Positions 1-64,000 of a stretch of DNA of 64,000 nucleotides are shown here, piece by piece. The first letter of the stretch is position 1, and the number at the start of each line of letters is the position of its first letter. Source of the DNA: Chitinophagaceae bacterium (GTDB lineage Bacteria > Bacteroidota > Bacteroidia > Chitinophagales > Chitinophagaceae). Below the pieces are notes generated by a model, which saw only the letters and a list, made by a program, of their open reading frames with translations, was not told the origin of the DNA and did not search any database. The translations under genes and the position numbers were made by a program. The stretch covers positions 368 to 64,367 of the forward strand of contig PSMD01000009.1 of assembly GCA_040289925.1 (NCBI GenBank), read 5' to 3'.

Positions 1-2338
1 CATCAAAAATAGCTTTCGTCAAATCATTCATTACATCAGCTACAGAATAACTATTGCCATATAAACCTGTGTTATTAATACGGGCCTTTGTTACCGGGTG
101 TAAAATAAACCCGAGCACATTTAGCTGAATGGCCATTACATTATTTTCAATCTTTGGATCCTCCGGATTACCAAAGAAATTATAACCACGGCGTTGTAAT
201 TGCAGGTAAGGGAAAACCTGCGCATCAGCATCAAAAGCGTTGGGTGCAAAAACATATTTGCTCAGCAAGTCCATTGCTTTCTTTTGCATGGTAGCAGGAA
301 CAGGTGTTAAAGGTTTATTACCCGAGTTTTGCTGCGGAAAACTTCTGTCAACATAAATACCGCCAATATAGCGGCTAACTGCACTGGCCATACTGTTTCG
401 CTGGCCATTTAAAGTTCCGTAACGGGCTGTTAATTCCTGGTAAGATTGACCATTTTTTGTGTACTTGGTTTTCAATTTACCCATCAGGCTGTTTACGAGC
501 TTAAAACGATCATCAGCATAAGCTACCATATCATTACTTTGGTCATTGATCATTACACGTGGATCTACCCCATTACCGTAGCTTCTCATATCATCAGCAT
601 CATTACCAAAAGCAAGTTTGGGATCATTACTGCGGGATAAAATTTTGTTTAGCTCAGCTTCTTCTGCTGCTTCAGAGAAAGGAGTATATCCATATTGAAT
701 AGCCTAGATATCATAAGGACCAACCTTTGTCGTGTAATAATCTCCCTGGTTATTTCTATCTGAAGAAACATTGATAGCCGGATAGTCCATTACCGAACTC
801 TGCAAGCCAATTGTACGGGTAATTGATGTATTATTCATTTCTGCAGGCGAAAGCATTTGGCTGGCCTTCATGTTATGGTTCAATCCCATTGTGTGGCCTA
901 TTTCATGCAAAATCAGGTAATACAAAAACTGTTTGTGCATTTCGCTGATCTCTTTCGGGTCAGCGTCAGTTGCATCCAGCACGGTAAGGCCTGTAGTAAA
1001 CTGTGCTTTCAGTTCCTGTGCCAGTGTGCAGGTTTGCCAGTGTTTTTTATTGTTGGCAGAAAGGAACAGAGAGGTTGAATCTTTTTTTGTTTCTCCAATA
1101 GCAGTGTAGCTATTATATAATTCATCTTGTATTGGCGTAGCACTACCGCTGAACCATTCTACAGTAATATCAGCTCCGAGGATTTGTCCGGTTCTTGGAT
1201 TTACAAAGCTGGGCCCGATAGCTCCGTACGGAGGATAGGGAGAAGAAACCCAGCGAATAACGTTGTAACGAATATCAGCAGGGTCTCAATCAGCATCATC
1301 AGGCATTATCTTCATCACAACTGCATTTTTAAAACCTGCTTTTTCAAAAGCTTCATTCCATTTTTCACCGGCTTCTTTAATAGTTTGCCGGTATTCAACA
1401 GGTGTTGTGTTTTCTATCCACCAAACAATAGGTTCAACCGGTTCGCTAATTGCAGCGTTCGGATCTTTCTTTACTAAACTCCAACGATTGATTACATCTT
1501 TATAATCCGCCACTTTTATTGAAGTAAGGTTTTCTATTTCCTGCGAGAAATAACCCACTCTTGGATCATCCTTTCTTGGTTTGAAATCGTTTTTCGGCAT
1601 TTCAATAAATGAATGCTGAAAGCGAATGCGGTTGTAGTGGGCATCCGTAATATCTTTTCCACCGCCATTGAAAGGCGCAGGATTTTCGTAGGCGAGTTCA
1701 ACAACGATAAACGATATCTGTGTTGTTTGGGAAGGAACGTACCTTGCTGTACTTTGATTTGGCTGTATTTAAATTACCAAGATTGAATACAGCACCCGGA
1801 GGCAAACCCGGAGGAAGAAGAGGGCGAACCGGGTCAAGCTTTTCACTTAAAAACAGCGCATCACCATTAATGAGATAACCTGCAGAATCTTCACCAGCAA
1901 TTTTATCTGAGTAAAATACCGCCTCAGTTACATCAACGTTTGCAGCTTTGCTAACTGCATTGTTTTTGTCGTAATAAAAATTGGTGTTCACCTGGCTGAA
2001 TTCCAGCTTGACGTAGGCTTTTTTAATTTGAAAAATAAAAGTTGTCCGAATCATGTTCTGGTTTAAGAAAAGGCTGGTAGGCCCACCCATGGAAAAGCTC
2101 TGGTAAATGAATTCTTTTCCAAGCTGATTTTTCTTTACATATAATTGCATGCTACCATTTACGGTATCCTGGTAAAGAGTAAAAAGACCTTCCGTTTTTT
2201 TGCTCGTTTTTACTTTGTCTGTAATACCAGCAGGTTTTTTGCTTTGCTGGTATCCGCTGGCATAGTTGGTTTATCCTGTGCTGATGCTGCAAGCATAAAA
2301 CAAAATGCAGGCACCACCAGGATAAAAGTTTACTTCAT
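1..2338 (-). pseudogene. Secreted zinc metalloprotease (met-zincin, DUF4953/DUF5117-like by memory), multiply disrupted; C-terminus runs off the left edge
   Basis: HEXXH motif HEIGHTMGLNHN in ORF 704-982. Signal-peptide-like N-terminus after ATG 2336-2338. A coherent protein reads through TAA 2330-2332, TGA 1286-1288, TAG 704-706 and two frame changes (~2235-2240, ~1715-1740), and stays open in frame down to position 1. Confidence 0.8.
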
Positions 2339-2443
2339 AAATAAAACAGTTTAAGATATACAAAATACGCAGGTTGAACAACCCGCCGAAAAATAAAATA
2401 ACCTTTTGACAGGGTTTGTGATAAAAGGCCTAAAAAGATGATT

Positions 2444-3700
2444 TTACTTAAGCTTTTTCAGTTTAACGCTTTCAATGCGGGTTTCACTGACATTGATAAT
2501 GTCAAACTCATAATCACCAATAATAATACGCTCTTTCTGGCGGGGTATGGTTTCGTGATAACTGATGATGTAACCCGACAAAGTTTCTGATTCGGTTACG
2601 GGCAAATCAAAATCGTATTTATTATTCAGGTAATCTACTTCAAGTCTTCCTGAAAAAATGTATTCGTTTTCTGCAATTTGCTTTTCAATAAATTCTTCAG
2701 CATCGTATTCATCTTCTATCTCACCAAAAATTTCTTCCAGTACATCTTCCATGGTAATGATACCTGCTGTGCCGCCAAATTCATCTACCACCCAGGCAAT
2801 GCTTTTTCTTTCTTTGTTGAATTTGCCGATTAAATCGGCAGCACTCATACTTTCGGGTACAGCCGGTATAGGATGAAGAATGGAACCGATATCTTTTGGA
2901 TTTTTAAACAAATCAAGCTGGTGAATATAGCCAATGATGTGATCAATGTCTTTTTCAAAAACTAGCAGCTTGCTTAGCTTGGTATCAATAAATTTTTCTC
3001 TGGCCTGCTGAATGCTACAATTTACATCAATGCCTACAATTTCTTTACGTGGCACAAGGCACTGGCGAATTTTAGTTTTGGGCAATTCCAATGCATTTTC
3101 AAAAAGCTGTGTGTTTAACTCTTCTTTTTCATTGCCCAAATCCCTGCTTTGCTGAAAAAGATGATCCAAATCGTTACGGGTAAGGGCTGCTTTTTTTTCG
3201 TTATACCGAACGTTGAATAAATATTTCAGCATCCACTCGGCCAGCTTTATTAAAGCTGATGCAATGGGATAGAGCATTTGGTAAAATAAATCAATTACAA
3301 TAGCCATCCGGCTTAACATGGCATTGCTCCTTGCCCTGAAGAATGCACGGGGAATAAACTCTGCAAAAAAGATGACCACAAAAGTAGCTACGGTGATTTC
3401 AACGAGAATATGTACCGTATCGGAACCAATGCGCCAGGATTGCCACAAGGGCCGCATAACATTGCCCGCCTGCAGTGCAAAAAACACCAGAAAGATATTG
3501 AAGCCAATAAGCGTTGTGCCTAAAAATCGTACGGGAGATTCAACAAACTGGGCTAATAATTTTCCGGAAGTGGTGCCTTGTTTCTTTTTTAATTCAATGC
3601 CCAGGCGGTTGGCAGAATAAAAAGCCATTTCAATACCTGCAAAAAAACCCATTAATAGCAGGGTGATCACAAACCAAACTATTGTTTTCCACTCAATCAT
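2444..3700 (-). CDS. CNNM/HlyC-CorC family membrane protein (DUF21 TM domain + CBS pair + CorC_HlyC), paralogue of GldE
   Basis: 418 aa intact ORF with N-terminal TM helices. Conserved VVDEFGGTAGIITMEDVLEEIFGEI block shared with ORF 6211-7557. TAA stop. Confidence 0.85.
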   Translation of the reverse strand: MIEWKTIVWFVITLLLMGFFAGIEMAFYSANRLGIELKKKQGTTSGKLLAQFVESPVRFLGTTLIGFNIFLVFFALQAGNVMRPLWQSWRIGSDTVHILVEITVATFVVIFFAEFIPRAFFRARSNAMLSRMAIVIDLFYQMLYPIASALIKLAEWMLKYLFNVRYNEKKAALTRNDLDHLFQQSRDLGNEKEELNTQLFENALELPKTKIRQCLVPRKEIVGIDVNCSIQQAREKFIDTKLSKLLVFEKDIDHIIGYIHQLDLFKNPKDIGSILHPIPAVPESMSAADLIGKFNKERKSIAWVVDEFGGTAGIITMEDVLEEIFGEIEDEYDAEEFIEKQIAENEYIFSGRLEVDYLNNKYDFDLPVTESETLSGYIISYHETIPRQKERIIIGDYEFDIINVSETRIESVKLKKLK

Positions 3701-3762
3701 TGCAACTGTAAATATAAGCAGGCTTTGGGGGACGACAGCAGGGATTTCCCAGAGGTGATCTT

Positions 3763-4335
3763 CTAATTTTTTGATAGAAATTCTTTCACTATCTGTTCTG
3801 CCAGCCTGCAGGCTTTGTCCAAATCATCATTCACAATTATTTTATTAAAATGAGATTTGAAAGACAATTCATACGAAGCCTTGTTTACTCTTGCCATTAA
3901 AGAGGCTTCCGATTCAGTACCTCTTGATTGTAATCTTTTTTTTAATTCATCCACCGAAGGCGGCTCAATAAAAATGCTGAGTGAGCTTTCGGGAAATTGG
4001 GTTTGCACATGTATGGCACCTTTTACGTCTATATCCAGCAAAGGGATTTTATTTTGATTCCATATTCGCATCAGTTCAGCTTTCAATGTGCCATAATATT
4101 TGCCTTCATATACCATTTCCCATTCTACAAATTCTTCGTTGGCAATTTTATTTTGAAATTCTTCAACCGAAATAAAATAATAATCAACCCCATTCTTTTC
4201 ATAACTGCGTGGCTGCCTGGTAGCAGCAGAAACAGAAAAGCTTAACTGCGGAATATGTTTAAGCAGGTAATGTGTAATAGAAGTTTTTCCTGCACCCGAT
4301 GGAGCGGTGATGATGATGGTTTTGCCGGCATTCAT
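3763..4335 (-). CDS. gmk: Guanylate kinase
   Basis: P-loop APSGAGKTS and typical Gmk length. I moved the start to ATG 4333-4335 (MNAGKTIIIT); the longer track ORF adds an implausible hydrophobic extension that overlaps the upstream gene. Confidence 0.9.
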   Translation of the reverse strand: MNAGKTIIITAPSGAGKTSITHYLLKHIPQLSFSVSAATRQPRSYEKNGVDYYFISVEEFQNKIANEEFVEWEMVYEGKYYGTLKAELMRIWNQNKIPLLDIDVKGAIHVQTQFPESSLSIFIEPPSVDELKKRLQSRGTESEASLMARVNKASYELSFKSHFNKIIVNDDLDKACRLAEQIVKEFLSKN

Positions 4336-4403
4336 AATGAAGATGCAAGATACAAGCAAGAAGGAAGAACTGATAAACCTAAACCAAAAACAAGAAACCC
4401 AAA

Positions 4404-5486
4404 CTAAAAACCAATGATTGCTTTCAGCTTTCCCCAAAGTTCATTGTCAAAAGATGAAATAGCCTGTTGTGTAATGCCCGCAGCATCACCCAGGCGAACA
4501 ACAACGAGTTTTTGGGAAGGAATGATATACAGTTTCTGATCATTTTTTCCGAGAGCTGAAACCATATCTGCCGGTGCATTCGGTATCATTGGCCCGGGTA
4601 AAACCGTTTGCAATGTGGGCACCATAAAGCTTGGTTTACCATTGAGCCAGGTTAAATAACCATAGGATAAATTGAGCGACTGCGAAGAAGTTACCTGCGC
4701 ATTGAAGTAATTATTGTCTGAAAGTATTGGTGTGTTTTCCCATTTGCCTTTGTTCAGCAGCAGCAAACCAAATCTTGCCATGCTGCGCGGAGTGCTCCAG
4801 TAAACATTATTATAGCTGCTATGTATCCACAAGCCATTCATGCCAATAATATTCCTGATCTTTTGCTGAAAATAATTATTGTAAGTGGTGCCGGTTGCGT
4901 TTTCAACCACTTTTTCCAGCAGGTTATAAGGCGCATTGTGATAGGCCCATCTTGTGCCTGCATCTGCTTTGTAAATAAGGCAGGGAGGATCGGTGCAGTC
5001 AGCATCTGGTGCTACATTATCATCAAGCCCCGTTGTCATGGTAAGCTGATGACGAACGGTTATCAGGTTTTCTTTCGCAAGCGGGAGTGACGTCCATCCT
5101 GCGCCAAGGTATTGCGAAGTTTTATTGTTGATGTTTATTAAACCTTCCTGTTGAGCAATACCCACCAAAAAAGCTGTCATAGTTTTGCCTGCACTGGCCC
5201 AGTACCAGTTGCTGTCAGCCGTAAAGGTTCCGAAATATTTTTCTATGACTATGCGACCATTTTGCAAAACAATAAAGGCCTTTGTATTTTTTTGTTGAAG
5301 AAAATCGTACAGGTCAGGAACAAGACTTTCGTTCCAACCCGTAGCCGTCAACGGTTTTGTTTGCCATTCATTACCGGTTACCGGTGGAAAATACATGGGT
5401 TCCGGTTCAGGAAATGGGCAGCACATTTTTTTTCTGCAGGAGAAGATGGTAAAGGCAAATACGGTGAGGAAAAATAATTTTCGCAT
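4404..5486 (-). CDS. Beta-lactamase-fold serine hydrolase, probable lipoprotein
   Basis: Lipoprotein-type signal MRKLFFLTVFAFTIFSC. SxxK motif (ASAGKT). 360 aa intact ORF. Confidence 0.75.
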   Translation of the reverse strand: MRKLFFLTVFAFTIFSCRKKMCCPFPEPEPMYFPPVTGNEWQTKPLTATGWNESLVPDLYDFLQQKNTKAFIVLQNGRIVIEKYFGTFTADSNWYWASAGKTMTAFLVGIAQQEGLININNKTSQYLGAGWTSLPLAKENLITVRHQLTMTTGLDDNVAPDADCTDPPCLIYKADAGTRWAYHNAPYNLLEKVVENATGTTYNNYFQQKIRNIIGMNGLWIHSSYNNVYWSTPRSMARFGLLLLNKGKWENTPILSDNNYFNAQVTSSQSLNLSYGYLTWLNGKPSFMVPTLQTVLPGPMIPNAPADMVSALGKNDQKLYIIPSQKLVVVRLGDAAGITQQAISSFDNELWGKLKAIIGF

Positions 5487-5563
5487 ATGTGTTGTATTGG
5501 TTTACTTCGACGGTATTGGATGAATTTAGTTTAACCAGAGATTAAAACGCTGCCATTAAAAAT

Positions 5564-6160
5564 TTATTTCCACTTTAAAGTATTAATAAGATGTAACAGG
5601 TCCTGTTTCAAAAAATCGTTTACAATGCTGATGGAATCCTGGTTGGGTGTGGCAGCAAAATACAAGGCTCCCCGCAAAAAATGTTTGGTTGAATCGGTAA
5701 GGAAAAATTGATTGGCAGTTGCCGTATTTCCCCGCAGAGTAAAATAAATGCCTTCAATTCCGTTGGGTGTTTTCATAAGGCTGTCCTGTATATCGGTGGC
5801 TTTGTACGTGTGTTGCTTAAAGCTCATTTGAAAAGCATCTTTCACCAGCGAATCAAAATTGTTTTTTCCAATTTCTTTATAGCTAATGTGCACCCTGCCG
5901 TTGAACTGAGGAAAATCAATATTGATCCACCAGGGATTTTCAGGCCTGTCTTCAAAAAAAGCTGTGTCTTTTACAATGTTGGCATATACAGGATATTCAA
6001 AACTGTACGGATACCCCGGCTGATCAAATTGCTTATATGCTTTTTTAGGAAAATCAATTTTAAAATAGCCCCGTTTTCTACCCACATTGTAATCACTGTT
6101 GCATGAAAAAAAGCAGAAAATAATTGCCAGTGCAAAAACAGAAAAAAAATATGATTTCAT
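5564..6160 (-). CDS. gldD: Gliding motility lipoprotein GldD
   Basis: 198 aa with lipobox FFSC and C-terminal ...INTLKWK, as I remember for GldD. Lies directly downstream of gldE and ssb, the classical ssb-gldE-gldD arrangement. Confidence 0.75.
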   Translation of the reverse strand: MKSYFFSVFALAIIFCFFSCNSDYNVGRKRGYFKIDFPKKAYKQFDQPGYPYSFEYPVYANIVKDTAFFEDRPENPWWINIDFPQFNGRVHISYKEIGKNNFDSLVKDAFQMSFKQHTYKATDIQDSLMKTPNGIEGIYFTLRGNTATANQFFLTDSTKHFLRGALYFAATPNQDSISIVNDFLKQDLLHLINTLKWK

Positions 6161-6210
6161 TTTTGTTGTGGGTTACTGGTTGCTTATTGTTTGTTATTTC
6201 TGAAACTGCA

Positions 6211-7557
6211 CTATTCGCCAGGCTGATGATTGATGGTAACCTTTACTTGTAAAATGCGGTTCATATCTGCTTCTAAAACCGTAAACTCAAAATCACCGCA
6301 GTGTATCACTTCATTCACTTTGGGAAATTCACCTGCCAGCTCCAGTACTAGGCCGGCCAGCGATTCACTTTCACCTCTCACCCGCTCAAACGTATCTGCC
6401 TGAATATTCATTGCCCGGCAGGCATCGTGTATCATGGTTCTGCCTTCAAAAATGTAATTGTTGTCATCAATTTTTCGATTGCGGCTTTCTTCTTCATCAA
6501 ATTCATCTTTTATATCGCCAATTATTTCTTCCAAAATATCTTCCAGGGTAACAATGCCGCTGGTGCCACCAAATTCATCTACCACCACAGCAATATGTGT
6601 TCTTTTTTTCTGAAACTCCTGCAGCAGATCTTCAATCAGTTTTGATTCCGGCACAAAATAGGGGTGGCGAATGAGGCTGTGCCAGTCAAAGCTGTCATCC
6701 TTATCCAGGTAGGGCAATACATCTTTCGTATTTAAAATTCCCACCACTTCATCCATATTTGTTTTGTAAACAGGCAGGCGACTGTAATGCAGCTCTTCAA
6801 TTTTTTTTATGAGGGCAGAAAAACAAATGCCGTATTCAATGCCACTTACATCAAGTCTTGAACGCATTACCTGTTTAACCGAAATATTTCCAAACTTTTC
6901 AATGCCGAGCAAAATATTTTTCTCTTCTGCAGAAATTTCTTCTGATTTTTCCAGGTCCTGAATACCCGAAGTTTGAATGCGGTTAGCCCCCAGCCTCTTT
7001 CCCACACTATCTGCAACAGATACCATCCAGCGGCTTATTCTCCGCAATAGCAAATGGAGCGTTTCAATAATTAACGAAGAGCCGTAGGCAAACCGAAGAT
7101 TGTTTTGTGTGGCCCAAACCTTTGGCAGCACTTCTCCAAAAAAAACAAGAACAAAAACGATGGTGATAACACGGAGCACCAACTCAATCACAAAATCAAA
7201 ATTGCCATTAAAAATGTTGATCTTTCCATAAGGCAGGTATTGATTGATGAGAAAATTACAAAGGATGATGATGCAGATATTGATAAAGGTGCCGGCCAGC
7301 AACATGGAAGTGTAAAGCTCTTTAGGCTCTTCCAACAAATCAGTAATGCGGCGGGCTGCAGCATGCTGTTTTGTTTTCAGCATGTTTACATCTTTACTGG
7401 TTAGCGAAAAAAAAGCAACCTCTGCGCCTGAAATGGTGAAGGTGAGCACCAACAAGGCAATAAGGACAACAATTAAAACCGTTGTTCCCTGTGGTGTGGC
7501 ATACAGTAAAATGAAGAGTTGGTTACAGAAGTTCGTAATGGCCGAATGGCTATCCAA
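6211..7557 (-). CDS. gldE: Gliding motility-associated CNNM/CorC-type membrane protein GldE
   Basis: 448 aa with DUF21 TM region, CBS pair and CorC_HlyC C-terminus (VVDEFGGTSGIVTLEDILEEIIGDI). Sits between ssb and gldD. Confidence 0.8.
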   Translation of the reverse strand: MDSHSAITNFCNQLFILLYATPQGTTVLIVVLIALLVLTFTISGAEVAFFSLTSKDVNMLKTKQHAAARRITDLLEEPKELYTSMLLAGTFINICIIILCNFLINQYLPYGKINIFNGNFDFVIELVLRVITIVFVLVFFGEVLPKVWATQNNLRFAYGSSLIIETLHLLLRRISRWMVSVADSVGKRLGANRIQTSGIQDLEKSEEISAEEKNILLGIEKFGNISVKQVMRSRLDVSGIEYGICFSALIKKIEELHYSRLPVYKTNMDEVVGILNTKDVLPYLDKDDSFDWHSLIRHPYFVPESKLIEDLLQEFQKKRTHIAVVVDEFGGTSGIVTLEDILEEIIGDIKDEFDEEESRNRKIDDNNYIFEGRTMIHDACRAMNIQADTFERVRGESESLAGLVLELAGEFPKVNEVIHCGDFEFTVLEADMNRILQVKVTINHQPGE

Positions 7558-7686
7558 TTCAGTTTTTGTTTTTGTGAAACAATAATCAAAGCCCTATTTG
7601 CTTAACAGGTGGGGCACGTCATAAGGCCTACCCCTGATTGTTTGCAAATGTATTAATGAATCAGGGTACAATGCCATGCATGTTAT

Positions 7687-8127
7687 TTAAAAAGGCAGAT
7701 CACCGGGTGCTTCCGGCGGAACATCGGCACTGCTCATTCCTTCAATACTTCCATGCTCACTGTGCATGGAGCTGCTGCCTGTGCCACTGCTATCTGATCT
7801 TTTGTCGAGCATAATCAGGTTATCACCTACTACTTCAGTGGCAAATTTGCGGTTGCCCTCTTTATCTTCCCAACTGCGGGTACGCAGCCGGCCTTCTATA
7901 TACACCAGGCTTCCTTTGTGCAAATATTTTTGTGCCAGTTCTGCAAGGCCTCTCCAAAGAACTACGGTGTGCCATTCGGTTTGTGAAACCAGTTTGCCGG
8001 AGCGGTCTTTAAAAGTTTCAGTAGTAGCCAGCGGAAATTTTGCTACCCCAATATTTCCTTCTAAAAATTGTACGTCAGGATCCTTACCCAAATTTCCAAT
8101 GAGCATTACTCTGTTTACGCCTCTCAT
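7687..8127 (-). CDS. ssb: Single-stranded DNA-binding protein
   Basis: OB-fold N-terminus MRGVNRVMLIGNLGKDPDV, Gly/Ser-rich linker and acidic tail ending DLPF. Confidence 0.9.
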   Translation of the reverse strand: MRGVNRVMLIGNLGKDPDVQFLEGNIGVAKFPLATTETFKDRSGKLVSQTEWHTVVLWRGLAELAQKYLHKGSLVYIEGRLRTRSWEDKEGNRKFATEVVGDNLIMLDKRSDSSGTGSSSMHSEHGSIEGMSSADVPPEAPGDLPF

Positions 8128-8299
8128 AAAATTTATCTTTAGAGTTAAAAATTCATCTACGGTTAATGCTTACTAAAATTAAATTTTTTACATGGAAAAA
8201 TGAACTTTAATCTCTGGATGACAGAGATTATGAAAAGATTGAACGCATGGCATTTTTTTGAGGCTGACAGAACCAGCTTAACCTCATAAAATTTGTGTT

Positions 8300-8545
8300 A
8301 TGACGTATAATGATATAATTGGAACCATGGGTGTGGCACTCATTCTACTTGCCTATTTTCTTAACACAACCCAACTGATTCAAACAAACGGGCGGTTATT
8401 CTATGTGTTGAATATGATTGGCGCAGCCCTGGCCTGCTATGCTTCTTACCTTATCAGCTACTGGCCTTTTGTTATTTTGGAAGGAACCTGGACGCTGGTT
8501 TCAATTTACGGGTTGATGAAAGTGTTGAGAATACGAATGACATGA
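8300..8545 (+). CDS. Small 3-TM membrane protein of unknown function
   Basis: 81 aa ORF with three hydrophobic helices and ATG start. No similarity recognised beyond a small conserved membrane-protein look. Confidence 0.55.
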   Translation: MTYNDIIGTMGVALILLAYFLNTTQLIQTNGRLFYVLNMIGAALACYASYLISYWPFVILEGTWTLVSIYGLMKVLRIRMT

Positions 8546-8654
8546 ATGTTTGAAGTCATCAGTTTATTAATCCTTTCCCGTAAGCCCAGGAAATCCAGAT
8601 CTGCAGTCTGCCAACCTCAAATACCATCCCGAATAGCAATCGGGAAGCAAACGC

Positions 8655-9689
8655 TTAGCCGCAAGAATAAGCCATTGCCTCCATATCAATCCTTCTTCTT
8701 TCAAACAGGTAACCACTATAAGTTTTTACAATTTCATTCAGCGTTTCGTCAATTTCTTCTACGGTTTTCACTGTAACCAGTTTCAACCTGTATTCTTTTA
8801 TGTTGGGAAGCCCTTTGAGATAATTGGTGTAATGCCTGCGCATTTCATTAATGCCGGGTATCAATCCTTTCCACTCCACTGAACGGTGCAGGTGTTTTCT
8901 AATCACTTCTACTCGTTGCTCTATAGTTGGAGGAGGTAAATGCTCTCCAGTTTTTAAAAAATGTTTTATCTCATTAAAAATCCAGGGATAGCCAATTGCC
9001 GCACGGCCGATCATTACTCCATCTACACCATAACGGTTTTTATATTCAAGAGCTTTCTCCGGGCTGCCAATATCGCCATTTCCAAAAATCGGGATTTGAA
9101 TGCGGGGATTGTTTTTCACTTTTCCAATCAGCGTCCAATCGGCTACACCTTTATAAAGTTGTGCTCTTGTTCTGCCATGAATAGCGAGAGCTTTAATGCC
9201 AGCATCCTGCAGCCGCTCAGCTACTTCTTCAATATTTTTACTGTTTTCATCCCAGCCCAATCTTGTTTTTACAGTAACCGGTAAAGAAGTTGATTTTACA
9301 ACTGCTTTCGTTAGCTTAACCATGGCATCAATATCTTTCAGCACAGCAGCACCGGCGCCTTTGGTTACTACTTTTTTTACCGGGCAACCAAAGTTGATGT
9401 CAACCAGGTCCGGGTTCACTGCATCAACAATTTTTGCGCTGAGGGTCATGGCTTCTTCATCGCCTCCAAAAATTTGAATGCCGACAGGCCGTTCATAATC
9501 AAAAATGTCAAGCTTTTGTTTGCTTTTAATGGCATCTCTTATCAACCCTTCACTGGAAATAAATTCGGTGTACATTAAGTCGGCCCCATTGTCTTTGCAT
9601 ACAGCCCTGAATGGCGGATCACTCACGTCTTCCATTGGAGCAAGAAGAAGAGGAAAATCAGGAAGTGATATTTTGCCGATTTGAACCAT
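8655..9689 (-). CDS. dusB: tRNA-dihydrouridine synthase
   Basis: 344 aa. LAPMEDVSDPPFR and INFGCPVKKV motifs typical of Dus TIM-barrel flavoenzymes. Confidence 0.9.
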   Translation of the reverse strand: MVQIGKISLPDFPLLLAPMEDVSDPPFRAVCKDNGADLMYTEFISSEGLIRDAIKSKQKLDIFDYERPVGIQIFGGDEEAMTLSAKIVDAVNPDLVDINFGCPVKKVVTKGAGAAVLKDIDAMVKLTKAVVKSTSLPVTVKTRLGWDENSKNIEEVAERLQDAGIKALAIHGRTRAQLYKGVADWTLIGKVKNNPRIQIPIFGNGDIGSPEKALEYKNRYGVDGVMIGRAAIGYPWIFNEIKHFLKTGEHLPPPTIEQRVEVIRKHLHRSVEWKGLIPGINEMRRHYTNYLKGLPNIKEYRLKLVTVKTVEEIDETLNEIVKTYSGYLFERRRIDMEAMAYSCG

Positions 9690-9701
9690 TAAGCATTGAT
9701 G

Positions 9702-9743
9702 AATGAATAATTAGTAATTAATAATTATTAATTGACGATTACT
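9702..9743. repeat. Six 7-bp-phased RATT units (AATGAAT AATTAGT AATTAAT AATTATT AATTGAC GATTACT)
   Basis: AATT/GATT recurs at 9702, 9709, 9716, 9723, 9730 and 9737, an exact 7-bp spacing. The array lies in the divergent dusB / CPBP-protease intergenic region. Confidence 0.55.
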
Positions 9744-9747
9744 TTTG
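9740..9747 (+). promoter_or_regulatory. Bacteroidota -7 promoter box (TACTTTTG)
   Basis: Matches the TAnnTTTG consensus, 22 nt upstream of ATG 9769. Confidence 0.35.
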
Positions 9748-9768
9748 AGTCTGCAAATTTAACACCGC

Positions 9769-10770
9769 ATGTCGCATCCGGCAACTAAAAGAGTAAGCTA
9801 TTGGGGCCAATTGGGAATTTTAATGGCATTTACAGGAGTTGGATTAATTGTAGGCGGCTTTGTCAGCCTGCTACCAGTGATGTCAAAAATTGATATCAGT
9901 TCTTTACGTGGTTTATCAAATAAGGAGCTGATGAATAAATTAATGGTTCCTGAAAATTCAAATGCATTGAGATGGATGCAGTTTCTTTCAACCTTGTTTT
10001 TATTTTTTATTCCGGCATTTATTTATTCAGCTATCTGCCATACAAAACCACTCACCCATCTTGGTTATAAAAAAGCCGTGAGTTTTCAGCAGGTGCTCAT
10101 TGTTATTATTATTATGTTTTTTGCACTGCCCCTGTCTGCTTCACTTTCACAGGCAACCGAGCTTTTACCTTTTCCGCCATCTGTAATGGAAAAATTTAAA
10201 GCCGCAGAAGCCGATTATCTCAAACAGATCACGGCCATCGGCCGCATGGAGAACACGGCTGATTTTTTGATTTCTCTTTTTATGCTGGCCATACTGCCTG
10301 CTGTGTTTGAAGAAACTTTTTTTCGCGGTGGCGTGCAAAATTTACTGGCAAGATGGTGGAAGACTCCTGTACTGGCCATCATTGTTACTTCCATCATCTT
10401 TAGTATTGTTCATGGTTCCTATCTTGGCTTTTTAAGCCGTGCTGCTTTAGGATTTATTTTAGGATGGATGTATTACCGCACCGGTAATTTATGGCTCAGC
10501 ATCATTGGTCATGTTACAAACAATGCGGTGGCATTAACGGTTTTTTATTTTTCAAAAGGTAAGAACCCCGAGCAGGATATTCATCTGCCTATTTACGTTG
10601 GCCTTGCTTCCATCGCCATATTGTACGGGCTTTTTATTGTGTTTGAAAAAGTGAGCAGCTATCAGGTTGATCGTCCCGGTGAAGAAACTGCAATGGCTGT
10701 TAAAAACAAGCTACCTGACTGGGTGAAAATAGCGGAGGAAAAAACCAACAATCAAGCTAATGGCTTTTAA
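9769..10770 (+). CDS. CPBP-family (CAAX) intramembrane metalloprotease
   Basis: Multi-pass membrane ORF with the EETFFRG motif and downstream His motifs (FSIVHG, IIGHVTNN). Confidence 0.8.
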   Translation: MSHPATKRVSYWGQLGILMAFTGVGLIVGGFVSLLPVMSKIDISSLRGLSNKELMNKLMVPENSNALRWMQFLSTLFLFFIPAFIYSAICHTKPLTHLGYKKAVSFQQVLIVIIIMFFALPLSASLSQATELLPFPPSVMEKFKAAEADYLKQITAIGRMENTADFLISLFMLAILPAVFEETFFRGGVQNLLARWWKTPVLAIIVTSIIFSIVHGSYLGFLSRAALGFILGWMYYRTGNLWLSIIGHVTNNAVALTVFYFSKGKNPEQDIHLPIYVGLASIAILYGLFIVFEKVSSYQVDRPGEETAMAVKNKLPDWVKIAEEKTNNQANGF

Positions 10771-11692
10771 CTGGCAAACTTTTAAAACAAGAACGTTAAC
10801 AGCAGCCGTTTTTATTATTATCATGCTGGGCGGTTTGTTATGGAATCGCTGGAGCTTTTTCATTTTATTTTCTATTATTCATTTTGGATGCTGGTATGAG
10901 TATCAAAAGCTGGTTGAGAAAATTAACCCGGCTTATCAAAACATTTCTCCCTTTCATAAGTATGGTGTAATGCTAGCCGGCTGGTGCATCATGCTGTATT
11001 TTACAAATGATGCTTACTATTTTTTGGGTATTAGGCTGCATGAGTTGGGCTGGTGGCTGGGATTGGTTTTGTTATTTACGCTTCCACTGATTGAATTATT
11101 ATTTGCCAAACAAATAAAACGCAAGATCATCGGTTATTCTTTTTTTGGGATTATCTACATCTCATTAAGCCTGGGCTTAATGATGGATCTGTATGCCTGG
11201 GTTGAAAAAAATTATTTATCAAAGGATGTTTTCTACCCCGGATTTTTCAAACCCTTTTCTTTTTATCCGGTACTGTTTCCTGCCATCATCATTTTTAGTT
11301 TATGGATAAATGATACGATGGCTTACATTGCAGGATCTTTAATTGGAAAAACTCCGTTTTCAAAAATTTCTCCCAAGAAAACATGGGAAGGCACAATCGG
11401 TGGAATTATTCTCTCTAACTTAGCCATTGGTTTTATTTTTTCAAACATTCAAACTGATATTGCTGTTCCGAGCTTTCACTTCAGCTTCGCAACATATACC
11501 TGGTTTGTCATTCCGGCCATTGCAGTTATTACAGGCACAATGGGTGATCTTCTTGAATCAAAACTGAAAAGACTGGCCGGTGTAAAAGACAGCGGACTAA
11601 TTATGCCCGGCCACGGCGGTTTTTTAGATCGCTTCGATTCTCTGCTTGTTGCCACTCCTTTTGTTTGGCTCTTTGTTTATTTTTTTCTGTAG
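10760..11692 (+). CDS. cdsA: Phosphatidate cytidylyltransferase
   Basis: Motifs SPKKTWEGTIGG, GDLLESKLKR and PGHGGFLDRFDS. Its ATG overlaps the CPBP stop by 11 nt. Confidence 0.9.
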   Translation: MAFNWQTFKTRTLTAAVFIIIMLGGLLWNRWSFFILFSIIHFGCWYEYQKLVEKINPAYQNISPFHKYGVMLAGWCIMLYFTNDAYYFLGIRLHELGWWLGLVLLFTLPLIELLFAKQIKRKIIGYSFFGIIYISLSLGLMMDLYAWVEKNYLSKDVFYPGFFKPFSFYPVLFPAIIIFSLWINDTMAYIAGSLIGKTPFSKISPKKTWEGTIGGIILSNLAIGFIFSNIQTDIAVPSFHFSFATYTWFVIPAIAVITGTMGDLLESKLKRLAGVKDSGLIMPGHGGFLDRFDSLLVATPFVWLFVYFFL

Positions 11693-11749
11693 AAGGATGA
11701 AACCATTTCTTTTATTAAATTTCATAGCAGAAACCATTAAACTTCTGCT

Positions 11750-12374
11750 ATGAAAAAATTTTTAATATCCGGCCTGATCATTTTCTGCTACATTACAGCC
11801 TTTGCTCAGTCTAAGTGGGGCATCAGTTACAGCCCTGCATTTCCTATGGATCCTCGTGTACGGTTTGCCGTTCAGCCAGGGGTTGAGTGGGCCTTTAATA
11901 AAAAGCTTTCATGGTTAAATGAATTTGCCTTTACACTTCCCAGAAAAAAAATTCTTCTTATTATGATCGCAGATTTTTTCGGATAAAAACAGAATTACGG
12001 TATGATATATTTCCGGAACCGGAGAAATTCTATTGGCTTTGCAATTATCTTATGCGTGGCGAAGTTTTGATGAGCTGAGAAAGAATTATTTGTTTTCTGA
12101 CCAATACCGGGGTGATACCGCTTTGTATTTTGACCGTGCCCATGTTTATAGCCCAATATTTATTGCTGCAGCCAACCTTGGTTATCTGATTCATTTTTCT
12201 AAGAGTTATCATTTGGATATTGAAGCCGGTTATGGTAAAAAAATTACACAAACCAGTTATAGCAAAGTGGTCAATCCCCAGGCGGGCTATTATCAAATTC
12301 CAAATGATGCTTCCATGATTAATACTCTCGATCTGCATTTAGAACACAGGAAAAAGTTGAAGGCCCCTACATAA
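11750..12374 (+). pseudogene. Small outer-membrane beta-barrel-like protein, frameshifted
   Basis: Signal peptide MKKFLISGLIIFCYITAFAQ. The reading frame changes at an A8 run (11944-11951) and again near 12025-12035. The three pieces join into one plausible alternating-hydrophobic protein. Confidence 0.6.
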
Positions 12375-12418
12375 GCTTTGCTGTGCGATTGATTTATCGC
12401 TTTGCTGAACATTAATCA

Positions 12419-12426
12419 TATTTTTG
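12419..12426 (+). promoter_or_regulatory. Bacteroidota -7 promoter box (TATTTTTG)
   Basis: TAnnTTTG match 18 nt upstream of the psd ATG at 12444. Confidence 0.35.
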
Positions 12427-12443
12427 TTCTCCAATTTTTTTTA

Positions 12444-13100
12444 ATGACGATTCACAAAGAAGGTTATAAAAGCATTGCCTGGGCATTTATCCTGTTTGCA
12501 GTTCTCAATATTTTATCTTTTTACATCTTCAGTTATCATAATCCGCTGGCCTGCGTAGCCATCTTCATCATTACACTGGGGTTGCTCATCTTTATTATTT
12601 CCTTTTTTCGCATTCCTAAAAGAAATTTTACAATTGGAGATGATGTGATTGTTGCTCCTGCCGATGGAAAAATTGTGGCTATTGAGGAAATTCAAGCCGA
12701 CGAATATTTTACCGGCAAACGTTTGCAGGTTTCTATTTTTATGAGTCCGCTGAATGTGCATGTAAACCGCAACCCCGTAAACGGCGAAGTAATGTATAGC
12801 CAGTATCACAAAGGGAAATACCTGGTTGCCTGGAATCCAAAATCATCAACCGAAAATGAAAGGCATGTAGTGGTTTACAAAAGCAATGGCCGGGAAATTT
12901 TGGTAAAGCAAATTGCCGGCGCATTGGCCCGGCGCATTGTCAATTATCTAAAGCCAGGACAAAAAGTAAAGCAAAATCAAGAGATGGGTTTCATCAAATT
13001 TGGGTCAAGAGTGGACCTGGTAATGCCACTGGATGTGAAACTGAAAGTGAAAATCGGAGAAATTTCAAAAGGTGGAGTAACGGTGATTGCTGAGTGGTAA
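12444..13100 (+). CDS. psd: Phosphatidylserine decarboxylase proenzyme
   Basis: Self-cleavage site region GFIKFGSRVD and N-terminal TM helices. Start moved to ATG 12444 (MTIHKEGYK). Confidence 0.9.
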   Translation: MTIHKEGYKSIAWAFILFAVLNILSFYIFSYHNPLACVAIFIITLGLLIFIISFFRIPKRNFTIGDDVIVAPADGKIVAIEEIQADEYFTGKRLQVSIFMSPLNVHVNRNPVNGEVMYSQYHKGKYLVAWNPKSSTENERHVVVYKSNGREILVKQIAGALARRIVNYLKPGQKVKQNQEMGFIKFGSRVDLVMPLDVKLKVKIGEISKGGVTVIAEW

Positions 13101-13120
13101 ACCCTATGTTAATTTAGATA

Positions 13121-13320
13121 ACATTCGACCCCTACGGGGTCGTTTTTTGTCTTTAGGGGCTTATTCTACTACAAACATTCGGCTCCTACAGAGCCTTTTC
13201 AAAAAAAATGATGCCTTAATCTTAGATTCAACTTTATTAGAACCTGATTGAGACCCTGAAGGGGGCAACTGTTAGTAGTAGAAAACAAAAACATTTTAGT
13301 TACAAAAACTCCGTAGGAGT
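13121..13320. repeat. REP/BIME-like cluster of four short GC-rich stem-loops with shared flanks
   Basis: Four hairpins: 13126-13142, 13181-13195 (GGCTC-CTACA-GAGCC), ~13254-13263 (CCC-TGAA-GGG) and 13308-13320 (ACTCC-GTA-GGAGT). ACATTCG precedes the first two. TTCTACTAC at 13164-13172 is mirrored by GTAGTAGAA at 13275-13283. Confidence 0.55.
13126..13148 (+). terminator. Rho-independent terminator of psd
   Basis: Perfect 7-bp stem CGACCCC/GGGGTCG with 3-nt loop TAC (13126-13142), followed by TTTTTT (13143-13148). Confidence 0.7.
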
Positions 13321-13342
13321 GAAATAACCACAAAAAGCCATA

Positions 13343-14038
13343 TCAAAAAATCTCCTCCAATTCTTTCAACGAATAAACGGTGTACGTAGGCTTAATTTCA
13401 GGTTGAATGCCCAGATGATTTACAAATACCTGGTCAATACCTGCATTCATCGCTCCAACAATATCCACTTCAATGCTGTCGCCAATCATAATACATTCTT
13501 CTTTGCAGGTTCCGCATTTTTCAAAAGCGAACTCAAAGATCTCTTTGTTAGGCTTTAAGCTGTTTGATCCTTCTGAAGTGATCACCTCAGTAAAAAAATC
13601 TTTTAGTCCTGAATACATCAGCTTGTTGTGCTGGGTTTGCTCAAAGCCATTGGTGATAAGGTGCAGCACATAATTCTTGTTCACTAAATACTGCAACACC
13701 TCTTTTGCATACGGAAACAAGATCGTTCTTGTAGGTAGCAGTTCTAAAAACCGTACGCTCATTTCTTTTGCCAATTGCTCGTCGGCAATCTTAAAATCCA
13801 GCAAAGTCAGCCACATTCTTTTTACCCGCAGCTCTTCCTGCTTAATGTAACCGTTGCGGTATCGCTCCCACAATTTTTCATTGTGAGCCAGGTAATTTTT
13901 ATGGAAGAGGTCAAAATCATGCACACCCTTTTCTTCCAGTCGCAGTGTTTCGTGAAGTTCAGATAAAGTTTCCCGGGCGTTGGCTTCAAAATCCCAAAGG
14001 GTGTGGTCAAGATCGAAGAATAAGTGCCGGTATTTTAT
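13343..14038 (-). CDS. HAD-superfamily hydrolase (YjjG-like nucleotidase type), apparently lacking a canonical start codon
   Basis: The frame is open upstream of the track ORF and encodes I-KYRHLFFDLDHTLWDF (HAD motif I). There is no ATG/GTG/TTG between the upstream stop (14084-14086) and GTG 13922-13924. ATA at 14036-14038 sits where Met is expected. Confidence 0.7.
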   Translation of the reverse strand: MKYRHLFFDLDHTLWDFEANARETLSELHETLRLEEKGVHDFDLFHKNYLAHNEKLWERYRNGYIKQEELRVKRMWLTLLDFKIADEQLAKEMSVRFLELLPTRTILFPYAKEVLQYLVNKNYVLHLITNGFEQTQHNKLMYSGLKDFFTEVITSEGSNSLKPNKEIFEFAFEKCGTCKEECIMIGDSIEVDIVGAMNAGIDQVFVNHLGIQPEIKPTYTVYSLKELEEIF

Positions 14039-14041
14039 TTC

Positions 14042-14111
14042 AGATTGCAGATTACGGATTTTAGATTTGTGAGAGATCAGGATTCAAGCTGCAATCTACA
14101 ATCTTAAATCT
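14042..14111. repeat. 7-bp-phased AGATT array followed by an inverted AATCT array
   Basis: AGATT/GGATT occurs at 14042, 14049, 14056 and 14063 (plus GGATT at 14080). The complement AATCT occurs at 14093, 14100 and 14107. The whole 79-bp divergent HAD/SDR intergenic region is built from this motif. Confidence 0.55.
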
Positions 14112-14117
14112 AAAATT

Positions 14118-14819
14118 ATGAATGCCGTCATCACCGGTGCTTCTCGGGGACTGGGTAAAGCCATTGCAGAAATTTTTGCAGCAAATGGTTATAATCTTTA
14201 TATCACTTCTCTCAATCAAACCAGGCTGTATAAGGCAATGGAAGGTTTGCTGAATCGTTTTCCTTGCATCACCATAAAAGCAAAACCGTTTGATCTTAGT
14301 AAAAAGCAAGAGGCAAAAGATTTTGGCAACTGGGTGCTTGAACAAAATATTTCAGTAGATGTATTAGTGAACAATGCCGGCAATTTTGCCGGTGCCAGTG
14401 TGCATAACGAAGAAGAAGGGGCGTTGGAAGAAATGATTGAAACCAACTTGTACAGCGCCTATCACTTAACAAGAGTGCTGCTGCCGGGTATGATGAAAAG
14501 AAAAAGCGGACACATCTTTAATATTTCTTCCATCGCTGGGTTAAAAGCTTATCCTGGCGGTGGCTCTTACAGCATCAGCAAATTTGCCTTGCGTGGTTTT
14601 TCTGTTAACCTGCGGGAAGAGTTGAAGAATTATAATATTAAGGTGACCGCTGTTTATCCTGGCGCAGCTTACACAGATTCATGGGCAGCTTCGGGCATGG
14701 ATAAAAAAAGATTCATGGAGGCCGAAGACATCGCTAAAATGGTATATACTGCTTCTCAACTTTCGCCGCAGGCTTGTGTAGAAGACATTATTTTACGGCC
14801 ACAGTTAGGAGATATTTAA
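14118..14819 (+). CDS. Short-chain dehydrogenase/reductase (SDR)
   Basis: TGASRGLGKAIA cofactor motif, NNAG, and the catalytic YSISK (YxxxK). Confidence 0.85.
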   Translation: MNAVITGASRGLGKAIAEIFAANGYNLYITSLNQTRLYKAMEGLLNRFPCITIKAKPFDLSKKQEAKDFGNWVLEQNISVDVLVNNAGNFAGASVHNEEEGALEEMIETNLYSAYHLTRVLLPGMMKRKSGHIFNISSIAGLKAYPGGGSYSISKFALRGFSVNLREELKNYNIKVTAVYPGAAYTDSWAASGMDKKRFMEAEDIAKMVYTASQLSPQACVEDIILRPQLGDI

Positions 14820-14875
14820 CCCCGCTTATCCATTTTTTTAAAAAGCAGAACAAACCGGTTTTCTAATTTTACTGA

Positions 14876-16612
14876 TTGAAAATTTTCCTTCAGCATATTA
14901 TTTTTTTATGCCTGCCGGCCATAGCTTCTTCTCAAGCGGCCATGAAGATGATTGCTCCGCACCACATTTCTGCCGGTGAGTCATTCCAAGTACAGTATGT
15001 AGTGCAGGGCGGTAGCAACATCACCAATTTTAAATTAGAAGAATTCAGTGACGTAAAAATTATAACCGGCCCTGTTCTGTATCCCTCAAAAAACAACAGT
15101 AAAAATTTTGTATTCACGGTACAGGCCAAAAAGGCCGGAAAAATTATTTTGCCAGCAGCCACTTGCTTTGCTGATGGAAAAAAAATCAGTTGCCGGCCGT
15201 TTACCATCAATGTTTCTGTACCCGATGAATTTGCAGAGTACGGTGATTATTTTTTGCGTGCCGGTGAAGAGCCGTACCAAAAAATAAAAAAGAATCTTTT
15301 TTTAAAAGTATTTGTTAACCGCACAACTTGTTTTGTCGGGCAACCGGTTGTGGCTACGTTTAAGCTTTATTCAAGATTGCAATCCCGTTCAAATGTGATT
15401 AAGAATCCCGGGTTCTATGGTTTTTCAGTTGTGGATATACAAGATGTGGAAGATGAAATTGCTGAAACGGACGAAATAAACGGAAGGCAGTTTGATGTAC
15501 ATACTATTCGTAAAGTGCAGCTATACCCTTTGCAAGCCGGAAAATTTATAATTGATGCAATGGAACTGGAAAATGAAGTAGAGTTTTTAAAAAGCATGGT
15601 TAGCAATAAAGGCGAGCAGCTGGTTGAAGAGCACATGTATAACCGAACCAGTAAAAATGCTGAGCCAAATATTTACCAAACGAATTTGGCCAGCCTGCCT
15701 GTTACCATTGACGTAAAACCGTTGCCTGCAAATGAAAATATTGAAAATTTTACAGGTGCGGTCGGCAATTTTAATATTCATGTTTCCCTGCCCGATACAG
15801 TTATTGAAACCAGTCGCGAAGCTGCGCTGGAAGTTATTCTAACAGGCAGGGGAAATTTTCAGCAACTGAATTTGCCAGAGATAAGCTGGCCAAAAGGCTT
15901 AGAAGGTTACCAGTTAAAAATTATTGACCGGCTGGATAAAGAGAAAATTCCTTTGCAGGGCAGCCGGTGCTTTTTGTTTTTGCTGAACGCAGCAAAGCCG
16001 GGAAAGTTCACCATTCCTTCTATTCATTTCTCTTATTTTAATCCGGAGAAAAAAAATTATCAAACAGATTCTACGCAGCCTATCACCATTATTGTAGCAG
16101 CAACCAGGCAAAATACCAGCCGGCACCTCAACATCTCAAAAGATAAAACAAAAAATAATTGGGTGCTGTGGCTGGCTTCTGCCACTGTCATCATTGCTGG
16201 GGTTGCCGGCATAATTTTTAAAAAAAGGAAAAGGAAAACAATAATGGCTGATATTTCTCAACACATCCCCGTTGTTGCGGTTGAAGAATTATTTGCACCT
16301 GCTGTTGAGACCCTACCGGAGGCAAATAAAATTTTTTACAGCAGCCTGAACCGCTGTACCTGGCAATGGCTTTGGCTGCGTTTTGCAATTGATGGAAACA
16401 AGATCAGTAAGGACCAATTAACCGGAACGTTGATGGGAAAAGGTGTGAACCACCAGGACGCCAAAGACTTAACCATTCTGTTGAAGCAAAATGAATGGGA
16501 AGCTTTTACGGCAACTGACAGTGGATTGATTAAGCATGAGCAGTACAACCGCTTAATTACATTGCTTAAAAAAATTGATGCGGCAGGAAAGAATCATTCA
16601 GAATATTTATAG
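14876..16612 (+). CDS. BatD-like (oxygen-tolerance family) membrane-anchored protein
   Basis: Signal peptide, long extracytoplasmic region and one TM near residue ~440 (WVLWLASATVIIAGVAGIIF), followed by a basic stretch. This architecture matches BatD as I remember it. The only start that keeps the signal peptide is TTG 14876, immediately after in-frame TGA 14873-14875. Confidence 0.55.
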   Translation: MKIFLQHIIFLCLPAIASSQAAMKMIAPHHISAGESFQVQYVVQGGSNITNFKLEEFSDVKIITGPVLYPSKNNSKNFVFTVQAKKAGKIILPAATCFADGKKISCRPFTINVSVPDEFAEYGDYFLRAGEEPYQKIKKNLFLKVFVNRTTCFVGQPVVATFKLYSRLQSRSNVIKNPGFYGFSVVDIQDVEDEIAETDEINGRQFDVHTIRKVQLYPLQAGKFIIDAMELENEVEFLKSMVSNKGEQLVEEHMYNRTSKNAEPNIYQTNLASLPVTIDVKPLPANENIENFTGAVGNFNIHVSLPDTVIETSREAALEVILTGRGNFQQLNLPEISWPKGLEGYQLKIIDRLDKEKIPLQGSRCFLFLLNAAKPGKFTIPSIHFSYFNPEKKNYQTDSTQPITIIVAATRQNTSRHLNISKDKTKNNWVLWLASATVIIAGVAGIIFKKRKRKTIMADISQHIPVVAVEELFAPAVETLPEANKIFYSSLNRCTWQWLWLRFAIDGNKISKDQLTGTLMGKGVNHQDAKDLTILLKQNEWEAFTATDSGLIKHEQYNRLITLLKKIDAAGKNHSEYL

Positions 16613-17301
16613 CCGACGCCTCTTACTGAATGAAAATATTGTGGATTCCGGCTGTCTTCTTCAAAATATTTTCTGAAGTTGAGTATAAAGTTGTCAATGG
16701 TTCTTGTTGTGGGGTAAACATTGTAGCCCCAAACCACCTGTAAAATCTTTTCGCGGGGCACCACTTCATTTTTATTTTCTATCAGCAGCTTTAGCAACAT
16801 AGCTTCCTTGCGGCTGAGCTGAACTTTTTCTCCGGTTTTGGTAATGGCTTCCTGTGCTTTAAAATCAATGGTGTTCTTTCCAAAACTATACACATCTCCC
16901 ACCGTTGATTTATCCCGCATCTTCTTATTCTTCTCAATCAGCTTTTGCACACGCAGCATCAGCTCTTCCAAATTAAACGGCTTGGTTAAATAATCATCTG
17001 CACCTTTTTTTAAACCAAGCACCCTGTCGGCACTAGTATTTTTTGCACTCAGAATAAGAATGGGCACTTCATTATTTTTTACCCTTATGCTTTCGGTTAC
17101 ATGTATCCCGTCCACTTCCGGCAGCATAATGTCAAGAATGATCAGATCAAAATATTCTGACTCTACTGCTTTCAGTGCTGCCAGGCCATTATAGGCAGAA
17201 GTTACCTCATAGCCCTCCAGCTCAAGGTTCAGCTTTAGTGCCTCGTGAAGATTTTCTTCATCTTCTACTAATAATAAATTGCCTTTTTTTCCTTCAGCCA
17301 T
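16594..17301 (-). CDS. OmpR-family response regulator
   Basis: Receiver domain (LLVEDEENL...DLIILDIMLP) plus a winged-helix C-terminus (RTIDNFILNFRKYFE). Its ATG overlaps the kinase stop by 1 nt. Confidence 0.9.
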   Translation of the reverse strand: MAEGKKGNLLLVEDEENLHEALKLNLELEGYEVTSAYNGLAALKAVESEYFDLIILDIMLPEVDGIHVTESIRVKNNEVPILILSAKNTSADRVLGLKKGADDYLTKPFNLEELMLRVQKLIEKNKKMRDKSTVGDVYSFGKNTIDFKAQEAITKTGEKVQLSRKEAMLLKLLIENKNEVVPREKILQVVWGYNVYPTTRTIDNFILNFRKYFEEDSRNPQYFHSVRGVGYKYSE

Positions 17302-18293
17302 TATTCAGGATTAAAAACAACGGTAAAATTACTTCCGTGAGGTTGATTATCTGTTATAAAAATTTCACTGCCATGGTCGCGGGCAATAATGCGGCAAAGA
17401 TATAAGCCGAGGCCGGTGCCCTGCGTTTTACGGGTTGATTCATTACCGATGCGGTAAAATTTTCCAAACACTTTTTTCTTTTCTTCATTTGGGATACCGG
17501 CACCTTCGTCAATTATTTCCATTCGTATTTTTTTATCGGCCAGGTGCAGGCGGGCAATAATCTGTTTTTCTTTGGAAGAATATTTAACTGCATTCTCAAT
17601 AAGATTATTGATCAGCAATTGCAGCAGCAACGGATCTCCCATTACATTCATGTCTTCCTGTATTTCTTCAACAAATTTTCTTTCCGGATAACGTTGACAG
17701 GCATGGCGCAGGCAATCTTTCAGCAAATCGCTTAAATCAATTTCTTCTGTTGAAAGCTTATAATGGCCGCCTTCAAGCTGAGACGAGACCAAAATATTAT
17801 TGGTTAGTGTATTCAACCTTTCAGTCTCGGCCAGTGTAATCTTTAACAGCTTTTGCCGCTTTTCTTCGTCAAGCTGGTAGCGTTGTAACGTTTCCAGGTT
17901 CAGTCGTGCAACAGAAATAGGGGTTTTTAACTCGTGGGTAACGGCCATCATAAAATTTTGCTGCTGCTGCTGCATCTTCAACTGCCTGCGTACAGAACGG
18001 TAAACAAAAGCAGCCCCTATTAAAATTAAAATGAGAAAAGTAAACCCTTCGCCAATGTATTTGATAAAATTTCTGCGGTGTTCATCATTAATGCGGCTTA
18101 GCGAATACTGGTAAAGATCCGGCGAAGCCCTTTTATCAATGGAAATATTTAGTTGAGCAATTTTGAATTCCTGCATTTGGCGGTTCTGACTTTCAAGGCT
18201 GATAAACCACCACACCAGTGCCGCAACCACATAAAATAACAGCAACCAAAAAATCACAAAGGCCAGTCTGATTCTTGTTTTGCTGTCAGGCAT
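17301..18293 (-). CDS. Sensor histidine kinase (two TM helices, short external loop)
   Basis: H-box MAVTHELKTPIS. HATPase N/G boxes (NLIENAVKYS, DEGAGIP, GTGLGLYLC). Confidence 0.85.
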   Translation of the reverse strand: MPDSKTRIRLAFVIFWLLLFYVVAALVWWFISLESQNRQMQEFKIAQLNISIDKRASPDLYQYSLSRINDEHRRNFIKYIGEGFTFLILILIGAAFVYRSVRRQLKMQQQQQNFMMAVTHELKTPISVARLNLETLQRYQLDEEKRQKLLKITLAETERLNTLTNNILVSSQLEGGHYKLSTEEIDLSDLLKDCLRHACQRYPERKFVEEIQEDMNVMGDPLLLQLLINNLIENAVKYSSKEKQIIARLHLADKKIRMEIIDEGAGIPNEEKKKVFGKFYRIGNESTRKTQGTGLGLYLCRIIARDHGSEIFITDNQPHGSNFTVVFNPE

Positions 18294-18296
18294 ACA

Positions 18297-18770
18297 TCAT
18301 AATTTCTTTTCAAGGCGAATGCCAACGCTTAATACATTTTCCAGCGGGTCTTCCCGCATGATCTGTTCTATTTTAAAATGATAATGGCCGGGCCGCAGGT
18401 AAATAGTACTGTCAATGGGCAGGCGGTGTTCGTAAATATCATCCATACTGCTGGCCAGCCAGCCTTTGTCATTGGTAGCAAGCAAAAATTCTATCGGTTT
18501 TTTTTGCAGGGCCGTATCTCCCGGCAGTTTAAAATAAAAATTCACCCAAATATTGGTGTAATTGTATTTCTCATTATGGCGTAAAACAAAATAAGGTTGA
18601 TAGCGGCTGGTGCTGTCTTTAATTTCAAAATCAAATTCAGGCTGAAAACTGCTTTTCCATTTAAAGCCGGGAATGGTTACATTTTTTTCGTAGAGATCAA
18701 CAGTGGTGCAGGAAAAAAAATAAACGGCTAAAAACAAAAAAACCGGTAAAAGTTTTCCAAAACGCTTCAT
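18297..18770 (-). CDS. gldH: Gliding motility lipoprotein GldH
   Basis: Lipobox FFSC, about 157 aa, and the YNYTNIWVNFYF block typical of GldH as I remember it. Start moved to ATG 18768-18770 (MKRFGKLLPVF). Its stop is 3 nt from the kinase start. Confidence 0.7.
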   Translation of the reverse strand: MKRFGKLLPVFLFLAVYFFSCTTVDLYEKNVTIPGFKWKSSFQPEFDFEIKDSTSRYQPYFVLRHNEKYNYTNIWVNFYFKLPGDTALQKKPIEFLLATNDKGWLASSMDDIYEHRLPIDSTIYLRPGHYHFKIEQIMREDPLENVLSVGIRLEKKL

Positions 18771-18831
18771 GCTGCAAATGTATAAGTAAACCCTGCCGCT
18801 TTTATGCATGTTATTGCCCTGCCCTTGCATT

Positions 18832-19707
18832 TTATAACACATTCAAGATTTGCTCCTTTGCTTTTTCCAGTTCATCTTTCATCAGCACCACGCATTTTTG
18901 AATGGCAGAATCATAAGCTTTGGCACCGGTGGTGTTTATCTCCCTGCCTATTTCCTGCAAAATGAACGAAAGCTTTTTTCCTTTTGATTCTTCAGGCTCA
19001 GCCAGCACGGACATAAAATAATCGCAATGGTTTTTTAAACGCACCTGCTCTTCTGAAATATCAATTTTCTCAATGTAAAAAATCAATTCTTGCTCCAGGC
19101 GGTTGCTGTCGTAATTTTCTTTGCCCACTTTTTCTTCCAGCAGCTTTACCAGGCCTTCCCTGATTCTTTGCTGGCGTAATGGTTCCAGCTTTATTACTTC
19201 TTCCTGCAGTTTTAAAATATTGGTGATGCGTAAAATCAGGTCAGTCTCCAGGCTTTTTCCTTCTTCACCGCGGTGCAGGTTTAAATCTTCAATAGTTGCC
19301 AGTAAAATTTGCTGAAACTCCTGCCATTCTTTTTCTGTGAGTGTTTCACCGGTGGGAGTAATCACTTCCGGCAGCTTCACCAAAGTGCTGAGAATAGCTG
19401 AAGGATCCAGGTTTAGTTCGTTTGAAAGTTCAGCAAGCGTTTTATAATATGCTTTAGCCAGATCTTTATTAATAGAAACCGGTTTTGCATTTCCTGTTTC
19501 TTTCAGGCTTATGGTACAATCAACACTACCCCTGCCCAGCTTTTCAGATAGAATACGGCGAATATCAAATTCATAGGGTTTTAAAAAACCCGGAAGCTTT
19601 AATTGCAATTCAAATTGTTTTCCGTTCAGCGACTTTATATCAACTTGGAAAGTTTTATCACCAGCTGTTCTTTCCACCCTGCCAAAACCTGTCATTGATT
19701 TTATCAT
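18832..19707 (-). CDS. yicC: YicC-family stress-induced protein (DUF1732)
   Basis: MIKSMTGFGR N-terminus and EIGREINTTGAKA C-terminal motif. Confidence 0.85.
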   Translation of the reverse strand: MIKSMTGFGRVERTAGDKTFQVDIKSLNGKQFELQLKLPGFLKPYEFDIRRILSEKLGRGSVDCTISLKETGNAKPVSINKDLAKAYYKTLAELSNELNLDPSAILSTLVKLPEVITPTGETLTEKEWQEFQQILLATIEDLNLHRGEEGKSLETDLILRITNILKLQEEVIKLEPLRQQRIREGLVKLLEEKVGKENYDSNRLEQELIFYIEKIDISEEQVRLKNHCDYFMSVLAEPEESKGKKLSFILQEIGREINTTGAKAYDSAIQKCVVLMKDELEKAKEQILNVL

Positions 19708-19796
19708 GCAATCATTTTTGTAAGAAGTAAAGTTATTGGAATGAAACTAAACAGTAAGAAGTGTTGAATTTCCCAATAAAAAAATGCAAAAGACTA

Positions 19797-19871
19797 TAAA
19801 AGAAAAATCTCCCGGAAAACCAGGAGATAATATATGGATGGGTTAGTAAGTACCGGGAAATAAATTTCCCT
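19797..19871 (-). ncRNA. Candidate small RNA or 5' leader ending in an intrinsic terminator
   Basis: On the minus strand: near-consensus box TAATATTG (19882-19875); 5' hairpin GGGAAA-UUUA-UUUCCC (19870-19855); a ~26-nt linker; a 9-bp terminator stem AUCUCCUGG/CCGGGAGAU (19828-19807, one G-U pair, UUUU loop); then UUUUCUUUUAU. Confidence 0.3.
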
Positions 19872-20237
19872 ACACAATATTAAAAATAATTTTTCCGAAC
19901 TAAAAAAATTTCTTAAGGAATTTTATTAACATTTTTCAGATAGCTGTGAATAAGGACAATCTTAAAACCGATCGTTGTTTTCAGTTTTCATGTTCCTCAA
20001 AACCATTTTTTGAAAAACTACAATCTGCTTCCAAAAATTTTCAATCGCTGTAACTCTTAGCTGGCCGGTGTTTTACAAGATGATTATTACGGGTGAGAAA
20101 TAATAATTTCAATGCTCCAACTTTTTTCTTCTTCATTTCCTGCATCATCTTCAATGAATAAGAAGAAGGTATCTGCAGTAAAAAAAATTTCCAGGTTTAG
20201 TCCTTTCCATTCAAAAATGTTGCTGATATCCGCTTGT

Positions 20238-20245
20238 TATCTTTG
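20238..20245 (+). promoter_or_regulatory. Bacteroidota -7 promoter box (TATCTTTG)
   Basis: TAnnTTTG match 14 nt upstream of the lpxD ATG. The same 11-mer GTTATCTTTGC recurs upstream of suhB (57754-57764). Confidence 0.4.
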
Positions 20246-20259
20246 CCCAAAATTTTTTT

Positions 20260-21219
20260 ATGCGCTTTCAAAAACCTGTAGAGGCAAAATGGATAGCTGA
20301 ATTTTTGAATGCCGAATTAGTAGGCGAAGCGGAAGCAGAAGCAACCGGCATCAATGAAATCCATAAGGTAGAAAAAGGAGATGTGGTGTTTGTGGATCAT
20401 CCAAAATACTATGATAGATGTCTGAATTCAGCGGCCAGCTTTATCATCATCAATAAAAAACTGCAACCTCCTGCCGGTAAAACTCTTTTTGTAACTGAGG
20501 ATCCGTTTGAAGCATATCAAAAACTGGTGAATCATTTCCGGCCTTTCCATCCTTCTATGAAAATGATGAGTGAAAGCAGCACCATTGGCGAAGAAACTGT
20601 GATAATGCCCGGTGCCTACATTGGCAATGAAGTGAGGATTGGAAAAAATTGCATTATTCACCCGAATGTAACCATACTTGACCACTGCCTGGTTGGTGAT
20701 GATGTAGTAATACAAGCCGGCAGTGTAATTGGCAGCGATGCATTTTACTACAATAAAAAAACGAACCACCCCATTCACTATAAAAAAATGAATAGCTGCG
20801 GCCGGGTAGTGATTGAAGACGCAGTAGAAATTGGCGCAGGCTGTACTATTGACCGTGGCGTGAGCAGCGATACGGTCATTGGTGCAGGAACTAAAATTGA
20901 CAACATGGTGCATGTAGGCCACGATACAGTGATTGGCAAAAACTGTTTGATAGCTGCACAGGTTGGCATTGCCGGAGCAACTACCATTGAAGACGAAGTG
21001 ATTTTATGGGGGCAGGTTGGTGTTAGCAAAACACTTACCATAGGTAAAGGTGCGGTGTTGCTGGCGCAGAGTGGCGTACCGGCATCATTGCAGGGTGGCA
21101 AAACTTATTTTGGTTCACCGGCAATTGATGCAAAAGAAAAAATGAAAGAATTAGTTTGGGTAAAAAGAATTCCTGAATTATTCAAAGCTGTTTTTGGCAA
21201 TGAAAAAACAGCCGGCTAA
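20260..21219 (+). CDS. lpxD: UDP-3-O-acylglucosamine N-acyltransferase
   Basis: 319 aa. N-terminal LpxD-type domain followed by left-handed beta-helix hexapeptide repeats (IGKNCIIHPNVTI..., IGAGTKIDNMVHVGHD). Confidence 0.85.
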   Translation: MRFQKPVEAKWIAEFLNAELVGEAEAEATGINEIHKVEKGDVVFVDHPKYYDRCLNSAASFIIINKKLQPPAGKTLFVTEDPFEAYQKLVNHFRPFHPSMKMMSESSTIGEETVIMPGAYIGNEVRIGKNCIIHPNVTILDHCLVGDDVVIQAGSVIGSDAFYYNKKTNHPIHYKKMNSCGRVVIEDAVEIGAGCTIDRGVSSDTVIGAGTKIDNMVHVGHDTVIGKNCLIAAQVGIAGATTIEDEVILWGQVGVSKTLTIGKGAVLLAQSGVPASLQGGKTYFGSPAIDAKEKMKELVWVKRIPELFKAVFGNEKTAG

Positions 21220-22295
21220 GGAATGTAATCGTAAGGCAGAAGATCGGCAATGTTTTTCCAGCCCCAATAACCCTGGTTCACCCAATCTTTCTGATCATAG
21301 AAATAGCCGTTCTCTTTTATGACAATTGCATCCAGCAAATCAACATAGGAAATTTGGGCAGAAACATTTTTCGGCATTTTGTTTCTTTCCAAATACAACG
21401 GGTCGGGTTTTTTTTTGTAAGTCACACTTATCTTTCTTGGAAAATAAATTTCCACTTCATAGGTGCTGTCGTAAACGACATAGTAAGTTGTATCAAACGG
21501 GTTGGAAATAACATTAAACAACCTGTCGTTGTTTTCATCCAGCATAGCAATTTCAAATCCTTCTTCAGTTAAAGTACTATCGTAATAGCTTCTTGTAAAA
21601 TGCAGTTTTGAACCATAATAAGCAGCCTTCCGGTTTGTGCTCCATTTTTTCATCTGATCAAAGCTGCCCTGCATTTCTGTAAACAAACAATAGCCACGGT
21701 ACTGGCTGATCTGGGTTTTATAATAGTAAGTAAAGGAATCAAGCTGGTAACGCAAATTATAACCAAGTGCATTATTGGCAATTTGAATGGGCTCTGTTGC
21801 CAGCACTTTTAATTTGTCGCTGCGTTTGTAATAATAAAAATGAATGGCTTCGGGGTTTACAATTTTACATTGCCCAGCATTGGGAGTTGAGCCAATAAAA
21901 TTTTCCAGGAAAAACTTTCCGTATTTATCCCAGCCTTCCATTACTTCATTGCTGCTTTTCACAACTACTTCAGTCATGCTTTTTTCTTCCTTGGGCAACT
22001 CAATCATTAATGGTGTATTGTCATTACCATTTAACCGAATTGCTTTTGTTTGATAACCGGTAAAAGAAATAATCAGTTCATACCCGCCTGATTTCAACTG
22101 CATGGAGAACTCACCTTGCTTGTTGGTAACAGTGCCTGATGTAGTATTTTGACAAAACACCGAAGCCCCATACAATGGTTCTTTGGTGGCAGAGTCAACC
22201 ACCTTACCAGTAATGGTAAATTGGGCAAACATGTTAAATGAAAAAAGTAGAAGGAACGAGGTAGCCAGGATTTTGAAGCTTTTCTTAGTATTCAT
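21216..22295 (-). CDS. Secreted carboxypeptidase-regulatory-like (CarbopepD_reg) domain protein
   Basis: Signal peptide, then TITGKVVDSATKEPLYGASVF...TNKQGEFSM. Start moved to ATG 22293-22295. Its stop overlaps the lpxD stop. Confidence 0.6.
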   Translation of the reverse strand: MNTKKSFKILATSFLLLFSFNMFAQFTITGKVVDSATKEPLYGASVFCQNTTSGTVTNKQGEFSMQLKSGGYELIISFTGYQTKAIRLNGNDNTPLMIELPKEEKSMTEVVVKSSNEVMEGWDKYGKFFLENFIGSTPNAGQCKIVNPEAIHFYYYKRSDKLKVLATEPIQIANNALGYNLRYQLDSFTYYYKTQISQYRGYCLFTEMQGSFDQMKKWSTNRKAAYYGSKLHFTRSYYDSTLTEEGFEIAMLDENNDRLFNVISNPFDTTYYVVYDSTYEVEIYFPRKISVTYKKKPDPLYLERNKMPKNVSAQISYVDLLDAIVIKENGYFYDQKDWVNQGYWGWKNIADLLPYDYIP

Positions 22296-22323
22296 ATGCA
22301 GGTTAAAGATAAGCTGCAACTGT

Positions 22324-23379
22324 TTAAGGTTGCACCTGCTTTACGGCTTCCAGGTATTTTTTACAGGTTTTTTTAATGCTTTCTTCCAGCGGGGTAAAGG
22401 AAAACTGCGGAAGCGTTTGCAGAATTTTACTGTTATCAAACCCTATTTTGTTTTGAGATACTCTTGCGGTTTCACGGGTTAATAACGCCGGGCTGCTGCT
22501 GAGCAATGCTTTCATCGCTTCCAGCCGGGTAGCTATGCCTGTTAAAAAGGGAGTGGCTTTTTTATGTGGCCGTTTTTTTTCAAATTGATCGGCGATGGTT
22601 CCAAACAATTTATGAAAGCTCCAATTCTCCCCGCTTACAATAAATCTTTGCTCATTAATATCCGACTCCATCAGCAAGACTGCGGCTCTTGCCACATCTT
22701 CTATATCAACAAAACCATTAATTCCGGTAGTGTACCATGGAAATTCTTCATATACCGATTTAAACAACCGGCAACTGGTGGTATTCCAGTCTCCAAAACC
22801 CAGTACTGTGCTTGGGTTAATAATTACGCCATTCAAGCCTTCTGCAATTCCTCTCCACACATGCAACTCTGCCTTCCATTTGCTAATGGCATAGTTGGTG
22901 GTTAGTTTATTCAACTGCCATTTCTCTTCTTCATTTACCAGTCCGCTGATTTTTTTTCGTCCAATGGCTGCTACTGAACTGATGTGCACAAACCGCTGTA
23001 CATTCTTTTCAATCGCCGTGTTCACCACGTTGGCCGTGCCTTCCACATTCACCTGCATCATTTTCTTTTTATCTTTTTTATGAAAAGAAACAATAGCAGC
23101 AGAATGAATGACAGCATCAACCTGTTGCATGGCATTATCAAGAGAAATTACATCCAGCACATCTCCTTCTACCCAATCCACTCTTTCAAAAATTTCAGAG
23201 GGAATATAGAATGGAAGTTTGGAGCTTTTTCTCCGCAGTGCTTTTACAGCGTAGCCTTTTTCAACCAGTTCTTTAATAATATATGAGCCGATAAACCCTG
23301 TACCGCCGGTTATAAAAACTGTTTTCCGGAATGCTGTTGACTGAACATTATTTTGATTTTGTTGAAACACTGAAATCAA
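22324..23379 (-). CDS. NAD-dependent epimerase/dehydratase family (extended SDR)
   Basis: GGTGFIGS Rossmann motif and the catalytic YAISK (YxxxK). Confidence 0.8.
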   Translation of the reverse strand: MISVFQQNQNNVQSTAFRKTVFITGGTGFIGSYIIKELVEKGYAVKALRRKSSKLPFYIPSEIFERVDWVEGDVLDVISLDNAMQQVDAVIHSAAIVSFHKKDKKKMMQVNVEGTANVVNTAIEKNVQRFVHISSVAAIGRKKISGLVNEEEKWQLNKLTTNYAISKWKAELHVWRGIAEGLNGVIINPSTVLGFGDWNTTSCRLFKSVYEEFPWYTTGINGFVDIEDVARAAVLLMESDINEQRFIVSGENWSFHKLFGTIADQFEKKRPHKKATPFLTGIATRLEAMKALLSSSPALLTRETARVSQNKIGFDNSKILQTLPQFSFTPLEESIKKTCKKYLEAVKQVQP

Positions 23380-23388
23380 TACTTGCTT

Positions 23389-24246
23389 TTAAGATTTTGC
23401 TCCGTAATCATAATATCCCTTGCCGGTTTTGCGGCCTAATTCACCTTTGTCAACTTTTTCTTTTTGCAGGTAAGATGGTTTTAACCGTTCAGGCTTTGCC
23501 AACTGATCATACACCGAACAACTCACTGCATAATTCACATCGTTACCAATCAGGTCCATTAATTTGAAAGGACCCATTTTGAAACCGCTTGCTTCCATTA
23601 TCCGATCTATCTGATCAAAGCTGCAGTTTCCGGCTTCTGCAATTCTTAATGCAGTTATATAATAAGGCCTTGCTACACGGTTCACAATAAAACCGGGAGC
23701 ATCTTTGCAAACAACCGCCGTTTTTCCCATTTGCGTTGCCAGGACCACAAGAGTTTCAATTACTTCCCCCGCTGTAAATTCTGTTTTTACTACCTCCACC
23801 AATTTCATAATGGTTGCAGGGTTAAAAAAATGCATGCCGGCAACCCTGTGAGGATGTAAAACATTTTTTGCAATGGCTGTTACCGGCAGGGAAGAAGTAT
23901 TGGTAGCAAAAATGGTTTCGCCATGATTAATTTCTGCTAACTGGTTAAACAGTGAAATTTTTGCGTCAAGCTTTTCAATAATCGCTTCAATAATTACATC
24001 AGCCAGGCAATCGTGCAGGTTATCTGTAAATAAAATCCGCTGAAAGATCTCATCGGCCTGTACGGAAGAAATTTTATTTTTCTGCACCAGGGTTTGCAGG
24101 TTTTTTTGAATTGAATCATTTGCTTTTTGTAAAACCTCGGCATTCAATTCATACAAAACAGTATAAAAGCCAGCTGTAGCTGCAGCTTGTGCAATTCCAC
24201 TGCCCATAGTTCCGGCTCCGCAAACGCAAATTCTGTTTAACTCCAT
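23389..24246 (-). CDS. hbd: 3-hydroxybutyryl-CoA / 3-hydroxyacyl-CoA dehydrogenase
   Basis: CVCGAGTMGSGIAQ NAD motif and C-terminal 3HCDH domain (GFIVNR). Start moved to ATG 24244-24246 (MELNRICV). Confidence 0.85.
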   Translation of the reverse strand: MELNRICVCGAGTMGSGIAQAAATAGFYTVLYELNAEVLQKANDSIQKNLQTLVQKNKISSVQADEIFQRILFTDNLHDCLADVIIEAIIEKLDAKISLFNQLAEINHGETIFATNTSSLPVTAIAKNVLHPHRVAGMHFFNPATIMKLVEVVKTEFTAGEVIETLVVLATQMGKTAVVCKDAPGFIVNRVARPYYITALRIAEAGNCSFDQIDRIMEASGFKMGPFKLMDLIGNDVNYAVSCSVYDQLAKPERLKPSYLQKEKVDKGELGRKTGKGYYDYGAKS

Positions 24247-24320
24247 ACTAACAAAGATAGCCTGATCAACAGCATTGTATTTTATCAATTGTTTCTTTTC
24301 TCTTTAAAAAATATTTTTTC

Positions 24321-24923
24321 ATGGAAACAATGCAATCAACACCAACAACAACTGCTACAACCATTACCGCTTCAAACCGCGGAGTACTTGGATCAAAAAT
24401 TCCTGCTTCAATCGCATTCCTCATTGGATCGCTGCTTTTTCTTTTGCCATTTGTAGATATTAAATGTAATGGCGTGTCGCTGAAAAAAGTTTCCGGCGCA
24501 GAGCTGGTTACGGGTTTCGAGGTAAATACCGGCACCGATAATTCTGTACTAAGCAACATAGAAAGAGAGTCAACCGCAACGGTAAAAAAATCAGAAAAGA
24601 AAGATCCAAACATTTACGCCATGGCTGCCTTAGGCTTAGGTGTGCTGGGTTTTGTTATTTCATTGCTCAGCTTCAGTGGCCGCCCCATTCTTGGCGCCAC
24701 CTTAGGTATTTTGTCTTTTGTTGCAATGATTGGTTTAATGCTGGATGTAAAAAAGAAAGTGAATGTAGATGTTCCCAACTCTAACCCATCGCCGGGAGAT
24801 TTAAACATTGAAAACACTATGAAGATAACAGCAGACTTCACCGCTTTCTTTTGGCTGGCTGTTATTGCATTTTTAGCGGCTGCCATTTTTAGCTTTATGC
24901 AGCGGTCAAAAAGCACGGCCTGA
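24321..24923 (+). CDS. Hypothetical membrane protein
   Basis: 200 aa with about four hydrophobic helices, followed by a strong terminator. The antisense ORFs in the track are low-complexity artefacts. Confidence 0.55.
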   Translation: METMQSTPTTTATTITASNRGVLGSKIPASIAFLIGSLLFLLPFVDIKCNGVSLKKVSGAELVTGFEVNTGTDNSVLSNIERESTATVKKSEKKDPNIYAMAALGLGVLGFVISLLSFSGRPILGATLGILSFVAMIGLMLDVKKKVNVDVPNSNPSPGDLNIENTMKITADFTAFFWLAVIAFLAAAIFSFMQRSKSTA

Positions 24924-24942
24924 TAATTCTTTGTAAAAAGAA

Positions 24943-24970
24943 ATGCCCGTCATAACCGACGGGCATTTTT
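24943..24970. terminator. Bidirectional rho-independent terminator
   Basis: 9-bp stem ATGCCCGTC/GACGGGCAT (24943-24951 / 24958-24966) with T-rich runs on both strands, between convergent genes. Confidence 0.7.
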
Positions 24971-24988
24971 ATTTCTGAAATTCCTGAA

Positions 24989-25737
24989 TTAAAAGCCATA
25001 ACCGAGGCTAATGCCAAATGCACGAACGCCGGCAAAAGGACCGGTCAGCTTTGCATCAATTGTATTGTTGCCAACTGTTGCATCAATCTTCCACATCGGT
25101 ATGTCAATGCTCTCAATATCTTTTTCCCGGTCTTCTTCATCCTGCTGTGTTAAATCGCTCATGTCATCCGTACCATGAAAATCAGCTTTCATACCACCGA
25201 TAAAAGGATCAACAATAAACCAATCGAGAGTATCATTTTTACCAAGTGCCCATTGTGCACCCAGCATAGCACCGCTACCAAAATCATTAAACTTGCCTTT
25301 GACGTTTGCTACCTGCTTTACACCATTGCTTGGCATGTATTCATAATCCTGGTCGAATGACATATGCGTAAAACGGGCAAATGGAGTTAGGTACAAACCA
25401 ACCGGGGCACCTTTTTTACCAAAATAAAATCTGTACTCAGGTGTTACAGTTATTTTGCTGAAGGTGGTTGACTCAATGGCTTTACGGGCATCATCGTTTC
25501 CGCCAAACTGATCAAGCAAAGTGCTTTTAAAGGCAGGCCAACGTTTGGTGAAACACCTAAGCCAATAGCAAATGAATGGCGGTTGCTGATTACATGTTCA
25601 TACTGCAACTGGTAATACTACACCGCAACAGATGTCAAGTTAAATTTCAAGATGTTTTTGCCTGAGACATTGATGTCCTGCGCAAAAACAGCAGCAGTAA
25701 ACAGGCAGCCGGCAATAGGGGCGAACGTCTTTTTCAT
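24989..25737 (-). pseudogene. Outer-membrane beta-barrel protein, disrupted
   Basis: Signal peptide MKKTFAPIAGCLFTAAVFAQ from ATG 25735-25737. In-frame TAG at 25618-25620, then a frame change around 25520-25560. The C-terminus ends ...SLGYGF, an OMP-type terminal Phe. Confidence 0.65.
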
Positions 25738-25976
25738 AACTAACAGGTTTGTTTTTGAGATTTTTAATCAGTAATTACGATTTCCTGGCGGAAAACAGAG
25801 ATGAGGAAAGAAAGATTTTCCTGCCTGTACAGGCACTGTATTCATAAGCAGAGTTTCGTAAAGTTGCGCAAAGAAAAAGGAAAGCAGTGAAAAAAAATTT
25901 CTGTTTAAAAGAAATTGATTGCAACTAATCTGAGCAATTTTTTTTTAATAATTCAGGAAATATTGAATAATTTATC

Positions 25977-26000
25977 AGCTTTCATTTAAGGATGAAAGTT
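25977..26000 (-). terminator. Possible terminator hairpin downstream of the E1 gene
   Basis: Stem CTTTCAT/ATGAAAG (25979-25985 / 25992-25998), extendable with a G-U pair. The downstream U-tract is weak. Confidence 0.3.
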
Positions 26001-26003
26001 GAA

Positions 26004-28019
26004 TTAATAACTCATCAGCTTTTCAATCGCATCATTTAATCTTGACCTAGCAAGAAAGTTTTTTTCAAGCTCAATGGAAAAAGGAACCGGTGTATCTAAA
26101 GAAGCGCAGCGGATAACCGGTGCATCAAGCAGGTGAAAACAGTTTTCAGCAATCCAGGCAGCAATCTCACCACCAATTCCACCAGTCAATGTGTCTTCAT
26201 GTAGCACCAAAACCCGTCCGGTTCTTTCCACTGCTTCACGAATAGAAAAATAATCCAGCGGTAATAATGTTCTTAAATCTAAAATATCCATGGAGATTTC
26301 AGGATGCTTGGCTGCATAATCTTCTGCCCAGTGCACACCGGCACCATAAGTAATAATGCTGATGTCTTTGCCTTCTCTTGCATGCCTTGCCTTGCCAATT
26401 TCAATTTCATAATATTCTTCCGGCACCGGGCCGGTTACACTTCTGTACAAAGCCTTGTGCTCAAAATACATCACGGGGTTCGGATCATTAATAGCAGCAA
26501 TCAACAATCCTTTTGCATCCATTGGTGTTGCAGGATAGAGCACTTTTAAACCCGGCGTATGTACAAACCATGCTTCGTTACTCTGGCTGTGAAAAGGCCC
26601 CGCACCTACACCTGCACCTGTTGGCATTCGCACCACAACATCTGCATTTTGTCCCCAGCGATAATGAATTTTTGCCAGATTATTGACAATCTGGTTGAAA
26701 CCGCAGGTAACAAAATCGGCAAACTGCATTTCAACCATGCTCTTAAATCCTTCAAGCGATAAACCTAAAGCCGAACCAACTATAGCACTTTCACAAAGCG
26801 GAGTATTTCTCACTCTTTCTTTTCCAAATTCATCAACAAACCCTTCTGTTATCTTAAATGCACCGCCATACTCTGCAATATCCTGTCCCATTAAAACCAA
26901 ATTGGGATGCTGCTGCATAGATTGATGAAGACCTTCTTTAATTGCATCGATCATCCTTTTATCGTGAGTTATCAGTGATGAGTAATGAGTGGGTTTTGAG
27001 TTATCAATTACTTTAGCTATAAACCGTGTACTATGGTCTGTGGATTGAAACACATCTTCCAGTTCCTCCTCTGTGTCCGGAACAACAACCTGCCCTGCAA
27101 AACCCATCTTCAGCTCTTCTTCAATTTTATTTTTAAACTCTTCACGAATAGATTGAATAGCTTCTTCATTGAGCACACCGGTTTCTTTCAGATAATTTTC
27201 ATAATTCCTGATGGGGTCTTTCAGCTCCCAGATCTCAAATAGGTTTTGCGGAACGTATTTCGTGCCACTGGCTTCTTCATGCCCACGCATACGAAACGTA
27301 TTGCACTCGATCAGATAAGGTTTCTGATGCTCTATGCAATAATCACGTACACCTTTTACCGTATCGTATACCGTCAGCAAATTATTTCCATCAATCTGCA
27401 CACCTTCCATGCCATAGCCCTTTGCTTTATCCACCAAACTAATGCAGCGGTATTGTTCTGATGTTGGCGTACTTAGCCCATAACCGTTGTTTTCTATGAT
27501 AAAGATGACCGGCAGATCCCAGACAGCCGCCACATTCAATGCTTCATGAAAATCTCCTTCACTGGTTCCTCCTTCACCCGTAAAAGCCAGTGAAACTTTT
27601 TTTTCATTTCTTAATTTATAAGCTAACGCCACCCCATCAGCAATAGAAAGCTGCGGACCGAGGTGAGAGATCATTCCGCAGATATGATGCTGGCGATTAC
27701 CAAAATGAAAGCTTCTTTCTCTCCCCTTACTATATCCTTCTTTGCTTCCCTGCCACTGCATAAACAATTTGCTCAGCGGCATGTTACGGGTTGTAAACAC
27801 ACCCAGGTTGCGGTGCAGCGGCATGATCCACTCATCAGGTTGTAAAGCAAGTGTTGCACCTACTGCAATGGCTTCCTGGCCAACGCCACTAAACCATTTT
27901 GAAATTTTTCCCTGCCTCAGCAATACCAGCATTTTTTCTTCAATCATGCGTGGCCATAAAATGCGGCGATAAAATTCAACCAGCTGATCATTGGAAAGAT
28001 CCTTCCTGTCAAAATTCAT
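26004..28019 (-). CDS. Fused alpha/beta E1 component of a 2-oxoacid (branched-chain type) dehydrogenase
   Basis: 671 aa. N-terminal TPP-binding alpha part (GEGGTSEGDFHEALN) joined by a linker to a transketolase-like beta part (MGQDIAEYGGAFKITEG). Confidence 0.85.
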   Translation of the reverse strand: MNFDRKDLSNDQLVEFYRRILWPRMIEEKMLVLLRQGKISKWFSGVGQEAIAVGATLALQPDEWIMPLHRNLGVFTTRNMPLSKLFMQWQGSKEGYSKGRERSFHFGNRQHHICGMISHLGPQLSIADGVALAYKLRNEKKVSLAFTGEGGTSEGDFHEALNVAAVWDLPVIFIIENNGYGLSTPTSEQYRCISLVDKAKGYGMEGVQIDGNNLLTVYDTVKGVRDYCIEHQKPYLIECNTFRMRGHEEASGTKYVPQNLFEIWELKDPIRNYENYLKETGVLNEEAIQSIREEFKNKIEEELKMGFAGQVVVPDTEEELEDVFQSTDHSTRFIAKVIDNSKPTHYSSLITHDKRMIDAIKEGLHQSMQQHPNLVLMGQDIAEYGGAFKITEGFVDEFGKERVRNTPLCESAIVGSALGLSLEGFKSMVEMQFADFVTCGFNQIVNNLAKIHYRWGQNADVVVRMPTGAGVGAGPFHSQSNEAWFVHTPGLKVLYPATPMDAKGLLIAAINDPNPVMYFEHKALYRSVTGPVPEEYYEIEIGKARHAREGKDISIITYGAGVHWAEDYAAKHPEISMDILDLRTLLPLDYFSIREAVERTGRVLVLHEDTLTGGIGGEIAAWIAENCFHLLDAPVIRCASLDTPVPFSIELEKNFLARSRLNDAIEKLMSY

Positions 28020-28055
28020 GTCACGAATTTCACTGATTCGGTTTAAAAACCGAAA

Positions 28056-28415
28056 TCAAAGCAATCGCCGTCTCCTGTCTCTTGCCAACACTCTCTCAAG
28101 CACAGAAGAAACCACGGAAAGGATGAGGCTGAATAAAATGGCGGTAAGAAGACCATCTATGCGAATGCCGTGTACAAATTTGCTGGCAAGCAATACAACA
28201 ATTGCATTCACAATGAAGAGAAAAAGGCCGAGAGTTAAAATAGTAAACGGCAGTGTAAACAAAATAATGAGCGGCTTTATAAATAAGTTGAGAATTGCCA
28301 GCACAACAGCAAATACAATAGCTGTCCAAAAGCTATCAATATGCACACCGGGCAGCACATGTGCCAGCCCAAACGAAACAGCGGCAATCACCAATATGCG
28401 AAGCAGGAAACCCAT
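28056..28415 (-). CDS. DUF360 / phage-holin-4-like small membrane protein
   Basis: 119 aa with four hydrophobic helices. LRILVIAAVSFGLAHVLPGVHID is typical of this family. Confidence 0.7.
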   Translation of the reverse strand: MGFLLRILVIAAVSFGLAHVLPGVHIDSFWTAIVFAVVLAILNLFIKPLIILFTLPFTILTLGLFLFIVNAIVVLLASKFVHGIRIDGLLTAILFSLILSVVSSVLERVLARDRRRRLL

Positions 28416-28455
28416 GTTTGTTTTTTGTTGAACGAATCAATAATTATGCCACCGG

Positions 28456-29748
28456 CTAAACAACCACCAGTTCATAAAAATCCTGGGGCTGCAGATATTT
28501 TTGAGCCAGTTGCTGAATTTCCTTTGCGGTAATGCTGCGAATGGTATTGATGGAATTATAGAAATAATTTTCATCCAGGCCATTCAGAATAATATTCTTC
28601 CACCTCGATAAAATCTGGAATGGCCCGTCAAGATCACCCAGTATGCTTCCCATCATAAAATTTTTTACCAGAAACAACTCTTCGTCATCCACTAATTCAT
28701 TTCTCAGCTCTTCCATTTCTTTATATACCTCTTCAATGGTGGCTTCGCAAACTTCACAACCTGCTTCAGTGCTGATCATCCACGCAGAATGTTGCAAATG
28801 ATTTTGCAGGTAACTGTGAATGCCGTAGGTATAACCTTTGTCTTCACGAATGTTGCGCATGAGTCTTGATCCAAAAAATCCACCAAACAAAGTATTCAGC
28901 ACCTGCACGGGTAAAAAATCGGGGTGATGGCGGTTGAAAAAAGGCCGTGCAATTCTTACAGCACCCTGCACCCCATTTGGATCGTTTGTATGGCGATATT
29001 TTTTTTCACCTGCTGGTTTAATGGCCAGCTCAGAAACATTGACATTTTTGTTAGGCAAATCGCCAAAATGTTTGTTCAGGATGTGTTCCAGGTTGGCAGG
29101 CAGCCTACCGGCTACAAACATTACAAATTTGCCGTTCAGGTAATAATTTTTGTAGAAGTTAACCAGGTCTTCACGGGTTAGTGCAGCAAAATCTTCGGGG
29201 CGGCTGTATTTACCATAGGGATGTTGCTCTCCGTACAAATAAGCATCAATCAGCCGGCCGGCCACAAAGTCACATTTCATCAAATTAACCGCCAGCCTTT
29301 GCTGCATATTTTTTTTGTAGATCTCCAATTCTTCTTCAGGAAAAACTGAGTCAGTCAGCAATTCTCTTACAACCGGCAGCAACTCGTTTACATGCTTTGT
29401 TAAGCAATGCAGCGTTACTGTTGAAGTTTCATTAAACGCATTGCGATTTAGGTATGAACCGTAATATTCAAAATGCTCATTTATCTGGAAAGCTGTACGA
29501 CGTGATGTACCGTTTTTCAGCATAAGGTTGGTAGCTGCAGCTACCATATTTTTTTCTTCAAACCAGTTGCCGCCATAGTAAACCCATTCTGCCATCATCA
29601 CTTCTTCGGCGCCAGCATCAATGGCATACACTTCTACGCCATTGTTCAAAATGTATTTTGTATAAGGCTTCAGCTCAAGCTGCAGGTCAACTGCATCTAC
29701 AATCTTTGGTGCCTGTTTTCTGTTTAATGTTTGTATAGTCGTTGTCAC
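28456..29748 (-). CDS. M16-family peptidase, non-catalytic-type subunit
   Basis: 430 aa with insulinase fold and no HxxEH motif. GTG start 5 nt after the upstream M16 stop. Confidence 0.8.
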   Translation of the reverse strand: MTTTIQTLNRKQAPKIVDAVDLQLELKPYTKYILNNGVEVYAIDAGAEEVMMAEWVYYGGNWFEEKNMVAAATNLMLKNGTSRRTAFQINEHFEYYGSYLNRNAFNETSTVTLHCLTKHVNELLPVVRELLTDSVFPEEELEIYKKNMQQRLAVNLMKCDFVAGRLIDAYLYGEQHPYGKYSRPEDFAALTREDLVNFYKNYYLNGKFVMFVAGRLPANLEHILNKHFGDLPNKNVNVSELAIKPAGEKKYRHTNDPNGVQGAVRIARPFFNRHHPDFLPVQVLNTLFGGFFGSRLMRNIREDKGYTYGIHSYLQNHLQHSAWMISTEAGCEVCEATIEEVYKEMEELRNELVDDEELFLVKNFMMGSILGDLDGPFQILSRWKNIILNGLDENYFYNSINTIRSITAKEIQQLAQKYLQPQDFYELVVV

Positions 29749-29753
29749 TGTTC

Positions 29754-30992
29754 TTAGTTATTAGAAAAATAGTATAAGGTGCTGCAGTTCTCTTCCCTAA
29801 AAATATTGCGGCTCTCTTCTAAAATATCCTGCGGTGTTACCGCATTATATTTGGGCAGCTCTTCATTCATCAGCGCCGCATCACCCAGCAACTCATAATA
29901 GGCCAAACTGTTTGCACGGTTCATTACACTCATGTCTTCAAAAGCAATCAGGCTTTCTGTCTTGTTCTTCACTTTCTGCAATTCATTCTCACTCACCATA
30001 TCGCTTTTCATTTTTTCCAATTCTTCATTTACTGCTTTTTCGGCTTCTTCCATCTTTACTCCTTTCACCAGCTTGCCTTCTATCGTCAGTAACCCGTTTT
30101 CAATACTGCCTAAATGGTAACATTCAATATGACTGAAGAGTTTTTTTTCTTTTACCAATGCCTGGTGCAAACGTGATGAACCACCGCCGCTTAAAATATC
30201 TGTAATCAAATCGGTGATGTAATATCTCCTGTCAAGCCTTGAATAAATATGCCAGCATTTATACAATGCATCCAGCGGCACATTTGCTTTCACTTCCATT
30301 TTTTTTGCTTTTGCCTGTGTTGGCTCAACCGGTAAATTCCGGACGTATTTCTCCCCCGAAGGAATATCGCCAAACCACTTTTCAGCAAGCTGCTTTACTT
30401 TTTCTGTTGTCACATTTCCAGCCACCACCAAAATGGCATTCACCGGCCGATAGTGCTTAAAGAAAAATTTCTTTACATCTTCCAGCGCAGCATTTTCTAT
30501 ATGCGACAATTCTTTTCCAATCGTCATCCATCTGTACGGATGCACATCGTAAGCCAGTTCTCTCATTTTATGCCATACATCACCATAAGGTTTGTTTATG
30601 TAATGCTCTTTAAATTCTTCACAAACCACTTTACGCTGCACATCCAAACTTTTTTCACTGAAGGCTAAAGAATACATGCGGTCGCTTTCCAGCCAAAAAG
30701 CAGTTTCTAAATTTTCAGCAGGCAGTTGAATGTAATAGTTGGTCAAATCATTTGTGGTGTAGGCATTGTTCTCACCTCCGGCCATTTGCAGAGTCTCATC
30801 ATAATTTTCAATATTAACGGAGCCGCCAAACATCAGGTGTTCAAACAAATGTGCAAAGCCGGTTTTTTGCGGATCCTCATCCCTGGCTCCCACATCATAC
30901 ATCACATTTACCACAGCCATGGGCGTGGATGCATCCTGGTGAACAATTACACGAAGGCCATTGTCAAGAGTAAACCTGTCAAATTTTATCAT
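29754..30992 (-). CDS. M16-family (pitrilysin/insulinase) zinc peptidase
   Basis: Inverted zincin motif HLFEH in GFAHLFEHLMFGGS. Confidence 0.85.
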   Translation of the reverse strand: MIKFDRFTLDNGLRVIVHQDASTPMAVVNVMYDVGARDEDPQKTGFAHLFEHLMFGGSVNIENYDETLQMAGGENNAYTTNDLTNYYIQLPAENLETAFWLESDRMYSLAFSEKSLDVQRKVVCEEFKEHYINKPYGDVWHKMRELAYDVHPYRWMTIGKELSHIENAALEDVKKFFFKHYRPVNAILVVAGNVTTEKVKQLAEKWFGDIPSGEKYVRNLPVEPTQAKAKKMEVKANVPLDALYKCWHIYSRLDRRYYITDLITDILSGGGSSRLHQALVKEKKLFSHIECYHLGSIENGLLTIEGKLVKGVKMEEAEKAVNEELEKMKSDMVSENELQKVKNKTESLIAFEDMSVMNRANSLAYYELLGDAALMNEELPKYNAVTPQDILEESRNIFREENCSTLYYFSNN

Positions 30993-31065
30993 GGTACTTA
31001 AGTAACAATTTTAGCTCAAGAATAGTTTGTAAAAATATTGAAAAGCCTCAGCAACAAATCAACAA

Positions 31066-32256
31066 TTATAAAATGCTTTTGATGCGAAATTCATATTGCT
31101 TCAGCTCACCATCTCGGCGAATGATGATGGAAACTTTTTCATTGGCATTTTGAAGGGCTGCCTTTAGCTGGGTAAGATTTTGACTGAGTGTTTTATTAAT
31201 ACCCAGCACCACATCACCTTCTTTCAAACCCGCAGCTTCCGCCGGCGAGCCTTTGGCTACGTCGCCAATTATAATTTCACTATTTATATAATATAGCTCA
31301 ATGCCCGAATAAGAATAATCAAACGGTTCTGAAAAATGCGAGTTGGGCACCAGGTAAAAATCTCTTTTATCGTAATTAATAATACAGTTAAACCGCCTCA
31401 GCAAATCGTTGCCAAGGATGCCGGCCAAAAAAGGATAGGAGGTCACATTGTATTCATCCCTGAAAACATAAGTCGGCACATTCCTGAACCGGTAAGGCCC
31501 CAGCTTAAATTCTTTTATCACCGTCATTTGCATATCAATCTTTCCACCTAAACCCTGCGCTTCTTTAAAAAACAATTTTCTTTTTCTGTTGAGAAAAGAA
31601 CTGTCTTCCACAAAATCTTTCGATAAAATCAGGCAAAGCCCCGCACCAATATCATACAGAAACCTTGCATTTATGGTTTTTTTATCTTTTATCCTTGCCG
31701 GCTGCAAAGGCAGGGTTGAGATCAGCGGCTTCAGCAAAAAACCTCCACGTGGATACCGGATTGTGCCTTTGGAAAAAATTTCAATTTTAGAGCTATCATA
31801 ATCTATTTTAAAAATATAGCGGCTAAGTACAGAGTAGCCAATTATGCCGTCTATTCTTTCTCCATACACGGCGGTAAGAATAGAGTAATCGTTAATGCGA
31901 AAATTCAGGCTGTCAACCACCACTTTGTTCAGCTTCAATTTTAAATTATTTACAAAGCTTACGGTGCGTATGCCGGCAATACCACGAATGGTTTTATCAG
32001 TGGCCACAGGTTTCAACTTTAAATATTCTGCGGTGGTTGAGTCCAGTGAAATATCCCCGCTGCCGGTATCCAAAATAAAATTCAGTGTATCCGGGTAGCC
32101 AACAACTTGTCCCTGCAGCATAATAACGCCGCCGGTAAGCTGGGTAAAATAGAGTTTGGTCAAAAATTTTGAAGGGGGCTCAATAAATTCTTCCTGGGCC
32201 TTTAATACACAAAGCAGGATAATACCCAGGAGCAATAAAACAATTTGCTTTAGCAT
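31066..32256 (-). CDS. Secreted retropepsin-like aspartyl protease with C-terminal PDZ domain
   Basis: Signal peptide MLKQIVLLLLGIILLCVLKAQ (start moved to ATG 32254-32256). LDTGSG aspartic motif. PDZ-like GSPAEAAGLKEGDVVLGIN. Confidence 0.7.
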   Translation of the reverse strand: MLKQIVLLLLGIILLCVLKAQEEFIEPPSKFLTKLYFTQLTGGVIMLQGQVVGYPDTLNFILDTGSGDISLDSTTAEYLKLKPVATDKTIRGIAGIRTVSFVNNLKLKLNKVVVDSLNFRINDYSILTAVYGERIDGIIGYSVLSRYIFKIDYDSSKIEIFSKGTIRYPRGGFLLKPLISTLPLQPARIKDKKTINARFLYDIGAGLCLILSKDFVEDSSFLNRKRKLFFKEAQGLGGKIDMQMTVIKEFKLGPYRFRNVPTYVFRDEYNVTSYPFLAGILGNDLLRRFNCIINYDKRDFYLVPNSHFSEPFDYSYSGIELYYINSEIIIGDVAKGSPAEAAGLKEGDVVLGINKTLSQNLTQLKAALQNANEKVSIIIRRDGELKQYEFRIKSIL

Positions 32257-32379
32257 GCTATTTAATGACAAGCTGCCGGTTGTAAAAGATGCAGCCACCC
32301 GAACCATTAAAGTAAATATAAAATACAAACAGCCGCCTGTAAAACCACTCAACACAATTTCAAAAGGGCTTTACCGGCG

Positions 32380-32387
32380 TACATTTG
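32380..32387 (+). promoter_or_regulatory. Bacteroidota -7 promoter box (TACATTTG)
   Basis: TAnnTTTG match 17 nt upstream of ATG 32404. Confidence 0.4.
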
Positions 32388-32403
32388 CACCAATAATTAA
32401 GAA

Positions 32404-33528
32404 ATGAATTTTTCTGAACTATACAGCAAGGCGCTGAACTTTGAGTTTTTGTCTGTTGAAGAAGGTGTTTACCTGTTTCATCATGCTCCGCTTACTGAGT
32501 TAATGTTCGTGGCCAATGAACTGAGAAAAAAACAAGTACCGCACGGAAAAGTTACCTGGCAAATTGATAGAAATGTAAACACCACCAATGTATGCATAGC
32601 CAATTGCAAGTTTTGCAATTTTTACCGCATACCCGGCCACCCCGAAGCATATATAACTAATATGCCCACTTACCGAAAAAAAATTGAAGAAACCATTCGT
32701 TATGGTGGAGATCAGCTGTTGTTGCAGGGCGGCCATCATCCTGAGCTTGGACTGCAATTTTATGCAGATACTTTTAAAGCCATCAAAAAAGAATTTCCTA
32801 CTATCAAGCTGCATGCACTCGGCCCGCCGGAAGTTGCACATATCACCAAGCTTGAAAAATCGACACACCGTGAAGTGTTGATGGCATTAAAAGAAGCAGG
32901 ACTTGATAGCTTACCCGGTGCTGGTGCGGAAATTTTAATTGACCGTGTGCGAAGGTTGATCAGCAAAGGGAAATGTGGTGCGCAGGAATGGCTGGATATT
33001 ATGCACGAGGCACACAAGCTCAACATTACTACGTCAGCAACAATGATGTTTGGTCATGTAGAAACCATTGAAGAGCGTTTTATTCATTTGCAAAAAATTC
33101 GTGAAGTGCAAAGCCGCAAGCCTGTTGATGCAAAAGGTTTTCTTGCATTTATTCCCTGGACCTTTCAGGATGTAGATACACTGCTGGCAAAAATTCGCGG
33201 CGTACATAATCTGGTAACGGCAGAAGAATACATTCGCATGATTGCCCTCAGCCGCATTATGCTGCCTAACATCACAAACATACAGGCAAGCTGGTTAACG
33301 GTGGGCAAGCAAATTGCACAGCTTTGTTTACATGCAGGTGCAAATGATTTTGGCTCTATCATGATTGAAGAAAATGTAGTGAGTGCCGCCGGTGCGCCGC
33401 ATAGGTTTACCTATAAAACAATCCAGGATGCCATTCGCGAAGCCGGTTTTGAACCTCAACTGCGCAACCAGCAATATGAGTGGAGAGAAATTCCTCAGCA
33501 AATTGAAGAGCAGGTGGTGAATTACTAA
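32404..33528 (+). CDS. Radical SAM enzyme of the MqnC/MqnE/CofH family (futalosine-route menaquinone biosynthesis type)
   Basis: CxxxCxxC cluster motif CIANCKFCNFYR, 374 aa, TIM-barrel-like layout. I cannot separate MqnC from MqnE by eye. Confidence 0.7.
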   Translation: MNFSELYSKALNFEFLSVEEGVYLFHHAPLTELMFVANELRKKQVPHGKVTWQIDRNVNTTNVCIANCKFCNFYRIPGHPEAYITNMPTYRKKIEETIRYGGDQLLLQGGHHPELGLQFYADTFKAIKKEFPTIKLHALGPPEVAHITKLEKSTHREVLMALKEAGLDSLPGAGAEILIDRVRRLISKGKCGAQEWLDIMHEAHKLNITTSATMMFGHVETIEERFIHLQKIREVQSRKPVDAKGFLAFIPWTFQDVDTLLAKIRGVHNLVTAEEYIRMIALSRIMLPNITNIQASWLTVGKQIAQLCLHAGANDFGSIMIEENVVSAAGAPHRFTYKTIQDAIREAGFEPQLRNQQYEWREIPQQIEEQVVNY

Positions 33529-33636
33529 AACCATTTATCAAAAAGCTTTCCAGTTGCCGCATTTTTAATTCGCCGTGTTGGGGAAACTTAGTAGCTTTTC
33601 TATCCTTTCCAATTCATAACTCCAAAAACTGTTTTT

Positions 33637-34014
33637 ATGGAAACACAAGAAGCTGTAATGACAACGCAGAAAATTGCTGACCGCCTGAGCCGGTTGTTTA
33701 AAGAAAACAAATGGATGGAAGCACAAACAGAGTTGTTTAGCGACGATGCTGAAAGCATTGAGCCGGCACATTCGATGGGCTTAAAAACCGTAAAAGGATT
33801 GGACAACATTCAAAAAAAGGGCGAAGAGTTTCAACAAATGGTTGAAGAGGTGCACGGTGGCTGGGTTTCAGAACCTGTTGTTGCCGGAAATTACATTGCC
33901 TTTGCCATGGGAATGGAAGCTACCATGAAAGGCGCCAGCCGTGTTAAGATGGATGAAATTGCTTTGTATGAAGTAAGAAATGGTAAAATCATAAAAGAAG
34001 AATTCTTTTACTGA
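33637..34014 (+). CDS. SnoaL/NTF2-like small protein
   Basis: 125 aa with an alpha+beta cone-like pattern, ending ...YEVRNGKIIKEEFFY. Followed by a strong terminator. Confidence 0.5.
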   Translation: METQEAVMTTQKIADRLSRLFKENKWMEAQTELFSDDAESIEPAHSMGLKTVKGLDNIQKKGEEFQQMVEEVHGGWVSEPVVAGNYIAFAMGMEATMKGASRVKMDEIALYEVRNGKIIKEEFFY

Positions 34015-34034
34015 GAAAAATTTTCGGGTTAGTA

Positions 34035-34061
34035 AGTCCTGCTGCTGGCAGGACTTTTTTT
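34035..34061 (+). terminator. Rho-independent terminator
   Basis: Stem AGTCCTGC/GCAGGACT (34035-34042 / 34048-34055) followed by a T7 run. Confidence 0.7.
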
Positions 34062-34102
34062 ATGCATTGACCTGGGTTCTTCATCTTTACAAAAAATTGC
34101 TG

Positions 34103-35224
34103 ATGAAAATTGCTGTACTTGGCGCCGGCATGGTGGGCCGTACAATGGCTATTGACCTGGCTGCAAAATTTGATGTTACTTCTTTTGATGTAAGTGAAAA
34201 AAATCTGGCCTTATTAAAAAATAAAAATGCTGCAATCAACACGGTGCAGGCAAACCTGAAAGAATATTCCCAGTATAATAACTGGCTGGCAGATTTTGAT
34301 ATTGTAGTAAGTGCTGTTCCCGGCTTCATGGGATTTGACACATTGAAAGCTGTAATCAACGCCGGGAAAAATTGCTGCGACATTTCTTTCTTTGCCGAAA
34401 ATGCACTTGAGCTGGATGCTCTTGCCAAAGAAAAAAAAGTACCTGTTATTACTGATATTGGTGTGGCACCAGGCATGAGCAATTTGATTCTCGGTCGCTA
34501 CAATGAAGAGATGACCGTAAAAAATTTTGAATGCTATGTAGGCGGCCTGCCAAAAATGCGGAACAAACCATTTGAGTACAAAGCACCATTTTCTCCGGTG
34601 GATGTAATTGAAGAATACACAAGGCCGGCAAGGCTAAAAGAAAACGGTTATGTTGTGACCAAAGCCGCACTTACCGAAAGAGAATGGATGGATTTTGATG
34701 AAATAGGAACGCTGGAAGCATTTAATACCGATGGCTTGCGCAGCCTGCTGTTCACCATGCCGCACATACCGAACCTGAAAGAAAAAACGCTGCGCTACCC
34801 TGGGCATGTTGAGCTGATCTTTGCACTGAAGCAGGCGGGTTTTTTTGATGAACAGGAAATAGAAATAAACGGCGTAAAAATTTCTCCGCTGCAGTTCTCA
34901 TCAAAAATATTATTTAATAACTGGCGGCTGGGTGAAGAAGAACAAGAGTTGACAGTTATGAAAGTAATTGTAGAAGGAGAGAAGAACGGTAAGCCTGTAA
35001 AAATTGAATACAATATGCTTGACCGGTACGATCCTGTTTCCAAAACTTCTTCCATGAGCCGCACAACCGGTTACACCTGCACAGCTGCTGTGCATTTAAT
35101 CGCTGAAAATTTATTTACAGAAGAAGGAGTATTTCCACCAGAACTGGTAGGTAAGCACAAAGATTGTTTTGATTTTATTCTTACCTATTTAAAGCAAAGA
35201 GGGGTGAATTGGGTGAAGAGCTAA
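34103..35224 (+). CDS. Saccharopine dehydrogenase family oxidoreductase
   Basis: MKIAVLGAGMVGRT Rossmann start (start moved to ATG 34103) and a C-terminal Sacchrp_dh-like region. Confidence 0.8.
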   Translation: MKIAVLGAGMVGRTMAIDLAAKFDVTSFDVSEKNLALLKNKNAAINTVQANLKEYSQYNNWLADFDIVVSAVPGFMGFDTLKAVINAGKNCCDISFFAENALELDALAKEKKVPVITDIGVAPGMSNLILGRYNEEMTVKNFECYVGGLPKMRNKPFEYKAPFSPVDVIEEYTRPARLKENGYVVTKAALTEREWMDFDEIGTLEAFNTDGLRSLLFTMPHIPNLKEKTLRYPGHVELIFALKQAGFFDEQEIEINGVKISPLQFSSKILFNNWRLGEEEQELTVMKVIVEGEKNGKPVKIEYNMLDRYDPVSKTSSMSRTTGYTCTAAVHLIAENLFTEEGVFPPELVGKHKDCFDFILTYLKQRGVNWVKS

Positions 35225-35698
35225 TCAGTCACCTTCAGGAAACGTTCCGAAAAATACCTTGAAGGTATTGCCGCGATAGTGGCGGGCAAATTCTTCCGAC
35301 GTTTGAGAAAACACCTGGTCCCGTGTATTTGAATAGTGGTAAATCGTATTGCCAAAGCAAATCCCCACATGTTTCTACGGTATGTTCACCATTCGCTTTG
35401 TTACCAGATTAACAGTCGGTGCTTTTGTAATAAAAGCAAGGCAATCGCCTGATGGTTTGTCCTTCCACTCGCCAACCTGCGGGCAATGCGCAGATAACTC
35501 ATGCACACGTATCGTTGCACCATCGCCAGCACTCTGCCCCGAATGCATTTTACAGGTATAGCCAAAGTGATAACCCATTACATGGCTTACAAAATGTGCA
35601 CAGTGGTTATCTTCATCATGCACATAACTATTGCCGCAAATGCTGCTGATGTTTAAGTGAAGTAATCCATGAAATAATTCAAGGCTTAGCTGCGCCAT
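35225..35698 (-). pseudogene. NlpC/P60-superfamily (papain-like) cysteine peptidase/amidase-like protein with an in-frame amber codon
   Basis: Candidate Cys motif NHCAHFVSHV. In-frame TAG at 35375-35377, two codons before KHVGICFGNTIYHYSN, which resembles the NlpC/P60 HVGIY..G....H block. The same frame runs to TGA 35225-35227. No signal peptide. Confidence 0.55.
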
Positions 35699-35781
35699 AA
35701 AATTTATTTAAGAGTAAAAGGGAGAGATTAAGTCGTTAGCAAAAGGAGGAAATTTAAGTTACGAAAATTGGTGCAGCTTTT

Positions 35782-36807
35782 TTACCGTTTCGTATTTTTT
35801 ATGCTGATGATTTGGGCTGCAATGCTTACGGCTATTTCTTCAGGGGTTTCGCTTTTTATTTGCAGGCCAATGGGCGCATAAATACTGTTGAGCCAGTTTT
35901 CATTTATTCCCTCTGCCCGGTAGCCAGCAAACATTTTTTCAATTTTGGAGAGACTACCCAGCAGGCCCAGGTAAGCAAATTTTTTTTCGGCCAATGCCTG
36001 CAGTGCAATATCATCTGTGCGGTAACCAAAGGTCATAATCACCACGTAATTATTTTCGCCTTCAGCAATCAGTTCCTGCAGCTGCTCATAATTTTCTAGC
36101 AAATGCTTTTCATGGGCCGACGAATTTTCCTGCATAGTTTTTAAATTTTTTCTTTCATCATACACTCTTATGTAAAAATCCATCTGCGCCATCAGGTTGG
36201 AGAGGGCAAGAGCACAATGACCGCCACCAATAATGCAGAGCTGGTTTTTATACCCCGTTTTTTCTTCAAACAGCCAGCTTTCTTCCGATTCAAATTGAAA
36301 ATGAAAGTTTGTTTGAGGTGGCTCATCATAAAATTTTATTCCTGACGGAGATAATTGCAGCTTCCCGTTTCTATTTTGCTCCAGTGAAGCTATCAACCTT
36401 TCAATTTCATCAAGCTCTTTTTCTTTCACTTCATAAATAAAAATAGTTTGCTCACCACTGCAGATCATGCCGCTCTGATCTTTTGCAGCCGATTTATCAT
36501 GCACCTGTTTTTTTATTTTACCGCTACTATTTCCATCTTCTTGTTGCATGTTCCTTGTATCTTGTTCCCTGTTCTCTGTGTTTCGTTTTTTATTCTGCAA
36601 TCTATCCTTTGCCATCTCTACAAATTTGTGTTCCATAATGCCTCCGCCTATGGAGCCTTCCATTTCTCCGTTAGCAGTTACGGTCATAAAAAATCCCTGC
36701 CGGCCCGGGCTGCTTCCTTTGCTCTCTAAAACATAAAGCAGCACAACAGGAATTTTCTGTTGCAAGCTGTCAGCAATCAGTTGCCATATTTTTATCTGCT
36801 TTTTCAA
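35782..36807 (-). CDS. xdhC: XdhC/CoxI-family molybdenum-cofactor insertion chaperone
   Basis: XdhC_CoxI N-domain (VLESKGSSPGRQG) and Rossmann-like C-domain (LCIIGGGHCALAL). TTG start. Contains a low-complexity insertion of roughly 45-50 aa rich in polar and charged residues. Confidence 0.8.
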   Translation of the reverse strand: MKKQIKIWQLIADSLQQKIPVVLLYVLESKGSSPGRQGFFMTVTANGEMEGSIGGGIMEHKFVEMAKDRLQNKKRNTENREQDTRNMQQEDGNSSGKIKKQVHDKSAAKDQSGMICSGEQTIFIYEVKEKELDEIERLIASLEQNRNGKLQLSPSGIKFYDEPPQTNFHFQFESEESWLFEEKTGYKNQLCIIGGGHCALALSNLMAQMDFYIRVYDERKNLKTMQENSSAHEKHLLENYEQLQELIAEGENNYVVIMTFGYRTDDIALQALAEKKFAYLGLLGSLSKIEKMFAGYRAEGINENWLNSIYAPIGLQIKSETPEEIAVSIAAQIISIKNTKR

Positions 36808-36884
36808 ATTATTTCTGTGTTCTTTATTGCAGTGAGTATTTTATTGCAGAAAGGAAGCGTTACCAATAATTTTTTTCAAAGATG

Positions 36885-39230
36885 TCATCCTTCAGCACTG
36901 CTAAGCCTGCCCTCTGCCGGCTGCTTGCTGTCTGCCGGCTGGCTATACAGGTTCATCAAAACTTTTTCAGGTGTCATTGGCGCATCGAAAGAAATATTAG
37001 CAGAAGGATTGAAAGCTTTCACAGCATTACGCAAAGCAAAATAAGCACCGATGCCATACATCAGCGGAGGCTCACCAACCGCTTTCGATTGCAGCACAGC
37101 CAGGTTTTGTTTCTCCGTCTCTAACGCATGAATGGTTATTTCTGTCGGCACCGAATAAATATCCGGCACTTTATAAGTAGATAAAGCATTCGACAATAAT
37201 TTTCCTTCCTTGTTATACAGCAATTCTTCCATCGTCATCCATCCAATTCCCTGTACAATGCCGCCCTCGCATTGGCCGCGGTCAACCAGTTGATTCATGC
37301 TTCTTCCAAAATCATGTACCACTTTCACTGCATCAATTTCATAACGGCCCCGCAGGCAGTCAACGGTTGCAGTGATCAGTGCGGTGCCGTAAACGTGGTA
37401 CGCAAAAGGGTGTCCCTTTTCTTTCTTTAAATCAAAATGAATGTAAGGTGGCGTGTAATGCGCCAGCTCAGAAAGACTGATGCGGCGCAAATAAGTTTCA
37501 AATACTAACCGCTTCCAGTCCCAACCTGTTTTTTCATCATTCACATATACCCATTCATTCATCACTTCTACATTTTCCGGTGTTGTTTTAAATTCATCGG
37601 CTGCAACTTTTTTCATGCGATTTAAAATAGCAAGGCAGGCCAACTCGGTGGCTTTGCCATTTAAATCAGCTGTGGCACTGGCTGCAGAAGGAGATGTATT
37701 TGCAATTCTGAATGTGCTGGTGGTATGCACTTTTATGTGTGCAGGATCAATTAAAAAAGTTTTGGCAGCAACCTGTAAAATTTTTGAGTTGACACCCTGT
37801 CCCATTTCCACCGCACCGGTGCTAATGCCTACGCTGCCGTCAGTATATACGTGCACCAGCGAACGGCCCTGGTTCATCATGGTTTTGGTAAATGAAATGC
37901 CAAAGCAAATCGGCATTAATGCTATCCCTTTTTTAAACAGCTTGTTGTTTGCATTAAACGCTTCTACTTCTTTTCTGCATTTGTCAATTTGATACAACTC
38001 ATCTGCTTTCTTCCAGCACTCATTGGCTTCACTCACTGCAATTTGTCCGTAAGGAAATTCATCGCCTGTTTTCAATAAATTTTTTTCCTGAATGGTTGAA
38101 GCAGGAATGCCCAGCTCTTCTGCTGCTTTTGCAATAGCGGATTCAATCACAAACATTCCCTGCGGCCCGCCAAAACCACGGAAGGCAGTGTTGGGCGGTA
38201 AATGTGTACGGCAACTGTAAGCAGTTGCTGTTACATGAGGGATAAAATAAGAATTGGTGCAGTGAAACAATGTTCTTTCCATTACTGCCGGAGAAAGATC
38301 AGCTGCGGCACCGGCATTTTGGTAAAACGTTACTTCGTAAGCAAGAATTTTTAAATCCCTGCTCAACCCAATTTTAAAATCGGAAGAATAAGGATGTCGC
38401 TTGCCGGTCATCCGCATATCTTCCATACGATGCAGTGAATATTTTACCGGCCTTTTTAAATGATAAGTTGCCAGTGCACACATCAGCCCCCATGTTGTTG
38501 CCTGGTCTTCTTTACCACCAAAACCACCGCCCAGTCTTGTCACATCCACTTCAATCTGGTGCATAGGAATGTCAAGCACCCTGGCTGCTGCTCTTTGCAC
38601 AGCAGTGGGGCCTTGTGTGGAAGAATAAATTTTTATCCCGCCATTTTCATAAGGCAAAGCATAAGCACCTTGCGTTTCAATATATAAATGTTCCTGCCCG
38701 TTTGAATCAGCAATACCTTCAAAAATATATTCGCATCGGCTCCATGTCTCTTCGGTATTTCCCAACTTAAATGTTCGTGGTGGAATGATGAGTTCACCTT
38801 TTGCATGTGCTTCTCTTGGATCGGTTATCACCGGCTTTTTCTCAATCTCCACTTTTATCTTTTTCACGGCAGCTCTTGCCGCTTCGTCGCTTTCTGCAAC
38901 CACTAAAGCAATTGGCATTCCGCAGAAATATACATGGTCGCTGGCCAGCAGTTCTTCATCCGGCACAATGCCGCCAATCTGGTTTTGGCCAGGAATATCT
39001 TTCTCTGTAAAAATTCTAACAACCCCTTTACTTTGCTTTGCCTCTTCCAAATCAAGCGAAAGAATTTTTCCGTGTGCAACAGGCGAATCGAATACAGCAG
39101 CAAACAAAGTTCCCTGCTGCAAAGGCAAATCGTCCAGGTAAACAGATTCACCACGCACATGAGTGTAGGTGTCAACATTACCGCCAGTGGCAGCATTCCG
39201 AAAGGGTTTATAGGAAGAACTTAGGCTCAT
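36885..39230 (-). CDS. xdhB: Xanthine dehydrogenase molybdopterin-binding large subunit
   Basis: 781 aa. Aldehyde oxidase/xanthine dehydrogenase a/b-hammerhead and Moco-binding domains (GGGFGGKE). Its ATG overlaps the xdhA stop (ATGA). Confidence 0.85.
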   Translation of the reverse strand: MSLSSSYKPFRNAATGGNVDTYTHVRGESVYLDDLPLQQGTLFAAVFDSPVAHGKILSLDLEEAKQSKGVVRIFTEKDIPGQNQIGGIVPDEELLASDHVYFCGMPIALVVAESDEAARAAVKKIKVEIEKKPVITDPREAHAKGELIIPPRTFKLGNTEETWSRCEYIFEGIADSNGQEHLYIETQGAYALPYENGGIKIYSSTQGPTAVQRAAARVLDIPMHQIEVDVTRLGGGFGGKEDQATTWGLMCALATYHLKRPVKYSLHRMEDMRMTGKRHPYSSDFKIGLSRDLKILAYEVTFYQNAGAAADLSPAVMERTLFHCTNSYFIPHVTATAYSCRTHLPPNTAFRGFGGPQGMFVIESAIAKAAEELGIPASTIQEKNLLKTGDEFPYGQIAVSEANECWKKADELYQIDKCRKEVEAFNANNKLFKKGIALMPICFGISFTKTMMNQGRSLVHVYTDGSVGISTGAVEMGQGVNSKILQVAAKTFLIDPAHIKVHTTSTFRIANTSPSAASATADLNGKATELACLAILNRMKKVAADEFKTTPENVEVMNEWVYVNDEKTGWDWKRLVFETYLRRISLSELAHYTPPYIHFDLKKEKGHPFAYHVYGTALITATVDCLRGRYEIDAVKVVHDFGRSMNQLVDRGQCEGGIVQGIGWMTMEELLYNKEGKLLSNALSTYKVPDIYSVPTEITIHALETEKQNLAVLQSKAVGEPPLMYGIGAYFALRNAVKAFNPSANISFDAPMTPEKVLMNLYSQPADSKQPAEGRLSSAEG

Positions 39231-40639
39231 GACTTTTTCATAATTAATTCTTCAACTGATAATCCCGGAAATAGTTTGAGAAAATGTGCTTTTATCAATT
39301 GAGCTAACAACAACCGCTTGTATTCGGCCGAACCTCTTGCATCACTGATGGGTGAAATTTCCAACTGCACTAATTTAATAGCAGAAAGAATGGTTTGCTC
39401 AGAAACGGGCTGGCCTGTAAAAAAACTTGAGGTGCTTCTTAAATACATTGGCACGGGGCCAACACCTCCGGCAGAGATTGCGCAGCTTTTGATTATGCCG
39501 TTTTCTTCTTCAATCAACATGGCAGAGTTTACACTGGCAATATCAAGATTGGTACGCTTGCTGATCTTTTCAAAATTAAATTTTGAATGTGCAGAAGGGA
39601 TTTGAAATCTGATTTCAGAGATAATTTCCGATGGTTGCTTATCCAGTTGCTTGTAGCCCTTGTAAAGATCCCGCAAATAAATTTTTCTTTCTTTGCCTCC
39701 ATTCACAAGCGTCAGCTTAGCATTCAATACCAGGAAAAAAATAGTAAAGTCTCCAATGGGCGAAGCATTCACAAAATTCCCGGCAATGGTGGCCATATTT
39801 CGGATCGGAGTTGAAGAAACCAGCCAGCTGTATTGCTGAAACTGTGGAAATATTTTTTGAAAGAGCTCTGAATTCCTGAGGTCAGTAACCGTTACAGATG
39901 GACCAAAAACGAGTTCATTTTCTTCCTGCCTGATAAAATTCAAATCTTCAGCGCCAAATAAAAATTGAATAGAAGCCCGCTTCATTTCATCATGCTTTTG
40001 AACATACAAGTCTGTTCCTCCGCCAACGGCTATTGATTGATCATTCGTAACTGATAGCTGGCCATTTTTTAGATCAAGCAACCTGGCTTTAATTGTTGCA
40101 AAATATTCCGGAAGAATTTTTTTCTCTGTTACAAAATCAATTGCCGCCCCGTTTCTTTCTTTCAGCATATCAGCTACATGGCTGCAGGCTCTTTCAATAG
40201 ATTTATATCCCGTGCAGCGGCAAATATTTCCGTCAACCGCAGCAATCGCATTTTCTTTTGTGGGTGATTGCTTGCTTAAGCAAAAAAAAGCAAGAGACAT
40301 CACAAAACCCGGCGTGCAAAATCCGCATTGCGTAGCTCCTTCTTCAGCCATAGCAACCTGCACCGGGTTTAGTTTTTTTTCAAAATTGATGCCTTCAATG
40401 GTTACAATATGCTTTCCGTTTGCATTGCCAAGGGGCATCAGGCATGATGTCATGGACCTATACTCCATTTCACCGTTCATTAATTCACCAACCAAAACAG
40501 TGCAGGCGCCGCAGTCACCTTCGCGACAACCAATTTTTGTTCCCGTTAAATGTTTGTGGTAGCGAATAAAATCCAAAACAGTTTCACCGGCGGGCAAGCT
40601 GGTAGCAACTTCTTGATTATTTAAAATGAAGCGGATCAA
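39227..40639 (-). CDS. xdhA: Xanthine dehydrogenase small subunit ([2Fe-2S] + FAD-binding)
   Basis: CREGDCGACTV and CRCTGY iron-sulfur motifs, followed by a CO-dehydrogenase-flavoprotein-like FAD domain. Confidence 0.85.
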   Translation of the reverse strand: MIRFILNNQEVATSLPAGETVLDFIRYHKHLTGTKIGCREGDCGACTVLVGELMNGEMEYRSMTSCLMPLGNANGKHIVTIEGINFEKKLNPVQVAMAEEGATQCGFCTPGFVMSLAFFCLSKQSPTKENAIAAVDGNICRCTGYKSIERACSHVADMLKERNGAAIDFVTEKKILPEYFATIKARLLDLKNGQLSVTNDQSIAVGGGTDLYVQKHDEMKRASIQFLFGAEDLNFIRQEENELVFGPSVTVTDLRNSELFQKIFPQFQQYSWLVSSTPIRNMATIAGNFVNASPIGDFTIFFLVLNAKLTLVNGGKERKIYLRDLYKGYKQLDKQPSEIISEIRFQIPSAHSKFNFEKISKRTNLDIASVNSAMLIEEENGIIKSCAISAGGVGPVPMYLRSTSSFFTGQPVSEQTILSAIKLVQLEISPISDARGSAEYKRLLLAQLIKAHFLKLFPGLSVEELIMKKS

Positions 40640-40679
40640 AATAATTAGGCTTGCAGATAAAGTTAGTATAATTGATAGA

Positions 40680-42143
40680 ATGAACTCAGCACAAAACCAT
40701 GCTTCATCACAGGTTTACTACCGCATCGTTGCGTTATGGGTTTTGTGCGAAGCCATGCTGGGCGGAATTATTCATGCATTAAAAATTCCTGTGTCGGGTT
40801 TATTTGTTGGCAGTGCAGCGGTGCTTTGCATTTGCCTCATTGCAAACCAGCAAAAACAAAAAGGTATTATTCTGAAAGCGACTCTCATCGTTTGCATTTT
40901 TAAAATGATGTTGAGTCCCCAGGCACCACCGCTGGCTTATTTCGCTGTGCTTTTTCAGGGTGTAATGGGAGAAGTGATTTTTTTCAACAGAAGATTTTAC
41001 AAACTCTCCTGCTTTTTACTTGCCATCATTGCTTTGCTTGAATCGGGAATGCAGCGCATTGCAGTGCTCACTATTGTGTATGGAAACGATTTCTGGAAAG
41101 CAGTGAACCAGTTTTTTTCTGAGCTGCTGAAAACAAAAACAAATTACAGCCTGTGGATAGCCGGTGTGTATGTGGCTATTCACTTGCTGGCAGGCATTGC
41201 CGTTGGCTATATAGCTGCTACCCTTCCGGCAAAAGCAAAAAAATGGAAAAGAGATGCTATTACTGCGGAAGAAGAAACAGCTTTTCAAATAAAGCAATCC
41301 CCGCACCGTAATAAAATTAAGTTGGGCGTATTGATCATTTGGCTTTTGTTGATGAGCCTCTACCTGCAATCTTATTTTGAAATTGGAAAGTCCATTTTAC
41401 CACAAACGCTGGCTTTAAGAATTTTCATTCGTTCTGCCATCATTATTATTGCCTGGTATTTTTTTATTGGCCCTGCACTAAGCTGGCTGGTAAAAGCATG
41501 GTTGCAGAAAAAACAAAAAAAGTTCGCCACAGAAACTTCAACCATTGCTGGTTTGTTGCCTTCAGTGCAAAAAATGATTTTGACAAGCTGGAAAAACGAA
41601 AAACATTCAAAAGGGTTAAAACGCATCATTCGTTTTTGCAAGGCCATTGTTGCACATACCCTGGTACCACCAGGTGAAAAACGCATCATCATCTTCACAG
41701 GGCCGGTACATGCCGGCAAAACAACTGCACTAATGCATTGGTGTGAAAGAAGACAGGACATTGGTGGCATTTTAACGCCGGTAATAAATGGAAAACGTTT
41801 TTTTTGGGACAATGCAGCAAAAGAATTTTTTGCCATGGAGGCAGATGAGGAGGAAGAAAAAATTGCTGTTGGAAAATACCAGTTCAGAAAAGCAGGGTTT
41901 GAAAAAGCCATTCAGCGAATTAAACAAAATACTTACAAACCCTGGCTGGTGATTGATGAAATTGGCCCGCTTGAGTTGCGTGGTGAAGGTTTTGCAGGCG
42001 TATTGAAAGAAGTTCTTGAAAAACAAAATGGCCGGCAAACCATCCTTCTGGTTGCCCGTGAACAAATTTTGAATGAAGTGATTCAACAGTTTGGTTTACA
42101 GCAGGCAATAATTATTAAACGCCTTTCTGAAATTGATGAATAG
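40680..42143 (+). CDS. Fusion of a multi-pass membrane domain with a THEP1/DUF2478-like P-loop NTPase
   Basis: About 330 aa with 8-9 hydrophobic helices, then Walker A FTGPVHAGKTT and Walker B WLVIDEIGPLEL. Start placed at ATG 40680, 40 bp from the divergent xdhA start. Confidence 0.65.
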   Translation: MNSAQNHASSQVYYRIVALWVLCEAMLGGIIHALKIPVSGLFVGSAAVLCICLIANQQKQKGIILKATLIVCIFKMMLSPQAPPLAYFAVLFQGVMGEVIFFNRRFYKLSCFLLAIIALLESGMQRIAVLTIVYGNDFWKAVNQFFSELLKTKTNYSLWIAGVYVAIHLLAGIAVGYIAATLPAKAKKWKRDAITAEEETAFQIKQSPHRNKIKLGVLIIWLLLMSLYLQSYFEIGKSILPQTLALRIFIRSAIIIIAWYFFIGPALSWLVKAWLQKKQKKFATETSTIAGLLPSVQKMILTSWKNEKHSKGLKRIIRFCKAIVAHTLVPPGEKRIIIFTGPVHAGKTTALMHWCERRQDIGGILTPVINGKRFFWDNAAKEFFAMEADEEEEKIAVGKYQFRKAGFEKAIQRIKQNTYKPWLVIDEIGPLELRGEGFAGVLKEVLEKQNGRQTILLVAREQILNEVIQQFGLQQAIIIKRLSEIDE

Positions 42144-42161
42144 AACCTTTATTAAAAACAA

Positions 42162-42185
42162 ACGCCTCAAAAAATTTTGAGGCGT
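42162..42185. terminator. Terminator hairpin between convergent genes
   Basis: ACGCCTCAAAA / TTTTGAGGCGT palindrome. On the minus strand it is followed by TTGTTTTT, so it best fits termination of the NifU gene. Confidence 0.6.
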
Positions 42186-42208
42186 CTATTCATTACTTCT
42201 AAAAATTT

Positions 42209-42805
42209 TTATTCGGCTTCTGCCACAACTTCTTTTACTTCCGGTATCATTCTTTTCATCATTCCTTCAATGCCCGCTTTTAATGTGATCATGGATGATG
42301 GGCAACCGCTGCAGCTTCCCTGCAACATTAAATTCACCACACCATCATCATAACTTTTAAACTGAATGGCGCCGCCATCCATTTCCACTGCAGGCCTTAC
42401 GTAGTTATCCAGTAATTCTTTAATCCGTTTTACCACATCGCTGTCATCGGCGCTGGCCACATTGCTGCTTTCCTGTTTCATGGCAGCCACTTCTTCTTCA
42501 TTAATTACCGGCTTGCCTTCTTCTAAATATTGCTTTAAAAACTCACGGATGGAAGGAATGACGTCGTTCCATTCTGTATCCATGGTTTTTGTGAGCGTAA
42601 CAAAATTGCTGGCAATAAAAACGGCTTTAATAAAGGGAAAACCAAATAACTCTGAAGCCAGGGGGCTGGGCCTTGCACTTTCTGCATCAGGAAAATCAAT
42701 GCTTTTGCCCGGGTATAAAAGCTTATTCGCTACAAACTTCATCGTCTCCGGGTTGGGCGTCATTTCTATATAAATGCTGATAACAGGATTACCTGTTTTT
42801 ATCAT
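42209..42805 (-). CDS. NifU/Nfu-type Fe-S cluster assembly protein (Nfu_N + NifU C-domain)
   Basis: TPNPETMKFV N-domain and CSGCPSS motif. Start moved to ATG 42803-42805. Confidence 0.85.
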   Translation of the reverse strand: MIKTGNPVISIYIEMTPNPETMKFVANKLLYPGKSIDFPDAESARPSPLASELFGFPFIKAVFIASNFVTLTKTMDTEWNDVIPSIREFLKQYLEEGKPVINEEEVAAMKQESSNVASADDSDVVKRIKELLDNYVRPAVEMDGGAIQFKSYDDGVVNLMLQGSCSGCPSSMITLKAGIEGMMKRMIPEVKEVVAEAE

Positions 42806-42988
42806 GTTTTGTCTGTTTAAATGTTCAACTGCAAAAATAACAACTTGCAAGGGCAATAAGTTTACGAATAACGGAAAGCAAAAAGTTTTAAGGCTTATTT
42901 AAGGCGGGGAAGGCTGCAAAAATCCTGTTTTTTCCTGGCCGATATTTTCTATATTTAATTACGTTTTACCACTTAACACCAAAACCTT

Positions 42989-44139
42989 ATGCTTTTGATG
43001 AAACGGCTGCTGCCGGGTGTTTTTTTACCCTTATCTCTTCAATCCGTAGTTGCACAATCAGCTTCGGTGCAGCAACAAGCCATTATTTTAAAAAGACAAA
43101 TAGAAAGAACGCATTACAGCCCCTGGCCGGTTGATGACAGTCTTTTTTCTACCATTTTTTCAACGTTCATCAAATTGCTCGACCCACATGAAAACATCTT
43201 GCTGGCATCGGATGTTACACAGCTTTCTGCTTTCCGTTACAAATTAGATGATGAATTAAATGGAAAAAGCTGGCAGTTTTATGACCTGGCCTCTTCTGTT
43301 TACCAAATAGCCTTGAAAATAGCAGACAGCATCATCCAATTCAAGCGGAAAGGTTTCTTTTTTAAAAAATTCGAACCGCGGAACGATATATGACGGACCG
43401 CTGGTGATATTAATAAATGAAGAAAGTGCGTCTGCATCTGAAATGCTGGCGGCGGCTTTGCAGGATTATAACCGGGCGGTAGTAATCGGCAGAAATAGCT
43501 ATGGCAAAGCAACCATGCAAAAAATGTTTCCGCTTGATACCGTTCAGGCAAACACCACTGATTGCCCCTACGGTTTTGTAAAAGTTACAACAGCAAAGCT
43601 TTACCGCATTAACGGAGAAACCATTCAGCAAAATGGCGTGCAGCCGGATGTGGCCCTGCCTGATGTTTTTGATGGGCTGGAATACTGAGAAAATTTTTCT
43701 CCGAACGCCTACCATCCGATACCACGAAAAAAAACAGTACTACAAACCGCTTTCTCCGCTGCCTGTTACCCAGCTATCCACTGCCCGTTACAACCGCATT
43801 CTGCAAAGCAAAAAATTTAAGGCAATCAAAAACATTATCCACAACCGTTCTAAATTGCTGAAGGCCGCATCAACCACTATTCCATTGCAACTCGATGCAT
43901 TTGAAAAATGGGCCAGCGAAAATAATTTTGATGAATTGGATGAAGATGAGATTTCTGAAGACTCAAAATTATTCAAAGCAGAAAATCACCAGGCCGAAAA
44001 GCAAAGACTGGCTCTCAATATTGCCTCAAAAACTATGAACGAATACACTTTGCAAACGATACAGCAGGACATTTATATTGAAGAAGCATTCCGTGTTCTG
44101 CTTGACCTGGTTCAACTACAAAAATCAAAAAACCATTAA
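42989..44139 (+). pseudogene. Tail-specific (S41, Prc-like) protease remnant
   Basis: Signal peptide and N-terminal Prc-like region. The protein then jumps directly, and out of frame, at ~43350-43392 to DGPLVILINEESASASEMLAAALQDY, skipping the PDZ and upstream catalytic region. In-frame TGA at 43686-43688. Frame change at the A8 run 43727-43734. Confidence 0.75.
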
Positions 44140-44149
44140 ACAAAGCTTT

Positions 44150-45180
44150 ATGAAGCATCTCACTAGAACTTCTCTGCTGACTGTTGCATTCTCGCTGTTC
44201 TTTTCGGGAGTAAAGGCACAGGATTTTCAAAATGCAGAAGATTACATGAACTACAGCAGTTTGGCCGATGAAAAAAATACTGCCATTTATTTCAGTTATC
44301 TCAGCGCAATGGCACATAATAAAAGTGCAAGAAAAGTGTAGAAGCGCAGACAGGAAACGATCAATGCCATTTTTCATACCCGTGTTAACATTGAGGGCAT
44401 GCCGCCGTGGAAAGGCGACCGTTCTTACCGCAATTCATCAGTAGCTTACCTGAAACTTGTTTACCATGTTTTTAATGAAGACTATGGAAAAATTTTAAAC
44501 CTGGAAGAAATTGCAGAACAGAGTTATGATGCTATGGAAGCTTAGATACTTGCACAGCAAAAAGCACGGGAAAAACTGCAGGAAGCAGGAGAAAAGCAAA
44601 GGCTGATACAAAAAGAATTTGGTGCAAAATACAATGTAAATATTGTGGATGTTGAAGATGCGCTTTCCGTAAAAAGCAAACAGGCACAGGCACTGATGAA
44701 GCATTATAATGAGGTTTACCTTATCTTCTTCAAGCCGCACAAGCAGGAAGGCTACCTGATGGAAGCCGTAAATTCAAAAAATATTATTGCCATTGAGCAA
44801 AGCAAAAGTTCCATTAAAAAATTTGTTGAAGAGGGACTGGAAAAGCTTAGGCAATTAAAAGGATATCAAAACGACCCTTCGCTCATTAATGCCTGCCGCG
44901 ATGCTTTGAACTTTTTTAAAGATGAAGCCCGGCAAATACAGGCTTACACAGATTTTTACATAAAAGAAGAAAATTTCAATAAGCTGAAAAAAATTTTGAA
45001 AGCAAATCAAAAAAACAACAACAGTATATTGACCAGTATAATAATGGCGTAAATGAGTTTAATGCGGCCGTTAAAGACTTTAATAAATTAAACAACAACC
45101 TCAACAAACAAAGAGACCAGATGTACGACGCCTGGAATAAAGCTGTAAAAAATTACCTGGACAATTACATGCCGGTTTAG
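44150..45180 (+). pseudogene. Secreted hypothetical protein (coiled-coil-rich), disrupted
   Basis: Signal peptide MKHLTRTSLLTVAFSLFFSGVKAQ. One frame runs from 44150 to ~45010 and is interrupted by TAG 44339-44341 and TAG 44543-44545. A frame change at the A7 run 45009-45015 leads to a tail that ends at TAG 45178-45180. Confidence 0.6.
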
Positions 45181-45197
45181 AAAAAGCAATAACTCTT

Positions 45198-46043
45198 TTA
45201 AAAAGTTAGCTTAGCGCCAAGGGTAGCATAAAACATATTCTTTGCCCGCTCGGAGAGGTCTGGCCGGCCTTCAACCTGAACAAGATTTTGTGGAATAACA
45301 TATGCAGGTGTTAACAGCACCTGCAATTTTCCTTTGGCGTAAACCACCGGCACTGAAAATTCATAAGACAAAATGTTAAAATTTTTTACCGATTCAGAAA
45401 CCTGTTGTTGCACGCCGGGAAACAGCAGGAAATTACTTTGCTTGTAATAAGTATTGGTGAATTGTTGCGTGCCCGCAAAAACATAGGCTGAAGGATCAAC
45501 TACCAGCACAGATTTATCAGCAAATTGCTTACGATAAATATGATCAAGGCCTGCCGTCAGGCCATAGTCAACTTTATCGCTGAGTTTTACATCAGCACCG
45601 CCGGTTATATTAATTATTTTATTGAAACGGCTTAACGAAAACGCCAACTGCCCTTTTAAGGCTGATTGCACCAGTTGTGTTCCCTTCTCATAAAATGGCT
45701 TCAGTCCATAGATATTTGTCAGCCATTTTTTATCATCACTCATAAACTGAAATCCCGCCGTGGCTACCGTGCCTGCATAATCAAATGAAACAGATGCATT
45801 GTTTACGAACACGGGTGAGGCACTCAGGTAAAATGTTTCGTTGATCCATAATTCTGCTACGGGAAAAACGCCACTGCTGCGCAGGCTATCGGTACGGCCA
45901 TAATAGTTCAAATGAGAATTATAAAAAGTGCCGATCTTAAATTGAACCAGGTCTTTTTTTGTTTCAGAAGAATCGATTTGTGATTTTGCCTCATAAAAAA
46001 ATAAAACTGAAGCAAACAGAATGGAAGGGATTCGGGGTTTCAT
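45198..46043 (-). CDS. Outer-membrane beta-barrel protein of unknown function
   Basis: Signal peptide (start moved to ATG 46041-46043), alternating-hydrophobic strands, and a C-terminal ...LGAKLTF. Confidence 0.55.
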   Translation of the reverse strand: MKPRIPSILFASVLFFYEAKSQIDSSETKKDLVQFKIGTFYNSHLNYYGRTDSLRSSGVFPVAELWINETFYLSASPVFVNNASVSFDYAGTVATAGFQFMSDDKKWLTNIYGLKPFYEKGTQLVQSALKGQLAFSLSRFNKIINITGGADVKLSDKVDYGLTAGLDHIYRKQFADKSVLVVDPSAYVFAGTQQFTNTYYKQSNFLLFPGVQQQVSESVKNFNILSYEFSVPVVYAKGKLQVLLTPAYVIPQNLVQVEGRPDLSERAKNMFYATLGAKLTF

Positions 46044-46107
46044 ATATGGTTGGTTTAAAAAAACCATCCCGACAATTGCCGGGATGGTATATGTCGAAGG
46101 TTACGGA

Positions 46108-46764
46108 TTATTGCTTAGACGCTTTCACTGAAGTTTCGCTTTTTACTTCTCCTTTTACAGAGCTACTTGCTTTTGTTTCTTTTGCTTTGTCAACGGTGCT
46201 TTTAACACCGGTCTTTACTTCACCTTCAGCTTTTGCTTCTACTTTTTTTGCAGATTCAACAGTGGCAGAAGCTTTCTTTTCCGCAGTTACTGTTGCATCA
46301 GTTGTAGTTTTTTCAGCTTTATCAATTACTGCACCGCCATTTACATTTACATCCGCATTGGCATTTGCGGAGCTGCTGCCATTTACAGCAGCATTTGAAT
46401 TGCCATTGTCTGCACTGCCATTTGTTTCAGCCGAACCAGATACACCAACACCTGCATTTACATTTGCACTGTTCTTTGCATCATTTTTTATTTCTGTTGC
46501 AGTGTTAACTGTTTTTTGAGCGGAACCTTTTACAGTTGCACTTGTTTTTGAAGCAACGTTTGTTGCTTTGTTAGCTGATGCATTTACTGTTGTTTTTGCT
46601 GCATTGCTGGTTGCTGTTACAGCTTTTGTAGCTGTAGTAGCATTTACGGTACTATTTACTACGGCCTGTGTTGTTGACTGAACACCTAAATTAATTTGGC
46701 CGAATGAAATTGCAGCAGCTGAAATTGCTACCATCAAAAGCATTAATTTACGGATTGTCTTCAT
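46108..46764 (-). CDS. Secreted low-complexity A/T/S/N/V/K-rich protein
   Basis: Signal peptide MKTIRKLMLLMVAISAAAISFGQ, then about 195 aa with almost no aromatic, Cys, Pro, His, Trp or Met residues. The C-terminal third is K/E-rich and quasi-repetitive. Confidence 0.55.
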   Translation of the reverse strand: MKTIRKLMLLMVAISAAAISFGQINLGVQSTTQAVVNSTVNATTATKAVTATSNAAKTTVNASANKATNVASKTSATVKGSAQKTVNTATEIKNDAKNSANVNAGVGVSGSAETNGSADNGNSNAAVNGSSSANANADVNVNGGAVIDKAEKTTTDATVTAEKKASATVESAKKVEAKAEGEVKTGVKSTVDKAKETKASSSVKGEVKSETSVKASKQ

Positions 46765-46955
46765 ATATCCTTGTTTTTTTGGTTAAGAATGGTTTGGTTG
46801 CTCACGGTTTTGAAAACATCGTGCCAAACATTTTAAAAATTTTGGTTGATTAATTTTTTTGTGGTTCGTTACTGCACATGGTGGAGTGGCTTGCAGTGTA
46901 TTAAAGACCAAAAAACTGTTAACGAAGTTTAAACGCCAGTCGGAAATTTTTTGTA

Positions 46956-47570
46956 TTAATGGTAATGGCGATATGAAGAAATGTTACGTAAAATAAAATC
47001 ACTGTCAGCCGGCTGTTCTACTGTCTGTACATTAACCAACCCTTTTATACCGGCATAATCTCTTGCTGAACTATATAAATAATCTTTAGGCAGAGAAACA
47101 ATCCGGTCACGAACCGGATTAGTATGAATATGATCAAGCTGCTCATTTACCAAATCAGTATTGTCAAGATCAATATAAACCGGGTTAATGCTGGTTTGCC
47201 AAACCTGGTATTTATTCAGCAGCTTTAATGAACGGCTGGCTTTTTCAAATCTTTCCAGTATCCATTTACGCCTTACCTCGGTTTCTGCATCTATATCTTC
47301 TAAAATAATTCTGCCTGTGAATTTTTTAAAATCATGCGCAATTAATGAAAGTCCGTAGCCCTGCTTTGCCTGGGCCATTAAATGAAGATGGTTGCTCATG
47401 AGGCACCATGCATATACTTTCAATCCTTTTTTTTCTATGAAATAATTTAGCGACTCAACTATGATTTGCTTAAATACCGGCCGAATAAAAATATCAATCC
47501 AGTCAACAACATTAAAAGTCAGGTAATAGCAGGCCTGCTGTTGTGTGATAGTGTTTTCGTCATGTTGCAT
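46956..47570 (-). CDS. IS200-like Y1 HUH transposase homologue, REP-associated tyrosine transposase (RAYT)-like
   Basis: HUH motif in MSNHLHLM, a C-terminal Tyr region (YLYSSARDY), 204 aa. No tnpB partner and no obvious terminal hairpins. Confidence 0.7.
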   Translation of the reverse strand: MQHDENTITQQQACYYLTFNVVDWIDIFIRPVFKQIIVESLNYFIEKKGLKVYAWCLMSNHLHLMAQAKQGYGLSLIAHDFKKFTGRIILEDIDAETEVRRKWILERFEKASRSLKLLNKYQVWQTSINPVYIDLDNTDLVNEQLDHIHTNPVRDRIVSLPKDYLYSSARDYAGIKGLVNVQTVEQPADSDFILRNISSYRHYH

Positions 47571-47709
47571 AACGCACAGGTTTATTTGTGAATTTCACAG
47601 GGTCGGGTGTTCTGTTGCCCTGCATACAGCAAAATCTGTTCCATAAAGGATTAAAAATCGCCGATGTCGCGGTCTTCATCTGAGCTATACAACTTAACCA
47701 CAAAGCCAC

Positions 47710-49870
47710 TTACATTTTTATAAGTTTATAAGGCGGAACATATTCTTCAAATAATTTGGCAGCGTTGAACTCTGCCTTAAAGCTGTCATCCATTTCTCTC
47801 CAAAAACTTACCCAGTCAATATTTTTATCGGCCAGAATGTAGTTGTTTAAATGGTTGAGCAAAGGATCATTAACGGCCATTGAGCCCACTTGTTTTGAGG
47901 CTACGATATGAATGTCAGGATTGATGTCCATAATCTTTTTCATGTTCTTATAACCACAACAGGAGCCAAGGACGGCTATTTTATTATATGGCTGCAGGTA
48001 TTTTAAGGTGTTTGGCAAATGATAGCTATGGCCACGATGAATTAAAACAGAAGGCTTGATATTGTTTTGCTCAAGGTAGGCCATCAACGCTTTTTGCGCA
48101 GCAATATCTTTTTCATCTTCATTATTCAGCGGCAGGTTGGCAAATATTTTCAGCGGCTGCCCCTGCAGTGCGCTGATGCTTATCCACTGATCGTTGGTTT
48201 CCACTTTCCACTTTTTCTCATCTTTAAACAAGTTCATAAAGCTGCGGTAAGAATTTTTGCCATCATCATCTCCATAAAATAAAACCAACTCTGTAACCGC
48301 ACCATTATTATCTTTTAATGCAGAAACCGGCATGGCTTTATAACTTGCCGATACGTCGCTACCCTGCTGGCGGTTATTCACCAAATCATATACTTGCTGA
48401 AGAATGGAATAAAGGCGGCCGGCCTGATAAAGATTATTGCGCCGGGCTTTTTTCAATCCTGTTGCCAATTCTTCCTGTAAATACCCATTTAGCGTTTCAT
48501 CTTTTGAAAGAGAAATGAATGCATCAGCAATGTCTGTAGCATCAGCTACCGCTTCGTCTTCATCATCATCTTCAATATCGGTAATAAACATATGGACCAG
48601 TTGCCGGCTTTTTTCTGCAGGTATGTGATTTAAAAAATCAGGCAGAGTATTATAAGTAGCGGCCACCCTCATAAATTTTCTGAACTTATCGTAGTGCACA
48701 AGGCTAAATAACGAGTCTGCTGATCGCTTACCGAAAGAGGCTAAAAGCCGTTTGTATAAACCCAGGTAGGATGAGGTGTACATTTCTTCATCAGCAATAA
48801 CAATGATGTAATAAATATCCTGTGGCCGCAGGCCATTTACCGAAGCAAACCGTGTAGCATCCGGTGAATTATGCAGATCATTGATCTTTCTTACATAAAA
48901 CGAAAGTGCTTTTTCTGAAACGGCATTTCTTAAAGCTTTTTGCAATTGCGGATCTTCACCATTTTCTTTCTTTACTTCGTTAGCCATTAACTGGTCAACC
49001 AGCAATTGGTAATATTCAGTAACTTTTTTCCGCTTGTCTAAAATTTCATCTACCGCTACAATGTTATCAGCAATTTGCTCTGCAAAGGGGGCCAGTTCGG
49101 TTGCCAGCGGGTTAGCCGATATAGCCACTAGTTGTTTCACCAGTTTATTATTGCTATTACGGATGCTTTCGGTTACCAGATTATTGTGTTGCTGAAAATA
49201 GGCTGACTAATTTATCCGGATAATTTTTTGCCATAAAGGCCAGCAAGGAGTGGGTATAATAAAAATCTTTTTTGTTTTCAAGAAAAGAAAAAATGTATTC
49301 AGGAGTTTTTACTACCCGCTTATAAGTGCTGATGTCGGCCATGATTTTTTTCTCATCAAACTGCTAAAAAGCATTTGCAAGCATTTGACTACTGCGCCAT
49401 CCAATGCCTTTAAATTGTTTTTCCAGCGATTCATTATTCATAATCGCTGTTAGGGTTTGCCTGTATTTTTTAATGATCTCAGGAACTTTAAATTCATTAA
49501 ACTCTTTACCCTCAAGCCTTGTTCTTAGCTCTTTCAGAAAAAAAGAAATACTGTGAATACCTTTTGCTCTTTTGGCAACAGGGGCAGTAACCAAATGCGC
49601 CAGGTTGTTTTGAATTTTATCAATATCAGTGCTAATAAATTTTAAAATCTCTTTGCGGATGTTTTTATCAATTGAAGCTTTATTTAAAAAATCCCTGAAA
49701 TTTTTTTGCTCGGTATTTACCAGTTGCTGGGCTGCTTTTATTTCATTCTCATCTTCATAAACTATTTCATCTGATGATTTAAAAGAAAGTTGGTATGCAA
49801 ACGTTTGTGCCTTTATATGGGTAGAACACCATAACAGGGATAAGAGACCTAATTGAAAAACTTTTTTCAT
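47710..49870 (-). pseudogene. Large secreted protein (~720 aa reconstructed) with a C-terminal caspase-like His/Cys signature, disrupted
   Basis: Signal peptide at 49870. In-frame TAG at 49364-49366 and a frame change around 49181-49210. The C-terminal domain has strand-His (SVLIHRGHS) and strand-Cys (IAVLGSCCGY) motifs. Confidence 0.6.
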
Positions 49871-49961
49871 GGGTAGCCGACTTTACCCCTGTACTGCATT
49901 AAATGTGCCGTTTTGCAAACAGCCATGCCAGTAAAGAAATTGCAAACAGATTTTAACGGAT

Positions 49962-52292
49962 TTACTCCACTATGCGCAGGCGGGCATAGTTCAGCATAAT
50001 CTTTTTTTCTCCTGCATGCTCAAATTTTACAGTGGCAATAGGGTTGTGAGCAGCTCCCTCCATCTTCAAAACTTCCCCAAAGCCAAATTTTTGGTGCTCT
50101 ACTTTTTGGCCTACCTGCAATTTGCTGGTGTCGCTCGGTGCAAAATCAGCAGAAGGTTTATGATCGTATGTTTTAGGAGTTGAACCCAGGTAGCCGGGAG
50201 AAGAGCTTCGGTTGGATGATTTTTTATTCTCATAGGCATCAAAACCGCGGTTCATTCGTTGAAAGGCAGACTGGTTTTCATAACTACCAAAAAAACCGCC
50301 CTGATTTTTTGCACCTCCGCCAGCAAAACTCCTGTCTAAATATTCAGCAGGAATTTCATCTATAAAACGGCTGGGCTCGTTTTGCACAAGCTGTCCAAAC
50401 TTATACCTTGTGTTGGCATAAGTGATCCAAAGTTTTTCTTTTGCTCTTGTTATAACTACATAAAATAATCTTCGTTCTTCTTCCAGTTCTTCTCTTGTGT
50501 TTAAGCTCATGGCATTGGGAAAAAGGCCTTCTTCCAACCCGCAGGCAAATACACAACTAAATTCAAGGCCCTTGGCGGAATGAATGGTCATCAATTTCAC
50601 CGTGTCAGCATTTTCATCTTTTTCATCATCATTGGTCAATAATGTTATTTGTTGCAGATAAGCTCCCAAACCTTTGTCGCCCACTTCCCCTTCTTCGTTT
50701 GACGGGCTTTCGGTGAATTCTTTTATACTGTTAAGTAATTCCTGGATATTTTCATATCGCTGCACCGCATCTTCTCCTTCCTGTCTTCTTTCAAATAATT
50801 CTTTTACCAGGCCCGATTGTTTGCCAACCCAAAAAGCAATTTCGTAAGCGTTTTTCTTTGGGAGCTCAGTTTGAAACATGCGGATCATGGTTGTAAAGCT
50901 ATCAATAGCTTCCAGTGTGTTTGTTTTAAAACCAAACTGTTTTGCATTCAACAATACTTCCCACATGGAAATATTGTTTTCGTTCGCCGAAAGAATGGCT
51001 TTGTCAATAGTTGTTTTACCAATGCCACGAACAGGATAATTAATAATTCGTTTCAGGCTTTCTTCATCTTTAGGATTCACTATCACCCTTAAATAAGCAA
51101 GCAAATCTTTTATTTCTTTTCTGTGGTAGAACGAAATGCCGCCATACAAGGTGTAATTAATGCCCATGCGCCGCAAGCTTTCTTCAAATGCACGGCTTTG
51201 CGCATTGGTGCGGTAAAGAATGGCGAAATCTTTATTCTGATAATGATTGCGCAGTTTTTGTTCCTGAATGGTGTCTGCTACAAATCTTCCTTCTTCGTTG
51301 TCAGTCATCGTTCGCACCAGCTTAATTTTTTCGCCGGCTGCGTTTTGCGTCCACAGCACCTTAGGTATTTGCCCCTTGTTGTTATTGATTACTTCATTGG
51401 CAATATTTAAAATGCTTTGTGTGCTGCGGTAGTTTTGTTCCAGCTTCACCACTTTTACATCTTCATAATCTTTTTGAAACTGCAAAATGTTTTGAATAGT
51501 AGCTCCCCGAAAACTGTAAATACTTTGTGCATCATCGCCCACCACACAAACGTTTTCATGCTGTGCACCCAACAGTTTAATGATTGCATATTGCGCAGGA
51601 TTGGTATCCTGGTACTCATCAATTAAAATGTATTTGAATTTGCGTTGGTATTTGCTGAGGGCTTCCGGTACATTTTTTAAAAGCTCGTAAAATTTCAGGA
51701 GCAGGTCATCAAAATCCATCGCCCCGTTTTTAAAGCAACGCTTTACATAAGCTAAATAAATTTGTGCAATGGCAGGGCGATTTGCCCGCATGTCTTCCTG
51801 CTGTAAATAATAATCACTGGCATATTCTGCAGGGCCTACCAATGCATTTTTTGCTGAAGAGATACGGTTATATACTGTTGATGGCTTGTAATGTTTGTCA
51901 TCAAGATTTAATTCATGAATAACGGTTTTCACTACAGCTTTTGCATCGTCCGTATCGTAAATTGTAAAGTTATTTGGATAGCCAATTTTACCAGCTTCGG
52001 CTCTTAAAATCCTGGCAAATACTGAATGAAAAGTGCCGATGTAAAGATTTCTTGCTTCCCTATTACCCAATATCACCTCCACCCGTTCTTTCATTTCACG
52101 GGCTGCTTTGTTAGTGAATGTCAGGGCAAGAATGTTGAAAGCATCCACGCCATTTGCCATCAGGTGGGCAATGCGGGTAGTTAGCACTTTTGTTTTCCCA
52201 CTACCAGCGCCGGCAACAATCATCAGCGGGCCATCAATATGTAATACAGCTTCACGCTGCCGCTCATTCAATCCTTTTAAATAATCCTGCAT
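49962..52292 (-). CDS. uvrD: ATP-dependent DNA helicase, UvrD/PcrA/Rep family
   Basis: 776 aa. Walker A AGAGSGKT, motif II ILIDEYQDTN and the other SF1 motifs. C-terminal extension. Confidence 0.9.
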   Translation of the reverse strand: MQDYLKGLNERQREAVLHIDGPLMIVAGAGSGKTKVLTTRIAHLMANGVDAFNILALTFTNKAAREMKERVEVILGNREARNLYIGTFHSVFARILRAEAGKIGYPNNFTIYDTDDAKAVVKTVIHELNLDDKHYKPSTVYNRISSAKNALVGPAEYASDYYLQQEDMRANRPAIAQIYLAYVKRCFKNGAMDFDDLLLKFYELLKNVPEALSKYQRKFKYILIDEYQDTNPAQYAIIKLLGAQHENVCVVGDDAQSIYSFRGATIQNILQFQKDYEDVKVVKLEQNYRSTQSILNIANEVINNNKGQIPKVLWTQNAAGEKIKLVRTMTDNEEGRFVADTIQEQKLRNHYQNKDFAILYRTNAQSRAFEESLRRMGINYTLYGGISFYHRKEIKDLLAYLRVIVNPKDEESLKRIINYPVRGIGKTTIDKAILSANENNISMWEVLLNAKQFGFKTNTLEAIDSFTTMIRMFQTELPKKNAYEIAFWVGKQSGLVKELFERRQEGEDAVQRYENIQELLNSIKEFTESPSNEEGEVGDKGLGAYLQQITLLTNDDEKDENADTVKLMTIHSAKGLEFSCVFACGLEEGLFPNAMSLNTREELEEERRLFYVVITRAKEKLWITYANTRYKFGQLVQNEPSRFIDEIPAEYLDRSFAGGGAKNQGGFFGSYENQSAFQRMNRGFDAYENKKSSNRSSSPGYLGSTPKTYDHKPSADFAPSDTSKLQVGQKVEHQKFGFGEVLKMEGAAHNPIATVKFEHAGEKKIMLNYARLRIVE

Positions 52293-52353
52293 ACGATGGG
52301 TGCAAGTTAGTTTCTCTGTCTTGATTTTGAATATAAATTGATGGGTTAAACAA

Positions 52354-52546
52354 ATGGAAGAATATATCTATTTGGGTGATCGCTATACTGACGCTGCTTT
52401 GAAAGGAAAACCGCGTTCGGCAATACGAAAAAAAAGGCAAATGCATACGGGGCAGAAATGGAAATATGCTGGTGAAATTTAACGGTGGAAACCTGCAGAT
52501 TGTTACTGCAAGTCTTTTATGAAAGCTAAAACCTCCTACAAGTAAA
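52354..52546 (+). pseudogene. Mini-ORF (~63 codons) split by an A8 run
   Basis: MEEYIYLGDRYTDAALKGKPRSAIRKK reads on as GKCIRGRNGNMLVKFNGGNLQICYC... only if the A8 run at 52428-52435 is shortened by one base. Weak support. Confidence 0.25.
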
Positions 52547-52693
52547 GATCTCTGCAGCTTGTTGAAAAATTAACAAGCTCCGCCCACTAATCAATTGGGT
52601 TGCCCATTTATCCAAATCAAATTTGCCAAAAAAATTTTCTGTTGAAGTTTACGATGGTTTTCGTATTACAGGTATAGCCAAAATCAATTTATC

Positions 52694-54283
52694 ATGAAAC
52701 AAATTTTAGTCTTTGCCGTCATTATCTTTTCCATATCGACGGCAGCGCAAAACAAAAAAGCAACCATTTCAGGAACTGTAACAGATAGTTCCCAATCGAC
52801 ATTAATGTATGCTACAGGTAGCCTTTAAAAGACCGCACAAACTGAGCCGCTTAAAATAACTTATACCAATGATAAAGGCGGCTTTAAATTAGCTGGAGTT
52901 GATAGCGGGAGTTATCGGTTAGTGGTAAGCCACACCAGCTATAGCGATTACAAAGAACAGCTAAATTATAGACGGCCAGGATGTGCAGCTAAATGCAATT
53001 AGCTTACAAAGCAGCGCAGGCCAGTTGAAAGGAGTTACGGTCGTTGCAAAAAAACCGCTGATTGAACAAGCAGACGATAAGATTATTTATAACGTGGAGA
53101 ATGACCCGACCACAAAAACAGAAACAGCAATTGATATTTTGAGAAAAACACCCTTTGTAAGTGTTGATGGAGACAACAACATCCAGGTAAATGGCCAATC
53201 AAATTTTAAAGTGCTATTGAATGGAAGAGAAACCGCCATATTTGCACAAAACGTAAAAGAAGCACTGAAAAGTTTTGCCGGGGCATTCATTGTAAAAATA
53301 GAAGTGATCACCAGTCCTTCTGCTAAATACGATGCGAAAGGCGTAGGTGGCATTATCAATATTATTATCAGGAAAAAGTAAAAGGATATAATGGCTCCAT
53401 CTCATCACATGCCAGCACAAATAAGTACAGAAATGTGAACACAAACTTCAGCGCAAAATTTGGCAAACTGGGTATTACGGTTAATTATGGTGCCGGTGGC
53501 AATTTCAACCTGAAAGGCTCCAGCTCATCTGTTACCACACCCCATGCTCAAACTTCTTATACAAAAAGAGAGTTGCGTGGCCAAAGAACAATGCCCAACT
53601 TCTGGAATTTTGGCAACGCTGAATTGAATTATGAATTGGATTCTTTGAATACAATCAGTACTTATGGAAACATTGGTGGCGGCAGCAATTGTACAAAGCT
53701 TGAGCAAACCATCATCACCGATTATCCTTCGCAGCCATCCAGTACCAGCTTTTATAACCTGAAAAGCAAAAACAACTATCCAAACATCAGCACCGGCCTT
53801 GATTTTATTCGCAAATTTTCAAACAATAAAGAACGTGAATTCAGTATCCGGCTTAATGGAGAATTTGCTGATGCAAATACTTTACTCCCTACTTCACAAC
53901 TAAACCCCGGCACAGACCGCTTTATTGATAATTGCAGCATTGCCGGAAACAAACAATACACTATACAAACCGATTATGTGCATCCATTAAAAAACAATCA
54001 AACCACTTACCCTTTAAATTACTAGTATGGCATTGGAGCCGGTTATAAATTATTTAATGAGAAACTAACCCTAAGCCAGATGGCATCCAACTGCTTAAAA
54101 AAGGATAACGACTATAAGATGACAATCAGAGACCCCAATTTTGAAACAATAACTTCAACCACTTTCCCCTTTCGTGGAGTAGCCCTGGCTATAAGCTGAA
54201 ATTTTGGAAAGCTGAAAGAAAATGATTCAAAAAAGAAGGGTGTGAATAATGACGATTTGTTGGGAAACGGCCAGAATAATTAA
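52694..54283 (+). pseudogene. TonB-dependent-receptor-like outer-membrane protein (CarbopepD_reg + plug + barrel), heavily decayed
   Basis: Signal peptide, ISGTVTDS... regulatory-like domain, and a plug-like region (DILRKTPFVSVDGDNNIQVNG). Lesions are TAA 52826-52828, frame changes near 52960 and 53375, TAG 54023-54025 and TGA 54197-54199. About 530 codons, where I would expect about 800. Confidence 0.7.
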
Positions 54284-54310
54284 GAAAAATAAAGCCGGAA
54301 AATTCCGGTT

Positions 54311-54665
54311 TTATTTTTTAGGCCTCTCCTGCTGAGGCCAGCCATCCTTCTTTTTATTTCGTTCATTTCTTTCGCTATCTACTGACGGATCTGTTTCACC
54401 TCTTTCCCGGGCTGTAAAATTCACATGCTTATCGCGATTGGCTTTTGCAAATGTATCCAAATGCCTGTCTTTCGGTTTTTTCATATTGCTTATTTTGATG
54501 AATCGGTAATCCGTCATTCATTCTTTCATAACTCACTATATCACTTTTCTGCCCGCTCTCATCTTTTGTTTCAACAATTGTTTCCTCCTGTTTACTGCTG
54601 TTTTGTTTACCACTATTGGTACAGGCAGAAAATATAAAACAGAATATGCTTAACCACCTCAGCAT
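54311..54665 (-). pseudogene. Small lipoprotein, frameshifted
   Basis: Lipobox FIFSAC. Two overlapping ORFs (54429-54665 and 54311-54517) join into one charged, Lys/Glu-rich protein after a 1-nt shift. Confidence 0.5.
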
Positions 54666-54732
54666 TACCTCTGGTTTTTGTTTGTATGACTGTGTACGGA
54701 AGTATCCATTCTTAAATTAGTTGTTGTATCAG

Positions 54733-54876
54733 TTATACTGCTGCCAGGCCGGTGTCGGTAATTGTTGAGTTTGCGTTTGTATTGATGCTGCTGTCTGTTG
54801 TTGTGCTTTCGCTCCCGCTGTTGTTACAGGCTACCATAAACATGGCCAATAAATAAATAATTCCCAGCTTTTTCAT
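54733..54876 (-). CDS. Very small putative lipoprotein (47 aa)
   Basis: MKKLGIIYLLAMFMVAC lipobox followed by a Ser/Thr/Asn-rich tail. Below the track size cut-off; translated by hand. Confidence 0.35.
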   Translation of the reverse strand: MKKLGIIYLLAMFMVACNNSGSESTTTDSSINTNANSTITDTGLAAV

Positions 54877-54990
54877 AAACGTTGCTTTTAGGGATCGAAT
54901 AAAGATTAACAAGCATAGTTTATCAATTATGCTGCCATAGAAATCTTTCCTAATAAACTAAAAAGTAGAAAAAGCCAATGAGCCTGCCGC

Positions 54991-55632
54991 TTAATTTTTA
55001 AAAGGCCCGGTAAATTCTTTTCTGAATTTTTGATAATCAGGAATGGAAACGTGTTTTACGTAAGAGTTATCGGGATGATGCAATATGTATTCCTGGTGAT
55101 ATTCTTCAGCCGCATAAAAACTTTTAAAAGGTTTTACTTCTGTAACAATTTTTCCTGTGTACTTTTTTTCTGATGCCAGCTTTTTTATTTCATTTTCTAT
55201 TATCTGTTTTTCTTTTTCGTTCCTGTAAAAGGCAATAGAGCGGTATTGAGTACCAACATCATTTCCCTGCCTGTTCAGTTGAGTAGGGTCATGGCTGGCG
55301 AAAAATGCTTTTACCAGCGTTTCAAAATTAATTTTGGATGGGTCATAATATACCTGCACCACCTCAGCATGACCCGTGCGGCCGGTGCAAACTTCTTCAT
55401 AGTCCGGATCAGCAACTGCCCCGCCTGCATAACCAGACACAGCATCTCGTACACCTTCCAAACTTTGAAATACAATTTCTGTATGCCAGAAACAGCCTTC
55501 ACCAAAAGTGGCCACCGCTTCGTTTGAAGTTTTTGTATTGCTACCGGCAAAAATTTTATACGCCCCGCTCTGGGTTTGTGCACAGGCAGAAAACACCAAT
55601 GTAAAAATAAGGATAGAGGCAAATGATTTCAT
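54991..55632 (-). CDS. msrA: Peptide-methionine (S)-S-oxide reductase with signal/lipoprotein leader
   Basis: GCFW active-site motif (FGEGCFWHTE). Start moved to ATG 55630-55632 (MKSFASILIFTLVFSAC). Confidence 0.9.
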   Translation of the reverse strand: MKSFASILIFTLVFSACAQTQSGAYKIFAGSNTKTSNEAVATFGEGCFWHTEIVFQSLEGVRDAVSGYAGGAVADPDYEEVCTGRTGHAEVVQVYYDPSKINFETLVKAFFASHDPTQLNRQGNDVGTQYRSIAFYRNEKEKQIIENEIKKLASEKKYTGKIVTEVKPFKSFYAAEEYHQEYILHHPDNSYVKHVSIPDYQKFRKEFTGPFKN

Positions 55633-55719
55633 AAAGATGATCTTGCTTAAACAAACGAATAAATACCCCCCACGGTTTGCAGCATCTGAGTAAAAGAAAT
55701 TCTTTAACAAGTTAGAAAA

Positions 55720-57693
55720 TTAACCGCCAAGCCGCCGGTAGTTTTTTAAGATGAGCCTTAAATCATCAGCCGGAACGTAATCATGGGCATACCAGTAATC
55801 AACCATTTTCAAACTTTCCTGCGGTAAAGCCTTTGCGCCTTTTACAGGACTACCATTACTGCCAATTACTGCAGAACGCAAAGGAGGCAATGGCTTTCCA
55901 TTTACTGCATAACCCACCCAGGTTTTGTTGCCGATTAAAATGTGAAAGCAGTTGGCAAAAAATGCAAAAGGCTTTTTTACAAAAACAAAATGTACAGGAA
56001 AGCTAAGCAGGAAGAAAATAGAAAACAGGACGTCAATCAAACGCTTAACGCGCCGGTTATATGGGTTGGCCAGGTTAAATCCATTTTCTTTTGAAACCGC
56101 TTCACCGGCAGTATCTTTTGAGTCGCTGCCCACAATGCTTAAACTATTTGAAGCATGCAGCCTGATGCGGCAACCGGGCGGGATATTTTTTAATTGAGAA
56201 ATGATTTGCTGAAAGCTTAGTTCACCTTCACAAAAAATTATTTCTTTAAAAGGAATAACAGCCTGCAGGTTTACCAAAGAATTGAAAGAGCCGAGAGCAT
56301 CATCATTATTTTGACCGTTTACGGCCACCCTGCCTAAAACTTTTTCTGTAAGCCTTGCCTGCTGCAATAAACTTTTTACCGACTCAAACTCCAATGGTGA
56401 GCCTGCAATGACAGTACCCGGTTTCTCATCTTCATTGCCGCCTTCATAAATCACATTCCATTTTATCAGTAGCCATCTTTCTATACTAATGAGTATAAAG
56501 GCCAGCAAGGCACCAATGCTTACAATAGCTCTTGAAAAACGAAACTTCTCCGGCAGCAATGCATAAGCTGCCAACAAAACAAGCGTTGCAATTAAAGTAG
56601 AACGAACCAGGTTAGAACGGCGATACCATTTATCATACAGTCCTGCATAATAGGCTACCACCAGGTAAACAAACGTAAAAGCAGGAAAAGCAACCCACAA
56701 TAATTTTTCAGGATACTGAATATCGGTGCGAATGTTTATCCAGATATTTTTTGCAATCCAGAATGAAAGCAAGATGAGAGCAGCATCAATCAGCGGCAGT
56801 CCTATCCATTGAATAAACCGCTTGAGTGCCGACATAGCCGCCCTGAACCAAATGGCAACATGAATTAGAAAATTAAACAAGCCGGCTCTGCCATAATGTT
56901 TGGTAACAAACAAGCTCATGGCATTATAAAACATGCGGATATAGTTGAGGCTGCCCTTTTTTGTGCTCTCACCTTTAAAATGCACAATGGAGGTTTGAGC
57001 TACATAAAAATTTTTGTACCCTGCTTTTTGAATGCGGTAGCTCAGGTCCACATCCTCACCATACATAAAAAATCGTTCATCGAAACAACCTACTTCTTTC
57101 AACACCTTTCGGCGAACCATCATAAAAGCACCGGCAAGCACATCTACTTCATGGTTTGCGGTTGCATCCAAATGGCCCAAATGATAGCGGGAAAAAATTC
57201 TTGATTTTGGAAACAGCCGCGACAAGCCAAATAATTTATACAAAGAAGTTGCAGGTGAAGGAAAAGACCGGCGAGATTCTTTTAAAAAACGGCCATGCCC
57301 GTCAAGCATCTTTACACCAATAGCTCCCGCATTCGTATGCTGCTCAAAAAAATCAATGCAAACCCCCAGGCAATCTTCTGCAAGTATGGTGTCGGGATTT
57401 AAAAACAAAACATATTTACCTGAAGAAAGAGCATAACCCTGGTTACAAGCTTTTGCAAAACCAAGATTTTCTTTATTGGCAATAAATTTTACACAACTAA
57501 ACCGAGGCTGTAAAAACTCCAGGCTGTTATCTGCAGAGCAGTTGTCAACTACAATTACCTCAGCCTGCGCACCGGCATGGTGAATGGCTTTTTGCACTGA
57601 GCAAAGACATTGCTCTAAAAAATGCTTGACGTTGTAGTTTACTATGATAACTGAAAGCTCCATGCCCGCCTTGTGGAAGATTGTTTTTTTCAA
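55720..57693 (-). CDS. GT2-family glycosyltransferase fused to a multi-pass membrane region and a C-terminal domain
   Basis: N-terminal [14 protein letters not shown]...[13 protein letters not shown] motifs, a central block of TM helices, and a late [20 protein letters not shown] helix. Confidence 0.75.
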
Positions 57694-57766
57694 AAATAGT
57701 TTTTATAGGATAGCATTCAATTTATTATTCCGCTTCAGGGGGTGGAGGGGTTCGTTATCTTTGCGC

Positions 57767-58525
57767 ATGCTTAAAAACACTCTGTTAGAAGCTGTGCAGG
57801 CCGGGGCGGCAGAGTTAAGCCGTTTTTTCAATCAGTCGTTTTATGTTTCAAATAAGGTGGGCATTAATAACCTGGTAACAGAAGCCGACCATGCTTCTGA
57901 AAAAGCCATTATTGATGTCATCAAAAAAAATTTCCCGGATCATCATATTCTTACTGAAGAATCAGGCGATTTGGTACAGGACTCCCAATATAAATGGATC
58001 ATTGACCCCATTGACGGCACGGTAAATTTTGCACACAGCATTCCGCTTTGCTGTGTATCCATTGCTGTTGAACACGAGGGTGAAATGGTGTTGGCTTCAG
58101 TGTATAACCCCAACATGAACGAATTGTTTTTTGCAGAAAAAGGCAGAGGCGCAACGCTGAATGAAAAGCCCATTTCCGTCAGTAAGAAAAATAATGTGCT
58201 CAACGCATGCCTGGTTACAGGCTTTCCCTACACTTACCTGGATACACCCAATGGGCCACTGCAAATTTTTGAGCGATTCATTCGCAAAGACATCCCGGTA
58301 AGAAGGCTTGGCTCTGCAGCTATTGATTTGTGCTGGGTGGCCGCCGGAAGGTTTGATGGTTTTTATGAGCATAAATTAGAAGCCTGGGATAGTGCCGCCG
58401 GATTTTTGATTGTTGAAGAAGCCGGAGGCAAGGTGACGGATTTCAAGGGAAATAAATTTTCGCCGTACCAGCCACATGTGCTGGCCACCAACGGAATTAT
58501 TCATGATGATATGGTGTGGCGGTAA
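57767..58525 (+). CDS. suhB: Inositol monophosphatase family protein
   Basis: Motifs ILTEESG, WIIDPIDGT and WDSAAG. Start moved to ATG 57767. Confidence 0.85.
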   Translation: MLKNTLLEAVQAGAAELSRFFNQSFYVSNKVGINNLVTEADHASEKAIIDVIKKNFPDHHILTEESGDLVQDSQYKWIIDPIDGTVNFAHSIPLCCVSIAVEHEGEMVLASVYNPNMNELFFAEKGRGATLNEKPISVSKKNNVLNACLVTGFPYTYLDTPNGPLQIFERFIRKDIPVRRLGSAAIDLCWVAAGRFDGFYEHKLEAWDSAAGFLIVEEAGGKVTDFKGNKFSPYQPHVLATNGIIHDDMVWR

Positions 58526-58579
58526 TTAACAACCAGAAGCAATTGTAAACACCCCATTTTTTTAAAATTATTAAACAGC

Positions 58580-59620
58580 ATGGCAGATCAGCGAACAGAA
58601 ATTTCAACACTGGGAGAATTTGGATTGATAGAACATTTGACCAAAAACATTGAGCTGCAAAATGCTTCTTCTATTGTTGGTGTAGGAGATGATGCAGCAG
58701 TGATTGATCACTTCGGCAAGCAAATGGTAATTACTACCGACCTGCTGATTGAAGGCATTCACTTTGATTTAATGTACACGCCGCTAAAGCATTTGGGTTA
58801 TAAATCGGTAATTGTAAACCTGAGCGATGTGTATGCCATGAATGCTATACCAACGCAGATAATTGTGAGCCTGGGCGTAAGCAATCGCTTTAGCGTAGAA
58901 GCGTTGGAAGAATTTTATGAAGGGATTTATGCCGCCTGCAAATTTTATAGTGTTGATTTGGTTGGCGGTGATACTTCTTCATCTAACAAAGGTTTCATTA
59001 TTTCTGTTACAGCAATTGGCGAGGTGGCCCCGGAAAAATTTGTAAAAAGAAGCACCGCTAAAAAAGGAGATTTGGTTTGCGTGAGTGGCGATTTGGGCGC
59101 CGCCTATCTTGGCTTATTATTTTTAGAAAGAGAAAAAAAGATTTTTTTAGAAAGCCCGCAAGTGCAGCCGGACCTGGAAGGCGAGGCTTATGTAATTGGC
59201 CGATTGCTGAAACCGGAAGCCCGGAAGGACATTGTTGAATTTTTTGCAGAAAAAGAAATTCTGCCTACGGCCATGATGGATATTAGTGATGGCCTAAGTT
59301 CAGAGCTTTTACACCTGGCAAGGCAAAGCAATCTGGGTTGTTTGATTTATGAAGAAAAGTTGCCAATAGCTGAGCAAACCAGGAATGCGGCTTTTAAATT
59401 TTCACTTGATTCTACGGCCTGTGCACTAAGTGGTGGTGAAGATTATGAACTTGTTTTCACCATTAATCAAAACGATTATGACAAGGTGAAAGAAAATGCG
59501 GAGATTAGTGTGATTGGTTACATGACTGATGCTGCGGAAGGAAATTACATTGAGACCAAGGGTGGGAACAGGCATGTGATCACAGCACAGGGTTGGAATG
59601 CGTTCAATCCTCCCAAATGA
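58580..59620 (+). CDS. thiL: Thiamine-monophosphate kinase
   Basis: AIR-synthase-related fold (GVGDDAAVI, DISDGLSSEL). Confidence 0.9.
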   Translation: MADQRTEISTLGEFGLIEHLTKNIELQNASSIVGVGDDAAVIDHFGKQMVITTDLLIEGIHFDLMYTPLKHLGYKSVIVNLSDVYAMNAIPTQIIVSLGVSNRFSVEALEEFYEGIYAACKFYSVDLVGGDTSSSNKGFIISVTAIGEVAPEKFVKRSTAKKGDLVCVSGDLGAAYLGLLFLEREKKIFLESPQVQPDLEGEAYVIGRLLKPEARKDIVEFFAEKEILPTAMMDISDGLSSELLHLARQSNLGCLIYEEKLPIAEQTRNAAFKFSLDSTACALSGGEDYELVFTINQNDYDKVKENAEISVIGYMTDAAEGNYIETKGGNRHVITAQGWNAFNPPK

Positions 59621-61128
59621 AAATTTCCTCCATTATGATGCGGATATTTTTTTTACTGGTGGCTGGTGCAGTGTTTGCCGGGTGTGGCAGTGTCCGCTCA
59701 TCTTTCAACCCCAATAAAAAATTTTCTCCTCAGCAACTGGAAAAAGATTACACCGTTTTTCAAACGCTGCTGGAAAAGAATCATCCTGGTCTTTACTGGT
59801 ACACATCCAGGGACAGCATGGATTATTATTTTAACTGGGGAAGAGAGCAGATAAAAGATTCTTTAACCGAAACCCAATTCAGAAATATAATTGCTTATGT
59901 GCTGGCAAAAATTAATTGCGGCCATACCACAGCAAGGCCTTCAAAAAATTTTAGCCGCTATCTTGATACCACCCGTGATGAAAAACTGTTTCCCCTGAGC
60001 TTTAAGTTTTGGGACAAAACTGTAGTTGTAACCGGCAATTTGCACCGAAAAGATACAGTACTGGCAAGAGGATCCTTAGTGCATTCTATTAACAATATGC
60101 CAATGCAGAAAATTGTTGATACGCTTTTCAAATTCATTTCTTCTGACGGCTATAACCTAACTCACAAATACCAAATGCTGAGCAACCGCGGCAACTTCGG
60201 CAATCTTTATACAAACGTTTTTGGTTATTCACCCAGGTACCAGGTTGCTATTACCGATACGCTTGGCCGAAAACGTACAGTTACAGTGCCTATTTACATA
60301 CCGGCAAGAGACACCAGCATGATCTCCGCCGTTACACGACTGAGAAGTCAAACAAAAAAAGAAAAAAAGTTTCAGCGATTGCAGGCTGCACGTCAATTAA
60401 AAATTGATACTGCTAACAACACGGCTTACCTGGATGTAAGCACTTTTGGAAGAGGGGTACGCTTGAAACGTTTTTTCAGGCAAAGCTTTCGTTACCTGCG
60501 GCAGCACCAGGTACAATACCTGGTTATTGATTTAAGAAGTAACGGTGGCGGAAGTGTGACCAACTCAACGCTTCTTACCAAATATATTTCTGACAAGCCT
60601 TTTAAAGTAGCAGACTCGCTGTATGCCATTAGCCGCAGCACCCCTTATCACCACTACATCAAAAATTATTTTCTTAACAAGCTTTTCCTGGTATTCTTTA
60701 CAAGAAAGAAAAAGGATGGTCATTATCATTTCGGGTATTATGAAACACATTTTTTTAAGCCAAAAAGAAAAAATCATTTCAATGGCAAAACCTATGTGCT
60801 GATTGGAGGCAATTCTTTTTCTGCCACCACTTTGTTTGCTGAAGCAGTAGCCAAGCAGGATGATGTGATTTTGGTTGGGGAAGAAACGGGAGGTGGTGCT
60901 TACGGCAATACAGCCTGGTTAATACCTGATGTGCGGTTGCCTGAAACAAAAGTTGAATTTCGCCTGCCGCTGTTCAGGTTGGTGATTGATAAAACTGTTC
61001 CAAAGAACGGCAGGGGCATACAGCCCGAAGTTTTTTCAGGCCCAAACGTTGAAGCCATCCGCAGAAATGAAGATTACAAAATGAAAACCGTTTTACAGTT
61101 AATTGAAGCCGATAAAAGCAAGCAGTGA
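59617..61128 (+). CDS. S41-family peptidase-like lipoprotein (intact)
   Basis: Lipobox FAGC. The S41-type block DLRSNGGG ... GGNSFSATTLFA carries the candidate nucleophile Ser. Its ATG overlaps the thiL TGA (ATGA). Confidence 0.7.
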   Translation: MKISSIMMRIFFLLVAGAVFAGCGSVRSSFNPNKKFSPQQLEKDYTVFQTLLEKNHPGLYWYTSRDSMDYYFNWGREQIKDSLTETQFRNIIAYVLAKINCGHTTARPSKNFSRYLDTTRDEKLFPLSFKFWDKTVVVTGNLHRKDTVLARGSLVHSINNMPMQKIVDTLFKFISSDGYNLTHKYQMLSNRGNFGNLYTNVFGYSPRYQVAITDTLGRKRTVTVPIYIPARDTSMISAVTRLRSQTKKEKKFQRLQAARQLKIDTANNTAYLDVSTFGRGVRLKRFFRQSFRYLRQHQVQYLVIDLRSNGGGSVTNSTLLTKYISDKPFKVADSLYAISRSTPYHHYIKNYFLNKLFLVFFTRKKKDGHYHFGYYETHFFKPKRKNHFNGKTYVLIGGNSFSATTLFAEAVAKQDDVILVGEETGGGAYGNTAWLIPDVRLPETKVEFRLPLFRLVIDKTVPKNGRGIQPEVFSGPNVEAIRRNEDYKMKTVLQLIEADKSKQ

Positions 61129-61137
61129 TTTTTTGTA

Positions 61138-61956
61138 TTAATCAAGAATTTTAAACCGGTCGGCATCTTTCCAGAAAGGAAATTTTTCCCGTACAGCATT
61201 CAACTGCTGCTTTTTGAGTGTAACAGTAAAAATATCCTCTGCCTCTTTTTTGTGATAGAGAATTTCACCCAGCGGATCAACCACCATGCTGTCGCCGGCA
61301 TGATTTATTTTATTGCCATCTTCTCCCACCCGATTTACACCAGCAACATAGCACTGGTTTTCGATGGCTCTTGCCTGCAATAAAGTTTTCCAGGCATTGC
61401 TTCTTCTTTCAGGCCAGTTGGCCACATAGATCAACAGGTCATATTCCGGTTCGTTTCCATTGGAACCGGGTAAAGGAGAGGATTGCCTGCTCCATACAGG
61501 AAAACGAAGATCATAGCAAACCAATAAATTTATTTTCCAGCCTTTCACCGAAGCAATCAATCGTTTGTTTCCGGCAGTATAATGATTGTGTTCATCTGCA
61601 TAGGCAAACAAATGCCGTTTGTTATAATAACCGTATTGGCCATTTGGCAACATCCAGATGAGGCGATTGAAATATAGCTCACCCTCCCCGGTATTTTCTT
61701 TTATGATCACACTGCCGGTAAGAATAATTTTTTTCTCAGCAGAGATTTTTTTCATCCAGCTTATCGTTTCGCCATTCATTGCTTCGGCAAGCTGTTGCGG
61801 CCTCATGCTAAACCCTGTGCTGAACATTTCCGGAAGCACAACAATTTCGGTTGGCTGAGAAATGGCGTTGATCTTCTCTTCAAACATCCGCAGATTGGCT
61901 TGCTTATTCTCCCAATGAAGATTGGCTTGAATGCCAGTGATGGTGAGGGTTGACAT
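61138..61956 (-). CDS. Carbon-nitrogen hydrolase (nitrilase superfamily, omega-amidase type)
   Basis: Glu-Lys-Cys signature regions (VVLPEMF, KRHLF, LVCYDLRFP). Confidence 0.85.
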   Translation of the reverse strand: MSTLTITGIQANLHWENKQANLRMFEEKINAISQPTEIVVLPEMFSTGFSMRPQQLAEAMNGETISWMKKISAEKKIILTGSVIIKENTGEGELYFNRLIWMLPNGQYGYYNKRHLFAYADEHNHYTAGNKRLIASVKGWKINLLVCYDLRFPVWSRQSSPLPGSNGNEPEYDLLIYVANWPERRSNAWKTLLQARAIENQCYVAGVNRVGEDGNKINHAGDSMVVDPLGEILYHKKEAEDIFTVTLKKQQLNAVREKFPFWKDADRFKILD

Positions 61957-61965
61957 GATGTAAAA

Positions 61966-62439
61966 TTATAGAGAAGCAATCGCTTCATTCACCAACTGCG
62001 CTTCAAAACCCTTTTGCGACAAATAATCCATTGTCTTTTTCTTTCGTACCAAATATTGCTCGCCTTTTAATGCAGCGTATTTTTCTTCAGCCAGCTTTTT
62101 TAAAATTTCCAGGTATTCTTCTTCCTCAATTTGCTTCAACGCCTTTTTAATGCAGTAATCACTCACCTGCTTTTGCTTCAGCTCATATTTAATTTTAATT
62201 CGTCCCCATTGCTTCAAACGAAATTTTCCTCTTGCAAAAGCCATGGCAAACCGTTCTTCATTCAGATAATCTTCTTCAATCAAATTTGCAATCAGCTCAT
62301 CATGATCTGTTTTTCTTACACCCAACTCAAAAAGTTTTGACTTCACTTCGCTGTGGCACCGCTCCTGGTAAGCACAATAATGTTTTAGCTTTTGCAGGGC
62401 TTGTTCTTTAGTGAGAGATTTTTTGTAAAGCACAAACAA
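61966..62439 (-). CDS. recX: Recombination regulator RecX
   Basis: 157 aa. KHYCAYQERCHSEV motif and three-helix repeats. No in-frame ATG at the N-terminus, so a TTG or GTG start. Confidence 0.8.
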   Translation of the reverse strand: MFVLYKKSLTKEQALQKLKHYCAYQERCHSEVKSKLFELGVRKTDHDELIANLIEEDYLNEERFAMAFARGKFRLKQWGRIKIKYELKQKQVSDYCIKKALKQIEEEEYLEILKKLAEEKYAALKGEQYLVRKKKTMDYLSQKGFEAQLVNEAIASL

Positions 62440-62493
62440 ATTTCGGATTTCCGGTTTAGTCCCGATATACCCGGATCGGATTTATGATAACCG

Positions 62494-63408
62494 CTACTGA
62501 CCTCTATCCGCCCGGAGAGTAGATTGCGGGGTGGGGCTTATATAAAACATTACCGGTTCACTGCTCGCATCTCCGTTCACATTTCCGTCATTCAGCGGCC
62601 GGCGTTGGAAATCTAAACTTTGAATAGCCCAGATAAACCGGCGTGTATAATTTATTTCTTCCAATTTTCTCAATGAATCCTTTTGAACAGGTTCGCCGTC
62701 ACAACAACTCATGGTTAAGCTGCCTGTGGGCTCTACCCGCAAAACCCTGATTGATTTTATACCGGCAAGAAAAATTTTCCCATTTACATATTCTGCCGAT
62801 ACAGCTTTTCTTCCGTTTGCCACTGAACCAATCAGCCGGCCATTGTTTACATAGCGAAAGCTGTCTTCACTAAACATGATGAGCTTGCCGGGCTGGTACT
62901 CCACAATTTTTTGTGGAATGCTGTAGCGACCGCTAATGAAATTTTTTGCAATGCTTGTTCTTCCATCTTTAAAAACAAAAAGATTTCTTTCATTGTTACA
63001 AAAAATGATTCCGCCAAAGCTCAGCACGTTGGCCATGTGTGTATTTCCCAATTGCACTTTTGCCAGCTCGGCATCTGTTTCTTCATTGACAAAGCGATTT
63101 TTTTTTGAAACAAAATAACAAGGTGAGCGGCGGAAAGGAATTGTCCAGATTGTTTTGTTGCTGTCAATAAACAAATCAATCACTTCATTATCCGTCAAGC
63201 CGGATGAAATGGTATAGTTCTCAAATTTTTTTCCATCAAACCGGGCAACTCCGTTTTCGGTGGCTATCCACAAAAAACCACGGTTATCTAAAATGGTTCG
63301 GTACACAGAATTGGAAGGCAGGACATCTTTGACCGTGTAAATAATTGTTTGAGAGAAAAGAGCCGGGCAGCAAATAGCAGATAGTATGGTCACAAACAGC
63401 CACCGCAT
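62494..63408 (-). CDS. Secreted beta-propeller-like protein (two-component-regulator-propeller type), possibly truncated
   Basis: Signal peptide. The motif RGFLWIATENGVARFDGKKFENY resembles the Reg_prop repeats found at the N-terminus of much larger sensor proteins. It ends after 304 aa, next to recX. Confidence 0.5.
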   Translation of the reverse strand: MRWLFVTILSAICCPALFSQTIIYTVKDVLPSNSVYRTILDNRGFLWIATENGVARFDGKKFENYTISSGLTDNEVIDLFIDSNKTIWTIPFRRSPCYFVSKKNRFVNEETDAELAKVQLGNTHMANVLSFGGIIFCNNERNLFVFKDGRTSIAKNFISGRYSIPQKIVEYQPGKLIMFSEDSFRYVNNGRLIGSVANGRKAVSAEYVNGKIFLAGIKSIRVLRVEPTGSLTMSCCDGEPVQKDSLRKLEEINYTRRFIWAIQSLDFQRRPLNDGNVNGDASSEPVMFYISPTPQSTLRADRGQ

Positions 63409-63494
63409 ATTACTAAAATAGAAAAACTGGGGCAGAGTAACTATTGTTACGATTGAAACCTATCGTGAAGTTTGAAAACGGTAAAGTGAGAAAG

Positions 63495-64000
63495 CTATTC
63501 TTCCAGTCTTTCCAGGCAGCCAAATTCTTTTTTCAGAATGTGATCGTATTCATCTGCTTTTTTAAATAAGGTTTGAAATGTTTCTACGCCGCTTTCTTTG
63601 GTCATGTCCAAATCATAAATCACACTGGAAAGAACGATGTTTTGTTTTACACAACTGAGCACCATGCCCCGCATTTGATAATTTTTTTGCAGCAAAAACT
63701 GGTAAGCGGTTTTATTTTGGTGGCATCAGCAGGTAATTGGCATAAGTAAGCATCGCCTGCAATAAAATAATTCTCCGGGTTGTAATTAATCTTGATCTTG
63801 GCAGAGCCTTCTTTAACGCTCCAGGTATTTTGTCCTTCACGGGCCAGTTTAATATCCTTACCCAGTTCTTTTAAAATTTCTTCAATGGTTTTTGCAACAC
63901 CAACCGGTTCGGCTTCTTTCTCCGGCATTTCAGGCAACTTTAACTCGGTTCCACAACTGGGGCAATATTTTTTTGAGTCAATATTAGCCGGCGTTACCAA
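63495..64000 (-). pseudogene. YbjN-like (putative sensory-transduction/chaperone fold) protein with N-terminal Cys pair, frameshifted; runs off the right edge
   Basis: ORFs 63647-64000 and 63495-63695 overlap in different frames and join around the T7 run 63682-63688. The N-terminal part contains CPSCG. Confidence 0.5.

Follow-up and report, generated by a model that had tools for sequence, protein, structure and literature searches.

The 64,000-nucleotide stretch of Chitinophagaceae DNA analyzed here (hereinafter, the window) contains a real cluster of unitary pseudogenes. Seven loci are confirmed as broken genes, two genes for small outer-membrane proteins (OMPs) are probable pseudogenes, a mini-ORF and a locus with a lipoprotein signal are candidates, and a HAD-family hydrolase gene previously listed as broken is rejected. 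At the seven loci, relatives possess a single uninterrupted ORF rather than conserved split pieces (for the two OMPs, the respective evidence is less strong); similarity does not end at the stop codons and frame changes, as seen from unbroken Pfam matches and abutting tblastn pieces; the lesions recur in independent assemblies, constraint is relaxed, and alternative decoding of these sequences appears improbable. The source organism is an uncultured Chitinophagaceae population of the 65 °C fumarole soil at Tramway Ridge, and the window adds a new example, from an unusual free-living setting, to a phenomenon that is already known. The explanation that we favor, with a probability of about 0.6, is relaxed selection on accessory exported functions combined with drift in a small isolated population, as opposed to host restriction. 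The loci considered, with the evidence used, are the following.

1..2338, minus strand: pseudogene of a secreted met-zincin metalloprotease (DUF5117 + DUF4953), with the C-terminus extending past the window edge (Pfam, colinear intact ORFs)
11750..12374, plus strand: small outer-membrane protein, probable pseudogene (pieces in three frames, L096 ORF)
13343..14038, minus strand: HAD-family hydrolase, judged intact (ATA at the orthologous ATG position)
24989..25737, minus strand: DUF3575-type outer-membrane beta-barrel protein, probable pseudogene (weak Pfam match, Hymenobacter volaticus similarity)
35225..35698, minus strand: pseudogene of a small (~155 aa) Cys/His-motif protein, "NlpC/P60-like" (homologue set)
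42989..44139, plus strand: pseudogene of a tail-specific (Tsp/Prc-like) S41 protease (L089 orthologue, Pfam)
44150..45180, plus strand: pseudogene of a LIC11966-family surface protein (L089 orthologue, NCBIfam NF047958)
47660..49870 (initially delimited as 47710-49870), minus strand: pseudogene of a conserved secreted protein of ~720 aa, unknown function (homologues, L089 orthologue)
52354..52546, plus strand: mini-ORF, possibly frameshifted at ~52435 (two overlapping short frames)
52694..54283, plus strand: pseudogene of a CarboxypepD_reg + OMP_b-brl_3 outer-membrane receptor (Pfam profiles)
54311..54665, minus strand: pair of short overlapping ORFs, with a lipoprotein signal in one of them (three-frame translation)
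63495..64000, minus strand: pseudogene, zinc-ribbon + YbjN-like C-terminal domain of a trypsin-like serine protease (homologues, tblastn)

All in-frame stop codons reported by the sequence-only reading were found at their coordinates, and the frame changes are seen in three-frame translations. These lesions are genuine and not assembly errors. We compared assemblies, namely ERZ1673965 and ERZ1673966 from ENA, the JGI assembly 3300003453, and the Logan contigs of SRR6519253, an Illumina run from Tramway Ridge soil. These assemblies are 99.7-99.98% identical to the window, and together they cover all 64,000 bases, each base being present in at least one of them. Given that they derive from two soil samples of one site, the comparison tests assembly error and not the spread of the decayed lineage. 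The listed lesions are common to the other assemblies apart from three strain-specific ones, that is, TAG/TGG at 54024, the 8-bp duplication at 47717, and TAG/CAG at 7596. Consensus errors of low-coverage or 454 data, or collapse of several strains into one MAG, could be suspected considering that the contig coverage is only ~5x, that 454 data are behind some of the assemblies in the source study, and that two of the frameshifts are located in homopolymer (A7 and A8) runs. Such an artefact is nevertheless very improbable: the same lesions appear in the SPAdes-style contigs of the two ENA assemblies, in the JGI assembly and in the Illumina Logan contigs, which carry their own SNPs relative to the window; 11 lesions are base substitutions giving stop codons and one is a deletion of ~0.9 kb; and most of the broken genes contain several independent lesions, up to five per gene, whereas the core genes of the same contigs are clean. 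Furthermore, within the population, the variant density in the pseudogene spans is 2.2-fold that of the rest of the window (p=0.002), as expected of unconstrained sequence.

Still less credible is the possibility that the interrupted genes are expressed through read-through or reassignment of stop codons, programmed frameshifting, or homopolymer phase variation. TAG is the most common in-frame stop (six, against three TGA and two TAA), and there are two poly-A tract frameshifts in surface-protein genes, but all three stop codons occur in frame, TAG terminates nine intact genes in the window (compared to 28 for TAA and 11 for TGA), and the in-frame TAGs stand for four different amino acids (comparison with orthologues and strains gives W, E, Y, R and W as the residues replaced by stops). 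Switching back would not restore the genes that are shifted in poly-A tracts, given their additional nonsense mutations or large deletion. No tRNA gene, suppressor type included, was found within the window.

For six of the loci, homologues or profiles run across the lesions as the sequence-only reading had proposed. The metalloprotease gene carries a TAA at codon 3 (2330-2332), frameshifts at ~2240 and ~1706, TGA at 1286-1288, and TAG at 704-706. The Pfam profile DUF5117 (positions 7-189 of 189) matches across the second frameshift, DUF4953 (6-310 of 316) matches in one stretch over the TAG at 704, and the reconstruction is colinear with intact ORFs of 858 aa (L088) and 861 aa (L065); identical fragments were called in ERZ1673965, ERZ1673966, the JGI assembly and an Illumina Logan contig. 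The NlpC-like gene is disrupted by a TAG at 35375-35377, which is codon 108 and directly precedes a conserved KHVGI...HYSN motif. Its 212 homologues, typically of 145-170 aa, match residues 7-107 and then continue for ~48 aa; at the TAG position they carry K, R or Q, and the in-frame window sequence beyond the TAG resembles their C-termini. This lesion is also present in ERZ1673965 and ERZ1673966.

Three of the pseudogenes have intact, syntenic orthologues in the related locus L089. The S41 protease gene has lost ~308 codons to an internal deletion and additionally contains a TGA in place of Arg (43686-43688) and a frameshift in an A8 run at ~43725; the 698-aa orthologue aligns over residues 19-117, 426-570 and 562-698 in three frames, Pfam detects TSP_NTD (3-84 of 188), S41 (78-164 of 165) and DUF3340, and the lesions are shared with ERZ1673965. 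In the adjacent LIC11966-family gene, TAG replaces Glu at 44339 and Tyr at 44543, and there is a frameshift in an A7 run at ~44985; the 349-aa orthologue aligns across both TAGs over residues 9-281 and in another frame over 269-349, and the NF047958 match similarly runs across the stops. Both genes are missing altogether from some relatives (L171, L013), which implies that they are dispensable family-wide and not specifically in the fumarole niche. The gene at 47660..49870 contains a TAG in place of Trp at 49364, a frameshift at ~49203, and an 8-bp tandem duplication (47717-47724) that removes the last 21 codons and is found in this strain only (L001 and L002 lack it). For this protein, intact homologues of 690-760 aa number more than 100 and reach 76% identity, and the 718-aa orthologue aligns over residues 25-205, 205-697 and 696-716 in three frames.

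The outer-membrane receptor gene is interrupted by TAA at 52826, frameshifts at ~52975 and ~53378, TAG at 54023 (TGG in the JGI assembly) and TGA at 54197, and lacks part of the barrel. CarboxypepD_reg covers the first stop, and PF14905 matches over positions 220-406 of 408 across the TAG at 54023, with too few residues remaining for positions 1-219; there are also weak matches to TonB-receptor plugs. At the other end of the window, the locus at 63495..64000, which runs on past the window, is indeed broken, by a 1-bp deletion at ~63704; its original designation as YbjN-like applies to what is the C-terminus of a trypsin-like protease. The reconstruction is spanned as one ORF by 119 homologues at 70-83% identity, many of them with trypsin domains, tblastn passes from frame -1 to frame -3 at ~63700-63713, and a split into 315-aa and 66-aa products was called in all three other assemblies.

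The two small OMPs, both previously reported as broken, are probable pseudogenes, judging by sequence comparison. The OMP at 11750..12374 is distributed over three frames, one for the signal peptide and two for the body; the reconstruction is colinear with an intact 235-aa ORF with a signal peptide (L096; 24% identity over 173 aa, pairwise E 1e-13), with both junctions crossed, and no family was detected in Pfam or NCBIfam. The OMP at 24989..25737 carries a TAG at 25618-25620 and a frameshift at ~25525, and its C-terminal barrel, with ...GYGF at the end, is out of frame with the signal peptide; a weak Pfam match to DUF3575 (E 0.005) extends over both lesions, which are also present in ERZ1673965 and the JGI assembly, and the C-terminal half is 34% identical to an annotated DUF3575 protein of Hymenobacter volaticus.

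The HAD gene, in contrast to its initial listing as broken, is judged to be intact and functional, as its evolution is not the unconstrained one that would follow the loss of a start codon. Among 12 orthologues, eight have ATG at the corresponding position and three start elsewhere, and the diverged relative L106 has ATC there, preceded by a leader that is conserved between the two. Neither ORF is interrupted, the Pfam profile is complete (1-191 of 191), and dN is 0.17 with saturated dS, matching psd and dusB. This shared non-ATG codon and purifying selection are the grounds for rejecting the pseudogene interpretation.

The mini-ORF at 52354..52546 is possibly a frameshifted gene: a 64-aa gene occupies the same divergent position by uvrD on the P0002 contig (a comparison by position), and no match was found in Pfam, NCBIfam, plasmids or the related loci examined. 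The locus at 54311..54665, for which profile search identified no family and the related loci contain no homologue, is possibly a gene remnant. Both belong to a 2.7-kb gene graveyard (52293-54990), where relatives hold different genes.

Taken together, ~9-11 broken loci against 48 intact genes amount to 15-19% of the roughly sixty genes in the window, slightly under the one gene in five estimated originally; intact coding sequence makes up 76% of the window and pseudogene spans 17.5%. The core genes are clean ORFs, as claimed; this applies to the genes of central metabolism, to those for replication and repair and for the synthesis of lipid A and phospholipids, and to the gliding/type IX core. 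Most casualties are dispensable exported proteins, namely proteases acting in the periplasm or outside the cell, surface proteins, small barrels of the outer membrane, and one receptor-like barrel. A Sec signal peptide is present in seven of the 10 casualties (confirmed, probable and plausible, including the mini-ORF and leaving out the lipoprotein) but in only 11 of the 48 intact genes (Fisher p=0.007, with signal peptides called by hand and small numbers). The enrichment of exported proteins is thus upheld, whereas the stronger statement that almost all casualties are secreted or envelope proteins is not, given that three, the NlpC-like protein among them, lack an export signal, that the intact exported genes include gldD and gldH, and that the bias disappears (p=0.15) when the envelope class is widened to take in inner-membrane proteins. 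In any bacterium, gene decay usually strikes exported accessory functions first, and hence the bias alone does not indicate a change of lifestyle.

The sequences that match the window all originate from soil metagenomes of the 65 °C fumaroles at Tramway Ridge, Mount Erebus, Antarctica, which excludes the long laboratory passage that had been considered. Two Chitinophagaceae MAGs, ERB_2 (G+C 40.5%) and ERB_3 (39.3%), have been binned from Tramway Ridge material, and colonization of this site has been argued to pass through single-clone founder events (PMC11657696).

The other lifestyle changes invoked originally, host restriction and obligate association, are not supported either. Early genome reduction in a dependent organism, associated for example with cyanobacterial mats or a eukaryotic host and shedding unneeded surface and secreted functions, could account for the dense local pseudogenes, the lowered intact coding fraction, the retention of housekeeping genes and the bias toward exported proteins, and thick cyanobacterial mats dominate the surface at the site, where Mastigocladus is abundant. 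However, we consider this scenario improbable. The sample is bulk soil with no host signal, a microbial partner being conceivable; there is no insertion-sequence expansion in the window, where Pfam annotations yield no transposase besides a single Y1_Tnp gene that occupies the same syntenic position in free-living relatives; the G+C content (40.4%) is not shifted to lower values compared to 22 related loci (36-47%) and is within the range of free-living relatives; no loss of biosynthetic genes is visible in the window; gldD, gldE and gldH (gliding/type IX) are intact, as are xanthine dehydrogenase, a two-component system and many genes for exported proteins; and the flanks look normal.

Indeed, the flanks beyond the window (~16 kb, ~20 genes) contain at most one or two suspicious spots (a pseudogene fraction near 0-10%) and look much cleaner, suggesting that the window may be a local hot spot that was noticed for being extreme. 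Under this alternative, which we regard as possible but doubtful, the genome has a normal pseudogene load, and the window concentrates dispensable surface genes of the accessory, fast-evolving type, several being insertions specific to the lineage, in normal turnover. In relatives L102, L104 and L106, cdsA and psd are direct neighbors, and here the OMP at 11750..12374 separates them; this, the patchy distribution of the S41 gene and its neighbor, and the graveyard fit this possibility. Against it, the casualties, ten in number, occur along the full 64 kb (at 1-2, 12, 25, 35, 43-54 and 64 kb) rather than being confined to a single island and include conserved single-copy genes with more than 100 intact homologues, and even with the flanks included, ~13% of the genes are broken, far above the 1-5% usual for free-living bacteria.

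In related soil Chitinophagaceae, the broken genes exist as single intact ORFs; in the window, they were inactivated by point mutations (Trp, Glu, Tyr or Arg codons turned into stops), 1-bp slippage (in some cases in A7/A8 runs), the 8-bp duplication and the large deletion. A shift into the fumarole niche could have relaxed selection on accessory exported functions, and drift in a small founder population would worsen the decay. The several lesions in most genes imply that unconstrained drift has lasted far longer than the present population has existed, and the few further lesions that differ between co-occurring strains indicate that decay is ongoing.

Pseudogene accumulation is textbook for host-restricted bacteria. 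Compared with bacteria that recently became niche-restricted and have genomes rich in pseudogenes (Mycobacterium leprae, Sodalis glossinidius, Salmonella Typhi, Yersinia pestis, Burkholderia mallei), the window similarly shows many multi-lesion unitary pseudogenes in place with housekeeping genes intact, over-representation of surface, transport and secreted losses, and lowered intact coding; it differs in the geothermal soil source and in showing no host, IS bloom, G+C shift or visible biosynthetic loss, within the 64-80 kb read. Ordinary accessory turnover in free-living Bacteroidota offers the other parallel, with DUF3575/OMP_b-brl_3 barrels, met-zincin, Tsp and LIC11966-like proteins varying among relatives, but does not match the ~15% of window genes affected, the up to five lesions per gene, or the conservation of several of these genes in more than 100 Chitinophagaceae assemblies. 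To our knowledge, such accumulation has rarely been documented in free-living environmental populations. A bolder and rather unlikely version of our interpretation is that an isolated Antarctic fumarole field acts as a microbial "island", where drift drives a free-living bacterium into the type of genome decay that otherwise follows host restriction. Geographic isolation and founder bottlenecks would in that case suffice for pseudogenes to accumulate in an environmental bacterium, and the lesion load could act as a clock for the residence time of a lineage. Should the whole genome be like the window, the Tramway Ridge Chitinophagaceae would allow a natural test of whether isolation and small population size are by themselves enough to cause decay, which bears on the question of endemism raised for this site. 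At a practical level, gene callers split these loci into two to four "hypothetical proteins", inflating gene counts and hiding the loss of proteases and OMPs in published MAGs.

Proteins identical to those encoded in the window were found on contigs of ERZ1673965, ERZ1673966, the JGI metagenome 3300003453 (whose contigs are named 'ERB_...') and the Logan assembly of SRR6519253. The latter is an Illumina run on fumarolic soil (65 °C) of Tramway Ridge on Mount Erebus, Antarctica; in the source study, which also used 454 data, two medium-quality Chitinophagaceae MAGs, ERB_2 (G+C 40.5%) and ERB_3 (39.3%), were binned from Tramway Ridge material (PMC11657696). The G+C content of the window is 40.4%, no tRNA genes were found in its 64 kb, and the presence of gldD, gldE and gldH is consistent with an origin in Bacteroidota. 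By UvrD, the closest genomes all belong to Chitinophagaceae, namely an uncultured MAG (79%), a Flavitalea MAG (77%) and Parafilimonas terrae (74%); L089, a forest-soil contig, is nearer (85%) than any of these.

The sequence-only reading of this DNA had listed the following loci as broken:

1-2338, metalloprotease
11750-12374, outer membrane protein (OMP)
13343-14038, HAD gene
24989-25737, OMP
35225-35698, NlpC/P60-like gene
42989-44139, S41 protease
44150-45180, surface protein
47710-49870, large gene
52354-52546, mini-ORF
52694-54283, outer membrane (OM) receptor
54311-54665, lipoprotein ORFs
63495-64000, YbjN-like piece

All the in-frame stops it listed are in place, and the frame changes it described are visible in three-frame translations. 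The other assemblies, with 99.7-99.98% identity to the window, jointly span all 64,000 bases and share the lesions in a base-by-base comparison, three informative differences aside. One of these is a TAG in gldE's region (7594-7596), described below. In the receptor pseudogene, the JGI assembly reads TGG in place of the TAG at 54023-54025, and an 8-bp tandem duplication at 47717-47724 (TTTATAAG twice), absent from two other assemblies, is unique to the window's strain; it removes the last 21 codons of 47710-49870 and is the third lesion in an already dead gene. Because such extra lesions are strain-specific, the decay is still under way. Co-occurring strains also differ by in-frame indels of 15 bp (353-367), 6 bp (52709-52714), 6 bp (56889) and 9 bp (63348), two of which lie within intact genes, namely the GT2 and Reg_prop genes.

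Substitutions make up most of the lesions, which also include one deletion of about 0.9 kb; two frameshifts sit in A7 and A8 runs. Assembly or 454 error as their source is rejected, given that the same lesions occur in SPAdes-style contigs and in the Logan contig of the Illumina run; the datasets compared come from two soil samples of one site and thus exclude assembly error, not locality. Reassignment of TAG or another form of recoding is likewise rejected: TAG, TGA and TAA all occur in frame in the casualties, and all three terminate intact genes. The poly-A runs could suggest reversible phase variation, but the genes shifted in them also bear stops or a large deletion, which excludes this possibility.

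Comparison of the reconstructed proteins with relatives identified seven loci that are whole elsewhere and are hence confirmed as broken in the window. The gene at 47710-49870 has >100 intact homologues of 690-760 aa (identity up to 76%); in L089, its syntenic orthologue of 718 aa can be aligned in three frames (residues 25-205, 205-697 and 696-716), with the TAG in place of an ancestral Trp. At 44150-45180, which encodes a surface protein of the LIC11966 family (NCBIfam), the 349-aa orthologue from the same contig aligns through both TAGs (formerly Glu and Tyr), after which the frame shifts. The 698-aa L089 orthologue of the S41 protease aligns in the blocks 19-117, 426-570 and 562-698, in agreement with the internal deletion (~308 codons), TGA (formerly Arg) and frameshift proposed from the sequence. 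In the metalloprotease, the Pfam domains DUF4953 (6-310/316) and DUF5117 (7-189/189) each run unbroken across lesions, and the reconstructed protein aligns colinearly with an intact ORF of 858 aa in the relative L088. For the OM receptor, a CarboxypepD_reg match bridges the first stop and positions 220-406/408 of PF14905 are matched across the TAG at 54023; the remaining sequence is too short for positions 1-219, which supports the missing length noted previously.

The two remaining confirmed loci are the NlpC/P60-like gene and the YbjN-like piece. With the 107-aa N-terminal fragment of the NlpC/P60-like gene as query, an exhaustive search retrieved 212 relatives, mostly of 145-170 aa, which run on for about 48 residues past the end of the fragment; these have K, R or Q at the position of the TAG, and the in-frame sequence 3' of it matches their conserved KHVGI...HYSN C-terminus. 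No Pfam family covers this gene, so the family name derives solely from Cys/His motifs. The same domain also occurs as 9-20 tandem partial matches in giant proteins of 1,200-2,450 aa (P0240, P0283, P0314, P0365). The YbjN-like piece is spanned in full by 119 homologues at 70-83% identity, which place it at the C-terminus of a trypsin-like serine protease, as its zinc-ribbon and YbjN-like domain; the protease runs past the window. Its frame is altered by a 1-bp deletion near 63704, and the resulting split into 315 aa and 66 aa is identical in all three other assemblies. PDB sequence searches with the NlpC-like and YbjN-like reconstructions gave nothing useful.

The two OMP loci are probable pseudogenes. 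At 11750-12374, the signal peptide and body are spread over three frames and are colinear with an intact 235-aa ORF in the locus L096 (24% identity). This decayed gene forms a 750-bp insertion (11693-12443) between cdsA and psd, which in relatives are separated by 3 bp (L102 and L106) or about 40 bp (L104). At 24989-25737, the signal peptide and the barrel ending in ...GYGF lie in different frames; a weak Pfam match to DUF3575 bridges both lesions, and over the C-terminal half there is 34% identity to a protein annotated as DUF3575. Apart from this match, Pfam and NCBIfam yielded no family for the OMPs, the mini-ORF, the lipoprotein or the NlpC-like gene. The mini-ORF and the ORFs at 54311-54665 are candidate pseudogenes, for which no homologue was found in Pfam or NCBIfam, nor, for the mini-ORF, by tblastn against plasmids; on the contig of one relative, a 64-aa gene occupies the position of the mini-ORF beside uvrD. 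The entire 2.7 kb between uvrD and msrA (52293-54990), where relatives hold AI-2E transporter, Smr and msrB genes, appears to contain only gene remnants: in addition to the receptor pseudogene there are the mini-ORF and three short lipoprotein-like ORFs, among them a Ser/Thr-rich one of 47 aa (54736-54957).

The HAD gene does not belong among the casualties. As the sequence-only reading had pointed out, the window has ATA where a start codon is expected: 8 of the 12 orthologues examined have ATG there, 3 have their start a few codons away, and L106, a relative's locus, has ATC. The 231-codon ORF is nevertheless intact in the window and in L106, with dN of 0.17, compared to 0.17 for psd and 0.15 for dusB. 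A near-identical 15-codon leader precedes the ATC in L106, with synonymous sites elsewhere saturated between the two sequences; the ~45 nt upstream of ATA/ATC are nearly identical (window 13990-14083, L106 961-1060). Taken together, the shared leader with ATC in L106, the intact ORFs and the dN indicate that the loss of ATG predates a deep split and that the gene has been kept under purifying selection. Most likely, then, it is translated from a non-canonical start, and the upstream segment resembles a conserved leader linked to such a start. As for gldE, a strain-specific TAG (7594-7596, minus strand) occurs 25 codons into the gene as called in the other assemblies (486-488 aa); ERZ1673965, ERZ1673966 and the JGI assembly have CAG instead. 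Since the GldE model (TIGR03520) fits over 2-408/408 wholly downstream of this TAG, the stop is probably harmless, the long gene call probably extends too far, and gldE was rejected as an additional casualty.

With HAD included, the window contains 48 intact genes and 9-11 broken loci, that is, 15-19% of genes, slightly below the one in five originally estimated; intact coding sequence accounts for 76% of the window, pseudogene spans for 17.5%. By N-terminal inspection, 11 intact genes carry Sec or lipoprotein signals (gldD, gldH, batD, a beta-lactamase-family lipoprotein, a CarboxypepD_reg protein, an Asp-protease/PDZ protein, two hypothetical proteins, msrA, a second S41 peptidase and a Reg_prop protein), 11 encode inner-membrane proteins and about 26 are cytoplasmic. 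Among ten confirmed, probable or plausible casualties (the 54311-54665 lipoprotein ORFs were left out), three of the casualties being proteases, seven have signal peptides, the exceptions being the NlpC-like gene, the trypsin/YbjN protease and the mini-ORF (Fisher's exact test, p=0.007; 0.018 with confirmed loci only). Counting inner-membrane proteins as 'envelope' removes the effect (p=0.15), so the bias is limited to exported proteins. It is moderate, with 61% of exported genes intact, and the claim that almost all casualties are secreted or envelope proteins is too strong. Two of the intact exported genes appear short for their families, encoding a 304-aa Reg_prop protein (62494-63408) and a 367-aa protein in which CarboxypepD_reg is the one domain recognised (21216-22319); these could be truncated remnants that would raise the exported casualty count.

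These observations provide good support for a genuine pseudogene cluster, enriched in exported proteins, in an environmental member of Chitinophagaceae from an isolated geothermal site. Relative to the rest of the window, pseudogene spans show a 2.2-fold density of sites that differ from the other assemblies, as is the case in each dataset separately; 23 of the 72 unique variant sites fall within these spans, 17.5% of the sequence (p=0.002). Confirmed pseudogenes contain ~11 nonsense substitutions in ~9 kb which, assuming that ~4% of random substitutions make stops, would roughly translate into neutral divergence of a few per cent after the genes were inactivated, by the same rough estimate an order of magnitude above the current population diversity (0.02-0.26%). 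The cluster would best be explained by relaxed selection on accessory exported functions combined with drift in a small, isolated population. The environmental source of the DNA rules out laboratory passage. There is no sign of host restriction either: the material is bulk soil, the lone transposase-like gene is syntenic in free-living relatives, the G+C content is inside the range of relatives, and the gliding/type IX genes are intact. The window is a fresh example of an already known phenomenon, and the decay would be notable only if a whole-genome count showed it to be general.

The gene content of relatives varies around the broken loci. The S41 gene and its 349-aa neighbour are wholly absent from the related loci L171 and L013 and are therefore dispensable across the family; in the same region (42857-47570), L089 has ArsC, an AsmA-like 808-aa gene and DAO, all absent from the window. 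The Y1_Tnp gene (IS200/REP-associated type, 46956-47570) keeps its syntenic position in at least four relatives and behaves as a resident gene, not a mobile element. Metagenome loci of the dusB region supplied the HAD orthologues and the cdsA/psd adjacency, with no orthologues of the metalloprotease, gldE or OMP among them. The uvrD neighbourhoods in 80 GTDB genomes are poorly conserved and gave no intact orthologues, three neighbours being shared only in L013. A comparison of ORF density with 74 related loci is insensitive to decay because large pseudogene fragments count as ORFs. The flanks seen in the other assemblies (8-10 kb on each side) contain about 20 genes, among which there are one or two doubtful spots at most, and the window may be richer in pseudogenes than average. 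On the left flank, small ORFs of 37 and 75 aa in one assembly locus (L176, 15048-15455) correspond to 44 and 108 aa in another (L178, 5384-5860) and may represent another decaying gene just outside the window.
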